A stretch of DNA of 64,000 nt from Rhynchobatus australiae (lineage: Eukaryota): positions 85,353,411 to 85,417,410 of the forward strand of contig JAUZTB010000087.1 of the NCBI GenBank assembly GCA_034780895.1, given 5' to 3'. Below are positions 1 to 64,000 of this stretch, piece by piece (within the stretch, counting starts at the first letter, position 1; each line of letters opens with the position of its first letter). The notes beneath the pieces were generated by a model, which worked only from the letters and a program-made list of their open reading frames with translations, was not told where the DNA came from and did not search any database. The translations under genes were made by a program, and so were the position numbers.

Positions 1-785
1 TAGTTCACTCGAGTTATTTAAAAGAGAGGTAGATACATTTTTGAAAGATGGGGGAATTGAGCGTTATGTGGCTCCATCACAGTGTTGGTTAATTGTAATT
101 GTGCATTCAATGAAGTTGGCTGACAATGCTGTATACTTGATGTCAACTTAAATATTTCATTTCCTTTACTTCTGTTCTCAACAAAAATTTTAAGTTCTCA
201 AATTAAGAATGAACTGAGAAAGCAGCCAAAGGATTTTTACTGCTCATCTATTTTTCAGAAGAGATTTGTTCAGGGAGTAATAAATCCTTGGAAGTGATTT
301 CAAAGCAGTAATCCAATCATAGATGTTTAGATGTTTATCTAAAGTCTGATTAGATTACTGCATTGAAGCATTCCAGTGTTTCTTTGGCAATAGTTTGTTA
401 ATTTCATGGCACCTAGTGCCTGATTTTCAAAGTCAAAGTGCACTAAGTTTATATCAGATGGTATGGAGAGCATCTACATGCAACTTGGAATTTGATGCTG
501 TATTTCATGATTTAGCTCAGTCAAGCAAGATGGACTAGAGGACACTATAGTTACCATCTTTTGGGCTTTCATTTTGTGCAGCATGGGGAGGCAGACTTTT
601 TCATCTGCTGCTGCTACTGCAGGTATAACAGTCTGTGATTAGTTATGACAGAGCAGGGTACCTTTGAGTCAATAGAAATCTTACTTCAGCAAGTGAAGCA
701 TAGAGGGAGATTTCTGTCACCACCAGTTTTCAGCAAGTATAATATAAAGCTTTCCTAATGTAAGTTTTCATCTTTTTCCTAATAG

Positions 786-842
786 AAAATGATCCTGAGT
801 CTGACTTTGGCTGCATTATTTGACAGTATTGCCTATCTAATG
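786..842 (+). CDS. Internal coding exon A of a cAMP-receptor-like (class E/GCR1-like) 7TM receptor, ~TM2: KMILSLTLAALFDSIAYLM
   Basis: Pyrimidine tract and ...cctaatag acceptor; ATG|gtaagt donor; 57 nt, phase 0-0; hydrophobic helix; joins exon B in frame. Confidence 0.85.
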
Positions 843-1544
843 GTAAGTGGATAATAACTTTAATGGACCATACCTGAATTATAGATTTTTTTCAACCTTA
901 AACCTTCAGAACTTAATGTACTATGATTCAGTTTATAATTTATTCTAATACTTTATGTTGTACAGAAATTTTTAACAATTTCTAATTCACTTGCACATTT
1001 TACAAAATAAAAGAAAATATCTGACACTGTGCCCTCCGTTAGATTAAAGTAAGCAGGTATTATGTAATAGATGCAAGCTACATTGCTATGTTTTAGGTTA
1101 ATCGTACTAGAAAGATTTTTAAAAATCTATTCTTAAATGTATTTGTGCTATTACTTACATTTGCTTTTTCGAAATGCTATATCTTTACGTAAGCTCTACA
1201 AGAGGGAATTAAAATTGTGTTTGATGGTGGGCACAGACTCGATGGGCTAAAGGGGGCCTGTTTCCGTCCTGTATCTTTCTGTGACTCTACAACTGCAAGT
1301 TATATAGAAAATTAACCCAAAATATGTATATTTTTAAAAATATATTATTTTATTATTTACCAAATGTTAAAGAAAAATGCCACATTGTGCCAAAGAGTAT
1401 AACCTTTCAAAGTATATTTTTGTAATATAGTACTACAAAGTTTTTGAAAGTTCTAGAATATTTGAATAGTTTCTTATTTCTATTAATTTAATTGTTTTTT
1501 TAACCAAAGTTAAAGTAAATGTATTCTCCTTAGACAGCCCCACG

Positions 1545-1850
1545 TGATTGAGGATAACTTGCTAATCTACTCCAGTTCTTTGGGTGATGAGGTGACCAGC
1601 ACAAAAGGGGCATGTATTGCTTGATGGGGTGGGTGCATAGGTGGATAGTTTGTGAGGTGGTGTGTTCCTTCCGCCATTGACCAGATGGGCTTCTGAGTGG
1701 TCCTCATGAATGGACTCAAGATTAATGCCTTTCTGATAGCTCTTCCTGCATGTTGAGAATGTCATGAGCCATGGATTACCGTAAGTGTAGGGATATTACA
1801 GTTTTTCAGGGAGGCTTTGAAAGTAATATTGAAGGGGTCCGTCTTGCCAT
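1545..1850 (-). mobile_element. Old RTE-clade LINE 3' fragment
   Basis: Resembles the RTE-like copies at 45330 and 57240 (tgaggataacttgct...; gaggctttga...). Confidence 0.45.
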
Positions 1851-1944
1851 GATGTACTTGTGATGCAATATGTATATTTCTCCATATAAAATAATTTGCA
1901 TGCTTTGGAAATTGATTTGGTTTCTGTTCAACTATATGAAGCTC

Positions 1945-2655
1945 TGACATAAAATCAGAAAATGCTTGAAACACTGGGCAGGCCAGGCAGCATTTATAGA
2001 AAGAGACACAGTTAACACTTCAGGTTGAAGATCCTTCATGAGAATTGAGAAAAGGAGAAAGCAAGTTGGTTTTAATTTGCAAAGAGCATGGGGGAGGGAT
2101 GGATAGGACAAAAGGCATGGNNNNNNNNNNNNNNNNNNNNNNNNNNNNNNNNNNNNNNNNNNNNNNNNNNNNNNNNNNNNNNNNNNNNNNNNNNNNNNNN
2201 NNNNNNNNNNNNNNNNNNNNNNNNNNNNNNNNNNNNNNNNNNNNNNNNNNNNNNNNNNNNNNNNNNNNNNNNNNNNNNNNNNNNNNNNNNNNNNNNNNNN
2301 NNNNNNNNNNNNNNNNNNNNNNNNNNNNNNNNNNNNNNNNNNNNNNNNNNNNNNNNNNNNNNNNNNNNNNNNNNNNNNNNNNNNNNNNNNNNNNNNNNNN
2401 NNNNNNNNNNNNNNNNNNNNNNNNNNNNNNNNNNNNNNNNNNNNNNNNNNNNNNNNNNNNNNNNNNNNNNNNNNNNNNNNNNNNNNNNNNNNNNNNNNNN
2501 NNNNNNNNNNNNNNNNNNNNNNNNNNNNNNNNNNCCTGACCTGAAACGTTGACCGCCAGCCTTTCTCCATGGATGCCCCCTGGCCTGCTGAGTTCCTTCA
2601 GCATCATTGTGTTTTTCATCTAGATTCCAGTATCTGCAGTCCTTTGTTTCTCTAG
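1945..2655. mobile_element. Penelope-like terminal repeats in inverted orientation around an assembly gap
   Basis: Left arm aatgcttgaaacactgggcaggccaggcagcatt is roughly the reverse complement of right arm gatgccccctggcctgctgagttccttcagcatc; adjacent to GIY-YIG remnants. Confidence 0.6.
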
Positions 2656-2694
2656 TATTACCACAGTGGACTGGCCAGTTCTGATACAGGCCAG

Positions 2695-3920
2695 AAAAGT
2701 GAGTTACCTGAAGTTATAGAATTCAATATTGGATTGGGAAGACTGCAATATGCCCAGATGGAAGATGGGCTGCTGATCCTCAAGTTTTCCTTAGGCCTCG
2801 TTAAAATAGGATAGGAGGGCACAGACAGGCAGGATACAGTGGGAGGTGGGATGGAAATTTGCAGACACGTGGATGCTTAATGTTGCTCCTGCAAACTGGA
2901 TACTTTTAGTTTCTTCCTTTTTTTTTGGCCTATTTGTTTATTTTTGTAATTTATAGATTTTTATGTCTTTGCACTGTACTGCTACCCCAAAACAACAAAT
3001 TTTATGTCATATGTCAATAATAATAAATGTACTGATTCTGAGGTGTTCTGCAAAGTATTTACCANNNNNNNNNNNNNNNNNNNNNNNNNNNNNNNNNNNN
3101 NNNNNNNNNNNNNNNNNNNNNNNNNNNNNNNNNNNNNNNNNNNNNNNNNNNNNNNNNNNNNNNNGTTCTGCAAAGTATTTACCAAATTTGCATTTGATTT
3201 CTCCAGTGTAGAGGAGACCACATTGTGTGTAACAAGTGCAATACACTAGATTGGAAGAAGTGACAGTGAATCTCTGTTATACCTGGAAGGAGTTAGCAGA
3301 AGTTTTAGAATTCAGTGTTCAATCCAGATGGCTACAATATGTCAATGTGGAAGATGAGGTGTTGTTCCTCAAGCTTGTGTTGGACCTCATAGTAACTGGC
3401 AGATTAGAGTGAGAATGTTGTGGGGAACTAAAGCTCAGGCTCATTCCTGCAGACCAAATGTGGTGTTTTGCAATGCGATTACTCGATCTACATTTGACTT
3501 CTCTAATACAGACAAGACCACATTATGAAAACAGAATGCAGACCAGTAGATTGGAAGAAGTGCAAGTAAATCACTGCTTCACCTGGAAAGATTGATCGAA
3601 TCCCTGGATGGTGGGAAAGGAAGAGGTGTCACATTTCTTGTAGTTGCATGCTACAAGTAGAGGAGTGGTTGGGGAAGATGGAAAAGCATACCAGGAATTG
3701 TGAAAGGAATGGTCCTTTTGAAATACTGCAATGGGAAGGGAAGATGTGTTTGGTGGTGGAATTTTTTTTGAAGGTGGTGGAAATGTGAAGGATGATGTAT
3801 TGAATGTGAAGACAGATAGGGTGAAAGGTGTGGACCGTGGAGCTCTGTCCAGGAGGAGAAGAACTGAGAGCAGTGGTGCAAGAAATAGATGAGAATGGGC
3901 CAAGGGCTCTATCAATATCT
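2695..3920 (-). mobile_element. Two tandem decayed Penelope-like GIY-YIG endonuclease fragments, the first interrupted by a Rex/Babar-type tail
   Basis: Recurring gaccacatt...tagattggaagaagtg blocks at ~3217-3262 and ~3516-3562; similar to the GIY-YIG copy at 14988-15290. Confidence 0.6.
2905..3041 (+). mobile_element. Rex/Babar-type LINE 3' tail
   Basis: tgcactgtactgct...aaaacaacaaatttt...aataaa...tgattctga; a reverse-complement copy lies at ~34991-35042. Confidence 0.5.
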
Positions 3921-3985
3921 ACTACAACCAATATCTGTAGTTTTTTGATTTTTATTTACTGTATGAAACTTTGCCTTTGATACAG

Positions 3986-4046
3986 GGAGAAGTTATCCCG
4001 GATGGTGCCCTGTGCAACTTTCAAGCCTGGTGGCTTACGTACTTTG
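3986..4046 (+). CDS. Exon B of the 7TM receptor, ECL1/top of TM3: GEVIPDGALCNFQAWWLTYF(D)
   Basis: ...tttgatacag acceptor; TTTG|gtgagt donor; 61 nt, phase 0-1; carries the TM3-top Cys in a CxFQ motif. Confidence 0.9.
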
Positions 4047-5869
4047 GTGAGTAGTGTGCTTCTTTTTGTGTACAGAAACCTAAAACTTGTCATACTGATT
4101 TCTAATATTATTTACACATAATAAACAAATCTTTGTGTATTTTCTTCTCTTTCTGATGTATATATTTGGAAACATCTTTTGTTCATCTCAATATGCTGGA
4201 ATTGCAATCTGCTAGAGTTTAATGAAATGTCTTCTTGGTCTTTTCATTTGTTACAGTGAGGTACAGTATGCAAGTATCTTTTGTAGCAGATTGTGTAGCT
4301 TTATTGCTTCTGTAATTCATTAACATTTCTGCATCACTATAAGCTTTTTGTGCCTAAAAGCACTCTTGGCAATTCTTAATCTTTATTACTACGTTTGGCA
4401 TGTAATATGGAAAATTTTTATGAGCTTTATTATATGTTTTTGTAATGCTTGGTTAAATGTTACATAGTGGGCTACATTCCAACAGAGACCATTTTTCGAG
4501 GAATGAAAGGGTGCATCTGGAGAAATATGCATTGTCACTTTCGCAATCCTGGAAGGATATGATAACAGTAGCAATGAATACTGCTTATAATAAATAGATA
4601 TTTTATGACGTATAGATATTTCAATCAAACACTGTGAACAAAGTGTAAAGGATTCCAGGAGAGGCCAAGGGACATGGTACATAGAACAGTACAGCACAGG
4701 GACAGGCCTTTTGGCCCACAATGTCACAACATAACATGATGATGAATTGAACTAATTTTCTTCTGGCACAGGGATGTAAAAGGAATGCAGCAGAGAGAGG
4801 TACAGGGAGCTTAAAAGGAATGTGATAAATAGAACCCCTGGGCCTCAGGTTATTATTTTTTTCTAGATGAAGATGGTGACAAAGAGATTTGCCCTCTCTC
4901 CTGTAGGATGAATCTACTCCCATCCACAGGAAAGTGGCATGCTGGGACCCTGTAGGAAATCATAGTTTGCCTACGTTGGGCAGCACCATAAGAGGAGCTG
5001 AAGATTCTCTTGGACTTTTTGAGAGAGGTTGGGTTGTTGTGGGTTAGGCTGCAGGTTTTGGGTGGGATAACTGCTGAGACCAGGTAGAGGCAGACAATTG
5101 GAAAAGTGGGAAGCTTCATTCTTTAGAGAGAGAGAGAGAGCTATCAGCAGCTGGGAATTGGGCAGCAGTAAGGGTGGAGTGCATCTGTGGGATTCAAGAG
5201 AGAAAGGAAGAGTTAATAAGCTAAGCAGGATGGAAATGAGTAGAGAGAGTGTGAACAGAGAGGGACTGGAACCAAGGGAGTGGGGAGACTGAGGAAGATG
5301 GTTAAGAGTCTTAGAAATAGGGAGACTGAGGGAGAAGTACTGAGAAAGAGCTGGTAAGATTATCTGTGTTCGTGATAAGTGGGAGATCAAAGTACCTTTG
5401 TGGACTTTGTGTATATTGTGCATGCATGTGTGTCTGTGTGCATGTGCTTAGTCTGGGTAGCAGAGCCTGGTCTCCAATTGTCTTGGACCTCCTTACCATA
5501 GGACCTTGCTTTGTCAGGATCTTGGAGATGCGGGTGTGCAATCCCATGTTTTAATAAAAATTCAAACACTGGTACTTCCACTCCTCATTGGAAGCAAGTT
5601 ATCCTCAATACTGAAGGTCTGCCTAAGTAGAAGATATACAGCCATCTATGCATGATATTCACATGTTGTAAATCCTCTGCATTCTGCTTGCATGCATTGT
5701 AGATAACTGCAGGTTTCAGTTGTAGTTATTTATCTATAATTTAGCGCAAACCTTTTGAGACTAATATTTTTTAATATTTTTTAAAATATGTAATTAACAC
5801 TTAAATGTTTTACAATGGCACAGACGATTGATGAGTTTAATGAAATGTCTTATTATTCTTTTCTTTCGT

Positions 5870-6190
5870 AGAATCATTGAGTCAAACGGCACAAAAGCAA
5901 GGCCATTTGGCCCACTGAGTCTTTGCTAGTTCTAAGGCATCAATTTACACTACTCCCATCTTCTCCCAACATTACCATCAATTTCCCCCCAGCTTCCACC
6001 TCCCACCTACAAACCAGGGGCAATATGCATTTGCCAATTAACCTATGAACCCNNNNNNNNNTAGGGTGTAGGAAGAAATTGGAACACTCAGAGGAGACCC
6101 ATGCAGTTACAATGAGAACATGCAAACAGACAGCACTGGTGGTGGGGATTGAACCTGGGTCACTGGAGCTGCATCATCATGCCACCCCTG
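5870..6190 (-). mobile_element. tRNA-derived V-SINE with CR1-type tail (HE1-like)
   Basis: Minus-strand B-box (gggattgaacctggg on +), V-core (ggaacactcagaggagacccatgcag on +), CR1 tail (aggccatttggccc on +). Confidence 0.7.
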
Positions 6191-6954
6191 GAGATGACTG
6201 GAATACTTTTTGTTTTGTCTGCAGTCAAAAAATTATTCTTTTTCATCATATTACTTTTTAACCTTCTTTTGTTGAAGCATAAAGACTTGTGAGAATCAAT
6301 GTATGGATAGTATAAATGCTACATTTAACAGCTCTGTCTTGAATTAATGATCTCACTAAGTAGCAGCTTTTTTGGATTATTATAGAAAAGGTAAAGGTTA
6401 AGGAGATAGGAGATGGGAAGTTACAAAGTGATGAGGATTGTTTCTGGTTAGAGAAGGGAATTAGTGGCTGGTTTTAAAAGTGTGGATGCATTTTTTGAGG
6501 TAAGCTAAAATTTAAAATGTATTTGACACGGGAACCAGGAAGGTAAATTGGTGGCTGGCTCTATTGTTAAATGGATCAAAGGGACAAGAGGTGTGAATGC
6601 TGAAGTGGAAAACTTACCAGATTCTCAAAAATCAGTAGAGAATACATATTCAACAGAAAGTGGCATTGAAGATGGATGTTAGCGTTGATTGTCCAAGAAA
6701 AATACACTTTTCTGTCAAATATGGAATGTTGCAAGAGAACCAATCTTCATGGTCTAAGTATTAGTAGATGTTGTTGAAGGTTGTCTCCTCTTGGATACAG
6801 TTTCCTTCCCCTTCACATCTGCTATTATCTTCCCTCCTCCCTAGAAAGAACACCAATGACTCCTCCTTGCCAGAGGTGAGAACTTGAGAATGCTTTGAGC
6901 AGGGATGGAGGCAAAATTAGATATGGAAGGTAATAGATTAGGAAGTAATAAATA

Positions 6955-7250
6955 CTAGAAACAGCATTGGGCCATTCAGCTCTTCATTCTGGACCTCCAT
7001 TCAGTAAGATCATAGCTAATATTTCATGTTAGTGCTACTTTCCTGCATTAACCCCATATCGCTTGATTTTCTTAATATCTAAAAATATGTCAATCTCTAA
7101 CTTGAATAGCCTCAGCATCTAAGCCTCCATGGTTCTCTTGGGTAGTGAAGGAATTCCTTCTCATGTCTGTCCTGAGTGGCCAACCCCTTACTTTGAGAGT
7201 CTCAAAATAACTCTGATCCCTGATTCTAAATCCCTCAGCCAAGGGGAAAC
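6955..7250 (-). mobile_element. CR1 LINE 3' fragment
   Basis: gggccattcagctc...ccattcagtaagatcatagct...tgcattaaccccatatc: reverse complement of a CR1 3' end. Confidence 0.6.
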
Positions 7251-8869
7251 ATTAACACCAAAGGTATAGAGGGTACAGAACTTTTGAAATGCATTCTTGA
7301 AAATGTTCTTGGCAGGCAACAATTGAGGGGGCAGTTTTGGACATGGGAATGAAACTGAGGCTTAGAAATATTTTATTAAAGGCGTACTTGAAATGACTTA
7401 TAAAATGTAAATCAGCCAGACCAGTGGAGAATATTCAATTTAGAGATGGTGAGAGTTCATAGAAATACATTACCATATAGGAAAAAGATGGGATTCCCAA
7501 TACTTAGAGTTCCTGAATGAAAAAGAACATACAAGTTAGGATAATGTGTTGAAAGAAAGCATGTAAAATTCTGAGGGTGTAGAAAGTCAAGAGAAGAACA
7601 GAAAATGTGGAGCTGAAATTAAAGCCAATATGAAGGCAGACAAAGTGCAGGAAAAACATTGCCAAGAATGTTTTAAAACATAAAAGGCAGGTGGGTAACA
7701 AAGGAAAGACCTTGGGCCTGTCCAAAACTGAAAGTTTAACCTGAGTGTGGTGAGAAACATGGCTGTGGTCATAAATGAATATTTAGTTTCTGCCTTCATG
7801 AAGGTACTCTTAAAATCATTGTAGTTAAAGAGGAAGAGTTACTAGAAAGGATAAATGTGATATTAAGCACATCCTGAGTCATGTAAAAAGTCAGAAAAAT
7901 CTTCCGTATCTGCACTATCATGCATTTTAAGCAGTAGAAGCAGAGTAAGTGATAAGTACTTCTGTTCCTGATCCATTCCAGTGTGGTTTTTAGTTGTCAT
8001 CTATCTACAATATTCCTTGCTTCAGCAGTAGTGGTCAATAAACTGCTTTGTTCTCCTGGTACTGTTTCATCTATTTAAATGTTCATAAATGGAATTCATG
8101 TATGGAATCTAATATAGGAGGAAGAAATACTCATCCGTTGAAAGTCCATATGCCAGTAAATACTTCTTCACAACTTGATCCAGAATGCTGAAAGTTACAA
8201 AGCAGAGAATAGATTGTCTAAATGCAGACTATGATGATAGCAACCATATCTTTGCTTCATTGTTTTGTTTGGATGTTGTTACATTAGTGAAATGCTTAGT
8301 GGCACACAGGAATCCATAAAAAGGCTTTGCACAAGGATTCTTCATTTTCACTTTATGACATGAAACTTTGCGGCTGTTTTTTCCTATTCCAACTTTTGTG
8401 TGGTTATAAATATCCGTACTGTTCCTTTGCTGGAGGAACATTGTTGAGGATAAGGTCAAAAATAGTTAACCTATTGACTCTTTATGAATGAGATGGCATA
8501 CTGTATCACAGCAGCCTTACTGACTTTGGCCTTTTTAGGAATACCTCATTTATCTTTCCCAGAAAGCTGTATGAGAAACATGAAGAGAAAACTGATAGGG
8601 ATAGCAGGAAAAAGAATATAAGTAAGAAATGATGTGAAGGGGAAGAACGTGAACAGGAACTTGGAGTGGGAATAGTGGAAAATTGAAGGGAAAAGGGAGA
8701 ATGTGTAACCAGAATTAGAGGGAATTAAAGGTATGTGTGAATCATAAATAGCGAGTAGAGGACTGACCATAAATGAAAATTAGTGTTTAAACTAAAATGA
8801 AAGAGGTATATAAAATTATAAGAGGCATATATACAGTAAACAGTAAGAATCTTTTTTTGTATCAAGAAC

Positions 8870-9172
8870 AAGAGAGCATAGGTGAGAAGAAGGGGTTTTA
8901 AAGGGGATTTGAGGGGCAAGTTTTTCACACACAATGGTTGCTGTTTGGAACTCGCTGCTAGAAGAAGTGCTGGAACCAGATATAATCACTATGTTTAGAG
9001 GACACTTAGATGGGGATATTTACATAGGCACTTGCAGCGGCAAGACATAGAAAGACATGGACCTAGTGCAGGCCAAAGGGATTAGTGTAGATGGGCAAAA
9101 AGGTCAGCATGGATGTAACAGGCTGAAAAATCTGTTTCTGTGCTGTACAACTCCACGACTACATGATTCTAT
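8870..9172 (+). mobile_element. CR1 LINE 3' end
   Basis: ttttcacacacaatggttgctgtttggaactcgctgcta (FTQRVV..WNxLP-like), ending in ...gattctatga. Confidence 0.7.
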
Positions 9173-9729
9173 GAATGCAATCAAAGAGTACAAACTAGAA
9201 GGAAAATGAGAGAAAGAAAACCACGTGGGATGTGAAAAAAAGAGAGAAACTAGAGAAAGCAAAAGGAAAGAAAAACTGTGGAGACATAGAGGGAAGATAA
9301 ACAGATGAGAAGGAACAGAAAGCAACATTCATGCAAGATAGGGAGAGGCACAAGGAGATAGAAAGAGACATATTGATAGAAGAGAGAAACTGAATAAAGA
9401 AGCAAAAGGGGTGAGAGGAAAGGTAGGAGGGAAAAGAAGAGAGAGATGAAAATGCACTAATGAGAAAAGAATGAAAGGTGGAAGGTAATGAGCAGACAGT
9501 GGCAGAGTTTCTCCCTCTCCCCGTCCCCAANNNNNNNNNNNNNNNNNNNNNNNNNNNNNNNNNNNNNNNNNNNNNNNNNNNNNNNNNNNNNNNNNNNNNN
9601 NNNNNNNNNNNNNNNNNNNNNNNNNNNNNNCTGCCCGAGACTTGTTGGTCTTCCAGCACTGCGAGATGTCCATAGGGGAATGTGCCAGTCCGCACTGAAG
9701 CTGAGTGAAATCAATCGAAATTGGGGAAA

Positions 9730-10100
9730 TTGCTCCAATTTCAATGTGACCTGAAGAGCTGTCAGGGTTGGGCTGGTATGTGATGAGTAACATTTACACC
9801 ACATCACAGACATGGCAGCCATTTACTATCTTTTACAACAGGTAATCTAACCATTTTCCCAAGACATTTAATGACATTGCTATGATCCGATCCACCATAA
9901 ACAACATCCTGAGGGTAACTATTGACCAGAAAATTAATTGAGTTTAGGCACTTGACTACCATGGCTACTTGAGCACATCAGGTGGTCAGCTGGGACTGGT
10001 GATATACATCCTGCCTCCTTAAAACCTTTTTACCACCAACAAGGCTCAAGTTAGGAGTGTGATATAATGGTACTCACTTGGATAAGTGCAGCATCAACTA
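9730..10100 (+). mobile_element. Ancient CR1/L2-group LINE reverse transcriptase fragment
   Basis: aacatcctgagggtaactattgaccagaaa (NILxVTIDQK) and aaggctcaagttaggagtgtg (KAQVRSV); same family as 42470-43760. Confidence 0.55.
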
Positions 10101-10239
10101 CATACATGATGATAAGGGGGATTCAAAACAGAGTTGATGGTCAGCTATGAAGATAAAGAAATTGTATTTATTTTGAACTGTTCACTTGCACAAGACAGCA
10201 TGTGGAAAATTTTATCCCCACTGCCAAATTGTTGTGAAA

Positions 10240-10465
10240 TACATCAGCTAATTTCCCATAAGCAGCAATGTGTATTTGTTTTGGTAGTGTTGGTTGAGAG
10301 TGAAAACGTTAGCCAGATGACCTAGAGAAGTTCCCTTCTCCAAGTAGTATCAAGAGGTCTTTGCCAATCATCTAGGTTTAACAGTTTGCCTTAAAGAAGC
10401 CATCCTGATGATGTAAACTTCCACAGTTCTGTAATGTAGTTGCTGCCTAGATTATGTGCTTGAAT
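10240..10465 (-). mobile_element. Deu-domain SINE (SacSINE/AmnSINE-like) fragment
   Basis: Reverse complement matches the Deu-core layout seen at 61922-62130. Confidence 0.5.
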
Positions 10466-10484
10466 CAAAAAACAAAAAAAAACT

Positions 10485-11080
10485 GTAGATACTGAAAACC
10501 TTGAAATAAAAAGCTAGGATTTTGGAAATATCTAGTAAGTCAGCAGCATCTGTGATGAGAAAAACAGAATTATCTTTACATCGACAGCAGGAAAACTTAG
10601 AAATTAAACATGTTTAAGTGCAGTAATTGGTGAAGGACAGAGAGAACAAAGGGGCTGTCTGTAATAAGGCAGAGACCAAGAAAGACTGAATGGCTCAAGT
10701 GGCGGTGGTGCTTGCTGAGAGAGACTGCTGCAGACTTTTTTTTGCTCTCCTAGTTTTTATCATCTGCTTTTATTTACATCTTCTCCAAACAGATCATCCA
10801 CAATTAAGAAGCCTCCGCAATCCTCTCTCAGCCAACATTGCAACTACTTGCGTCACTTTGTCTCTTTTGTCTCCACCCCTTCACAGACATTCCCTTTAAT
10901 ATCTCCAACCTCCTCCCTCTAATCTCACTCCACCTCAATTCTCTGCAACTTAAAATATATTTAATTTCTAACTTTTACTATTTTGATGAAAGATCATGAA
11001 TCTGAAGAATTTTCACTATTTCTCTCTTGATAAATGCTTCCTGACCTGTTGAATATTTCAAGTATTATCTCTTTTTATAT
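10485..11080. mobile_element. Fold-back of two inverted Penelope-like terminal repeats
   Basis: ttagaaattaaacatgtttaagtgca (~10597) pairs with tgcaacttaaaatatatttaatttctaa (~10944); outer arms also match. Confidence 0.6.
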
Positions 11081-11161
11081 CCTTGAGTATCTAGAGAGGT
11101 ACTTGAGTTCCTGACCTGATTAAGAGTCAAGGCTGCTGCCACTACTGGCAGTACATTGCTA

Positions 11162-11500
11162 TGGGCAGCAGAGTAGTGTAGCTAGTAGAGCTGCTCCCCC
11201 ACAGTTCTAGAGACTCAGGTTTGATCCTGACCTTTGGTGTTGTCAGTGTGAAGTTTGCACATTCACCCTGTAGCCACCTGGGTCTCCTCTGGGTTTTGCA
11301 GCTTCCTCCTATATCATGAAGACATGTGGGTTGGTTAATTGACCTCTGTAAGTTGCTAGTAGTTGGTGATAGAATCTATGGGGAGTAGCAGGTAATGTGG
11401 AGATATTAAAAATAAAATTAGTATAAGTGGGTGCCTGATGGTCAGCATGAACTTGGTGGGCTGAAGGGCCTGTTTACACGCTGAATGATTCTGACTATGA
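11162..11500 (+). mobile_element. tRNA-derived V-SINE with CR1-type tail
   Basis: A-box-like agtagtgtagctagtag, B-box-like ggtttgatcc, V-core ctgggtctcctctggg...cttcctcc, tail gggctgaagggcctgttt...gattctgactatga. Confidence 0.7.
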
Positions 11501-13559
11501 CACTCACCCAGTGCTAACTCTCATAAAAGCTTAATAGCGGGGAGCTAAAATTTGATGGGACATACAGCATGTTTTGTTTTGTAGAATGCCCTATGCTAAC
11601 AGAAAATTTCTCTGCATTTGAAATAAAAGCATGGTTGAGGTTCTGATGTAAAGACATACTATTTGAGCATTTGGTACTGACGAATACAACAATGGCATAA
11701 TTTCCAATTGTTCATCTTTAATAAAATTAACTTCCTCATTTAAGACTTGGACCACCAGCATATAGTGTTATTAATTATTAATTAACATTCTTAGCAGGAG
11801 ATACCAATTTCTTAAATGTCTTTGTAAATTTTTTTTTGTATTAATTGATTTTTATATTAAACCACAGCTCCAACCCTGAATAAACAGTTCATTTTCTACA
11901 TAGTTGTGGGTGGCCATTACGTATGTTCCTGTAATATTTCAAAGTTATTCAATGGAATAGAATTTTGCAAAGATAATTGCAGCTATTGTGGACTGTTATA
12001 TAAAAAAAAGCAGCAAGCCAGTCTGTCTTTTAAGAACAGTTGTTTTGAATAAAGCAAAATCTAAATTCAGTAAGAGCTGCTTTCAAAATAAGTGGCCATC
12101 TGAAGATCTGTGCTTCTCGTTTGTGTGCCTTTATCAGAACATGGAAACTTTCAAATACTGCTCCGTATTGTAAGTATGAGAGTGTTGAATTTATCCAAAA
12201 ATATGTGATTATTTTATATTGGGTACTTCTATTTTCCTAAACTTNNNNNNNNNNNNNNNNNNNNNNNNNNNNNNNNNNNNNNNNNNNNNNNNNNNNNNNN
12301 NNNNNNNNNNNNNNNNNNNNNNNNNNNNNNNNNNNNNNNNNNNNCTATTTTCCTAAACTTTGTGATAGGACTGAGAGTTGTTGAACAAATAGAGGACATG
12401 CATGTAACAAATTACTATATAAGTGCAAAGAGTAAATATGTTTCAATGCCTGATAACCAGCAGAAAAATTCAAATTGCTTTAAAATCCTCGCTGCAAACT
12501 ATGTTCCCTGGCAACTGATTTCCTGCCAAAGTTGAGGCTGAACCTGGCCTTTTTGTTGTATTTGCTATAGGTTAGTGCTATGTTTGACTGAGTTGACCTT
12601 CTGACAGAATAAACTCTGCATGTTACCAAGATAGACTACTTCTCATTCCTTGCCAAACTCCACCCTTGCCTTCTTCATCTATTATGAAACCTTCATCTAT
12701 ATCTCTGATTTTGATCTCCTGGTCAGCCTCTCATCTTCTACCTCTCCATAAACTTAGTTCATCCATCGATTATCTCTAATAAGGTGCAGCCAGGATTGCC
12801 ATGGGGATAAGTTATGGAGGTCATCTGTTTGATGGGTTAATGGGGGCAAACTGAGAGAAAATGAACAAAAGTTATGAGAGGAGGATAGTTAGGAGACTAG
12901 ACTACAAACAGAGGAATGTAAAAGTTGCAAAATGCAGGGCTATGGGACACACCCAGCAGGTTAGGGACTGGCTGACCTACTTGGCTTAATCTTCAGCCTG
13001 CATTTCACTACTTTTATGCTCCATTGTTTGTGTTCTCACTAACCTGATTTCATAGCTTTTGTTCATTTTCCCTCTCCTTCTCATGTATTAACCAGATGAC
13101 TCTATTTTATTTCTCTTTCCACAAATGCTGTTCTTATTTTAGATTTCCAGTATTTGCAGTTTTTTTTCTGATTTTTCAGAAAAATGAGAATGATGAGTAG
13201 TTGAGGAACAAGAGCAGGCAAAATACCTCAATATTGAAGTGGGTTCTTTTTCATCTGTGTTAATATTCATGGCTTATGACTTCATTTTGAACAGTGAATG
13301 GTTGAATTCAGACAGGGAATTAGAGTGTGGTAATATTGTGATCATATTTGCTGAGGGAGCTGTTTCCATTGTTTAAACAGTACATACAGAGAAGGGAAAA
13401 ACACGACAGCTTGTTCTGAATGAATGAGGTCGAGCTGGAAAACTGACAATATTGACCTGAACATTGTCCTTTTTTGGCCAGTATACCGTAGGTAATAGAA
13501 ATTTTATTTAATGGTTAATTGGACCAGACTTAAACACAATTAAAGGTCCTAAGTTATAA

Positions 13560-14500
13560 AGCAGTAAATAACGCTAAAAATACTCAGATACTGACTTCTA
13601 ATGAAATATCGGACAAAGATGTTTACTGTGGGTGTGGGAAATCCAGAATAAAGAAAAGGAAAATACTGGAAACTTTCCATAGACCACGCAGTATTTGTGG
13701 AGAGAAGAGGATTTAACGTTTCATATCCAGCCTTGCTTCAGAACTGGAAAATATTGGAGATTAAATAAGTTTTAGGATGTCCAGAAAGAGGTTGGAAAGG
13801 GTGGACCAAATGAGAAAGAAAGCAGTGATTAAAGAACAAAAGAGATGGTGATACAAAGTAAAGAAACAAAAGACAGGAATGAAGGAGATGTAAAAGTGAA
13901 TAACCAAATGGTTTTTGGAAGTTGTTGAAAGGAATGTTATTCCTGGTTGAATGGTCAGGTGCTGTTTTTCACACTTTCAGCTTCAGTGGAACAGTATAAG
14001 AAGCCAAAGAGACAAATGTCAGAATGGGAATGGGACAAACATCCATAGTAACAGACAAATGGAAGCTCTTGGTCAAGCCTGCAGTTTGAATGGAGATGTG
14101 CAGCAAATCATCCACTCAGTTTTTGTTTGGCTTTCCCCACTGCAGAAGAGATATAGCAAACTAAATTGAAAGAAGTACAGTATAAGTTAATTGTTATTTC
14201 ACCCTGCAGGTGTGTTTGGGGTCCAGGGCAGGAAGGAGGAAGTAAAAAGGCAGGTCTTTCCTCCTCTGTGATTGCAGTAGAAGGTGCCATGGGAAGAGGA
14301 ATAAATCAGGGAGTCTTGGAATGAAATGGCCCCTGAATGTGAAATGGGGAGAGGAGGTATATCACATGGTGGCATCTTGTTGTCATGGAATATGAAAAGG
14401 TAGCTGAAAATTGAGGCCAAGGGGTTATAGTATTGTAGTACTGAGACAAGGGAAAAGGTGAGAGCAGGTGAGGGTAGTCAAGATTGCAGTTTGAGAACTT
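13560..14500 (-). mobile_element. Decayed Penelope-like element (terminal repeat plus GIY-YIG remnant)
   Basis: Terminal-repeat motif at ~13660-13750; endonuclease-like region ~13960-14220 similar to 14988-15290. Confidence 0.5.
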
Positions 14501-14619
14501 GAACAGGGGCAGCCTATCAATCACACTATGCCATACCACCTGACTTGTCAAAAAGATTGTGCAGAGTTAATCAGGCAGAAATCTATATGGGAAAAGGAGA
14601 TTGTGCAGAGTGTCTCCAA

Positions 14620-15290
14620 ACAAAAACAGAAATGCTGAAAGAACTTGGCCAGTTAAGTGGCATCTGTGAAAAGAGAAACCAGTTAATGTTTCAGGTAGAA
14701 GACCCTTCATCTGAACTGAGAAAAAGAGAAGACAAGTTAGTCAAAGTAACAGAGAGGGTGGGGGAGGGCAGTTGATGGAACAAAAGGATTGTAATGGGAT
14801 GAAATGGTGTAGCCATGGAATGGGCAATTAAGCTCCTTTGTCTGTGTAATGTGTTGTTAATGTCACTATGGTCTGGCTGACTGGGATGTGCTGAGTAAGT
14901 CAGAAATATACAAATGAAAGAAAAAAATGGGAGAGGGGCATCAAGTACAAATGGCCAGTCCTGGATACAAACAAAAAAAAGGGCAAATTAACTGAAGTTG
15001 GATAATTCAGTATTGGGTCCTGCAAGCTGCACTGTGCTCGGATGAAAATTGAGGTGTTGTTCCTCAAGCTTATATTGGGCCTTTTTGTAACAGTACAGGC
15101 GGCCAGAGACAGGGAGGTAAGAGTGGCAGTGCAATGGTGAATTAAAATGGCAGACAACCAGAAGCTCAGGGTCATTCCTGCAGACTGAGTGCAGGTGTTC
15201 CACGAAGCGATCACCCAATCCGCTTTTGGTTTCTCTGCTGTCATGGACACCACATTGTGAACACCAAATGCAGAATTACTTTTCCTAGTG
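14620..15290 (-). mobile_element. Penelope-like retroelement 3' part: GIY-YIG C-terminus plus terminal repeat
   Basis: ORF 14988-15218 reads GDRFVEHLHSV...CHFNSPLH...KLEEQHLNF, typical of a Penelope endonuclease; terminal repeat with hammerhead-like core at 14679-14718. Confidence 0.75.
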
Positions 15291-17073
15291 TCTGTGAGAA
15301 GTTTGGTGTTGAAGCTAGATAAACCATGACATAGTTTCCAGAATGCATTAGGTAGAGTATTACAGGGAGAGTTAGATAATTATGCAGTGAAAAAAATAAT
15401 AAACTATACTCTGCACTAGTATGGCTGCATATGTATAAGAACACAGTGCATGGTCAGTCTGCAATTTCAAATAAACTACAAATTAATTATCAACTATGTT
15501 CTGAAATCATTGTCAACTTGTGTTATGAAAATAAATTGCCCATTTTCTGTAGATGTTGCCAGTCAAAATAGATATGTTAACAATCATGGAATGTTTCTGC
15601 CTGATGAATTCTGGGAACTATACTATCATTTTAGGCAATGTGTTCAGTATGACTTCAATACAAGACTTCTCAGAAACTTTAAAAGAAAATTGCTTATGGC
15701 TTTGAATAACCTAAGAAGTGCTCTTGTACAGGTACTGTTCTGAGAGGTTATGTATTTCAGGAAATTTGTTGCAGACATGAAAGCAACACAGGAATAATTA
15801 ATAGTCTGCAAAACATCCACTCAAAGCATTATCCACTGCTCTAAATCATCTTAAGAGATTAGCCCTTCCTGCACTAAATTAGGATTTCAGTACCATGTTG
15901 ACTTGGCATGGCAATGTCAATTATTAACTCCTCCCCTATATAAAACAAATGTTCCTTCCTTTCTCTGTCCCAGGTCTTTCTGAATCTTGAGTTTCCTTTC
16001 TTTTGAGGCCTTAGCTTCCCACTTGCTGCTAATAAATATGCTCAAAGTGACTCCTGCTCTATTTTTTCTTCCCATCCATGTGACAGTGCACAAAGCTTCT
16101 GCTTCACTAAGCCAGTGCACACTGTGAACTGAAACTTCCATATTAGGCATAGCAGTCTACAGTGATTACCTAAAGCTCCATAATGTGCAGTGGTTTTGAT
16201 TAACTGTAATTGTCAACATAAACTCCCAAGAATATCTGCTTAAATCTATTTTAATATTTTATTGTATTAGAATACTGAGCTTTGTAAATTGAGCTCAGTA
16301 GAATTTTTATGGCCAATTGTTCAGTTATAACCAAGACAGTGCACTGATGAAATCAGAACCAATTTGCCTTTTTTAACTGGAACAATTAAGAGCACAAGAC
16401 ATATTTATTTGACTCTGGGGATAAATTGGCTGTAATTTGAGAGGAAGTAGCAGTATCTTTAACTAACTCTACAGGTTTTCCAATTCTGAGTTTTTAATGT
16501 ACCCAAATCATTAGTAAGATTTGTTAGTGTTGTGCTGATTCTTGCGCATTCTTTGTCAAGTCATGGAACAGGTTTCTGTTTGGTGTAGATTTTTTTGGCA
16601 TTTAACAGTGTATGTTAAATTATCCAGAATCTCTTTATGGTATATTTTTAAATCCAAGGTAAAGTAGAGAAGATTGTTTGGAATTTTTTTTTAATCTATA
16701 ATATTTACAAAATAAATTGAAATAAATTTACAGACTTTGTCCTGCATGGTTTAAATTATTGTATGTACCTTTCCCTAGGTACTCAAAATGGTTAATTATT
16801 TTCTGAGGCTTTGTTTACAATTCCTTCTGCACTGAAGGAGTCCAGAATGTAGAAGCATAAAGGTTAGAATTAAAAGTGATCTGTTGGAGACAATCAAAGA
16901 GCTTTGAATGGAAAGAATGTCTGCAATGACAAATGTTGTTAAGCTCATAATGAGTAGAGTTTCTGCTTCTAGTGCAATTGCATTTCTGGCATTAAACCTT
17001 TAAAAATAGATGCAATTTTCAACCTCCCTTACCTTCATCTCATCACTACCTAATCATCCTTCCCTCTGAATTT

Positions 17074-17490
17074 CATAGAGTCATTTGGCACAGAAACAGG
17101 CCCTTCGGCCTAAATTTTCCGTGATGACCAAGTTTTTTTACTTGAGCTAGTCTAATTTCCCTGTGTTTGGCCCATATCCCTCTAAACCTTTACTCTCCAT
17201 GTACCTGTCTAAATGCCTTTTAAACATTGTAGTTGCACCTGCCTCTATAGCTTCCTCTGGCAGCACGTTCCATGTACTTGTGCATCTCACCTTCAACCAA
17301 TGCCCTCGAGATTTTGACTTTGCTGCCCTGGGATAAAGGATTGTGACCATTCACCTTATCTATGCCCCTCATGATTTTATAAACCTCCATTAGGCTACCC
17401 CTCAGTATCCTATGCTCCAAGGCAAAGAGTTCCAGCCTGTCCAGTGTCTCCTTTTAGCTCAAGCTTTCCAGTCCCAGCAACTTCCTGCTT
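17074..17490 (-). mobile_element. CR1 LINE 3' end
   Basis: ORF track shows LRGSLMEVYKIMRGIDKV and WNVLPEE...FKRHLDRYM...GYGP. Confidence 0.85.
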
Positions 17491-18781
17491 AACATTTCTG
17501 TTTAACTCTTTTGCATGTTACAAAGTGAAATTAAAATACCATGAATTAGTGAAATCTGGCAACATTTAAATAATGTTTTCAAAAATATTACTTTCTTTTT
17601 GAGCGGTATCTTGGTAAAATGTATTTAAGATATCTGAAAAGTGACATTGCACAAAGAAAAGCCTGTATTTTTCAGTGCCTTTAATACCAAGGTAGTTCAA
17701 AGTGCTTCACAGAAGTGTTACCAAACAGAATTTTATGCCAACCAGATAAGGAGATATTACAAAAAGGTTGGTCAAAGAGGCAGATTTTCAGAAACATCTC
17801 AACAGAATAAAAAGAGAGAAACACTCACTTTTATTGCATTAGAAACTGAAGGAAATCACAAATAGTAGGGCACTTAAATTGAAGAATGTTCACAGGACTA
17901 GAATTGGAGGAGCAGAAGTATATCTGTAAATTGTAGATGTAGAGGAGTTTGTGAGATTGGGTGTGAAAAAAAGATAAGGACTTCCAGTTATCTAGAGAGA
18001 TTGGAAATGCTTAGACTAGAGAAAGTTAATGAGATGCCTACGTCATTTAGAATTTATGAAAATTTTGATAAAAGAAGTAGGAAAAAAACTTCCCTCTGAT
18101 AAATTCATTGGTAACCAGAAGTCACAGGTTTAAAATAATTGGAAAAAGATGCAAAGGTAAACCAGGAGTTTTTTTTAATAGACTGTTGGGATGATCTGAA
18201 ATGGAAACAAATTCTATAGCAGGTTTCAAAGGGCAATTGGAGATGTACTTGAAAAAGTTAATCTGCAGTGTTATGGGGAAAAGTTAAACAGTTCAAAGAC
18301 CTGGTATTGGCCAATGATGTCATTAATTTGAGGAAAGAGAGGGAAATTGTGCTTTTCCTTCTTCAAATGAATTCAGTATTGTCCCAAAATGACTTTTAAA
18401 GTATCTTTAAAAAAAAGTAGCAACAGAATTTCTGATAATCTAGCAGGAACTCTGTACCTTGTATTAGTTTGAAGTAATGTAAAGTACACTATTATTCAGT
18501 AGGAAGCACTGAAGTGACAGAAGTAATTATCTCCTTAAGGAAAATCAACATCTTTACTTTCTTGGTGGGAAAATTAACCTGCCACATGTATGTAATGGAA
18601 AATCAATTTGTCTTGTGCATGATTTTATAGCTATTTAAATTGCAGTTGACTTTCAGAAGTCCATCTGGTGTGAGAGGAGTTTCCTTCTGGAAACCTTAAG
18701 ATAGAGAATGAGTGTTTAGATCTGTATGTGTATATTTATCTTTCCCTTTTATTGTGTAATTTATTTCCTGTTTATATACAG

Positions 18782-18869
18782 ACTGGTGTTCCCTGGCGTG
18801 GGTTTGTTGCATTACAGTCAACCTATATTTCAACTTGGTGAAAGAAACCAGAACAGATCATCTCGCAGT
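18782..18869 (+). CDS. Exon C of the 7TM receptor, TM3/ICL2: (D)WCSLAWVCCITVNLYFNLVKETRTDHLA(V)
   Basis: ...tttatatacag acceptor; GCAGT|gtgagt donor; 88 nt, phase 1-2; SxxW...I..NLY TM3 signature of class B/E-like receptors. Confidence 0.92.
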
Positions 18870-19004
18870 GTGAGTGTTGAACAAGCTGTTTATGTTCTCT
18901 TTGAATTTACTTTTGTAGATTAAAATAATTTGAAAAGAAAAGTATACCAAACTTTTTCTTACATTTTCTAACCTTATCACAATCTTTTCCCAAACATAAA
19001 AATC

Positions 19005-19645
19005 ACTGAAAGTAAACGTGGTTCAGCAAGCAGTTAAAAAGGCAAACGGTATGTTGGCCTTTATTGCAAGAGATTTTGAGTACAGGAACAAAGATATCTT
19101 GCTCCAGTTATACAAGGCTTTGGTGAGATTACATCTGGAGTATCATGTGCAGTTTTAATTTACCAATCTAAGAATGAATATACTTGTCAGAGAGGGAATG
19201 CAGCAAAAGTTTACTGGAATGATTCCTGTTCCTGGGATGACAGGACTGTCTTAAGAGGAGATTGAGCCAACTAGACCAATATTCATCAGAATTTAGAAGA
19301 ATGAGAAGGGATCTCATCGCAATGTGCAGAATTCTGACAGAACCAGTCATTTTGGACACAGGAAAGATGTTTTCCCCTACTGTCGGTGCCTATAAAAGGG
19401 TCACAGTCCCACGATATGTGGGGTAAGACATTTAGGACTGAGAGGAGGAGACGTGGAATTCTTTATTACAGAAGACTGTAGAGACCAAGTCATTGAATAT
19501 TTTTAAGAAGCGATAAATTTCTAGACACAAAGGCATCAAGTGGTATGGGAGAGCGGAATCATGGTATTGAGATAGAGGATCAGCCATGATCCTGTTGAAT
19601 GTCAGAGCAAGCTCAACAGGTCACCTGGGCTACTCCTGCTTCTCT
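19005..19645 (+). mobile_element. CR1 LINE 3' end
   Basis: AVKKANGMLAFIARDFEYRNKDILLQLYKALVRLHLEY from ~19030; CR1 3' UTR follows. Confidence 0.85.
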
Positions 19646-20571
19646 CTGTTACTATGGCACATTAGCATCCAGGGAACAGTGTGATGTCATGGTCACTTTC
19701 TCTGCTATAAATTTATATGATTCATTAACATAAATTACAAATGTTCTGTTCTGCTCATGGTTTGATGCAATTCACTTTACAATGTGCTCTTCCTGTTATA
19801 GAGTTTAAATAATTAAATAAGTTTAATTATTTCTAGAAGAAGGTTTTAATATAGCTATCTCAACTTGCCTCATAATAAGGGACACAATATTGCCAACTAA
19901 AACCTCTTTTACCCAATAATTTCCAGCATATACCTGTCCAAACAGTTGTACTTATTTTTGTGAGCCATATCACCAAATTATTGCATTTCTTTTCTCTTTG
20001 CCTTACTTCTCTCATCCACCTTTTAAAATGTTGGTGGTCCTCTGTGTCACCCTCTGCTGCTTTTATCCTTGAAAATCCTCTGTCCTTCTTTCCATCAGTC
20101 TTTGCCCACATTCCACATTCTAAATTTCCATTGCAGGTCCTCCAGCTGATTGTCTAAATCCAATGACCAGCTATTTATCTTGAGATCACTCCACCTATGC
20201 CCTCTCCACATTCATAGCACCTTCCTTGACCTGCTCCCATGGTCTTCATCACAATCAAAGTCATTTCTGATTGCTTATTTCATTCCCATTTCCAACTCTG
20301 TTTCTTTTTGCTTAGCTCACTGGGAAAGAAAGGCTGATGTAATAATTTACAATTTTACTTTCAAGCTTTCAGCTATCCATATTTACTTCTAATAGTATCT
20401 ACAAGGGAGCCTGTGGACTACTTTGTACCAAGACTGAAACTGGCCCTTTGACATCTCTCTTCTTCCTCTTGCCCATCAAGGCAAACTAAACCTCCTGTTC
20501 ACTTTCCATAACCCATTTTTCCATCAATTCCTGAATCTTCTCTTGGAAAGTGGTTAGTAACCTGATGATTG

Positions 20572-21110
20572 AGTCATAGAATTATACAGCACAGNNNNNN
20601 NNNNTGTCTATGCCGACCAAGTTGCCTAACTGAGCTAGTCCTACCCATCTGCCTGTCCAAATGTCTTTTAAGTGTCGTAATTGAAACTCTATCACTTCCT
20701 CTAACAGCTCATTCCATATACAGACCACCATCCACGTGGAAAAAGTTGCCCTTCAGATCCCTTTTAAATCTTTCCCCTCTCATCTTAACCTATGCCCTCT
20801 AGTTTGGAACTCCCCTACCTGGGGAAAAGATTGTGGCTGCTCATCTTATCTATGGCCCTCATGATTTTATAAATCTCTATAAGGTCACCCCTCAGCCTCC
20901 TATGCTCCAAGGAAAAAAGCCCTAGCCTATCCAGCCTCTCCTTATAACTCAAACCCTCCAGTCCCAGTAACATTCTTGTAAATCTCTCTTACACCCTCTA
21001 TAGTTTAACATCATCTTTCCTACAGCAGGGCAACCACAACTGTATGCATTACTCCAAATGTGGCCTTACCAACATCTTGTACAGCTGTAAAATGATTCCC
21101 AACTCCTGTC
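20572..21110 (-). mobile_element. CR1 LINE 3' end
   Basis: gagtcatagaattatacagcac tail; tcatgattttataaatctctataaggtcacccctcag is the reverse complement of LRGDLIEIYKIM. Confidence 0.85.
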
Positions 21111-24049
21111 TCATTGAAAATTTAAACAAAGGGGCCTTTTATCAAGCTTTAAGATCTTAACCACTACACCACTGAAAGTTGCATGATATAATTACCTATT
21201 CTAAATTAGAAATGTTGAATAGCCTATAATGTGCAATCACAAAAAAATTCATAATAACATTTCTACAACAATTTTTATTAATATAGCATCTATAACATGG
21301 TGGAAAATATCCCAGGGTATCATAGAAGTGATACCGTGCATGTAAGAAATAGAAGTAGGAGTAGGCGGTTTGACCCTTTGTGCCTGTTCTGCCATTCAGT
21401 CAGATCGTGGCTGATCTTCTGTCTCAGAACCACTTCCCTACACTAACCTCAGATCCTTTTATTCTCTTAAAATCCAAAAATATTTAATTTCTAGAGAATG
21501 CATGTCCTGGGGACACCATCCATAACTTATTATTTTCTTTATAAATTTTTATTTTATGTAAAAATATATTGTAAATTTGTCATTGCTGGATCAGTTTCCT
21601 AGAGTTCCCTATCCAATGTAGCGTGACCACATTTCTGCTATCCAGGATAGAGCCTAGATAAGACATTGTGACTCCAGATACAGAATGACTCCAAAAATGG
21701 CTTATGAAGCAAGTCTCCTGATGGTCAAGCAGATCTACTGGTGAGCAGTTGGTTTTGAAAATAGATAATGGATTGGTTGGTGCATTTGAAAAATGCTGTT
21801 TACCTTGCCACACATAAGCCTCTTGAATTCCTCTAAACTTTTTTAAAATGCTAAAATATAACAATTTGTAAATTTGGAGAATTGTGTCATAGCACAGCTG
21901 GAGAATCTCCAACTTGTGGGTATTAATAAATAAATGGATGATTTATATTTGATTAAAATTATGACTCAATTATGTCACAAAATATAAAATAGTAAAGTAA
22001 TACTATTGATATATATTTGAACTCTTATAACTATCTCATAAGAAGTCACTCAAATNNNNNNNNNNNNNNNNNNNNNNNNNNNNNNNNNNNNNNNNNNNTT
22101 CCTTGGACCCTAGTTTTTCAGCAGCTGCAGAGCATAATGCAAATCAAGTAGATTGCATATTTTTGATGCATCCTGAAGTTTACACTGAAAGACCAAGGAT
22201 GGTAACATATGTTCCTTGGTGGATCAGCTTGTATTACAACACATTTTTAGGACATCTTTTTTTATTGGCCTTTGGTAATTTTATAGCTAACTTTATGAGT
22301 GATGTATATATCATGTCTTACAGATATGATCAGAGATGCAATTCCTGCTCTTTGCTGAGTTCGCTAATTTCATCTGGGGCAACATCTGAGCACTTTAATT
22401 GGTCTTAGTGACTGTAGGCTGGTGAGAGAGATAAACGGCAGAATTTCTTCTCGTCATTATCCTTCATGGAAAATGTACAAACGAGATTCGGTGAAAACAG
22501 ACCCTTGTGTTGGTTTATTTCCTTTCCTAGAAGTCACTTTCCATGGTGAAAATGTTCAAGGCTTTTAATGGAAGATAGATAAGAAGATTTCTTGACTATT
22601 ATAGTCAATCGCTGGTGATTTAGTGCTATAGGTAGCTATATATATCGTTTGTCTTGCTTTTAATTCAGCTCAAGAAAGGAGGCCATAGGTTGAATGTTGG
22701 AGTACTTTTTAACCCTTTGAAATTTGGGTGGCATTTTTGTGTCTCATGGAGCCATTTGGCCTACTTGTGTCTCTCTCATTCCTTTGTTCTTGTGTTGTCA
22801 TGGAGTCGTAGAAAGTTTATAACACAAGAAGCCCATTCAGCTTATTGTACCTGTGCCAGTTATATATGCAAATAAAGGAACCAAAGTAAGGGTGCTGCTT
22901 GCAATAAGTCATGAAAGGCTGAATGCAGAACAATTGGCAAATAGTTATACTTCCGACTTTTTAATGGAGGGAAGCAGCTGAATGTGCTGGGCTGAAGATG
23001 CTGCCTTGCACCAGTTACTGAATATTTGGGCAAAGCTGTGTCAGGATCTGCAGTTGAATGATTGATTCTGGTGGAACTAAAAAATGCACTGATGATTGAT
23101 TGTTAATGAGTCATTGCTACTTAAATGATGTTAGTTTCAGGGCCCTCTTTTCCTCTTTCTGGGAACTGGTTTGCTTTGTTTTACAAGTATAGTCTCGATT
23201 ACAGTAGAATATAGTAATGCTGCAAATATTTTTTTCATCTTATTCCAGAATTTACTCTGGGCAATTCCACAGCAATCCAAACATTAGAATTGTAGTTTTA
23301 AATTTTAAGGACTGGTCAATTAGGTACTGTCCAGAAATTTTACATTATTGTAGAATTCTTTTTCAGGAGCAAAGGATGTTTATACAGATATTTATCACTT
23401 TTGAAATATTTAGCAGTATTATAACTGACTATATTTCAAGAAACTTTAATTAACTTTATCAACTGCTAGTTGGTCTGCCTTTTCGTTTTTTTAACCTTTC
23501 AGTGTTCTGTATGGAAAAGACACTGCCCACATGGCAAATATGCTTGTTGGTAAAACTATTTATTAGTTAGGATGCATGGTCTGTCTGCAGGGTGTAAAAG
23601 TAAACTAAGGAGATTGTTATTTGTTTCCTGAGTTAGTCTTGACAATTAATCTACATAGTGATAAAACTGTTCAAGATGTACTTGTAAAACTTGNNNNNNN
23701 NNNNNNNNNNNNNNNNNNNNNNNNNNNNNNNNNNNNNNNNNNNNNACCATTTTTCTTTGCTGATTATATTCATTACTTGGAAGTAGAAAGCTCTCTGCAT
23801 ACCAAAATAATTCCCAAAGGAATCATAACACTAGTCAGATGTGGAGCACCACTTTGAGTTTTCTGATATATACACTCATTATCCCTGTGGCATGTTTAAG
23901 TTAAGTTATAAAATTATAAGCATTTTTCTCATAAGGACCTATGTTCAACAGGAGCTGGTTTAACACTAACTACCTCACAGGTCATTTACAACCAATAAGG
24001 ATGGAAAATTACATTGCATTTTTCCTGACTGGTTTTAAAACAAGATCAT

Positions 24050-24985
24050 TGAGTCATAGAGTTATATAGCATGGAAACAGACTCTCACCGACCAAGGCGC
24101 CATCCTGAGCTAGTCCCATTTGTCTGCATTTGGCCCATATCTCTCAAAATCTTTCCTATCCGTGTACCTGTCCAAATGTGTTATAAATGTTGTAATTATA
24201 TCTGCCTCTACCACTTCCTCTGGCAGCTCATTCCATAAAGCCATCACCCTCTGTGTGGAAATACTTGCCTCTCAGGTCCCCTTTAAATCTTTCCCCTCTC
24301 ACCTTAAACCTATGCCCTCTAGTTTTAGACTCCTCTATCTGGGGAAAAGACTGTGATAATCCATCTTGTTCATGTCCCTCATGATTTTATAAACCTCCAT
24401 CAGGTTATCCCTCAGCCTCCTTCACTCCAGGGAAAAGAGTCCCAGCCTATCTAGTCTCTCCCTATAACTCAAGTCCTCCACTCCCAGTAACATCCTTGTG
24501 AAGCTTTTCTGCACCCTCTTTAGTTTACTCACATCCTTACTATAGAATGGCAATCAGAACTGCACACAGTGTTCCAGGCCTCACTAACATCTTGTCCAGC
24601 AGTAACATGACATTGCAACTCTTCAACTCAGTGCATCATCCAATGAAGGCAAGCATGCCTATGCCTTCTTCAGCACCTTATCTACCTGTATCATCACTTT
24701 CAGAGAACTATGTATTTGTACCCCTTGGTCTCTCTGTTCTATAACACTGCCCAGGGCCCTGTCATTCACCGTGTATGTCCTGCGCTGGTTTAACTTCCCA
24801 AAGTGCATCACTTTGTATTTGTCCAAGTAAAATTCCAACTGGCATTTCTTGGCCCACTTTCCCCATTGATTTCGATCCTGTTGTAGCCTTAGACAATCTT
24901 CTTCACTGTCTACCATGCCATCAACTTTGGTGTCATCCACAAACATACTAATTATGCCACCTACATTCTCATCCAAATCGTTAGT
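24050..24985 (-). mobile_element. CR1 LINE, 5'-truncated, RT C-terminus and 3' end
   Basis: ORF 24659-24976: ISMFVDDTKV...LQQD...KVMHFG; tail gagtcatagagttatat. Confidence 0.9.
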
Positions 24986-25910
24986 ATGTCATTGAGATAA
25001 AAAGTCTGTCTGCCAGTCACTGTGACATGTATTTCACACCAAAAAAATGTCTTCAATAGGTGCATGGGAAGTGATGTTGTAAAATCTGTTTGAGTACAAT
25101 TGGAACAGTGGATTTTAAGTCACTTTTAATTTAACCAAACCAAAATATCAAAAAAAGTAGTGCAGTTAGTTAATTTTGTAGCCAAAATCCTTGAACCAAA
25201 ATGGTTTCCTGGGGTCATTTTTTTCAACTTAATTTTGCTTCTGTTGGCTCAAAGAAGCTAAAATGAAGAAGCAAGCACAAGAATGACAGAACTAAATTCT
25301 AAGCCTTTGTTTGTAATCATCCTTTCAAAAATTTCCTTTTTATTGAGATAAATGCTATAAATTTTGTTGGAATTTCCAACAGTTTTCTCTTTAACCACAA
25401 ATCTTACATTGTTCTACATATATTTTAACTAATTTATTTGGCAAACAAATTAGTTCTAATAATAACTTACATTTGTATAACACCATTAATGTAGAAAACA
25501 ATCCCAGGTTTGCAATCAAGCAAAAATTGACACAGATCCAAAGAAGGAGATATTTTGATTGGTGATTAAAAGTATTTTGATTGGTGATTAAGGTATTAAA
25601 GGATAAATGAGTTTTGTGGAAGAAGTTCCTGAGGTTAGATACTGGAAGTTCAGGCACAGGGGGCACAAAAGAAATGGAGTTTGTACAAAAGAAATGGAGT
25701 CTTCACAATAAAGAATGTATAGCTCACTGAAAGTTTTAGGGCTGGAGGAAATTGCAGAGATGGGGAGATAAGGTCATCCAGCTCTGACTGTTCCTGTCTA
25801 CTGTGGCTCAAAGCCTTCATATCTTGAATCGGTACAAGCCCAACCCAAGAAGCTTGAGCACATAAATCTAAACTGGCAGCCCAGTGGGTACTGAAGGAGT
25901 ACATTACCTG

Positions 25911-26894
25911 AACATAGAACAGTACAGCACAGGAACAGGCCCTTCGGCCCACGATGTCTGTGCCGGACATGATGCTGAACTAAACTAAATCTCTTCTGCC
26001 TGTATATGATCCATATCTGTCCATTCCCTCCATGTTCATATGTCTGTCTAATAGCCTCTTAAATGCCACTATCATATCTGCTTCCACTACTACCCCTTGG
26101 AGCCTGGTCCACGCACCTACCACTCTCTGGGTAAAAAAAATACTTGTCCCGCACATCTCCTTTAAACTTTCCCCTTCTTGCCTCATATGCATGTCCTGTA
26201 GTACTTCACATTTCTATCCTGGGAAAAAGACTCTGACTGTTTACCCTATCTGTGACTCTCATAATTTTATAAACTTCTTTCAGGTCTCCCCTCAGCCTCT
26301 AATGCTCTAGAGAAAACAACCCAAGTTTGTCCAACCTCTCCTTATAGCTCATACCCTCTAATCCAGGCAGCGTCGTGGTAAACTTCTTCGGTACCTCTTC
26401 CAAATGCTTTGCATCCTTCCTGTAATGGGGCAGCCAAAATCGCACACAATACTCCAAGTACAGCCTAACCAAAGTTTTATATAGCCGCCACATGACATCC
26501 TTCCTCGTAGAGTCAATGCCCTGACCAATAAAGGCAAGCATGCCATTTGCCTACTTGCGTGGCCACTTTCAGTGAGCCATGGACTTCGACCCCAAGATCC
26601 CTCTGTATATCAATGCTGTTAAGGGTCCTGCCATGAATTGTATACTTTCCTCTTACATTTGAACTCCCGAAGTGCAACTCTTCACACTTGCTTGGATGAA
26701 ACCCCATCTGCCATTTCTCTGCCCATATCTGTAACTAATCTATGTCCTGCTGTATCCTTTGACAGCCCTCTACACTGTCCACAACTCCACCAACCTTTGT
26801 GTTGTCTGCAAACTTACTAATCCACCCATCTATATTTTCATCCAAATCATTTATATCACAAACAATGAAGGTCCCCAGCACTGATCCCTGTGGG
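25911..26894 (-). mobile_element. CR1 LINE, RT C-terminus and 3' end
   Basis: PQGSVLG, ISKFADNTKVGG, LYKTLVRLYLEYCVRFW, FFTQRVVGAW in several frames; tail aacatagaacagtacagc. Confidence 0.92.
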
Positions 26895-27099
26895 NNNNNN
26901 NNNNNNNNNNNNNNNNNNNNNNNNNNNNNNNNNNNNNNNNNNNNNNNNNNNNNNNNNNNNNNNNNNNNNNNNNNNNNNNNNNNNNNTGAGGTTTTAAAGT
27001 GAGGACCTCCTCTCCTCTCTGAATTGGGCATATTTCGAGGAAGAGCAGAGATGTTATTCCTAGTGTTGTGGCTCATATTTGTTCCTTACCCAGCATTGC

Positions 27100-27660
27100 C
27101 AAGTTGGGCTTACAGTTGCCTGTACTATAATTTGCCATTTTACTCCCACTCTGATTTATCTGCCTGTAGCCCATTGCACTATTCTAAGGAGGCCCAAGTT
27201 TAACTTGAGGAATAGCACCTTGTCTGAGCATGTTGCAGCATTCTGGACTCAATATCAAATTCAACAATTTCACGTAACCTCCTTTCTCTGTGTGTAGCAC
27301 AACTTGTCAGCTCTGCTGTAGGTTAAGCATCTTAAGCAATGATTCACTTGCATTTCCTACAATTCAGTGTATTGCATTCGGTGCTTATGATGTCACCTCC
27401 TCTATAATGGAGAAACCAAACACAAATTGGTTGACTACTTTATGGAGCACCTGCATTCAGTCCACATCTGTGACCTTGAGCTTCTAGTTATCTGTCACCT
27501 TAATTCTCCATCCCATTCCCACTCTGACATATATATCTATGGCCTTGTGCACTATTCCAACGAGGCCCAATGTAAACTTAAGGGACCGCAGCTCATCTTC
27601 CACTGGGCCACATTGTAGCCTTCCAGATGCAGTATCAAATGATACAATTTCTTGCAATTT
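27100..27660 (+). mobile_element. Penelope-like GIY-YIG endonuclease fragments
   Basis: From ~27367 VYCIRCL*CHLLYNGETKHKL (decayed GIY-YIG), then EHLHSV...CHLNSPSHSHSD...LIFHWATL. Confidence 0.8.
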
Positions 27661-28279
27661 ACATAGAGTCATAGAGTGGTACAGGCCCTTTGGCCCACCA
27701 TGTCCATGCCAACCATTGTACTTACCTATACTAATCCCATTTAGTGGAATTGGTCCGTAGTTTTCTTTGCCTTGGTGATTAAAGGCCTTATCTAGATGCT
27801 TCCCTGTTTATTGTCAGAAATTCTATGGTAGATTATTCACCTTCCAACTGAAATTCCACCCTCCCCATTGTCAATTTTTTTCAGTTATTATTGCATTGCA
27901 GCTTGTATGTGCTTCCTCTGTATACTTTGATTGTTGTACTATATACTGTATCTATTACAACAATGATTACCAATGATTGCAAACCTTGAATGATATGTGA
28001 AAGACTTTTTCTTTCACAAAGGACTTGAACTCAAGGAATAGAAGTTAGGAATTTGATGCACCAGTGAACAAGGATCCATTGTAGACGAGAGGGAACAGGA
28101 ATGGATTAGCAGCACTTTCCAATGGCCAGATTGCAAGCAGCAGAGTTTTGGATGAACTTGTGGGATTTGGAGAATGGGAAGCCACCAGGAGTACATTGGA
28201 ATTGTCATATCTAGAGGTGATTAATTAATTGATAGGTACAAAAGAACAAAAATGCTGTTCCTTTCATAGCTCCTGTTGA

Positions 28280-28790
28280 ATGTCTCTTCGACTCCCCCTC
28301 CCATTCCCACACTGACCTGTCTATCCTCAGCCTTCTTCAGTGTCACGGTGAGGCCAAATGCAAACTAGAACAGGACATCATATTCCACTTGGGTGGCCTA
28401 CAACCCAATAGCATGAGTATTGGATTTTCCAATTTCAGGTATCCCACAACCCCAATGTTCCTTCATAACTCCTACTCGTTTACTTAGGTTCTCTCTACCT
28501 TCATTCACCTTTCCCATTTCCATCTACCCATCAACCACACATCTATCCATCTCGGTTTCTTCTCTACTAGCAAACTCTCTCATTCCTCTCCCCCATCTGG
28601 TTCCATCTGCCCATCATCCTTTCCTTACCTGATTTCACTTATCACCTTCTAGCCTCTATCTCTAACTTCTCCCTCCCTCCCATACCCCACCTGCCCATCA
28701 GTCCCCACCTCACCTGGTTCCATCTATCATCTGCTAGCTCCTGTTTCACCCTTCCCTCTCACCTCTTTATACTGACTATCTCCCCTCTAA
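28280..28790 (+). mobile_element. Penelope-like 3' fragment with C/T-rich UTR
   Basis: gactccccctcccattcccacactgacctgtctatcctc (DSPSHSHTDLSIL)...gaggccaaatgcaaacta (EAKCKL), then a pyrimidine-rich region. Confidence 0.7.
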
Positions 28791-31054
28791 ACTCTCAATA
28801 TTAAAATATCTTCATATTAAAATCTTTATATTAATTTTTGTTTAGTTAAGTGTTTAGAAAGATAGAAGCATAAGGCTGACCTGCTCATTAAAGTAAAATG
28901 CAGCAAAAATTATGCTCTGCTTTACCAGGAAATTTAATTAAAGTAAATATCAGTAGTCACTGAACAACAAATTCTGTGGGAAAACACATCTATGAACATC
29001 ATTCTTTTCAAGATGGCAAAAAAGTTATTTAAATTAAAGATGGCAAAAGCAGAACAGGGAGAGTTTTTAGCAGATATGAAATTCAGCAGAAGATAAACAA
29101 GTTTCGTTTGTTATGGGATATGTGGCTAGGGATGATTTCTTTCAAGGACACATCTATGTAAGGCAAGTGATAAAGTTGCCAATAGTGGGCCATTGTTTAT
29201 GAATCTCTTTGTTACTCACTCAAAGTTAAATGACTTAATTGGCTAACAGGAGAATTGTAGTTAGTAAAATGGTAGTCATCAGTGAGGGATAACAGCTAAT
29301 TGAATCAGATAAATGATGAAATGTGGATTCTTATGCAGCTGAGTTGGAAAAATAGTTTTTGTTGGAAGAGATATCTCAGTAGTTAAAAATGCCTGAACAA
29401 TGTGAACTTCATAAGCTTGAAAACTGTAATATGTCAGTTTTTCAAAGGACACCACATAATGTCATATGTGTATGTATAATAATTACAATTACTTGATTAT
29501 GTTAAGCATTAAAAGGCCCTGCTGCAGTCTGTCAAAATTGCTCACTGTTCTAGATCCTCTTGGAATGCAAAGATAAGCTGTAGCTTCTTATATCTACTGA
29601 AACTGCCTTCTTAAATAGCTCTTCCCAATGCTCCATCATGTACTTCAACAAATTGATAAAGTCTAGTCTCTCACATAAGATGTTAGCTAAACCTGAAACT
29701 CATGAAATTGAAGGCAGGTTACTGACCTGAAAGAAAATGGTAAAGTGACAAAAAATAGAAGCTACGAAAAGTGAGAAGGTGCTCAAATTGACATAATGTG
29801 ACATAGTATCTTAGAAGGACGGGGCCACAACTTTTCACAATATGATGAGACCCCAAGTGACTCAGATGATAGCATGCATGACCACAAGTTTGTCAGCACA
29901 ACTTAGGTAGATATTATTGTAAGTATTTTGAATGGATGCACTAAATTAGAAAGCAATATTAATAGATTAAGTGAATGGTCAAAACTGTTCAGAAATGTGA
30001 GGATATCATCTTTAACTCTCTGTTCTTATTTATACCTCGTGGTTAGATCAGCTATGATTAACAAACCTCCATCACCCTTTGTTAGATGGCACCAAAAGTA
30101 TTTGTGCTATCTGGATTCTCTTGTCTCCATCTTATCACAGACATTCCCTTTATTCTTTCTAATTCTTCCCCCTCAAAACTTAAGACATATTTGTTTTCTT
30201 CCTTTTCCAGTTTTGATGGAAATTCATGGACCTGAACCACTAACTCTGAAGTTCTCTTTGGAATTCTCTACTTAAGAGGGCAGTGAGGTTCAGCTGCTGN
30301 NNNNNNNNNNNNNNNNNNTGATAGATTTTTAGATATTAGGGGAACCAATGGTTAGTAAATGAAAATAATGTTGAGGTAAACGGTCAGACCTGATCTGAAT
30401 GAATGATGGTGTAGGCTTGAGGGGACAAGGATTCCTCCTGCTTCTTATGTTCCAGTTTCACCATATTATAAAATCTATCACTTATCTCTCCTTCATTTGT
30501 GCTCGTTCTTTACTTTCTGGTTTTCTTTCTCTTGTTTTCACTGCTTAATATTTATTATTTCTCATTCTTTACAGGTATTTCAGTAATAAATATTGGATAT
30601 AAAAATGGTGCCAATGTTAGGACTGCAAAAGTACTGACAGTAGAGGTGATATTATATGTGCAAGATGACAAATTGAAAATGCTGGAGAGTATTTTAATCT
30701 ACCTGACAAAATGCTAATTCACTGTGTTAGTCTTGCAAAAAGCAGTTAAATTTAGTAGATTAAAATAAAAGTCAGCATGAGCCACCTGAATTCTGTATTG
30801 GTTTATCTAAAACAAACCATAAAAGGAACAAAGTAAATACAAGTCTTGCAAAGTGCATGTATGAATTTTTTTAAGGACATTTATATATCATGGTACAAAG
30901 TTGACGGTGTACAATGAGAGCAGGAAATATTAACGTGGCTCTCTATGAAGAAGAATTGTAAGAACTAAGGACTGAGTTGCCAGTCAAAATAGCAGTTAAG
31001 CACTTTAAGGGCAGATAACTGTGAGCAATGTAAAAGTAATTGTTCATCAGCATT

Positions 31055-32111
31055 GCCATAGCTCAGTCAGTGAGAATTGGTAACAACGTCTCCTCCTCAC
31101 TGACCATCAACACTGGTGCACCTCAAGGCTGCATGCTTAGCCCCCTGCTCTACTCTCTGTACCTCTGATGGCATGGCTAAGCTCAGCTCCAATGCCATAT
31201 ACAAATTTGCAAATGACACCACTGTTGTTGGACGAATCACACGTGGTGATAAGTCAGCTTACTGGAATGAGATAGGACATCTGGTTGAATGGTGCCACAA
31301 CTACAACGTCTCACTCAACGTCAATAGAACTAAAGAACTGATTGTTGACTTCAGAAAGGGGAAGGAGGGCGAACGTGCACCAGTTTACATTTGGGGATAG
31401 GCGGTGGAGAGATCAGCAGCTTTAAATTCCTGGACATTAATGTATCGGATGGTCTGTCCTGGGCCGTGCACATAGATGCAACCACAAGAAAAGTGTGCCA
31501 GCATCTTTACTTTCTTAGGAGATTAAGGAGGTTTGGCTTATCACCAAACACGCTAAGAAACCTCTACAGATGCACTGTTGAAAGTATCTTGACTGTTGCA
31601 TTATGGTCTGGTATGGCAATTCAAATGCGCAGGAACATAAGAAGCTGCAGAGAGTAGTGGACTCTGCCCAATACATCACGGGAACATCCCTCCCCACCAT
31701 CAGTAGTATCTACAGGAGGCGCTGTCTCAAGAAGGCAATAGTCATTACCAAAGATCCCCCCCATTCGGGCCATGCCATCATCTCGTAGCTACCATCAGAC
31801 AGGAAGTAGAGAAGCCTGAAGTCCCACACCACTGGGTTCAAGAACAGCTACTTCCCTTCAACAATTCAGTTCTTGAACCAACTGGCACAACCCTAATCAC
31901 TACAGTTTAGCAACACTCTGATCACTTCAAACTAAAATGGACTTAGTTTTTTTGTGTTAATTCTTTCTTGTAAAATTTGTGTTTAATTTATGCTTTTCTT
32001 GTGAATGCTGCTTATGTGATGCTATGTGCCTGTGATGCTGCTGCAAGTAATTTTTTCATTGCACCTGTGCATAAATGTACTTGTGCATATGACAATAAAC
32101 TCGACTTTGAC
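31055..32111 (+). mobile_element. Rex1/Babar-clade LINE, 5'-truncated, RT domain and 3' UTR
   Basis: TGAPQGCMLSPLLYSLY, KFANDTTVVGRI, LNVNRTKELIVDFRK, LYFLRRLRRFG, YRCTVESILT; tail gacaataaactcgactttgac; frameshifted. Confidence 0.9.
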
Positions 32112-35100
32112 CTGGACATCCACAATCCACTCCTCACGTCTGAGCAGGAAATAAAGGCAGCCGCACAGGCTGCTTCCCCATTCGTAGTTTTGTACGAATT
32201 GTTAATAGCTTCTCCCTTACCAATCCCAATTTCTGTTGTGGCATTTGCGCCATACGAAGCCAAACAGTTGGTCAGTACTTTTGTGCCAGTATACAAGAAT
32301 AGTGTTGAAAGGCCCAGCAGAAGCTGCATTTATGGTAGCAACTAGCACTAATTATTTCAGTAAATTTCTTGTCCATCTCTTCCTCTTTCACTGTCTCCTT
32401 TTCCCAAACATCAGCTGTGCATTGGTGGTAGCACTTAGTTATTTGAATCAGAAGACTCTGTTCAAGCCACACTCAATGCAGAATCAAAGGAAAATAGTTC
32501 CTTGGAGTCAAAGGTGACTTTCTTCCACAGAGTAGAAGATACCTATATGCAAATTCTTTTCATGTCCAGCTACAACAGAGACTTGACAAGTGAGGACATG
32601 GTGCAATGACGCACACAGATGCGTGCGTGTACACACCTGTACGCACTCTAACCACACACACACGCACTCTATCCACACACAGACGCACATGACCAAACGT
32701 GGACGCAGATGCATTGACATACATGAATGCACACAAAAGTGTACATGAATGTTTGTGGATGGAGGCAAATGTATGTTTAGCCCTCATTTGCCACCCCACC
32801 CCCACATGTCTCCCCCGCCCACCCTTGGCTACCTCCCCTGCTCCCCACCTGCCTGCACTTTCCCTTCTCCACCCTGCCCACCACCTCCCACCCCCCCCCC
32901 CCAGCTTGTAGTGCATAGCATCATCATGGAATTGAATTGTATGGCCTTGATTAGTATTAACATTTGAAATAAATGTGTATACTATCTCAGGAAGAAAGAT
33001 GCAAATTTCAACATGTGAATTTTGCAAGAAGCAAATTTGTTTAAAAGCTACAGTTGTTAGGGAATGAACTGTCCTCATTTCAAATGAGAATTTTAATATG
33101 CATTCTTTCTGCTAGGCTTTTCCTTTTCCATAAATGACTGCTTGGAGTTTTCTGCCCAAATGAGCCAAAAATTATAAACTACTGAATATAACATTTGAGG
33201 AAACAACACAGCTTAAGAGTTTCTTTGGTATCCACCATCATTAGTGAAAAATTGTCACAAAATCATGTAAGGATATTATTTTTGTACATACACTTAAAAG
33301 AATGTTTTTAAAGATGTGAATCTGCAGCTTGATGTTGGTGAAATTTTAGTGGAATAATTCTGCAGTATATGTTTCATTTTGCAGTTTATCCCTATTCAAT
33401 CTATACNNNNNNNNNNNNNNNNNNNNNNNNNNNNNNNNNNNNNNNNNNNNNNNNNNNNNNNNNNNNNNNNNNNNNNNNNNNNNNNNNNNNNNNNNNNNNN
33501 NNNNNNAATCTATACTTACCATAGGTGCAGAGATGTCATGGAAAAGTGGCTCAGCTGTGTTTTTCTTTAGGATGAGGGTTATTAGTGTAATATGCATGTC
33601 AGGACTTGATCCATTCATTAGAGCTTGATTTCACAAAGCTGCCGCGCACACCCCTGTAACTTGGTAGCTGATTGGTTCGTCAGCAAACTTCTGCTGCATG
33701 CAATTACAAAAGTGAAGGGCAGAACCATGAAAAGGCTCTGAATATACAGTTGACACATGTCTGGTGATTTTCCTTCCTGGGCAGCATGCCAGTTCAAGGT
33801 TGTGTAGTGCTGAGTGGGTTGCTGGTTCAAACAACTGGTAAAATTACAGAGTTTCTTTGTTGCAAAACCAGAATAACTCTTATATGATGGACAGAATGAA
33901 ATGCACATGAATAATTGCTTATAGCGATTTCTTGAAGCTTCCTTGTATATCAATTTTTGATATAATTAAAATGACAATTCATTTTCCAGCATAATAGTAA
34001 AAGTTACTGTAAGGGCTTAATGTTAATTAATATTTGTACTTTGCTGTTGGAGGTATACACTATCCTGTTTATGTTACTTGAAACTTATTCAAGAAACTTA
34101 GCATAATTATTTAATAGTTAATTTACATGATATACTTAAAAAGGAAAAGATGATCTCTCTGAACATGAAATGTGTGTAACAGTGGGTGAAAAATAACCAT
34201 TTACAATAATAGGTACATTAGCAGAGTCTTCCAGCTATTGATTTAACTCTTTCCAGTTCCAGAAAAATCCTTGTTTCCTCCTTAATTTCTCGATGCTGAT
34301 CAGGATAAAGGTTCACAGGCATCAATTGCCTTCAAATACCAGCAGAAGTTCTTATTGTTTATTTGCAAGCCTTGATTTTGGGTGTTGATAGACTAATTAA
34401 CAAGAGTGACATTACAGCCGAATTTGATTCTGTTTTCATCTGATCTTTACAAATGGAAACCTTGATCAGTCGTGATATCCTGCCACTAAAGCCACCTATC
34501 TCATTTCAGTAATTTTCCACAGGCTCTGCCTGAAATAGATTGCTCAACTACTCACTGTATCAGCTACCTGAGTCATTGGGAAACTCTGCCTTTCCTTTTT
34601 GTTACAAAACACTTCATCAATCTGGGCAACTCCCACAGTCAGTGCTGAGATTTAAACAAAGCAGATGCCAAGAGCATGGCACCTATTTATTAAAATTTAT
34701 AATTTTTCCAGAAAAAGGTATATCTATCATATTCCCTTTTACTAAACTGAATAAGCAAACCTGTCATTTTTTTTTACTAACAAGAAGATTCAAGAATCAT
34801 TACAGGATCTATGATAAGAAAGTTTATTAAAGCCAGAACATAGGATATGGTCTCAGAGTTTCAGTGCTTAAGATGAGGAATATCAATTCTATATAGCATT
34901 TTGTCATCTGCCCCTTAGCAATATCATATGTATTTAATTATCATTTATCAAGTAACTCCTGCTGGAAAGTGCAGAAGTTTGAACATTAAAATCAGAATCA
35001 GGTTTATTATGTTGTGAAATTTGTTGTTTTGCGGCAGCAGTCCATGACTAAATACCCTTTAGACAATTGTGGGCCAAGTTTTCATTTATGGATTGATTAG

Positions 35101-37802
35101 TTTGTTGAGCTACGAATAGATTGTCTGATCCCAGTAAAAATTAGCTCCTCCAAATGTGGATGGAGAGAAATTAAAAAGGAAAGAAAATTTGCCAAGTAAA
35201 ATAACAATTGTGAAGACTTGGAAATGAAATTTACATATAGAGATAGTAAAGTGACTTGCAATTAAATTGTTTGTTTTAAACTATAAAATATCCCAAGCTG
35301 TTCATAAAAGAGAATGGAAAACTTCAACATTAAACACACTAAAAGAGGTGGATTGTAATACATTCTGAATGATAAATAAGTGGTGGAGAGACCTGGAGCT
35401 TAAGGGAATGAGATTCCAAAGTATGGTGGTAAATGGTTACTAGCACATATCTACAGTGGGAGAGAGCAGAATGCACTTGAAACTGTAGTCAAAGAATTGG
35501 AGAATGTTGCAGATAATGTTCTATCTCAGGAGGTGGATTTAGAGTTAGAGAAGGACAAATCAAAGAGGAATTTCATTCCAAGGATATTCTTTTATTATTT
35601 TGTGGCATTGGCAGACCGAAGGCCTATTGTATGAATGTGGGAATTCATTTACTATTGGGAATGGGCAGCAGAAATTCACATGAGGGAAATTTTACAGAAA
35701 ATTTTGGAGGATAAATTGGCTAGCAGAGCAATGGAATAAAAAAGGAGAAAATCAAGATGAGGCTCTCATTTGTAAATAGGATGAAGTTGGATTAGAGATA
35801 AGCAAAATTACTAAGGTTAAAGTCTCTGAATAAAAGTGTATGAGGAAGAAGCTGTGCTGAGGGTCGCATTGAAGATCTNNNNNNNNNNNNNNNNNNNNNN
35901 NNNNNNNNNNNNNNNNNNNNNNNNNNNNNNNNNNNNNNNNNNNNNNNNNNNNNNNNNNNNNNNNNNNNNNNNNNNNNNGATCTACATTCTGATTTAGTCT
36001 GAGATATTCACTTGGGACCTGTTGACGAGGGAATTAAATCTGTGGTACGGACAGATGATGCCTTCATTTTTCCCAGTGGTTAAGTGGAGAAACTTTTAAC
36101 TCATTCAGAACTGATCTTTATTAAAGCAGACTAAAAGCACAGAGGGAATGGAGGGGTTGAATTTAAATACACATATGGTATTGACAAGAGACAAAGCACA
36201 GACTGGGAAGAAGTCAGGGCTTTGAAAGGATGCTTTGGGGATTCTTGAAATAGTCATGCATGACTGGGATAAGAAACCATTTTTAGATTTGATAGTTGGG
36301 TGAAGATGAACAAGGGAGGTCTATCGCAAATGCCATGGATGTTGAAGAATTAAAGAGATAATGCACTGAGAAGCGGAAAATCACCAGATTCGGAACAGGA
36401 AATGAAACATGGGGACCAAAAGCATGGTCAAAAAGAGAGAGAGTCATTAAAAGCAGGATGGGAGGAGGGCAGAAGGATCCAGAGAGGGTTTCAGATCAGA
36501 GGCATGACATAAAAAGGCTGGCCACTTTTTGAGCAGGGGAGAAGGCAATAAGGAGTTAATCTGGTATCACAAGATCAGAGGTGTATATTTAGAGATTGCT
36601 GGAGGCATGTGATTGTAGATGCAGGAAATCTGAAAAACAACACAAGGAAATTCCAAAAATGCTTAGCATCTGACATGCTAATAAGCCTTTCACCATTTAA
36701 CCATCTCTTGTTTTCCATTTAAGTACGCAGGTAATTCTGTTTCTTTTTCCTGTCGGCTTTTCCCTTTTCTTTCTTCTTATTTTTTTAAATTTGTATTCAT
36801 CTGTAATATTTCTCTATTTTGACAAATAGTCTCCATGTGCAATATTCATTAATAGAGAAATTGAATTTAAAAAAAACATGGGTTATTTTCAAAAAGAACA
36901 CACATCTTAAAAGTAGTTTGCTGTATGTGCTCATAGCCTTATAATGAGAGAACGTGGCTTTCTGCCTGTATATTTGGCTGTGCTATTTTGTGCTTAAGCT
37001 TATGGAATTCAGTATTCCCTTTAAAAGAAACCTCAGGACAATATTCGTAACTTAATCAGATTGATAGCTGATATCGGCAAAAGGAAGAATTGATGTGATT
37101 ACTGGCAAATGGAAGATTTTAGTTTCCACCTTGGTGCAATCCATGATCTCAATACAAATTACATCCAAAATTGGACTAATTTTGAGATTCTTTTTCTTTC
37201 AAGTTATCACTGAAACTTGTTTGCAGTCACTGAATGTAAAATCTAGCATGAACAATGCAATTGAATAATCTTTTATAATGTAATTTTGTGCTTTATATAA
37301 TAACCTTGCTACAGTATATATTTCTTGATGTACTTAGGAGTGATCAACTGGTGCAATTTGATTGAATGGGTTTATCACGGAACAAAAAACATGTTAAACT
37401 ACATCCAGTCCACCAACTTTGAGTAACCCAATTTTAAACTATTGAAAATTACTTTTTTTTAGAAAAAGGCAATGCAGAACCATTTGTNNNNNNNNNNNNN
37501 NNNNNNNNNNNNNNNNATCTTAATAAATTAAAATAAATCAAAAGCTTTTAAAAATGCCTAATAGCAGTTTTGATCAAAAGTAACTTTGCCTCATTAAAGG
37601 CTTCAAATGTTGTAATGCGCAGAGACTATGGTTGCTAACCACCTTGCTTTGTCGTATATCTAAAAGTTAACAACTGCCCTGTATGATTTTGATAGGAGAT
37701 CCCAATTTTCCTGTATACCCAACAGAGAGGCTGCAATGTGAAATCAGGAATTCCCAATCCATCCCAAAGTCTATTAAAGGAGTATCCAGTCATGTAACCA
37801 TC

Positions 37803-38686
37803 CAATAGGTGGAGGGGCAGGTAGTGTTGAGGAAGTAGGGAGTCTACAGAAGGACTTGGACAGATTGGGAGAATGGGCAAAGAAGTGGCAGATGAAATAT
37901 AATGTAGGGAAGTGTGTGGTCATGCACTTTGTTAAAAGGAATAAAGGTGTAGACTATTTCTAAACGGGGAGTGAATTCAGAAATTGGAGGTGCAAAGGAA
38001 CTTGGGAGTCCTAGTGCAGGATTCCCTAAAGGTTAACTTGCAGGTTGAATCGGTAGTAAGGAAGGCAAATGCAATGTTAGCATTCATTTCGAGAGAACTA
38101 GAATATAAAAGCAAGGATGTAATGCTGAGGCTTTATAAGGTGTTGGTCGGACCACATCTGGAGTATTGTGAACAGTTTTGGGCCCATATCTGAGGAAGGA
38201 TGTGCTGGTATTGGAGAGGTTCCAGAGGAGGTTAACAAGAATGATCCCAGGTATGAAAGGGTTAATGTATGAGGAGTGTTTGATGGGTCTGGGCCTGTAC
38301 TTGCTGGAGTTTAGAAGGATGAGGGGGGATCTCATTGGATAGACTGGACATGGAGAGGATGTTTCCACTGGTGGGTGAGTCTAGGACCAGAGGGCACAGC
38401 CTCAGAATTGAAGAATGCCCCTTTCGAACAGAGATGAGGAGGAATTTCTTTAGCCAGAGAGTGGTGAATCTGTGGAATTCATTGCCACAGATGGCTGTGG
38501 AGACCAAGTAATTGGGTATATTCAAAGCGAAGGTTGCTAGATTCTTGATTAATAAGGGCATAACCTTTGATGGGAAGAAGGCAGGAAAATAGGCTTGAGA
38601 GGGACAAATAAATCAACCATGATCGAATGGTGAAGCAGACTCGATGGGCCAAATGGTCTAATTCTGCTCCTGTGTCTTATGGTCTA
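37803..38686 (+). mobile_element. CR1 LINE, RT C-terminus and 3' end
   Basis: LQKDLDRLGEWAKKWQMKYNVGKC, KANAMLAFISR, LYKVLVGPHLEYCEQFW; ends ...tcttatggtcta. Confidence 0.92.
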
Positions 38687-41042
38687 ATTTGTAATAAACT
38701 TAAAAGGCCCTTACCAAGCACTGAACAGGATCACTGATTGTGCAGCAGAGGTAGGAGGACTAGGGTTTCTTTATTATTATTGCATTATCAATCTGGGGTG
38801 CCTCCTTTGTTGAAAACATGCTGTCCTTTCCTCCCTGTCTCCCCCAGTGTTGAGGTTGGGCCTGCTTAAATAGCCATGGTCTCAAGTGATATCAGTCCCT
38901 CTCAGGGGTCAATCTCCAGAAAGGTGGGGTTTCACCCAGTCAGTGCCCATACATGCTCTTAGTAGAATCTATGATCTGCAAATCAGAGGTTATTATAGGT
39001 TAAAGCTGCACTCCAGGGAAAGCATGCACAGTCCAGGCGATACCTTGAAGTAGTTGTGCATTAAACAGCTTCAATAAATTATTCATAGGAAAGTATCCCA
39101 TCCTCAGTGGAATCAGAATGCCCTACAGAATACTTAGTTTTTTTTCTTACCTGCTTGTTGTCAGAGTTGGCATTATTGTTCACAGACCCTACCCACAGCA
39201 GGTACTTCCCACAACTTGTCCCTTATTTTCAGGAAACAATCTTGGCAACCCAAGTGGAAGTACACAATGATGATTAAGTTTACGTGAGTTCTGTCAGCTT
39301 TCATATAGTGTTTTTTAAACTGACAAAAATTTTGGGGAAACTATTTGCCTAGGAGATAATTTTTCTGTAAATTTCCTCAATTTTGTAACCATTCTGGTTA
39401 AACAGNNNNNNNNNNNNNNNNNNNNNNNNNNNNNNNNNNNNNNNNNNNNNNNNNNNNNNNNNNNNNNNNNNNNNNNNNNNNNNNNNNNNNNNNNNNNNNN
39501 NNNNNNNNNNNNNNNNNNNNNNNNNNNNNNNNNNNNNNNNNNNNNNNNNNNNNNNNNNNNNNNNNNNNNNNNNNNNNNNNNNNNNNNNNNNNNNNNNNNN
39601 NNNNNNNNNNNNNNNNNNNNNNNNNNNNNNNNNNNNNNNNNNNNNNNNNNNNNNNNNNNNNNNNNNNNNNNNNNNNNNNNNNNNNNNNNNNNNNNNNNNN
39701 NNNNNNNNNNNNNNNNNNNNNNNNNNNNNNNNNNNNNNNNNNNNNNCTTCTCAATTTTTCTTTGAATTTAAAAAAATTATCATGGTTATTTTTAAGAGAG
39801 CACATGAAATTAGAGATCTAATAAAACTCCTAAATCACACCTTTGTCTATCAGAAGAAGAATAAAAAGAAAGGAAAAATCCAGGTAGGGCGAGATTAGAA
39901 GGAAAAGACAAGAAAAATAGGAATCCCTTATTTTTGACCAAGCAAATAACTGCTGCGTTCATTGCTGTGGAATATTATTCTATTGTGCCCAGACCCTGAA
40001 AGATCATCTGCAGATATCAATTTTTAGTTCTTCAGTATGATAGCATTATCAACTAAATCAGCTTTGTTACAAAAATTGTTGCCACAGGATTGATGTAGGA
40101 TAACGAATAATTATTCAGTGCAGCAACCATGGCCGATAGTTCTTTTGTAGGTTTATACGTTAATCTGATATAGAAAGCACTGTTAACGTTTACAGGAAGG
40201 ATGTATGAGGAACGGTCCTTAGTCTGAAACATTCTCTTTCCATGGATGCTGCCTGACTGGCTGAGTTCTTCCAGATTTTGTTAAAAATTATTTACCTAAC
40301 TTAATGACAAGTTAATCATGATCGCATCAAATCAAAAACAAATGCAGAAAAATTGTTTGGTTACATTATGCATGAGAAATGCTGTTAACAAAGTATTATT
40401 TTCATGACACAAAAAATGGTACCTTTCATGAAAAACTACAGTGTTTGTGTGAGGTCCACAGAAACAATATTCTATCATGGCCCAACACATCATGCACAAT
40501 AAAATAGTACTTGTGAGCTTAAAAGAATTAAAAAGGCAAACTCTGCCATTGTAATGATCATAGCAAGAGTCAGTTAGGCACTGGATTGAGGGATGGTTGG
40601 TGAGGATCATGCTGAGGTTGGGTGAGGTTAAGGAGAAGATGGAGTGGTGGAAAATTAGTCAGGAAGGTGATCAGTTCTGGGTGTGTCCTGCATTCAGTCA
40701 GGGAAGCAAGAGGGAGAGTTAATGGGTTTTGGTCAGGGTCATGAAGAGTAATTATGGGATCTGATGACATCAGTATTGCATTGAAATGGTGGGAACAATC
40801 ACTAAGAAAACCACTTAAAAGAGAACCTGCCTGGAAAACGGACACATGGGATCCTAACAGTAAACTAGATAAGAGCAGTTTCCCTTTAACCAATGTAAAA
40901 GCAAAACAGTCAATCCTCCAGTTAGGGTTGTCTTTATTGTGCAGAATAACTTGCACGAGTAACCTCAAAACATGTATTGCATCCCATTTGATGTTACTCT
41001 GAGTGTCTCATGACATCAGTATGGAGACTGGCAGTCTCCATA

Positions 41043-41622
41043 GAGCCTACAAATTCAGACTTTTGATAAGATCCCTCTACCTAGTGCATAGAAACAATGC
41101 ACAATGAAAGAATTTCAAAACACCAAGACTACTACATTTTTAAGTGGATGATGTATTCCTGCAGTGTTAGTTTCCTGACAATGAAAGGAACTACAATCTG
41201 ATGGTTGTAATGAAGAAAATGTGTTACTTCCCACTCAGGCTCCAAATGTGCACGTTCTAACCAGTCAGCCTATCCACCACGTTCTCTCCTTGCCAGCTAT
41301 TCTTTAATTGGTCATACATATTCTGAACTGAAAATAGGATTTTAAAAAAATTGAAGGAGCCTACAAATTCAGACTTTTGATAAGATCCCTCCACCTAGTG
41401 CATAGAAACAATGCACAATGAAAGAATTTCAAAACACCAAGACTACTACATTTTTAAGTGGATGATGTANNNNNNNNNNNNNNNNNNNNNNNNNNNNNNN
41501 NNNNNNNNNNNNNNNNNNNNNNNNNNNNNNNNNNNNNNNNNNNNNNNNNNNNNNNNNNNNNNNNNNNNNTAATTGGTCATACATATTCTGAACTGAAAAT
41601 AGGATTTTAAAAAAATTGAAGG
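41043..41622. repeat. Near-identical ~314-bp direct tandem duplication; second copy interrupted by a gap
   Basis: gagcctacaaattcagac... starts at 41043 and 41357; the unit end ...aaaaattgaagga recurs at ~41356 and ~41622. Confidence 0.85.
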
Positions 41623-42469
41623 AATGGCAAATACTTAGTGCATAAAGTCAAAACTGCTGTCTGTTTTGAAGATATTCAAATTGTTCTAATGTACAAACTG
41701 GTAACACTTATCTAACTATACCAAGCCAAGGTATTTCTTAGCATTTGGAGTGACTGTAATCTAATTGGAGTGACTGATAGCGAATCTAACAAGCAAACAA
41801 AAAAAAATCAAATTTAACAGATGTGACCACTTTATGTTAAAGACTAATGTTATTTCAGTGATACAAAGATTCAAGGTGAAATTTGAATGTTGTCAGTCTT
41901 TTCCAAGACTTGTTGAAATGGTTTTGAATAAGAATGAGTTATCAGGGAAAAACACGGAATGAAAGGAAATGCATATAGATGCACCTATGTGTTTGTAGGC
42001 AAGTATTAATAAACCTTTATGGTGACCCTAGTGTTAGAGCTCATAATAAATTATATATCTTCAACTACGAGTTCATCTAGAGTATTAGCCTTGCCTATAA
42101 AAAGTGCAGTGGGTGTTTTGAGGTGTCACCCACTTCTAAATAAAGGATTCATAGACTTCTAAGGAAAGGATATTGTGTTGCAAATACTCTTTGCTGTACT
42201 TTTTTTTGGAGTTGCCTTCATCTGGTAAATTCTTAATTTTGTTTTGTTTCCCCTTAATTGGTGATTCTTAGCTTCGTTCTGTGTTGCCTCTATCATTGTA
42301 TTTGCATCATCTCCTTTGCAGAAAAGCATGTGATTCTGAGAGGTGAGAAAATACAAAGGTAATAACTCTAAGGGAAATTGATTGCTACCATTTCTCTAAT
42401 CTCCAGTATTCCCAATCCATCCAGACCCCTCCCTCTGGCCTCTTACTTTCTCTAGATTTATTCATTGAG

Positions 42470-43760
42470 ACTGCTGAGTGGACATTGACTACTTGTCCTT
42501 GGTAGTTTTGTGCTTCTTGAAAGTTGTTGGAGCTACATTCATGAGGATAGGTGGAGTGCATTCCATCATGCTGTTGCCTTGTCTCTTGGAAAAGCCTTGG
42601 ATTGTCAAGAAGTGAGTCATTTACTTTTGATCCAACATCTGATCTGCTCTTGTAGGTGCAATATGTCAGTGGCTGGTCTGGTTGAGGTACTGGTCATTGA
42701 TGACCCCAGAATATTGAAACTGGGGAACTCAGCAATGGTAATGCAATTGAATGTCAAGGATAAGTGATTTGATTCTCTATTGATGGAGATATTCATTGCC
42801 TGATACTTTTGTGTTGTTAATGATACCTGCCGAGATGTTGTCTGGATCTTGTTGCATGGAGACATGGGCTGCTTCATTTGCTGAGGGGCTGGGAATGGAA
42901 TTGAATATTGTGCAATCATCAGTGAACCCATCTCCACATCTAATATTTTGATGGATGGAAGGTCATTGAAACAACAGGAGATAGTTAGCAGTGCCCTAAG
43001 GAACTCTTGCAGTGATGTTCCAAGGCTGTGATGATTAAACTCTAACAACCACAATCATTTTTCTTTGTGTGAGGTATGGATCCAACTACTGGAATGTTTT
43101 CTGTTTGATCCCCATTGCCCAGTTTTACCATGGTGCCTTGTTGCTACATGTGGTTAATACTGCCTTGGCTAGTCACTTTTGCCTCCAGAAACCAGACCAT
43201 GTTTGATCCAAGTTCTGGAATCAAGTGGTAACTGGACAATTAGTGTGTAGATTATTAGAGAATGACTGCTGCTTGATAGCTCTGTCAGTGACACCTTCCA
43301 TCACTTTGTCTGGAGGGTAATTAGCCAGACTGATATGTTCTGCTTGTTGTGAATCTGGGATATTTTCCACAATTTCAGCTTGATGCCAGTGTTGTAACTG
43401 TACTGGAACAGCTTGGCTAGATATGTAACATGCTCTAGAGCACAGATATTTAAATTACAGCTGGAATACTGTGTTGTTCCATAGCTTTTGCTGAGACTAG
43501 TGATTTCAGTTGATTCATGGTATCATGTGGAATGAATCAGTTTGGCTGGCTTCTGTGATGGTGGGGATCAAAGGAAGAAGCAGAGATGGATCAACTATTC
43601 TGCACTTCTGGTGAATATAGTTGTGAATCTTCAATATTTCCTTTGGAACATGCTGGCCCCCATCATAACTGAGCTTGGAGATATCCTTGCAGTCTCCTCG
43701 TCCTGTTGGTTATTTGAATGACCACCACTATTCATGACTATTGTGGCAGGTCTGCGGAGC
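42470..43760 (-). mobile_element. Ancient CR1/L2-group LINE RT fragment
   Basis: ORF 42617-43054 remnants (LTFNCITIAEFPSFNILG); matches the family at 9730-10100. Confidence 0.6.
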
Positions 43761-44561
43761 TTCAATATGGTCCATTGTCTGTGAGATTATTTAGCTTTGT
43801 CATTTGCTCTTTAGCACACAGTCTTGTGACATTATTGCTTTTTAAATTGTTTTCAANNNNNNNNNNNNNNNNNNNNNNNNNNNNNNNNNNNNNNNNNNNN
43901 NNNNNNNNNNNNNNNNNNNNNNNNNNNNNNNNNNNNNNNNNNNNNNNNNNNNNNNNNNNNNNNNNNNNNNNNNNNNNNNNNNNNNNNNNNNNNNNNNNNN
44001 NNNNNNNNNNNNNNNNNNNNNNNNNNNNNNNNNNNNNNNNNNNNNNNNNNNNNNNNNNNNNNNNNNNNNNNNNNNNNNNNNNNNNNNNNNNNNNNNNNNN
44101 NNNNNNNNNNNNNNNNNNNNNNNNNNNNNNNNNNNNNNNNNNNNNNNNNNNNNNNNNNNNNNNNNNNNNNNNNNNNNNNNNNNNNNNNNNNNNNNNNNNN
44201 NNNNNNNNNNNNNNNNNNNNNNNNNNNNNNNNNNNNNNNNNNNNNNNNNNNNNNNNNNNNNNNNNNNNNNNNNNNNNNNNNNNNNNNNNNNNNNNNNNNN
44301 NNNNNNNNNNNNNNNNNNNNNNNNNNNNNNNNNNNNNNNNNNNCTCCAAGGTATTGGGGCACTGATCATAGTCAGAAAATGTAAGGTGCAGCAGATTTCC
44401 TGCTTTCTAGGCCCATTACTCTCCAGGCAAGATTTTGCGCTAGAATAATGTCTCCACAGTTTTGGGAACTAATGTCTTATGTTTTAAAATGTATTTCATT
44501 TTAGTTTATTTGTTCAGGATGAAACATGACCAATCTATTTATCACGCATTATCTCTTGCAG

Positions 44562-44651
44562 GGTGTATTATGTTGCCGCCTGGGGTGTGCCATTCTTTCT
44601 ATCCTGTCTTCCGCTCTTTGGAGATTACTATGGCCCTGCTGGAGCATGGTG
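44562..44651 (+). CDS. Exon D of the 7TM receptor, TM4/ECL2: (V)VYYVAAWGVPFFLSCLPLFGDYYGPAGAW(C)
   Basis: ...tctcttgcag acceptor; TGGTG|gtaagg donor; 90 nt, phase 2-2; WGVP TM4 motif and YGPAGAW loop. Confidence 0.93.
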
Positions 44652-45329
44652 GTAAGGATCTGATTGTACAAGCAGGTGATACAAATTCTGCTTAGAGGAT
44701 GTCAACTGTTTTTTAGCAGAAAAATGAATTAATGCGCAAAGAAGATAGTTTCAGAGATTGGGTCTTATTTTGAGTTATAAATTTATTGTAATTGAGGGCC
44801 CTGTACAAAGGAAATCACACATTAAAAATTGTATCTGTATAATATCGTTACTAAAAATAATATTTTTATCATTTTCAGAGATATAACAAATTATAAAATT
44901 GTTTTTTTTTGTTTGTTGCTTTTGCTCACTTTTCATTTCCTTCACTGAAGTTAGTGAAGCATATTGAGTTATGGTTTCATAGATCAGCAAAAAATCTTCT
45001 GTGATAGCAGTTACTGTATAATGTTGATATACATAATAAGAATATTCCATGCTAAGCAGCTTAAACTAGTTTGAGGGATGACAACACAAGTAAAGCTGCA
45101 GTAAGGCTTCTGAAAGATTCCGAGTGGGGAAAAAAATGAAGGTTTCTGCAGGTTCTGGGTACACTACAATGCAAATAACACACACATGTATCATAATGAA
45201 GAACAAACACTTCCATTTCTTTGCCTTTAAAAACAAAGAATAAGTGTCGCAAAGCACACAGCTTCAGTAAAACATTGCTTGCAGAATCCTGACATCAGAA
45301 AACTCTCTTGTCAGATTCTTTTGTCTCTT

Positions 45330-46620
45330 CGGTTTGAGGGTGATTTACTTCCACTCTGATTCTGTGGGTTCTGAAATGACTGATGAGGTCAATATGGGAA
45401 CTGCAGATTTTTCCACAGATGGAGCAGCAAGTTGTTGATGAGGTTAGTAGGTGGGTGATTCATGAGGTCATGTACTTCTATTGTTTACGCAGGGCATCTG
45501 TGTACCCATGCACTTGAGGTTCTCAATATTATCCTAAATGCCCCTTCTCCACTTTAAGCAGGGATTCCTAAGAGTTTATGAGAATGTTGCATTTTTTTCA
45601 GGAAGGCTTTGAGTACAGTCTTGATTCTTTTCCACTGTTTGCCTAGTGGCTTCTTGCCATGACAGAGCTTGGAATACAGTATCCCTTTTAGGAGCCTGGT
45701 ATTGGGCATGTGAGTAAATTAGCCTGCCCAACAAAGCTGATGGAGTGCAACTAGGGTTTCAATGCTGTGGATGTTGTCCCAGGAGAAAATACATATGATG
45801 GTTCACTTATTCTTCCAGTAAATTTGGAGGATTTTGCTGAGATAGTGTTGATGGTATCTTTCCAATGCCTTGAGGTGTCTGCTGTAGATAGTCCAAGTCT
45901 CAAAACAGACAGGAAGGCAGGGATGGCCACTGCCCAGCTGACCATGAATTATGCGCAGGTCTTGATCCTCAATTGACCAAACGCAATGCTGGCATGTCTG
46001 GCTGTGCCAAGTGTTAGCTTCTGGGATCTGAGAAGTTGACTGCATTTTCCAGGGTTTCTCCCTGGAAGAAACAATTCAATAAACAGAATTTTTATTGTTG
46101 GAGGGTAGTGTTTTACAGTGGGGATGGCATGTTAGAGGATATTTTGTATTGGGAATGTTGGGTGTAAAGCCCATCCACTCAAATGCCTCAGTGAACAGGT
46201 TAACAACAGCTTGGAGCTTAGCCTTTTGAGTAAGAACCATTTTGCATATTGCACTTGATTACTGAGTTTTGGGTGACTTTGGTTCTGAAGTATAGATGCC
46301 ATAGGTTGAATAATTTCCAACCAATTCTGAAGATTAGCTCCACTCTCATGGGAAGTCTGTTGGAGGTGAGGTGCAGCATTGCAGGAAAAAAAAATTGAAA
46401 GAACTGTTGTGGTAAGCCTTGTTTGGTGCCACTCTCGACTGAGATTGGCTCTGTTGAAAAACTTGGTCAGATCTTCGACAATATTCATCAAAGAAGCTGC
46501 AATCTGGATGTTTATTTGAGGATGGACTTCATTTATAAGCAGAACCACTCACCTTTAGGCCACCGCTTGGAACAGGGCCTACAGCTTTTCAAATTTGTCT
46601 GCTGTTTCTGCAGTACCGTT
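45330..46620 (-). mobile_element. Decayed RTE-clade LINE
   Basis: ETWTIYSRHLKALERYHQHYLSKILQIYW (ORF 45803-46045) is a typical RTE C-terminal motif; RT remnants upstream. Confidence 0.75.
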
Positions 46621-47557
46621 GCAAAAAATTACATCCCTTATGTTATTGTCACACCTTTTTCTTAAGTTTGTAAGTAAATATCATATAAAAGCTGGTAACT
46701 CACCAGAGTTAGTACTTGTAATTTAACTGTGATGCACACTAAACTATTTGGGCATGTTTCTTCTCTGCCAATATTCCAAGGACAATATTACCATTGCAAA
46801 ATCAAGTCCATATTTAATGTCAATGTATGCCATTGCCAAAGATCTATCCACTCCCATTTTTTTTCCAGGATCACAAATTTGGGTTTAAAGCATAGGTCAG
46901 TCTGGTGAAATTATGACTGTAGTTGGGATGAAATTCCTCATGTGCACATTTCAGCAAAATGGGTAAAATATCTTAAGGAGCAAAAAAAACACAGCTGGAG
47001 GAACTCAACGAGTTGAACAGCATCTGTGGAGGCATCCAGTCTTAAAGTAGATTTTTGTTTCAGATTCCAGCATCTACAGTCTTATGTGTCTCCAGAAATT
47101 ATTGGGGATCATTCTACAGCAGTCAGATGTTATTAACAGGAATGTGCAGGTTTCCCTGCAAAGTAATTTGATAGGCCCTCCTCATCTGGATATATCATGT
47201 GGTCATGGGTGGGCTTGTGAATTACAACATAGGTATTATCTAGTAATTACTTTTTAAAGTTACTGGATCGGAATTGCATGAGACACTTTAAATGTATTTC
47301 TTAATCATTCTTTTTGTCTGGCTCAATAAAGTGTTTAGCAAGTAAGTGATAGAGTGAACACACCTCAAGTAATTTGTGTATTATTATCTTTGCTTCAGAA
47401 TGTAACAAATGTGGTTACACTGGTTCAGCATCTTTCTCCAGCTGGTTGTTAAGATGTCGTGCAATCTCAACTCAATTTTTTTTAAGATTTACTTTGCCTC
47501 TCTACAATTTTATAAATTCACTTATAAAATCCATTCATCCTCTACATATTCTTTGTA

Positions 47558-47851
47558 CACGGTAGCGTAGCGGTTAGCGTAACACAATTACAGTGCCAGC
47601 GACCCGGGTTCAATTCCTGCCGCTGTCTGTAAGGAGTTTTTCATTCTCCTCATGTCTGCGTGGGTTTCCTCCAGGTGCTCCGGTTTCCTCCCACATTCCA
47701 AAGATGTACAGGGTAGGAAGTTGTGGGCATGCTCTGTTGGCGCTGGAAGAGTGGCGATACTTGTGGGCTGACCCCAGAACACTCTATGCAAAAAGATGTA
47801 TTTCACTGTGTGTTTCGATGTACATGTGACCAATAAAGGGATCTTATCTTA
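47558..47851 (+). mobile_element. Well-preserved tRNA-derived V-SINE with non-CR1 (Rex/Babar-like) tail
   Basis: A box ggtagcgtagcggtt, B box ggttcaattcc, V-core tgtctgcgtgggtttcctccaggtgctccggtttcctcccaca, tail gtacatgtgaccaataaagggatcttatcttat; many CpGs retained. Confidence 0.85.
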
Positions 47852-48413
47852 TGTAAGTCAGCTTTGTCTTTGTGAGGTCACTTTCACTTCTGAATCTGCT
47901 TGCATTCTCCCTTTACAATTGTAAGTTCCCCTGGAAAATGGGGAAGATTATCCAAGCACATCCTTTGGATACCAAAATGCTTGGGAAAAGAATGAACATT
48001 TATCCAAAATATTAATTTTAAGCCATTAAGAATGGTCACAGTTGTAATCAAATGATGTATGATGAATCAATACTTGCCAACATATAGTTTTTGAATAGAT
48101 GAAATTCAGTTTGGCAGGGACATGATTTTTACAAAACTTGCCAATTTACCACCTTGTGCACCATTTGAGTTTTACTCAGCAGTATTTAATGCCAAGACAT
48201 TCTGATTTTGAGAAGTAGAGTCCAATAAATTACATATAAAGGAGTTAAATACTTTTGCATATAAATTTCAAAGTGTTTTTGAACCATTGTNNNNNNNNNN
48301 NNNNNNNNNNNNNNNNNNNNNNNNNNNNNNNNNNNNNNNNNNNNNNNNNNNNNNNNNNNNNNNNNNNNNNNNNNNNNNNNNNNNNNNNNNAGTGTTTTTG
48401 AACCATTGTGAGC

Positions 48414-51400
48414 TGTTATAAACTTACGTGCAGATGTCCTTTTTGGCATGGGACTTTGGGGATTCACGCTTTTGTCTCCGTCACCCTTCTCGTTGCTCTC
48501 ACACCATCAGTTGCTTATTTTTTACCGTGAATAACCATGTTTCAGTAAAAAAAACGTTTATTCTACTGCATTGTTGTCATTCTTGCTCCGCGGATACGTA
48601 ACAATTGGAGACGGATCTAAACAAAAATGGCCTCTCTACTTCAAGCACCCAATCTATTTTGGACCAAAACTATGGCAAAACCACACCAGAAATCTGGCTG
48701 CAATGTTAAAAAACCCTCCTAGGACTACATCAAACTTCTCCCAATTTTAACACTGACGGCGGAACTGGAGGAAGCAACGAAACAGCTCATCACAGGGGGC
48801 AGTCAAGAGAAGCCATATGCAGATTCAACCACTTCCATCACCACTTATTCAGGCAGTACTGGAGTGAGAACTCCCTCCCAAAAACGTCAATGTTTGCCAG
48901 CGTTTGCTGACCTGCATCTCCCATTCAAAATTACACCAGCCTCCACAGAGATGCCATCACTGTGATGAAAGTCACATCCAGTGGTCCGACTGCAAGCATC
49001 AAAAGGCAGTCTGCTGATTCTGTCAGAAGGTAGGGCACCTCGAAAAGGTGTGCTTTGCAAAGCAACGCGCCTGAGAAAACGATAGAATTTGACCATCAAC
49101 TCCATGCAAGGAGACGGCCGATGCAAAGAAGTGGACACTATTTTCCAAAGCCATGAAATAGACAATCAGAACTAGCTCCGTACTTAGTTACGCTCACAGT
49201 GGGCAACCAGACCATGAAATCTGAGTTGGATTCCGGATCACCCATCACCTTGGTAAGCGAAATACTTTTACGCCAGATCCCAAAATTACAATCCGCAAAC
49301 TAGGTCTTCCGCAACTACACTGGAGATAGCATCGACGTACACTGTGTATTCATGACAGAAGTGGTCCACCATGCAGACCTGTTCCATTTACCAGTGCATA
49401 TTGTCGGGGGAGACCAACAGCCTAATTTGTTGGGCAGAGACTGGATTAAAAATATTCCATCGGTGCTGTCCTACATTAATCGTATTGACAGAAACCCCGC
49501 ATTGAATCCTATACTACAGAAGCACCAGTGTTTTTTCCAAGCTGACACTTCAGGTCAATACCACGGTCTGGCAGTTAAGTTCAAATTTAAGGAGAACTGT
49601 CAGCTGAAGTTTTACAAGGCCCACCCAGTGCCATATGCTATGGGCCCAAAGGTAGAAGAAGAACTTGACCACCTACAGAGAGTGGATGTGATAGACCCAA
49701 TGCAGTACTCAGAGTGGGCAGCTCCAATCATACCCGTCCTCAAGTGTGATAGATCGGTACACATCTGCAGTGATTACAAACTGACCGCTAACCCCACATT
49801 GAAACTGAACACATATCCACTGCCACGGATTGAAGACTTGTATGCATCCCTGAGGTCAAGAATTCTCAACACTAGACCTGAAACATGCCTACAATCGGGT
49901 CACTTTGGATGAAGACTCTCGCGATGTTACGACAATCGACACACACACAGGCCTGTATCGGTACAAGCAGCTGCCATTTGGAGTGAGTTCTGTACCTGGT
50001 ATATTCCAATGCCTTATTGATAATTTAGTAAAGGATATTCCTCACGCCTATGCATACCTTGATGATGTTTCAGTAATTGGTACATCAGAGTCCCATCATC
50101 TTGAGACACTAGACAGAGTACTTTCTCATTTAGAGGTAACTAACTTTACGCTAAAGAAGGAGTAATACACACAGCATCCTGTGTTTCAAGGTCAACAAGA
50201 CAGGTCTCCATCCACAGGAGCACAAAATAAAAGCCTTAAAAGAGGTCCCACATCCATGAAACGTGGCATAATTACGCTCATCCCTAGGACTAGTCACGCA
50301 GTACAATCAGTTCATAAACCAATCAGCTACAGCGCTGAAGCCCTTATACCGATTACTCTAGAAGGACCAGCACTGGGTATGGTCAAGAATTGAGCGAAAG
50401 GCATTCAAACTACTAAAAACTGTCCACAGTTCTTTGTCTGTGTTGGTGCAATATGATCCAGAAAAAACAATAGTTATTAATTGTGACGCATTGCCATATG
50501 GGGTCAGGGCTGTCCTGCTACATCGAATGCCTTGCAGAACAGGTGCCTATTGCTTTTGCTTCAAGGACAATGTCTCAGGTGGAGACAGACTATTCACAGC
50601 ACGATGAAGAAGCCCTAGCTATTATGTTTGGCATCAAGCACTTCCACTTATACATTCTTGGGCGTCCTCTCGAAATCCACACAGATCATAGGCCTTTGCT
50701 CGGTTTAATGGGGGAGACACGAGGTATCTAATAAATGTCATCACTGAGAATGCAATGAAGGGCATTGACCTTATCCACTTACTCTTACACAATGAAGTAT
50801 ACCCCGGAAACAAAAATGTTGTTGCAGATGCCTTAAGCAGATTACCAATTGTTAAAGGCATAGCATCCGACACCCCTCCATTCAAGGTTGTTCACCTGTT
50901 ACAAAGCCTAGATGAAACACCAATCAAAAGTCACCTCATTTAGCAGTGGACAGCCCATGATCCACTTCTATCACAGGTAAAAAGAGCACTACNNNNNNNN
51001 NNNNNNNNNNNNNNNNNNNNNNNNNNNNNNNNNNNNNNNNNNNNNNNNNNNNNNNNNNNNNNNNNNNNNNNNNNNNNNNNNNNNNNNNNNNNAAGAATGG
51101 TATTAGGCACCTGACAACAGCTCCATATCATGCAGCATCAAATGGCTTGGCTGAACAAGCAGTGCAAACTGTGAAACAAGGTCTTTCTAAATAAACAGAG
51201 GGTGACTTGATGAAGAAATTAAGCCATTTTCTTTTCCATTACCAAATTACCCCAAATGGACCAACAGGTGCATTCCTCACCGAATTAATGTTCAAGCATA
51301 TTTTACGCACCAGATTCAAACTTCTACAGCCAGTTGTCCAGGAATGAATTTGCAGCAAATAAGAAGCCGTGAAACAAAACTACGATACTCACACTGGGCC

Positions 51401-52117
51401 ACGGACATTTGGTGATCATGACAAAGTCTACACTCGACTCATGCACGAAGAAAACTGGCAACCAGCCGTCGTCCGGCATTGTAACAGTCAAGTTGCAGAA
51501 CTTGAACTGACAGACAGATGAATTGTCAGGCGACATTTGGATCGTGTATGCTGGTGAATTGACAGAGGACCCAGCGAAGCCACAGAAGAGTTCTTTGCTG
51601 ATGAAGCAGTCATTCCAGCAGATTAACCAACGGATGCCTCATCAAGAGAGGAGGAGGTTCACAGCCCACCGACCTAAGCATTGGCTAATCAGGAAAACAC
51701 AGAGAGAAGCTGCCCATGTCTGGTGGTCCACAAGGGTGCGTCGGCTGGTCGACCAGTACCAGACAGGATAGTGACGGAAAAACCATCTCACTGTTTTTCT
51801 ATGTTCACCTATCTTATTTCTTCCCCTGTACTTCCCTTCTATGGGGCGAGGGATGAACCGTACAGAGAATACGTCAAGTACCACGCATGCACCTGTGTGC
51901 GTCTGTCACTTGATCACTCAATGGATCAATAGCGTTCTCCAATGCATGGACGTCCTTTATGATGCAGAACTTCGGGGACCCGCGCGCTTTTGTCTCTATC
52001 GGCCTTCTCGTTGCTCTCGCACTGTAAGTTGCTTAGTTTTTATGTAATTATCATGCTTCAGTAAAAAAAATATTTATTCTACTGCACCGTTGTCATTTTT
52101 GCTCCGTGCATACATAA
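48414..52117 (+). mobile_element. Decayed Ty3/Gypsy LTR retrotransposon (Mag-like)
   Basis: Partial 5' LTR ending tacgtaaca at 48603; PBS-like tggagacgga; twin Zn knuckles 48952-49053; protease LDSG (49226-49237) and LLGRDW; RT YPLPRIED, LPFG, YLDD; RNase H IAFASR, TDHRPL, VADALSRLP; integrase PYHAASNGLAE (~51120); PPT ggggcgaggga; 3' LTR ~51854-52117. Multiple stops and frameshifts. Confidence 0.95.
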
Positions 52118-54504
52118 GTTTTCAGCTTTCAAACTAACTCACTGGGCAACTTACATGAAACCAAATTTATTCTGATAAAATAGAATTGGCAAATTGAAGT
52201 ACTTATAGTTTATAATCATCTTGGATTGAACTGCTTGTGGTAATATAATGCAATGCTTTTTCAAGGTATATTATTTCTTCCTTTAACTCAAGTTGTCTTA
52301 CAAAATTATGATCTGATATGCTTAATGTACAACAGTCCAGCACTGAATGGTTTGTCTGTTGTAGCATCATGTCTATAAAAATAGCTTAATTCTTTAAATT
52401 CCATCCCTATTTCCATGTTTGCATTGTTCAGTAAATTCTTAGGAGTTAGTATACCAACTCTCCCAGCTCTCCATTTCCACAAGACATGCACAATCTTGTT
52501 CCTTTAAATCGGAAGGGCTGCAGACTCTGACACTCTAACACATCAGCTAGTTGAACCCCAGTTTGGCTTGAACATGTTAAACATTACTGTATCTTGTTCC
52601 GTTTGGCTAACTTTTCTCCTACTTCACAATCATCTGGAAGCTAACTATAACCCAAGGCTGATTTCCTTCCTGTCTGTCTGGCTTATCGGCTGCAATTCAA
52701 ACTCAGAACAATTTTTAGATTTCTTTCCTTTAAAATTGAGGACTTTTCTGCTGCCTCCTTTGCTGTGTCTCTTCGACCTAATTTTTTTCCTCACTTTATG
52801 CATTTTAGCAATTATTTCCCTTCAGTCCTACTGACTTCCATCTCCATTATTCACCCCCCCCCACACACACACACTCACATTGTAGCTTCTTTCACATCCC
52901 TGCTCTCAGTCCCAACGTCATCTCGAATCTCACCTTATCTGTGAGATCCACTATCTATTCACTTTATATTTACTCTACCCTTTAGGCATAGTGATGTTTT
53001 TAATGGCAGTATTTGCTTGGATAGTTCTCATCTCTTTAAAGTACTCAGTTTGACATCTTATCTGTGAATGGCCCCTTTTCTGACTACCCATTCCTCTTTA
53101 TGATCCTTGATTGTCATGGAACAACTTTTTATTGCTATCTCTCAAATTCCTTTATTTTCCATTACTTTGGCTTCTGATGTTCACAATATCAAGTCCACCG
53201 AGACCAGAGTCACTATTGTCATGATTTATTGTCTTGACTCAGGTGAGTTATTTATCCATGTCCTAAGTAGGATGTTTATTTTAGAGCTTTATTCCTGTAT
53301 TGTCCAAGTTCATGAATTCCTACTTGTGATTCCAGTGCTAGCTGCCCAAATGCAATAATGCTTGTCCACAGCAGCTTTACTTCCCATCTGTCTAAAAGTG
53401 TTCAAATAATCTGTTCCTGGCTTCCTCCTTTTCCTTATCGCAATGATNNNNNNNNNNNNNNNNNNNNNNNNNNNNNNNNNNNNNNNNNNNNNNNNNNNNN
53501 NNNNNNNNNNNNNNNNNNNNNNNNNNNNNNNNNNNNNNNNNNNNNNNTGATACCTTTTGATGAGCTCTTATACATGCATGGGATCAGCTCCCACATGCCT
53601 GCCTGTGATGTCCAGTACTACATCAACAGCAAAGTCAGCATTTTTAGCCCCAAAGGTTCTCATGATTTGCCTGTTTCCATCATTCAGTCCAATATTATGT
53701 CAGACTGAAGTAGATTAAACAAAATGATGTGTTTCAAATTGAGCTCAAGCCCTACATCAACATGATAACTCCTGACACTGTAACGTTGCCTATCTCTGCC
53801 CCTACCTGTGTTTGCTTTTATTACCTCTTGAATTGATAGGTTCAATGATCTGCATTTGAGCATCCATATACACCTTCTGTAATTTCAATTTATCAAAAAA
53901 GAATTCACATAGGTTTAAAATGGCTGCATTTTCTCTGTGGTAACTCATCCCAAATTCAGTGTGAAAATAATGAGCTTTTTGAAATACAGCATTCACTCTT
54001 GCTTCAAATTATTGATCTGAGCCATATTTAAACTACCTCATCTTTTCTGTGATATATTCCTGAAAAATATGCAAGTTGGGTCATTTTTAACATGTGCAGT
54101 GTAGATTATAGAAATGGATATCCATTTGGGAGCACTGGCATGAGCTGGATTTAAGTCAATTTGCTTTGCACCATCAGCTGTCATTGGGAACCAGATTATT
54201 TTTATTGAGCTGGAACCATTGCAACATATTAATTGGCACANNNNNNNNNNNNNNNNNNNNNNNNNNNNNNNNNNNNNNNNNNNNNNNNNNNNNNNNNNNN
54301 NNNNNNNNNNNNNNNNNNNNNNNNNNNNNNNNNNNNNNNNGGCACAATTTTCATGTTACCTCTTGATGCACCTTGGCAAAAAGTTTACGTACTCCACATT
54401 ATGTTTGCATGTCTTATTCACCTCTGCAGGAGTCTGCAATTTTCCCGATGCTGCTGTCTCCTGCATTAGGACCTGTTCCCAGAAAAGTAAGTCTCAGAAA
54501 AACT

Positions 54505-55380
54505 TGAGCAGATTAATGAGATTAGTAGACACATAGCAGATGAAATTTAATCCACATACAGGCCATCTCCGGGTGATAAACGGGTCCCATTTTTATAGAT
54601 GTCCTTAAGTCAATTTTGTCCATGTGGGGAAAACACACAAAAATCACTCAATGTGGTAACCATACCTCCACAGTATTGTAAAGAATGGCTTCAGAAACAC
54701 ATAAGACTGATAAGAAAGAACAATTACTAAAAATGCAGAGAGAGTGGAAACTAGTTCTGCCATTCATAGGAATGAATATACAAAATTAGGTCAGACTTTT
54801 GAATTTAATAATATTATGGGAGCTTGTTTGAATGTACAGGTGTCCATAAGTCGTGTGTTCTTAACCTGGGGACAGATTGTAAATGAGAAATAAAACATTT
54901 GGCAAGACAGAGTGAGGAGAGGCAATATAAACTAAATTGTATATTTTTAAAAGGGGCTACTAATCCTGGGAATCATGCATCCAAGTTTGAATGTGGCAGG
55001 AATGATTGGTAGATCTAATGCAGGGCATACAGAAGCCAAGGTTTTCAAAGATATAAACTACAAACTTAAGGAATTTGTGCTGCACCACATTGATTAGGAC
55101 TCAGATTGAACCTCTGTCTCCAACCATTTAGGTAGCATCTGCAGCCCCAGGAAAAGATGAAGAAGAGAAACACTTGAATGATACCAGAGATAAGAAATTT
55201 CAGTTATGTAAAGGGTATAGAGAAGTATTGATTGTCCTTCATAGTTTAAAGTAACATTTTATAAAGCTATACAAAACTAAGAGAATTTGGTAGAATGAAT
55301 AAGGAAAAAGTTTCTGGTGGTGTGTGAGATCAATTATCAAAGGTTACAGATTTAAGATCAGTGGCAAGTAGGCAGAGGAA
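54505..55380 (+). mobile_element. Old CR1 LINE 3' fragment split by a MITE
   Basis: cagatgaaatttaatcca|insertion|aaatgag...catttggc reconstitutes a QMKFNP..K...HFG-like CR1 motif. Confidence 0.6.
54559..54879. mobile_element. Tc1/mariner (Tigger-like) non-autonomous DNA transposon / MITE
   Basis: TA on both flanks; imperfect TIRs CAGGCCATCTCCGGGTGATAAAC and, reverse-complemented, CAATCTGTCCCCAGGTTAAGAAC; 321 bp. Confidence 0.65.
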
Positions 55381-57239
55381 TATCAATTAATTCATGCAGA
55401 CAAAATTCATTTTGCATTGTGATATATATTATATTATGAAATGTTAACATTATAATTTATTACTGTTTAATCAAATTGAAAATATTTTGTGATAAAATTC
55501 TTAGAAAATCTTGAAACGTTCAGTGTGATTGTCATTACAGGATGATCAGTTTCACATAATTGTGTCTTCAAAATATCCTGATTTCCCATGGAATTGGTTC
55601 TGACAAGTTTGAAAATGTGAGCCAAAAAAATTGTCAGCACTTTCTTCCAGCTTTAAGATAGATTTAGCAATCCCCACTAATGTTGTTGTAAACAAATTTT
55701 AAAATGCATTAGAGCCAATTCCAAACCAGTCTTGCAGGCTCCATTATGTAATATCATTCTTGTACCAGGAACAACTGGCACTTGAGGTCAAATATCCTAC
55801 ATTAGTGGCATCTTTTCTCACAGCTCTGAGCTCAGGAAGTAGCCCTTCGAGGGTCACTCTGCAATTCAGCCAGCACTCTTTCAGCTACTGGGCTGTGTTG
55901 GCNNNNNNNNNNNNNNNNNNNNNNNNNNNNNNNNNNNNNNNNNNNNNNNNNNNNNNNNNNNNNNNNNNNNNNNNNNNNNNNNNNNNNNNNNNNNNNNNNN
56001 NNGCACATTTCCCTAAAATGTTATGATTTTTTAAAAACGAAACACTGGATGTGAGGGATCTGGTTACTGCTGGAAATCCTTGAGCTCTCCCTTGCTAAGT
56101 ACCGATAAGAGAGTGCTGGGTATATACTGCTCCACCATGGTAAACAGGATATTAGCAACCCACTTAATGCATCTGCATACTCAAGATGTCAGTGGCTTAT
56201 CCATAGCAACCAGAACTTGAAGGCCACTGGCACAGTGTGTTGCCATGAATCAGCAGGCAGCAAGTTCTGTTGCTGGAATAACAACTTTTCTTCATTTTAA
56301 TTTGATCTTAGTTTCTTTAATCATCCAGAAATTGTAGCTTCAGATGACCTTCCTTCCTCACTCATGTGATTATGTTTATTTAGTACCTGATCTCCTCATT
56401 GAAAACTTCTGATTGCTCATTCACTATTTTCCCTGGTGATCATTGCTTTCATTCCTTCTCGGCTATATTGAGTACACCTGTAAGGGCACCAGAACACCAG
56501 GCAATAGCAGACATTAAACAAGAGACCATGACCATAGTGTGTGGTTAGATACCCATTTCTACACTTCAGCCTGTTATTGTTAGAGACCAGCATTTTCCTT
56601 TAAATGGCTTTCAAGGATTGCAAGGATTGGTTACAATCATGCTTCAAGAATTGCTTTGCTGTTTTAAAGTAGGTCTTGAAGATAATGCATTTGATGTGGG
56701 TAGGCCGTTCACTTTGCAACACCATGAGGAGACTGTCAATCTTACTAAAGTGAGACTCACAAGATAAAATTGATCAGTCCTCAGTCTAGAAGTGTCATCA
56801 TGTCTCAAATCCATGTATGACTGGTCCTTCACAGGGTGCAAATTGGGTCTCTTGTCTAACAGCATACTTAACTCCAAATAGGAAACTATTGTCTTCATCC
56901 CTTAGCTCCTATCACCAGTTTGTTTCCCTTCCATGCTCACAAGGCTGGATTGCTTGGCCCATCACATGATGGCTTTTTTCCTTGCAGTACATGCCTTCCA
57001 ACAAACCTTTGTTGACCTTGATGGACTCCTTATGGATGATCTTACTGATGAAACCTGTACACCATTGGCATCAGCAGTGTGCAGGAGAGATTAGTAAAAG
57101 GGCACCTCATGAATGCCAACACTTTAGATCGACATGCTACTAGATTATGTGCATAATTGTGAGCCCCATTGTTTATGGAATATTGCTACATATAAATTGG
57201 TTGTTGTTTTTGTTACATCCTCTGACAACAGTTCCTCAG

Positions 57240-57640
57240 GTTTAAGGATAACTTGTTCCAATCCAATTCTGTGGATTCTAAGGAACTGTGGACTCTGTCC
57301 TAGATGAAAAAGATGATGCCAGGTGGTGTCAGAGGCCAGGGATGAATTGGTGAGGTTGTTACATATTTTTCAAGGAAAATTTAAAAATGTCCTTGAAGAA
57401 CTTTCTTTGCCCTCTTGGAAATCTCTTGCTATTGCAGAGCATGAAGAGCTTGCTTCAGGAACCTGGTGTCAGTTATGTGAATGATGTAGCCCTCCTAGTA
57501 TGGCTGGCTGAATGTGATTAGAGCCTTGATGATGACGATGTTGGCCTGGGAGAAGGGTGCTGATATCAGTTCACTAATCCCACCAATGGATTGGAGGATT
57601 TCACGGAGAGAGTTTTGATGGTACTTCTTCAGTGCATTTT
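57240..57640 (-). mobile_element. RTE-clade LINE 3' fragment
   Basis: Similar to 45330-45900 (ggataacttg...ttctgtggattct...; tggaggattt...ttgatggt). Confidence 0.55.
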
Positions 57641-58679
57641 AAATCATTGGAAAAAGTAACCTAAACACAAAGCTTCAGTATTGTTTGAACTAATTATTCT
57701 GAATTCCTCTAGACTATATTTCCAACTATGTTTCCTGTTTCAAAAGGGGACTTTCAACAAATGATATTTAATTCTGAAATATGTACCAGATGGATACATA
57801 TCATCATCTGCAACTGCTTTCTAAATCCACCAAGGTCTGAAATATTTCACTTTGGCCTTGGGCTCAATTCCAAAGCATGAAAAGATATTGGTCGGAAATG
57901 GAGAAGATTTGGTTGTTTTTTGGTTGCACCAATTGACAAGATAATCACATTGAGAAGGGGTATTCTTTAATTAAAATATTATGTAACATAATCCCTAATT
58001 TTGAATCCTAACACCAAGACATTTGAACATTGAAAATAGATTTCTTTAATTCAAAGACAATGCAGTTTCTGTTTTTTGTTTCATTTTAANNNNNNNNNNN
58101 NNNNNNNNNNNNNNNNNNNNNNNNNNNNNNNNNNNNNNNNNNNNNNNNNNNNNNNNNNNNNNNNNNNNNNNNNNNNNNNNNNNNNNNNNNNNNNNNNNNN
58201 NNNNNNNNNNNNNNNNNNNNNNNNNNNNNNNNNNNNNNNNNNNNNNNNNNNNNNNNNNNNNNNNNNNNNNNNNNNNNNNNNNGTAAGCATTCAGATTTAA
58301 ACTTAAGCCTGACAAAAAAATGTTTCTGCTGAAGCTATTTTCTTCTCTTTATGAACCAAGCACAGTAATCATATTTTTGAATAGATGTTTAAGATATTTA
58401 AGATATCAGTTATGTTAATTAATTCTTCAGTTGTAAATTATGTTGATAATATGCAATGAATTGATTACAGAGACATGAGACTGCAGATGAATTGATTATG
58501 TTATTCATAGGTTTTAAAAAGTTGTGGATTATGTCCATTTTCTTTGAAGCATGTTAAATTAGATTATTACTACAAATGGTCTGCACCTTGATTTATTGTG
58601 TTATGTACTTAGTAATTTTAATGGTTTCAGCTGCTCTTTATTTCTATTTCCTATCTAAAGAATACTTCTTTCTTTCCAG

Positions 58680-58718
58680 CTGGATTACAGATGAACATGT
58701 TGTCTGGAGATTTGGCAT
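58680..58718 (+). CDS. Exon E of the 7TM receptor, ECL2: (C)WITDEHVVWRFG(I)
   Basis: ...tctttccag acceptor; GCAT|gtaagt donor; 39 nt, phase 2-2; completes the WCWI motif across the junction with exon D. Confidence 0.9.
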
Positions 58719-59171
58719 GTAAGTATACTTCAAGTCATTCAAGCCTGTTAATAAAATCAAACTTTCCTCTGTCGAAGCATCTTTGTTGTGCCTTTGGTTG
58801 GATATCAAATAAGCCCTTATCAGGCAAACATGATGGAAATGGTAAAGTCAAAAGGGACGATTGTGTGAATNNNNNNNNNNNNNNNNNNNNNNNNNNNNNN
58901 NNNNNNNNNNNNNNNNNNNNNNNNNNNNNNNNNNNNNNNNNNNNNNNNNNNNNNNNNNNNNNNNNNNNNNAAGCCCTTATCAGGCAAACATGATTGAGAT
59001 GGTAAAGTCAAAAGGGACGATTGTGTGAATCAAATTGTTATGGTTTTGAGGTTTGGATAATAAGAGACTCAGAGGGTGTGGCAATGTAACACCCTGAGTA
59101 GTTGCCATGGTAAGTGCTTTCTAAAATAATCTCGAGTTAAACAATAAGTAATATTTAGTATTAAAGGGTCA

Positions 59172-59297
59172 CAAGCAGGTTTAGAAGGTTATGGGCCAAA
59201 TGGTGGCAAATGGGACTAAGTTAGATGGGCATCTTGGCCGGCATGGACCAATTGGGCCGAAGGGCCTGTTTTCGTGCTGAATGATTCTATGACTCAT
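59172..59297 (+). mobile_element. CR1 3' tail fragment
   Basis: gttatgggccaaat...gggccgaagggcctgttttcgtgctgaatgattctatgactc. Confidence 0.75.
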
Positions 59298-61040
59298 TAA
59301 CATTCTCTTTTCTCCCAATCTTTATCTTTGGATAGTCATCTTAATGTACTCTTACTCATCAAATATAGCATTATAAAAATAACATGGGCATATTTTATTT
59401 ATTTTAAGTAGAACTTGTCATACTTTAGCATTGAAGTTTAATGAAATAATTGCCCTTAAAGAACCACATCCCTTAAAAATCCTCATATGTAAATGATGTA
59501 TGCTCCGTATTTCACTGCCACCCCTCAAAATGTTTTTGAATGATGCTTTTTGCAGAGGGCATACTTATATTTCATATTAAAAATGGCGAATGGTCCCAAG
59601 ATGCCAAAAGTTGTGCTCCAGTGTAGTGTAGTAAACAAAACAGCCTGGAATTTACTCAAAAACTTATGCTATGACAATGTTGTAAACCTGTTACCTGATG
59701 GAGAAGGAAAGTGAATTAAGCCAAATTCCTTGGACTCTCATCCTGCTTCCTGGGGCTCTTCCAATAACCCACCATGATTTATCAAATTGCTTCACACCCA
59801 TTCAAAATGATGGTGATTGTAAAATTTCCAAGATTGAAACTGATTTTCTTGCATTGCCCTGTTTTGCCTGGGTTTTTTGTTTATATGTCTCAACATGACA
59901 TCTTAAATATTCCTGACTGGGCACCCATGAACATTTGAAGCTGATACTTTTTTGTAATCCCATTTCATTGTTTGGATGCATAGAATGATGGATGTTAATA
60001 TTAAAACAGAAAATATGTGAGTACCTCAGTTGTTGATATTCAATCTTAATTCCACCTCCATTGACCACAAGATCTTTCCTACAAAGCATTAAGATCATTA
60101 CAAAGCATAAAGATCATTACTTATGCTCTCCTTCCCTTTCCCAAATCCAGCGAAGCTGCTTGAGAACCAGGCAGTTGTGATTTTATTTTCTTTGGAGGAT
60201 TCCCTTATTTCCAGTCATCATAGGCAATATAAAGATGAATTTGAGGAATTCAGGCCTAGATGTGGAGCCTTTTTCACCATATGTGCCTGTACTTTCTCTC
60301 CTTCATCGTGTTCAGATGCAAAAGAGTTCTCAAAGCCTGACAAGTGAGTGGTTATGGAATAGATCACTGCAGCTTCTGAAGGATATCATTAGGGATGAAT
60401 AGTAAGCTTGATGTGCATTTCAGATGCATCTTCGGAAATTCTAGAATACCAATCAAATATCAGGGTCCTTCCAGCTGTTTGTAGGATTAGGCTGATGTCT
60501 CTGGGCAGGTTCCGTTGCTGAGGGGAGGTGCAATGAGGATCACTTTTCTCCACCATAATTGAGATGACTATTGAAATTCTCATCATGCTTTACATGCCTG
60601 GGTCAGTTGTCATAATACCTGTCTTCAGTTGACTCCATAATAATTCAAGTGGGTTGCACAATATGTTTCTGGCAAGAACATGGATACGTTAAGGAATCCC
60701 AAGAGGAAATACCAGATGACAGATCCAATGTGGTCTCTAGTCACATTTAGTCAGAAAGATCTCTCACCAACAAACCTGTGCTGAATATCACTGATCAATC
60801 CCTGTGTTTCCATTCATGCCCTTCAGAATTTTCTCCAGTACAGTATACTCTGAACCATCAGGCATCCATGGAATGCCAGTTGCATGAGAAAAAAAACATT
60901 ATTGTATATCACACACTGGTATTCTATGGCTAAACCTTTAAATAAATTGCTGAACTACATGTCATCTCCTTACCCCTTTAAATAACAATGTTTTACACTG
61001 CACTCTGTACTTTAAAGCTAATGTAAAATATAGCAAAAAT

Positions 61041-61400
61041 TGTACCGTATGGACAAACCATATAGAGAATGTGGTGAATGCACATGCGTGCACCTGTGTG
61101 CATGCCAGTCAGTCAATCGTCCAGTGGATCGATGGCGTGAATGTGACAGTACGCATTTGCGAGCCTATGTACATGTGTGCACTGGCTGGCCGATCGCTCA
61201 GCAGAACAACCACGCCNNNNAACCACGCCCTCTGACGTGTGTAATTTCACTTTTGGCACGGGACTTTGAGGACTTGCGCGCTTTTAGGTCTCCGCAGACC
61301 TTCTTGTGGATCTACAACTGTTCTGTATTTTGCTCAATATGAATCAGTAAAGATGTTTATTCTACCGCACTAGTCATTCTTGCTCCGTGCATACGTAACA
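61041..61400 (+). mobile_element. Solo LTR related to the Gypsy element at 48.4-52.1 kb
   Basis: TGTACCGTATG...CATACGTAACA (9/11 inverted termini); flanks AAAAT/AAACT (4/5 TSD); shares tttattctac..., tgctccgtgcatac and cacctgtgtgc with the Gypsy LTRs. Confidence 0.85.
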
Positions 61401-61921
61401 AAACTAAACTAGATGAATGACTGAACTCATCATTGCATGAAGTGCCAAATCTTCAAAGAATGTTGCTACCTATCAGCTTACAACTGCACTGCCCTTATGT
61501 ATAAACTTAAATAAACTAAAAATATCTTTTCACACTTATTTTGCTAATACCTGAAATACAATTTGCTGTTTTGGTTTATTTTAATTAAAACAAAATGTTG
61601 CCATTTGCATGAGAACTCTGGATGCATGAATGCCAGATAAACGCGAGCTTACTGTAATGTCCCTACCACTAACACTAGGCTAACTTCCTTTAATTACCTG
61701 ACTTATCCTTGCCACCCTTCTTGAATAAAGGGACCACATTTTCTGTCTTCCAGTTATCTGGCCCCTCACTTGTGACTATGTATTCTCATGGTACTATTTT
61801 AAGAANNNNNNNNNNNNNNNNNNNNNNNNNNNNNNNNNNNNNNNNNNNNNNNNNNNNNNNNNNNNNNNNNNNNNNNNNNNNNNNNNNNNNNNNNNNNNNN
61901 NNNNNCCCTCACTTGTGACTA

Positions 61922-62130
61922 GGTATTCTCATGGTACTATTTTAAGAAGAGGGGAGGAGTTATTCCAGTGTCTTGGCCAATATATATCTTGGTCAATCAA
62001 CCTCACAAAACAAACTATCTGTTCACTGTTTGTAATTATGCTGTTTGTGGGTGATTCTGAGAACAAATTGATTTTTGTGTTTCTTTGTAAAGCCCTTTTG
62101 GGTGTCCTCAAGTTGTGAAGGTGCTGTATT
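61922..62130 (+). mobile_element. Deu-domain SINE (SacSINE/AmnSINE-like) with L2-type tail
   Basis: catggtactatttt.agaagagg...gtgtcttggccaatat...caatcaac...tgctgtttgtggg; tail tgtaaagcccttttggg...tgaaggtgctgtat. Confidence 0.7.
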
Positions 62131-62686
62131 TTTACTTTCTCCTTTTCTGTTTTTCAAACTACTTCACTGACTTCGAAGTCGCTATCTATTACTACTTAAG
62201 TCAGTAGGTTCTTGTTTAAAAAGTATATTTTAGGAATATTGTTGCATTAATGCTGAAACCATATATGCTATGTGCTGAAGTCCTGCATATATTTTTTCAT
62301 TAGACAGTAAAGAGAATTTAGAATGCTCTTTCTGTAAACAAAGGCAGAAGTTAATTGTGGTAGCATATTAGATGTGTCCCTGGTAATATTTTGTTCTATT
62401 GTTTTCCTTTTACTTAAATATGACCTGAATTGTATATCTTTGCATCTTGTATTCACAGGCTTAAAACATTTAAAATCCTATGTATTTTATTGCATATAAC
62501 ATACTCTTCATTTTTGAGCCTCCCAAACTTTATTCATGATATGATAGTGATAAAATATGGATTCTCCCTGGATCTTCAATGTAGTGGTTAGTAGTTGTTA
62601 CTGTTTAAGAAAAATGTAATGCCCTTTTCAGTAGAAAAACAATGCTGCAAACTGTCATGTTGATTTTGTTCACTTAATTTTTGCAG

Positions 62687-62765
62687 CTGGTACATCCCAT
62701 TGTTTGTCCTCATCTTTTTGATGATGTCCTGCTACATTCACATATTTTATGTGGCCAAACAGAGG
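62687..62765 (+). CDS. Exon F of the 7TM receptor, TM5: (I)WYIPLFVLIFLMMSCYIHIFYVAKQR
   Basis: ...tttttgcag acceptor; AGG|gtaagc donor; 79 nt, phase 2-0; hydrophobic helix followed by basic residues. Confidence 0.92.
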
Positions 62766-64000
62766 GTAAGCATCCAGATTTAAACTCCTGAAAAAAAAGT
62801 CTGACAAAAAAAGAATAATGTTCAACATGTTTGATTGCTTCTATTTGAATCTATCTTCTCTCTGTATAAGTAGTTGATCAAGATGTTTTGTTAGTGGTGC
62901 AAGTTAATTCTTCAGCCATCAACTAATTTAGTGTAATGGATATCATTTGAAATGAATTGGTGGTGTTTTATTACTTTCTGAGGAAAAAAACTGGATCATA
63001 ACAATTATATACAGTATGTAAAATTGGATATTTACTATAAGTATTCTGCATCTTGCACAGGAATCCCTCTCCCTGGCAACCATAAGAAACAGAACCAGAA
63101 TCTTTGTGTTAAATCTGTCCCTGCAATAAGCTTCAAACCACATATCCAGAGTATCACTGAAAATGCTTGTTTCCACAGATGTAAATTGCAGAGACAAAAT
63201 AGAAGCACTTACATTTTGCATAGTATACCACCTGCCATGATACAAAGTGATCAGTCATAGTTAGGTTTATGGCTTCCCTTTGTTTTCTAAATCCCAGATC
63301 CAGGGTTTCTCCTTCAGAGTGTTAGTCCTGGATTCTCTCAGCGATCCCAAATCCTTGTATTGTTCTGGGGTTCGGTAAGGAGTGAAATCTTGTTTCCAAG
63401 ACCCATTTCCCTCCTGTTCCTTCTGTTTTCTTCCAATGAAATAGCATCACATCTTTATTCCAGTCCAGGTCCAACCCATTTTGTGCATTTTCATCCTGTT
63501 GCAGTTGAACTGTTGCCTGTCCATTTTTCATTTGTATAGCATCCTTGTTATTGGTATTGAGTGAATCAGGCACAGAAGAACATGGAATTGATTGCTTCTG
63601 ATAGTTTACCCACATGTTATTGTGACCAAGTATATAGGTATTTTGCTGTCTTAACCTAGGCCTCTAGTTATCTCTTATCGCCATAGTAACAGCTAGCTCT
63701 TCTGCCCAATGTTAGAGGCCATGGATGCCATGGCAGATGTTTTAGAGTGGACCCATTATTTCTTATCTCACTACAAACAGATGGCTGCTGTCTTATTGTT
63801 TTCAATTTATTAGGCCTTTGAGACCCAGCGAAGCCAGGCAATTCCCCAATGAGATTAATGAGAATGAGAGTATGTTACTCTGCAGCATGGTTCCTTGATA
63901 TCATGATGATCTGTAGTTATGTCTATTTCACAGTTTAATCACCACTAATGGCTTCTCAAAACAGTTCCTGATTGATAAGTCTGTGATCAGTCAATCAATA

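Follow-up and report, generated by a model that had tools for sequence, protein, structure and literature searches.

The ray receptor gene described here, from Rhynchobatus australiae, encodes a protein of the same Pfam family as the Dictyostelium receptors cAR1-4 and CrlA and Arabidopsis GCR1, and this cAMP-receptor family has been proposed as the source of major GPCR families. Binding of cAMP has been shown only for the dictyostelid cARs, the claim that MPBD is the ligand of CrlA is contested, and the ligand of the family outside Dictyostelium has been named an open question (PMC10445921). For plant GCR1, action as a GEF is disputed, and its best vertebrate BLAST matches (4e-19) were fish and amphibian proteins bearing the same names as the orthologues considered here, ahead of GPR157 (7e-10), matches that were not followed up (PMC11843928). 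GPR157 is, like the ray receptor, an orphan of similar size in the same superfamily; Takeo 2016, as summarised in PMC11843928, reported that it couples to Gq and is ciliary. The papers that describe invertebrate and choanoflagellate cAMP receptors state that these were lost in vertebrates (Krishnan 2012, PMC3251606; eLife 2025, PMC12716839), the latter with zebrafish in its sampling, and the ray gene contradicts this statement. The eLife study counts 28 choanoflagellate 'cAMP receptors', a set that may contain the proteins P0133, P0136 and P0139 considered here.

The vertebrate orthologues of the ray gene, which we refer to by the zebrafish name si:dkey-100n23.5, are already annotated in databases. 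In print, an orthologue is a candidate for a cavefish gonad-weight QTL (PMC8139031) and an unremarked row of a supplementary table that records its absence from amniotes (PMC10416458). Sequence comparison shows that a gene of the cAMP-receptor family is intact in vertebrates, against the published vertebrate loss.

Gene structure and evidence of splicing

The window, the whole 64,000-nt stretch that was analysed (1..64000, forward strand), lies entirely inside the gene and holds exons 4 to 9 of 13 (Table 1); it contains 25 runs of N. All six exons are flanked by AG and GT, with phases 0,1,2,2,2 (then 0), and joined they give 414 nt, or 138 amino acids, free of stops, reproducing the splice sites, phases, join and peptide of the original prediction. 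The remaining exons, which had been left to be sought in the flanks, were located on both sides, and the full model has 13 exons, all AG/GT, encoding 354 amino acids with no internal stops. The gene is intact and encodes a class E 7TM protein, and the window contains six of its 13 coding exons. It is single-copy: a search of the ray genome found a single locus and no intronless copy. A Dicty_CAR profile search of the same genome missed this locus because its exons are short; what it returned was the first exon of GPR157, exons resembling class B, and noise. Exon 7 is absent from 17 of 99 annotated vertebrate proteins, and isoform gaps among the si:dkey-100n23.5 orthologues coincide with the exon units of the ray gene. 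Rfam gave no match within the 64-kb window, and a TNF-family search gave none near the locus, tnfsf13b being the neighbour reported in cavefish.

Table 1. Coding exons of the ray receptor gene, with positions relative to the window except for the CDS span.
Feature	Position	Strand	Description
Exons 1-3, upstream of window	-23142..-23044, -20075..-20023, -18124..-18070	+	
Exon 4 of 13	786-842	+	57 nt; TM2, residues 70-88 of the 354-aa model; 95% identity to basking-shark protein P0002
Exon 5	3986-4046	+	61 nt; ECL1 and top of TM3 with Cys98; adjoins exon 6 in X6 contig
Exon 6	18782-18869	+	88 nt; TM3 with D109/W110, NLY replacing DRY, ICL2
Exon 7	44562-44651	+	90 nt; TM4 WGVP and first half of ECL2; symmetric phase 2-2
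Exon 8	58680-58718	+	39 nt; finishes ECL2 Cys168 codon; R178 at top of TM5; both flanking junctions seen in contigs
Exon 9	62687-62765	+	79 nt; TM5
Exons 10-13, downstream of window	71032-71079, 74226-74308, 104363-104510, 107095-107259	+	
CDS span	G000:C87:85330268-85460669	+	~130 kb; 1065 nt with stop codon

Searched against the window, the frog protein matched exactly the six exon sites, all colinear on a single strand and each with at least 28 bits, while the same protein gave no match in 20 of 20 shuffled windows or in the reversed window. Spliced contigs of related species back four of the five window junctions, in answer to the junction check proposed earlier; the runs behind them are guessed to be RNA, with X4 flagged as probably DNA. 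The junction of exons 7 and 8 (44651>58680, GT..AG) is joined in contigs of all four runs from other organisms and that of exons 8 and 9 (58718>62687) in three of the four, and the exons at 3986, 18782, 44562 and 62687 are colinear with the expected spacing in one 575-nt contig of run X6, read as a single contig because length and depth agree. The joints listed, which were crowded by repeats and left a further 121 rows unlisted, do not include 842>3986, and this junction has its support from orthologous proteins. Six of the nine exonic differences listed between the ray gene and the contigs of its relatives are synonymous. A reading of the locus as a pseudogene, or as a chance run of exon-like stretches, could draw on the runs of N and on the origin of the splice support in runs from other species, but it is already refuted by the complete open 13-exon frame, without stops or frameshifts in the flanking exons, the clean shuffle control, the spliced contigs in relatives and the 72% identity to the frog protein.

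Orthology and relation to GPR157

The ray protein shares 86% identity with its stingray counterpart, 84% with basking shark, 72% with frog, 61% with zebrafish and 53% with amphioxus, 34-36% with choanoflagellate proteins, and 21-25% (about 22%) with GPR157. An IQ-TREE phylogeny of 40 rows, a set that left out GPR143, TMEM116, CrlA and GCR1, recovered a vertebrate clade (100/100) and a holozoan clade (100/99) with GPR157 outside. Best matches, placement in one clade, single copy and common exon units indicate that the window gene is almost certainly the orthologue of zebrafish si:dkey-100n23.5, a 1:1 orthologous group (61-86% identity, one clade at 100/100) that differs from the ray gene only in species. 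On these comparisons it represents, in vertebrates, a holozoan group that invertebrates and choanoflagellates share, and descends from a gene of a pre-animal ancestor. The locus had been proposed as a separate vertebrate orphan of an ancient family; separateness and orphan status held, while the group turned out to extend to invertebrates and choanoflagellates. As the member is single-copy in zebrafish and Xenopus, its ligand, G-protein coupling and function are testable in standard models.

The locus might instead have been GPR157 itself or a copy duplicated from it in vertebrates, given that both match Dicty_CAR and have C3.25, the WCW of ECL2 and the W of TM4 in common. However, the low identity, the tree and an AU test, which rejects grouping the vertebrate proteins with GPR157 (p=0.001), all stand against this, and the ray genome has a separate GPR157 on another contig, with an exon at G000:C72 that is 93% identical to sawfish GPR157. 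The exon layouts differ, with TM1-TM3 in one exon of GPR157 and in five exons of the ray receptor, and GPR157 is without the N-terminal cysteine pair (0/12) and R178, both of which are in the ray receptor. GPR157 is also retained in amniotes, from which the group of the window gene appears to be absent. The GPR157 reading is already refuted; the distinctness claimed in the original prediction is borne out, and the 1:1 orthology to GPR157 that would have removed its novelty was not found. In the Atlas, the nearest clusters after the receptor's own are mostly Streptophyta and rank above GPR157. Among animal proteins, plant GCR1 may be better compared with this receptor than with GPR157.

Family membership, predicted fold and candidate ligands

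Profile scans and folding were done on orthologues standing in for the joined ray protein. Dicty_CAR (PF05462) was the best Pfam family, with 56-63 bits in five vertebrate proteins, 82 bits in amphioxus and 81 in a choanoflagellate, against a cut-off of 21 bits and with most of the model covered; four single exons alone gave no Pfam match. The 7tm_2 model was above its cut-off in some orthologues with lower scores than Dicty_CAR, 7tm_1 matched one of four proteins below its cut-off, the Ocular_alb (GPR143) match was weak and below cut-off, and GPR_Gpa2_C (fungal Galpha-coupling) was above its cut-off on TM6-7. The class E motifs are all present, namely the TM3-ECL2 cysteine pair (C98 and C168, in 126 of 126 family rows), TM4 WGxP and an xxY, here NLY, at the DRY position, with the cAR1 equivalents of these motifs taken from a docking preprint. 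Both the assignment to a cAR-type family and the motifs first noted from the window are upheld. The signature motifs of rhodopsin (class A) receptors are DRY, CWxP and NPxxY. Class A was rejected, as all three are absent from the model, and so was adhesion/secretin (class B), as the N-terminus has only ~33 residues and no large GAIN or hormone-binding domain.

An AlphaFold model of the gar orthologue, built from a 136-sequence alignment (an earlier 9-sequence run reached only pLDDT 44), had pLDDT 87.6 and pTM 0.83. It predicts seven helices followed by helix 8, with a beta-hairpin in ECL2, and the gar model and the 354-aa ray protein are consistent with a 7TM GPCR that has short termini and lacks extra domains. 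The best solved-structure matches of the gar model are GPCRs (Z 21-26), among them Frizzled4 (Z 26.2), Smoothened (25.3) and LYCHOS (23.9), with no solved structure of a close relative among the matches listed. A Cys98-Cys168 disulfide between TM3 and ECL2 is predicted, and a second, Cys21-Cys33, probably forms in the N-terminus, C21 being conserved in 105 of 126 family rows. Two extracellular-side arginines, R178 (111 of 126) and R251 (117 of 126), are also conserved, which suggests a small anionic ligand, while D109 and H269 are found in only 63 and 70 of the 126 rows of the wider family. GPR157 carries an Arg one column before R251, and an Arg at this position may not be unique to the si:dkey-100n23.5 group. 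Landmarks of cAR1 in the docking preprint (SIY 103-105, CWGLP 126-130, F161 and TM6 R226) fit N122-Y124, W145, F179 and R251, a fit made from numbering and spacing, without alignment to the cAR1 sequence.

Overall, the best explanation, to which we give a probability of about 0.6, is an orphan GPCR that would respond to a small molecule outside the cell, anionic or polar in nature. We lean slightly towards a ligand-gated G-protein mechanism. The ligand would sit between polar residues at the extracellular helix ends (TM3 Q101, D109, W110; TM5 R178, W182, Y183; TM6 N250, R251, N254; TM7 H269), where R178 and R251 would hold its phosphate or carboxylate. From there the signal would reach a heterotrimeric G protein by way of the NLY motif and the conserved ICL3; analogy with GPR157 and GCR1 makes Gq or Gi the probable partner. 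Phosphorylation would take place on the Ser/Asp-rich tail.

A less likely alternative is an endosomal or lysosomal GPCR-fold protein that detects a metabolite or lipid in the lumen and signals independently of heterotrimeric G proteins, comparable to GPR143, GPR137 or the GPCR domain of GPR155/LYCHOS, the last being lysosomal (eLife 2025 table). LYCHOS/GPR155 ranks 6, 9 and 13 among the 50 structural matches listed, with rmsd of 2.5-2.9 A among the lowest of the top matches, but Frizzled/Smoothened and class A receptors match equally or better. The weak Ocular_alb match and a GPR143-like cluster among the Atlas neighbours point the same way as LYCHOS, the tail E315/Y316 (conserved in 88 and 97 of 126 rows) could be a sorting signal, and single-copy retention since choanoflagellates looks like housekeeping. 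Against this, the best Pfam family is that of the cARs, which are plasma-membrane G-protein receptors (eLife 2025 table), and the fungal Galpha-coupling model matches on TM6-7. It is improbable that the protein genuinely binds cAMP, or another cyclic nucleotide akin to it, outside the cell as cAR1-4 do in Dictyostelium. Family membership and the two arginines are consistent with this reading, and one of these fits cAR1 R226, a cAMP-phosphate contact in the second-ranked docking model of the preprint; however, cAMP binding is known for dictyostelid cAR1-4 and not for Crl or non-dictyostelid members (PMC10445921), and the cAR binding site comes from docking, not experiment, and was compared without an aligned cAR1. 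We consider it similarly doubtful, as a speculation, that sharks, fishes and amphibians have kept a receptor descended directly from the ancestral eukaryotic family in which the two arginines still detect cAMP, or a phosphorylated metabolite related to it, as a first messenger outside the cell, that amniotes lost this channel, and that the nearest vertebrate substitute for plant GCR1 is the fish and frog receptor rather than GPR157.

Probable loss in amniotes

No amniote homologue was found among the 120 matches listed of 229, of which 111 carry names, while the same database does return GPR157 from mammals, birds, turtles and lizards. Consistent with this, row 2177 of Table S1 in PMC10416458 (2023), likely the frog orthologue, has the values m=n=p=0 and q=6, which place the gene in all 6 fishes and in none of the 13 amniotes. 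The gene thus appears absent from reptiles, birds and mammals and kept in sharks, bony fishes and amphibians; its absence from mammals had been suggested as a possibility, and the extent now appears wider, covering all amniotes. A single loss at the amniote stem is likely, and degraded remnants may remain in amniotes, the matches listed being 120 of 229.

The invertebrate sequences behind the claim of vertebrate loss appear to have an intact vertebrate orthologue in the ray gene, so the loss would move to the amniote stem. Compared by eye, the printed sequence of Branchiostoma floridae 117719 (PMC3251606) is almost the same as the amphioxus protein P0095, which has 53% identity to the ray protein and lies within the same 100/99 clade. 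The invertebrate and choanoflagellate proteins named as cAMP receptors, among them B. floridae 117719 and Lottia 158835, share with the ray receptor the N-terminal cysteine pair and the ECL2, ICL3 and TM6 motifs.

Gene model and genomic setting

The original prediction placed six coding exons in the window, and all six positions were correct, including the AG/GT borders, the phases (0, 1, 2, 2, 2) and the stop-free join of 414 nt. The introns between them measure, in order, 3143, 14735, 25692, 14028 and 3968 nt. Compared with the window, a frog orthologue matched at ≥28 bits at the six exon places only, and at none in 20/20 shuffled windows or the reversed window. The 25 runs of N (2,993 bases) are all intronic and touch no exon. 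Intron 7 also holds an open frame of 202 aa (49304-49912, + strand) without Pfam matches, similar in appearance to an LTR-retrotransposon pol fragment.

Further exons had been expected beyond the window (85353411-85417410 of contig C87 in the 2.23-Gb Rhynchobatus australiae genome, G000), and flanking sequence supplied three upstream and four downstream, with the frame staying open through 354 aa. The full gene has 13 coding exons over ~130 kb (1065 nt), with every splice site canonical and no internal stops. Junction 44651>58680 was present in contigs of 4/4 coded runs and 58718>62687 in 3/4 (three other organisms; runs presumed by guess to be RNA, one flagged as probably DNA), while 842>3986 was absent among the joints listed. 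Exons 5, 6, 7 and 9 were colinear, spaced as expected, on a single 575-nt contig. A genome search found no intronless copy, and of 10 rows obtained with the gar protein, seven, including all strong ones, fell at this locus, the other three having E≥0.01. The gene is real, intact and conserved.

Pfam matches gave the gene order OTC (+), tetraspanin (+), Spot14-family gene (+), receptor gene (+) and BCOR (-), with the Spot14-family gene ~10 kb upstream of the receptor on the + strand. We take the tetraspanin to be TSPAN7 and the Spot14-family gene MID1IP1; human Xp11.4 has these genes in the order OTC-TSPAN7-MID1IP1-BCOR and is not known to hold a receptor of this kind between MID1IP1 and BCOR.

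Coordinates of the window exons (window-relative), the neighbouring gene block and the GPR157 exon
Feature	Position	Strand	Remark
Exon 4	786-842	+	between AG and GT
Exon 5	3986-4046	+	between AG and GT
Exon 6	18782-18869	+	between AG and GT
Exon 7	44562-44651	+	between AG and GT
Exon 8	58680-58718	+	between AG and GT
Exon 9	62687-62765	+	between AG and GT
OTC / tetraspanin / Spot14-family / BCOR block	G000:C87:85.18-85.57 Mb		Pfam matches
GPR157 first coding exon	G000:C72:26320230-26320607 (L022:431-808)		

Relationships, distribution and the published record

The protein is 84% identical to its basking-shark orthologue, 73-77% to coelacanth, 72% to frogs, 61% to zebrafish si:dkey-100n23.5, 57% to Owenia, 53% to amphioxus, 34-36% to choanoflagellate proteins and 21-25% to GPR157. 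The proposed cAMP-receptor-family membership was borne out by Pfam Dicty_CAR, which orthologues passed at 56-82 bits with most of the model covered, whereas two GPR157 proteins reached 26-35 bits over its first half only. In an IQ-TREE analysis of 40 named proteins, hand-picked out of ~400 (none of them GCR1, CrlA, cAR1, GPR143 or TMEM116), the ray protein was sister to shark (100/97) within a vertebrate clade (100/100), itself nested in a holozoan clade (100/99) of invertebrates, choanoflagellates and one ichthyosporean. GPR157 fell far outside the latter. Forcing the vertebrate group and GPR157 into one clade was rejected (p-AU 0.001). The ray's own GPR157 is a separate gene on contig C72, with TM1-TM3 within one exon. 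Farther relatives include amoebozoans, a stramenopile, Ancoracysta and Mantamonas, from 30/150 representatives identified by name. Members also occur in a sea spider (P0150, Pycnogonum) and a coral (P0125, Paramuricea).

The suspected absence from mammals held: amniotes accounted for 0 of 111 named matches (best 120 of 229, vertebrate profile), and the nine unnamed proteins among those 120 group with teleosts or invertebrates. Any full-length orthologue in an amniote should outscore the last listed row (379 bits), and mammal, bird, turtle and lizard GPR157 were retrieved from the same database as a control. Lamprey, salamander, insect and nematode names did not appear among these 120 of 229 matches. 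A full-length copy is kept in Eleutherodactylus coqui (P0017), a direct-developing frog, and retention is therefore not strictly tied to an aquatic larva.

A row of Table S1 in PMC10416458 was assigned to this gene from the gene name and the species rather than from an accession; the gene was not found in that paper's main text or other supplements. The Branchiostoma floridae sequence printed by Krishnan 2012 (PMC3251606) looks almost the same, on visual comparison, as P0095, the amphioxus orthologue, which lies in the holozoan clade. The gene thus contradicts a published and repeated statement of loss from vertebrates, and probably puts the loss at the amniote stem. Parts of PMC12716839 restate that loss despite Danio rerio in the sampling, and a section of bioRxiv 10.64898/2026.03.02.708220 calls class E near-exclusive to amoebae. 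Passages elsewhere note two cAR-like sequences in amphioxus (PMC2246102), place the gene among the candidates at a gonad-weight QTL in cavefish (PMC8139031), and give fish and amphibian proteins so named as GCR1's best vertebrate matches, in a study that went on to GPR157 (PMC11843928). A literature search, with most subscription journals outside its coverage, found no paper characterising the receptor or correcting the loss claim. The gene adds one more species to an orthogroup that is already annotated but so far unstudied, and the original reading of it was right overall.

Conserved residues and possible signalling

The AlphaFold model of the gar orthologue (69% identical to the ray protein; pLDDT 87.6) has seven helices, helix 8 and an ECL2 hairpin. 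Its best solved-structure matches were Frizzled4, Smoothened, LYCHOS, class A and adhesion receptors (Z 21-26, 8-17% identity), with no single one standing out. Across 126 family rows (identity down to about 21%), C98 and C168 were invariant (126/126 each), followed by R251 (117), Y183 (112), R178 (111), C21 (105), W110 (100), W182 (91), Q101 (90), N250 (85), N254 (80), H269 (70) and D109 (63). The N-terminal Cys pair occurred in 12/16 vertebrates, 15/16 invertebrates and 5/6 unicellular or unnamed relatives, in contrast to 0/12 GPR157 proteins. Counted from C3.25, Q101, D109 and W110 are 3.28, 3.36 and 3.37, which are usual pocket positions, and NLY occupies 3.49-3.51.

With the pocket orientation as inferred, these residues would give a polar pocket that is capped and carries two arginines, a setting that suits a small anion. 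R251 fits the numbering of cAR1 R226, a TM6 residue contacting the cAMP phosphate in the second-ranked model of the docking preprint 10.1101/694810; this parallel is weakened by an Arg of GPR157 that sits one column before R251. That cAMP itself is the ligand appears very unlikely; in sections of PMC10445921, cAMP binding is proven for cAR1-4 only and the ligand of CrlA is disputed. An endolysosomal, G-protein-independent role seems somewhat less remote, yet still unlikely. We favour ligand-gated G-protein signalling (probability roughly 0.55-0.6), in which coupling might be to Gq or Gi, by analogy only with the GPR157-Gq and GCR1-GPA1 pairs described in parts of PMC11843928. The gene is a tractable vertebrate model for the ligand of an ancient receptor family.

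Annotation of related proteins

The family may have been overlooked in vertebrates on account of inconsistent naming; two members, P0096 and P0129, carry the erroneous names 'cadherin EGF LAG seven-pass receptor 1' and 'GPR157-like', respectively. Exon 7 (in 5) or exons 7 and 8 together (in 12) were missing from 17/99 annotated vertebrate proteins, in frog, caecilian, shark, ray, sturgeon and teleosts. In-frame skipping would delete TM4 and the ECL2 cysteine, leaving a six-helix form, and may reflect conserved regulation or else annotation noise. The N-terminus annotated for the basking-shark protein P0002 reads exons 2-3 (window-relative -20075..-18070) in a frame unlike all other orthologues, likely a gene-model error. 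In P0288, P0353, P0354, P0357, P0361 and P0368 (sturgeon, toothed whale), GPR157 is fused to a sugar-transporter (SLC2A5-type) domain, probably through read-through gene models.
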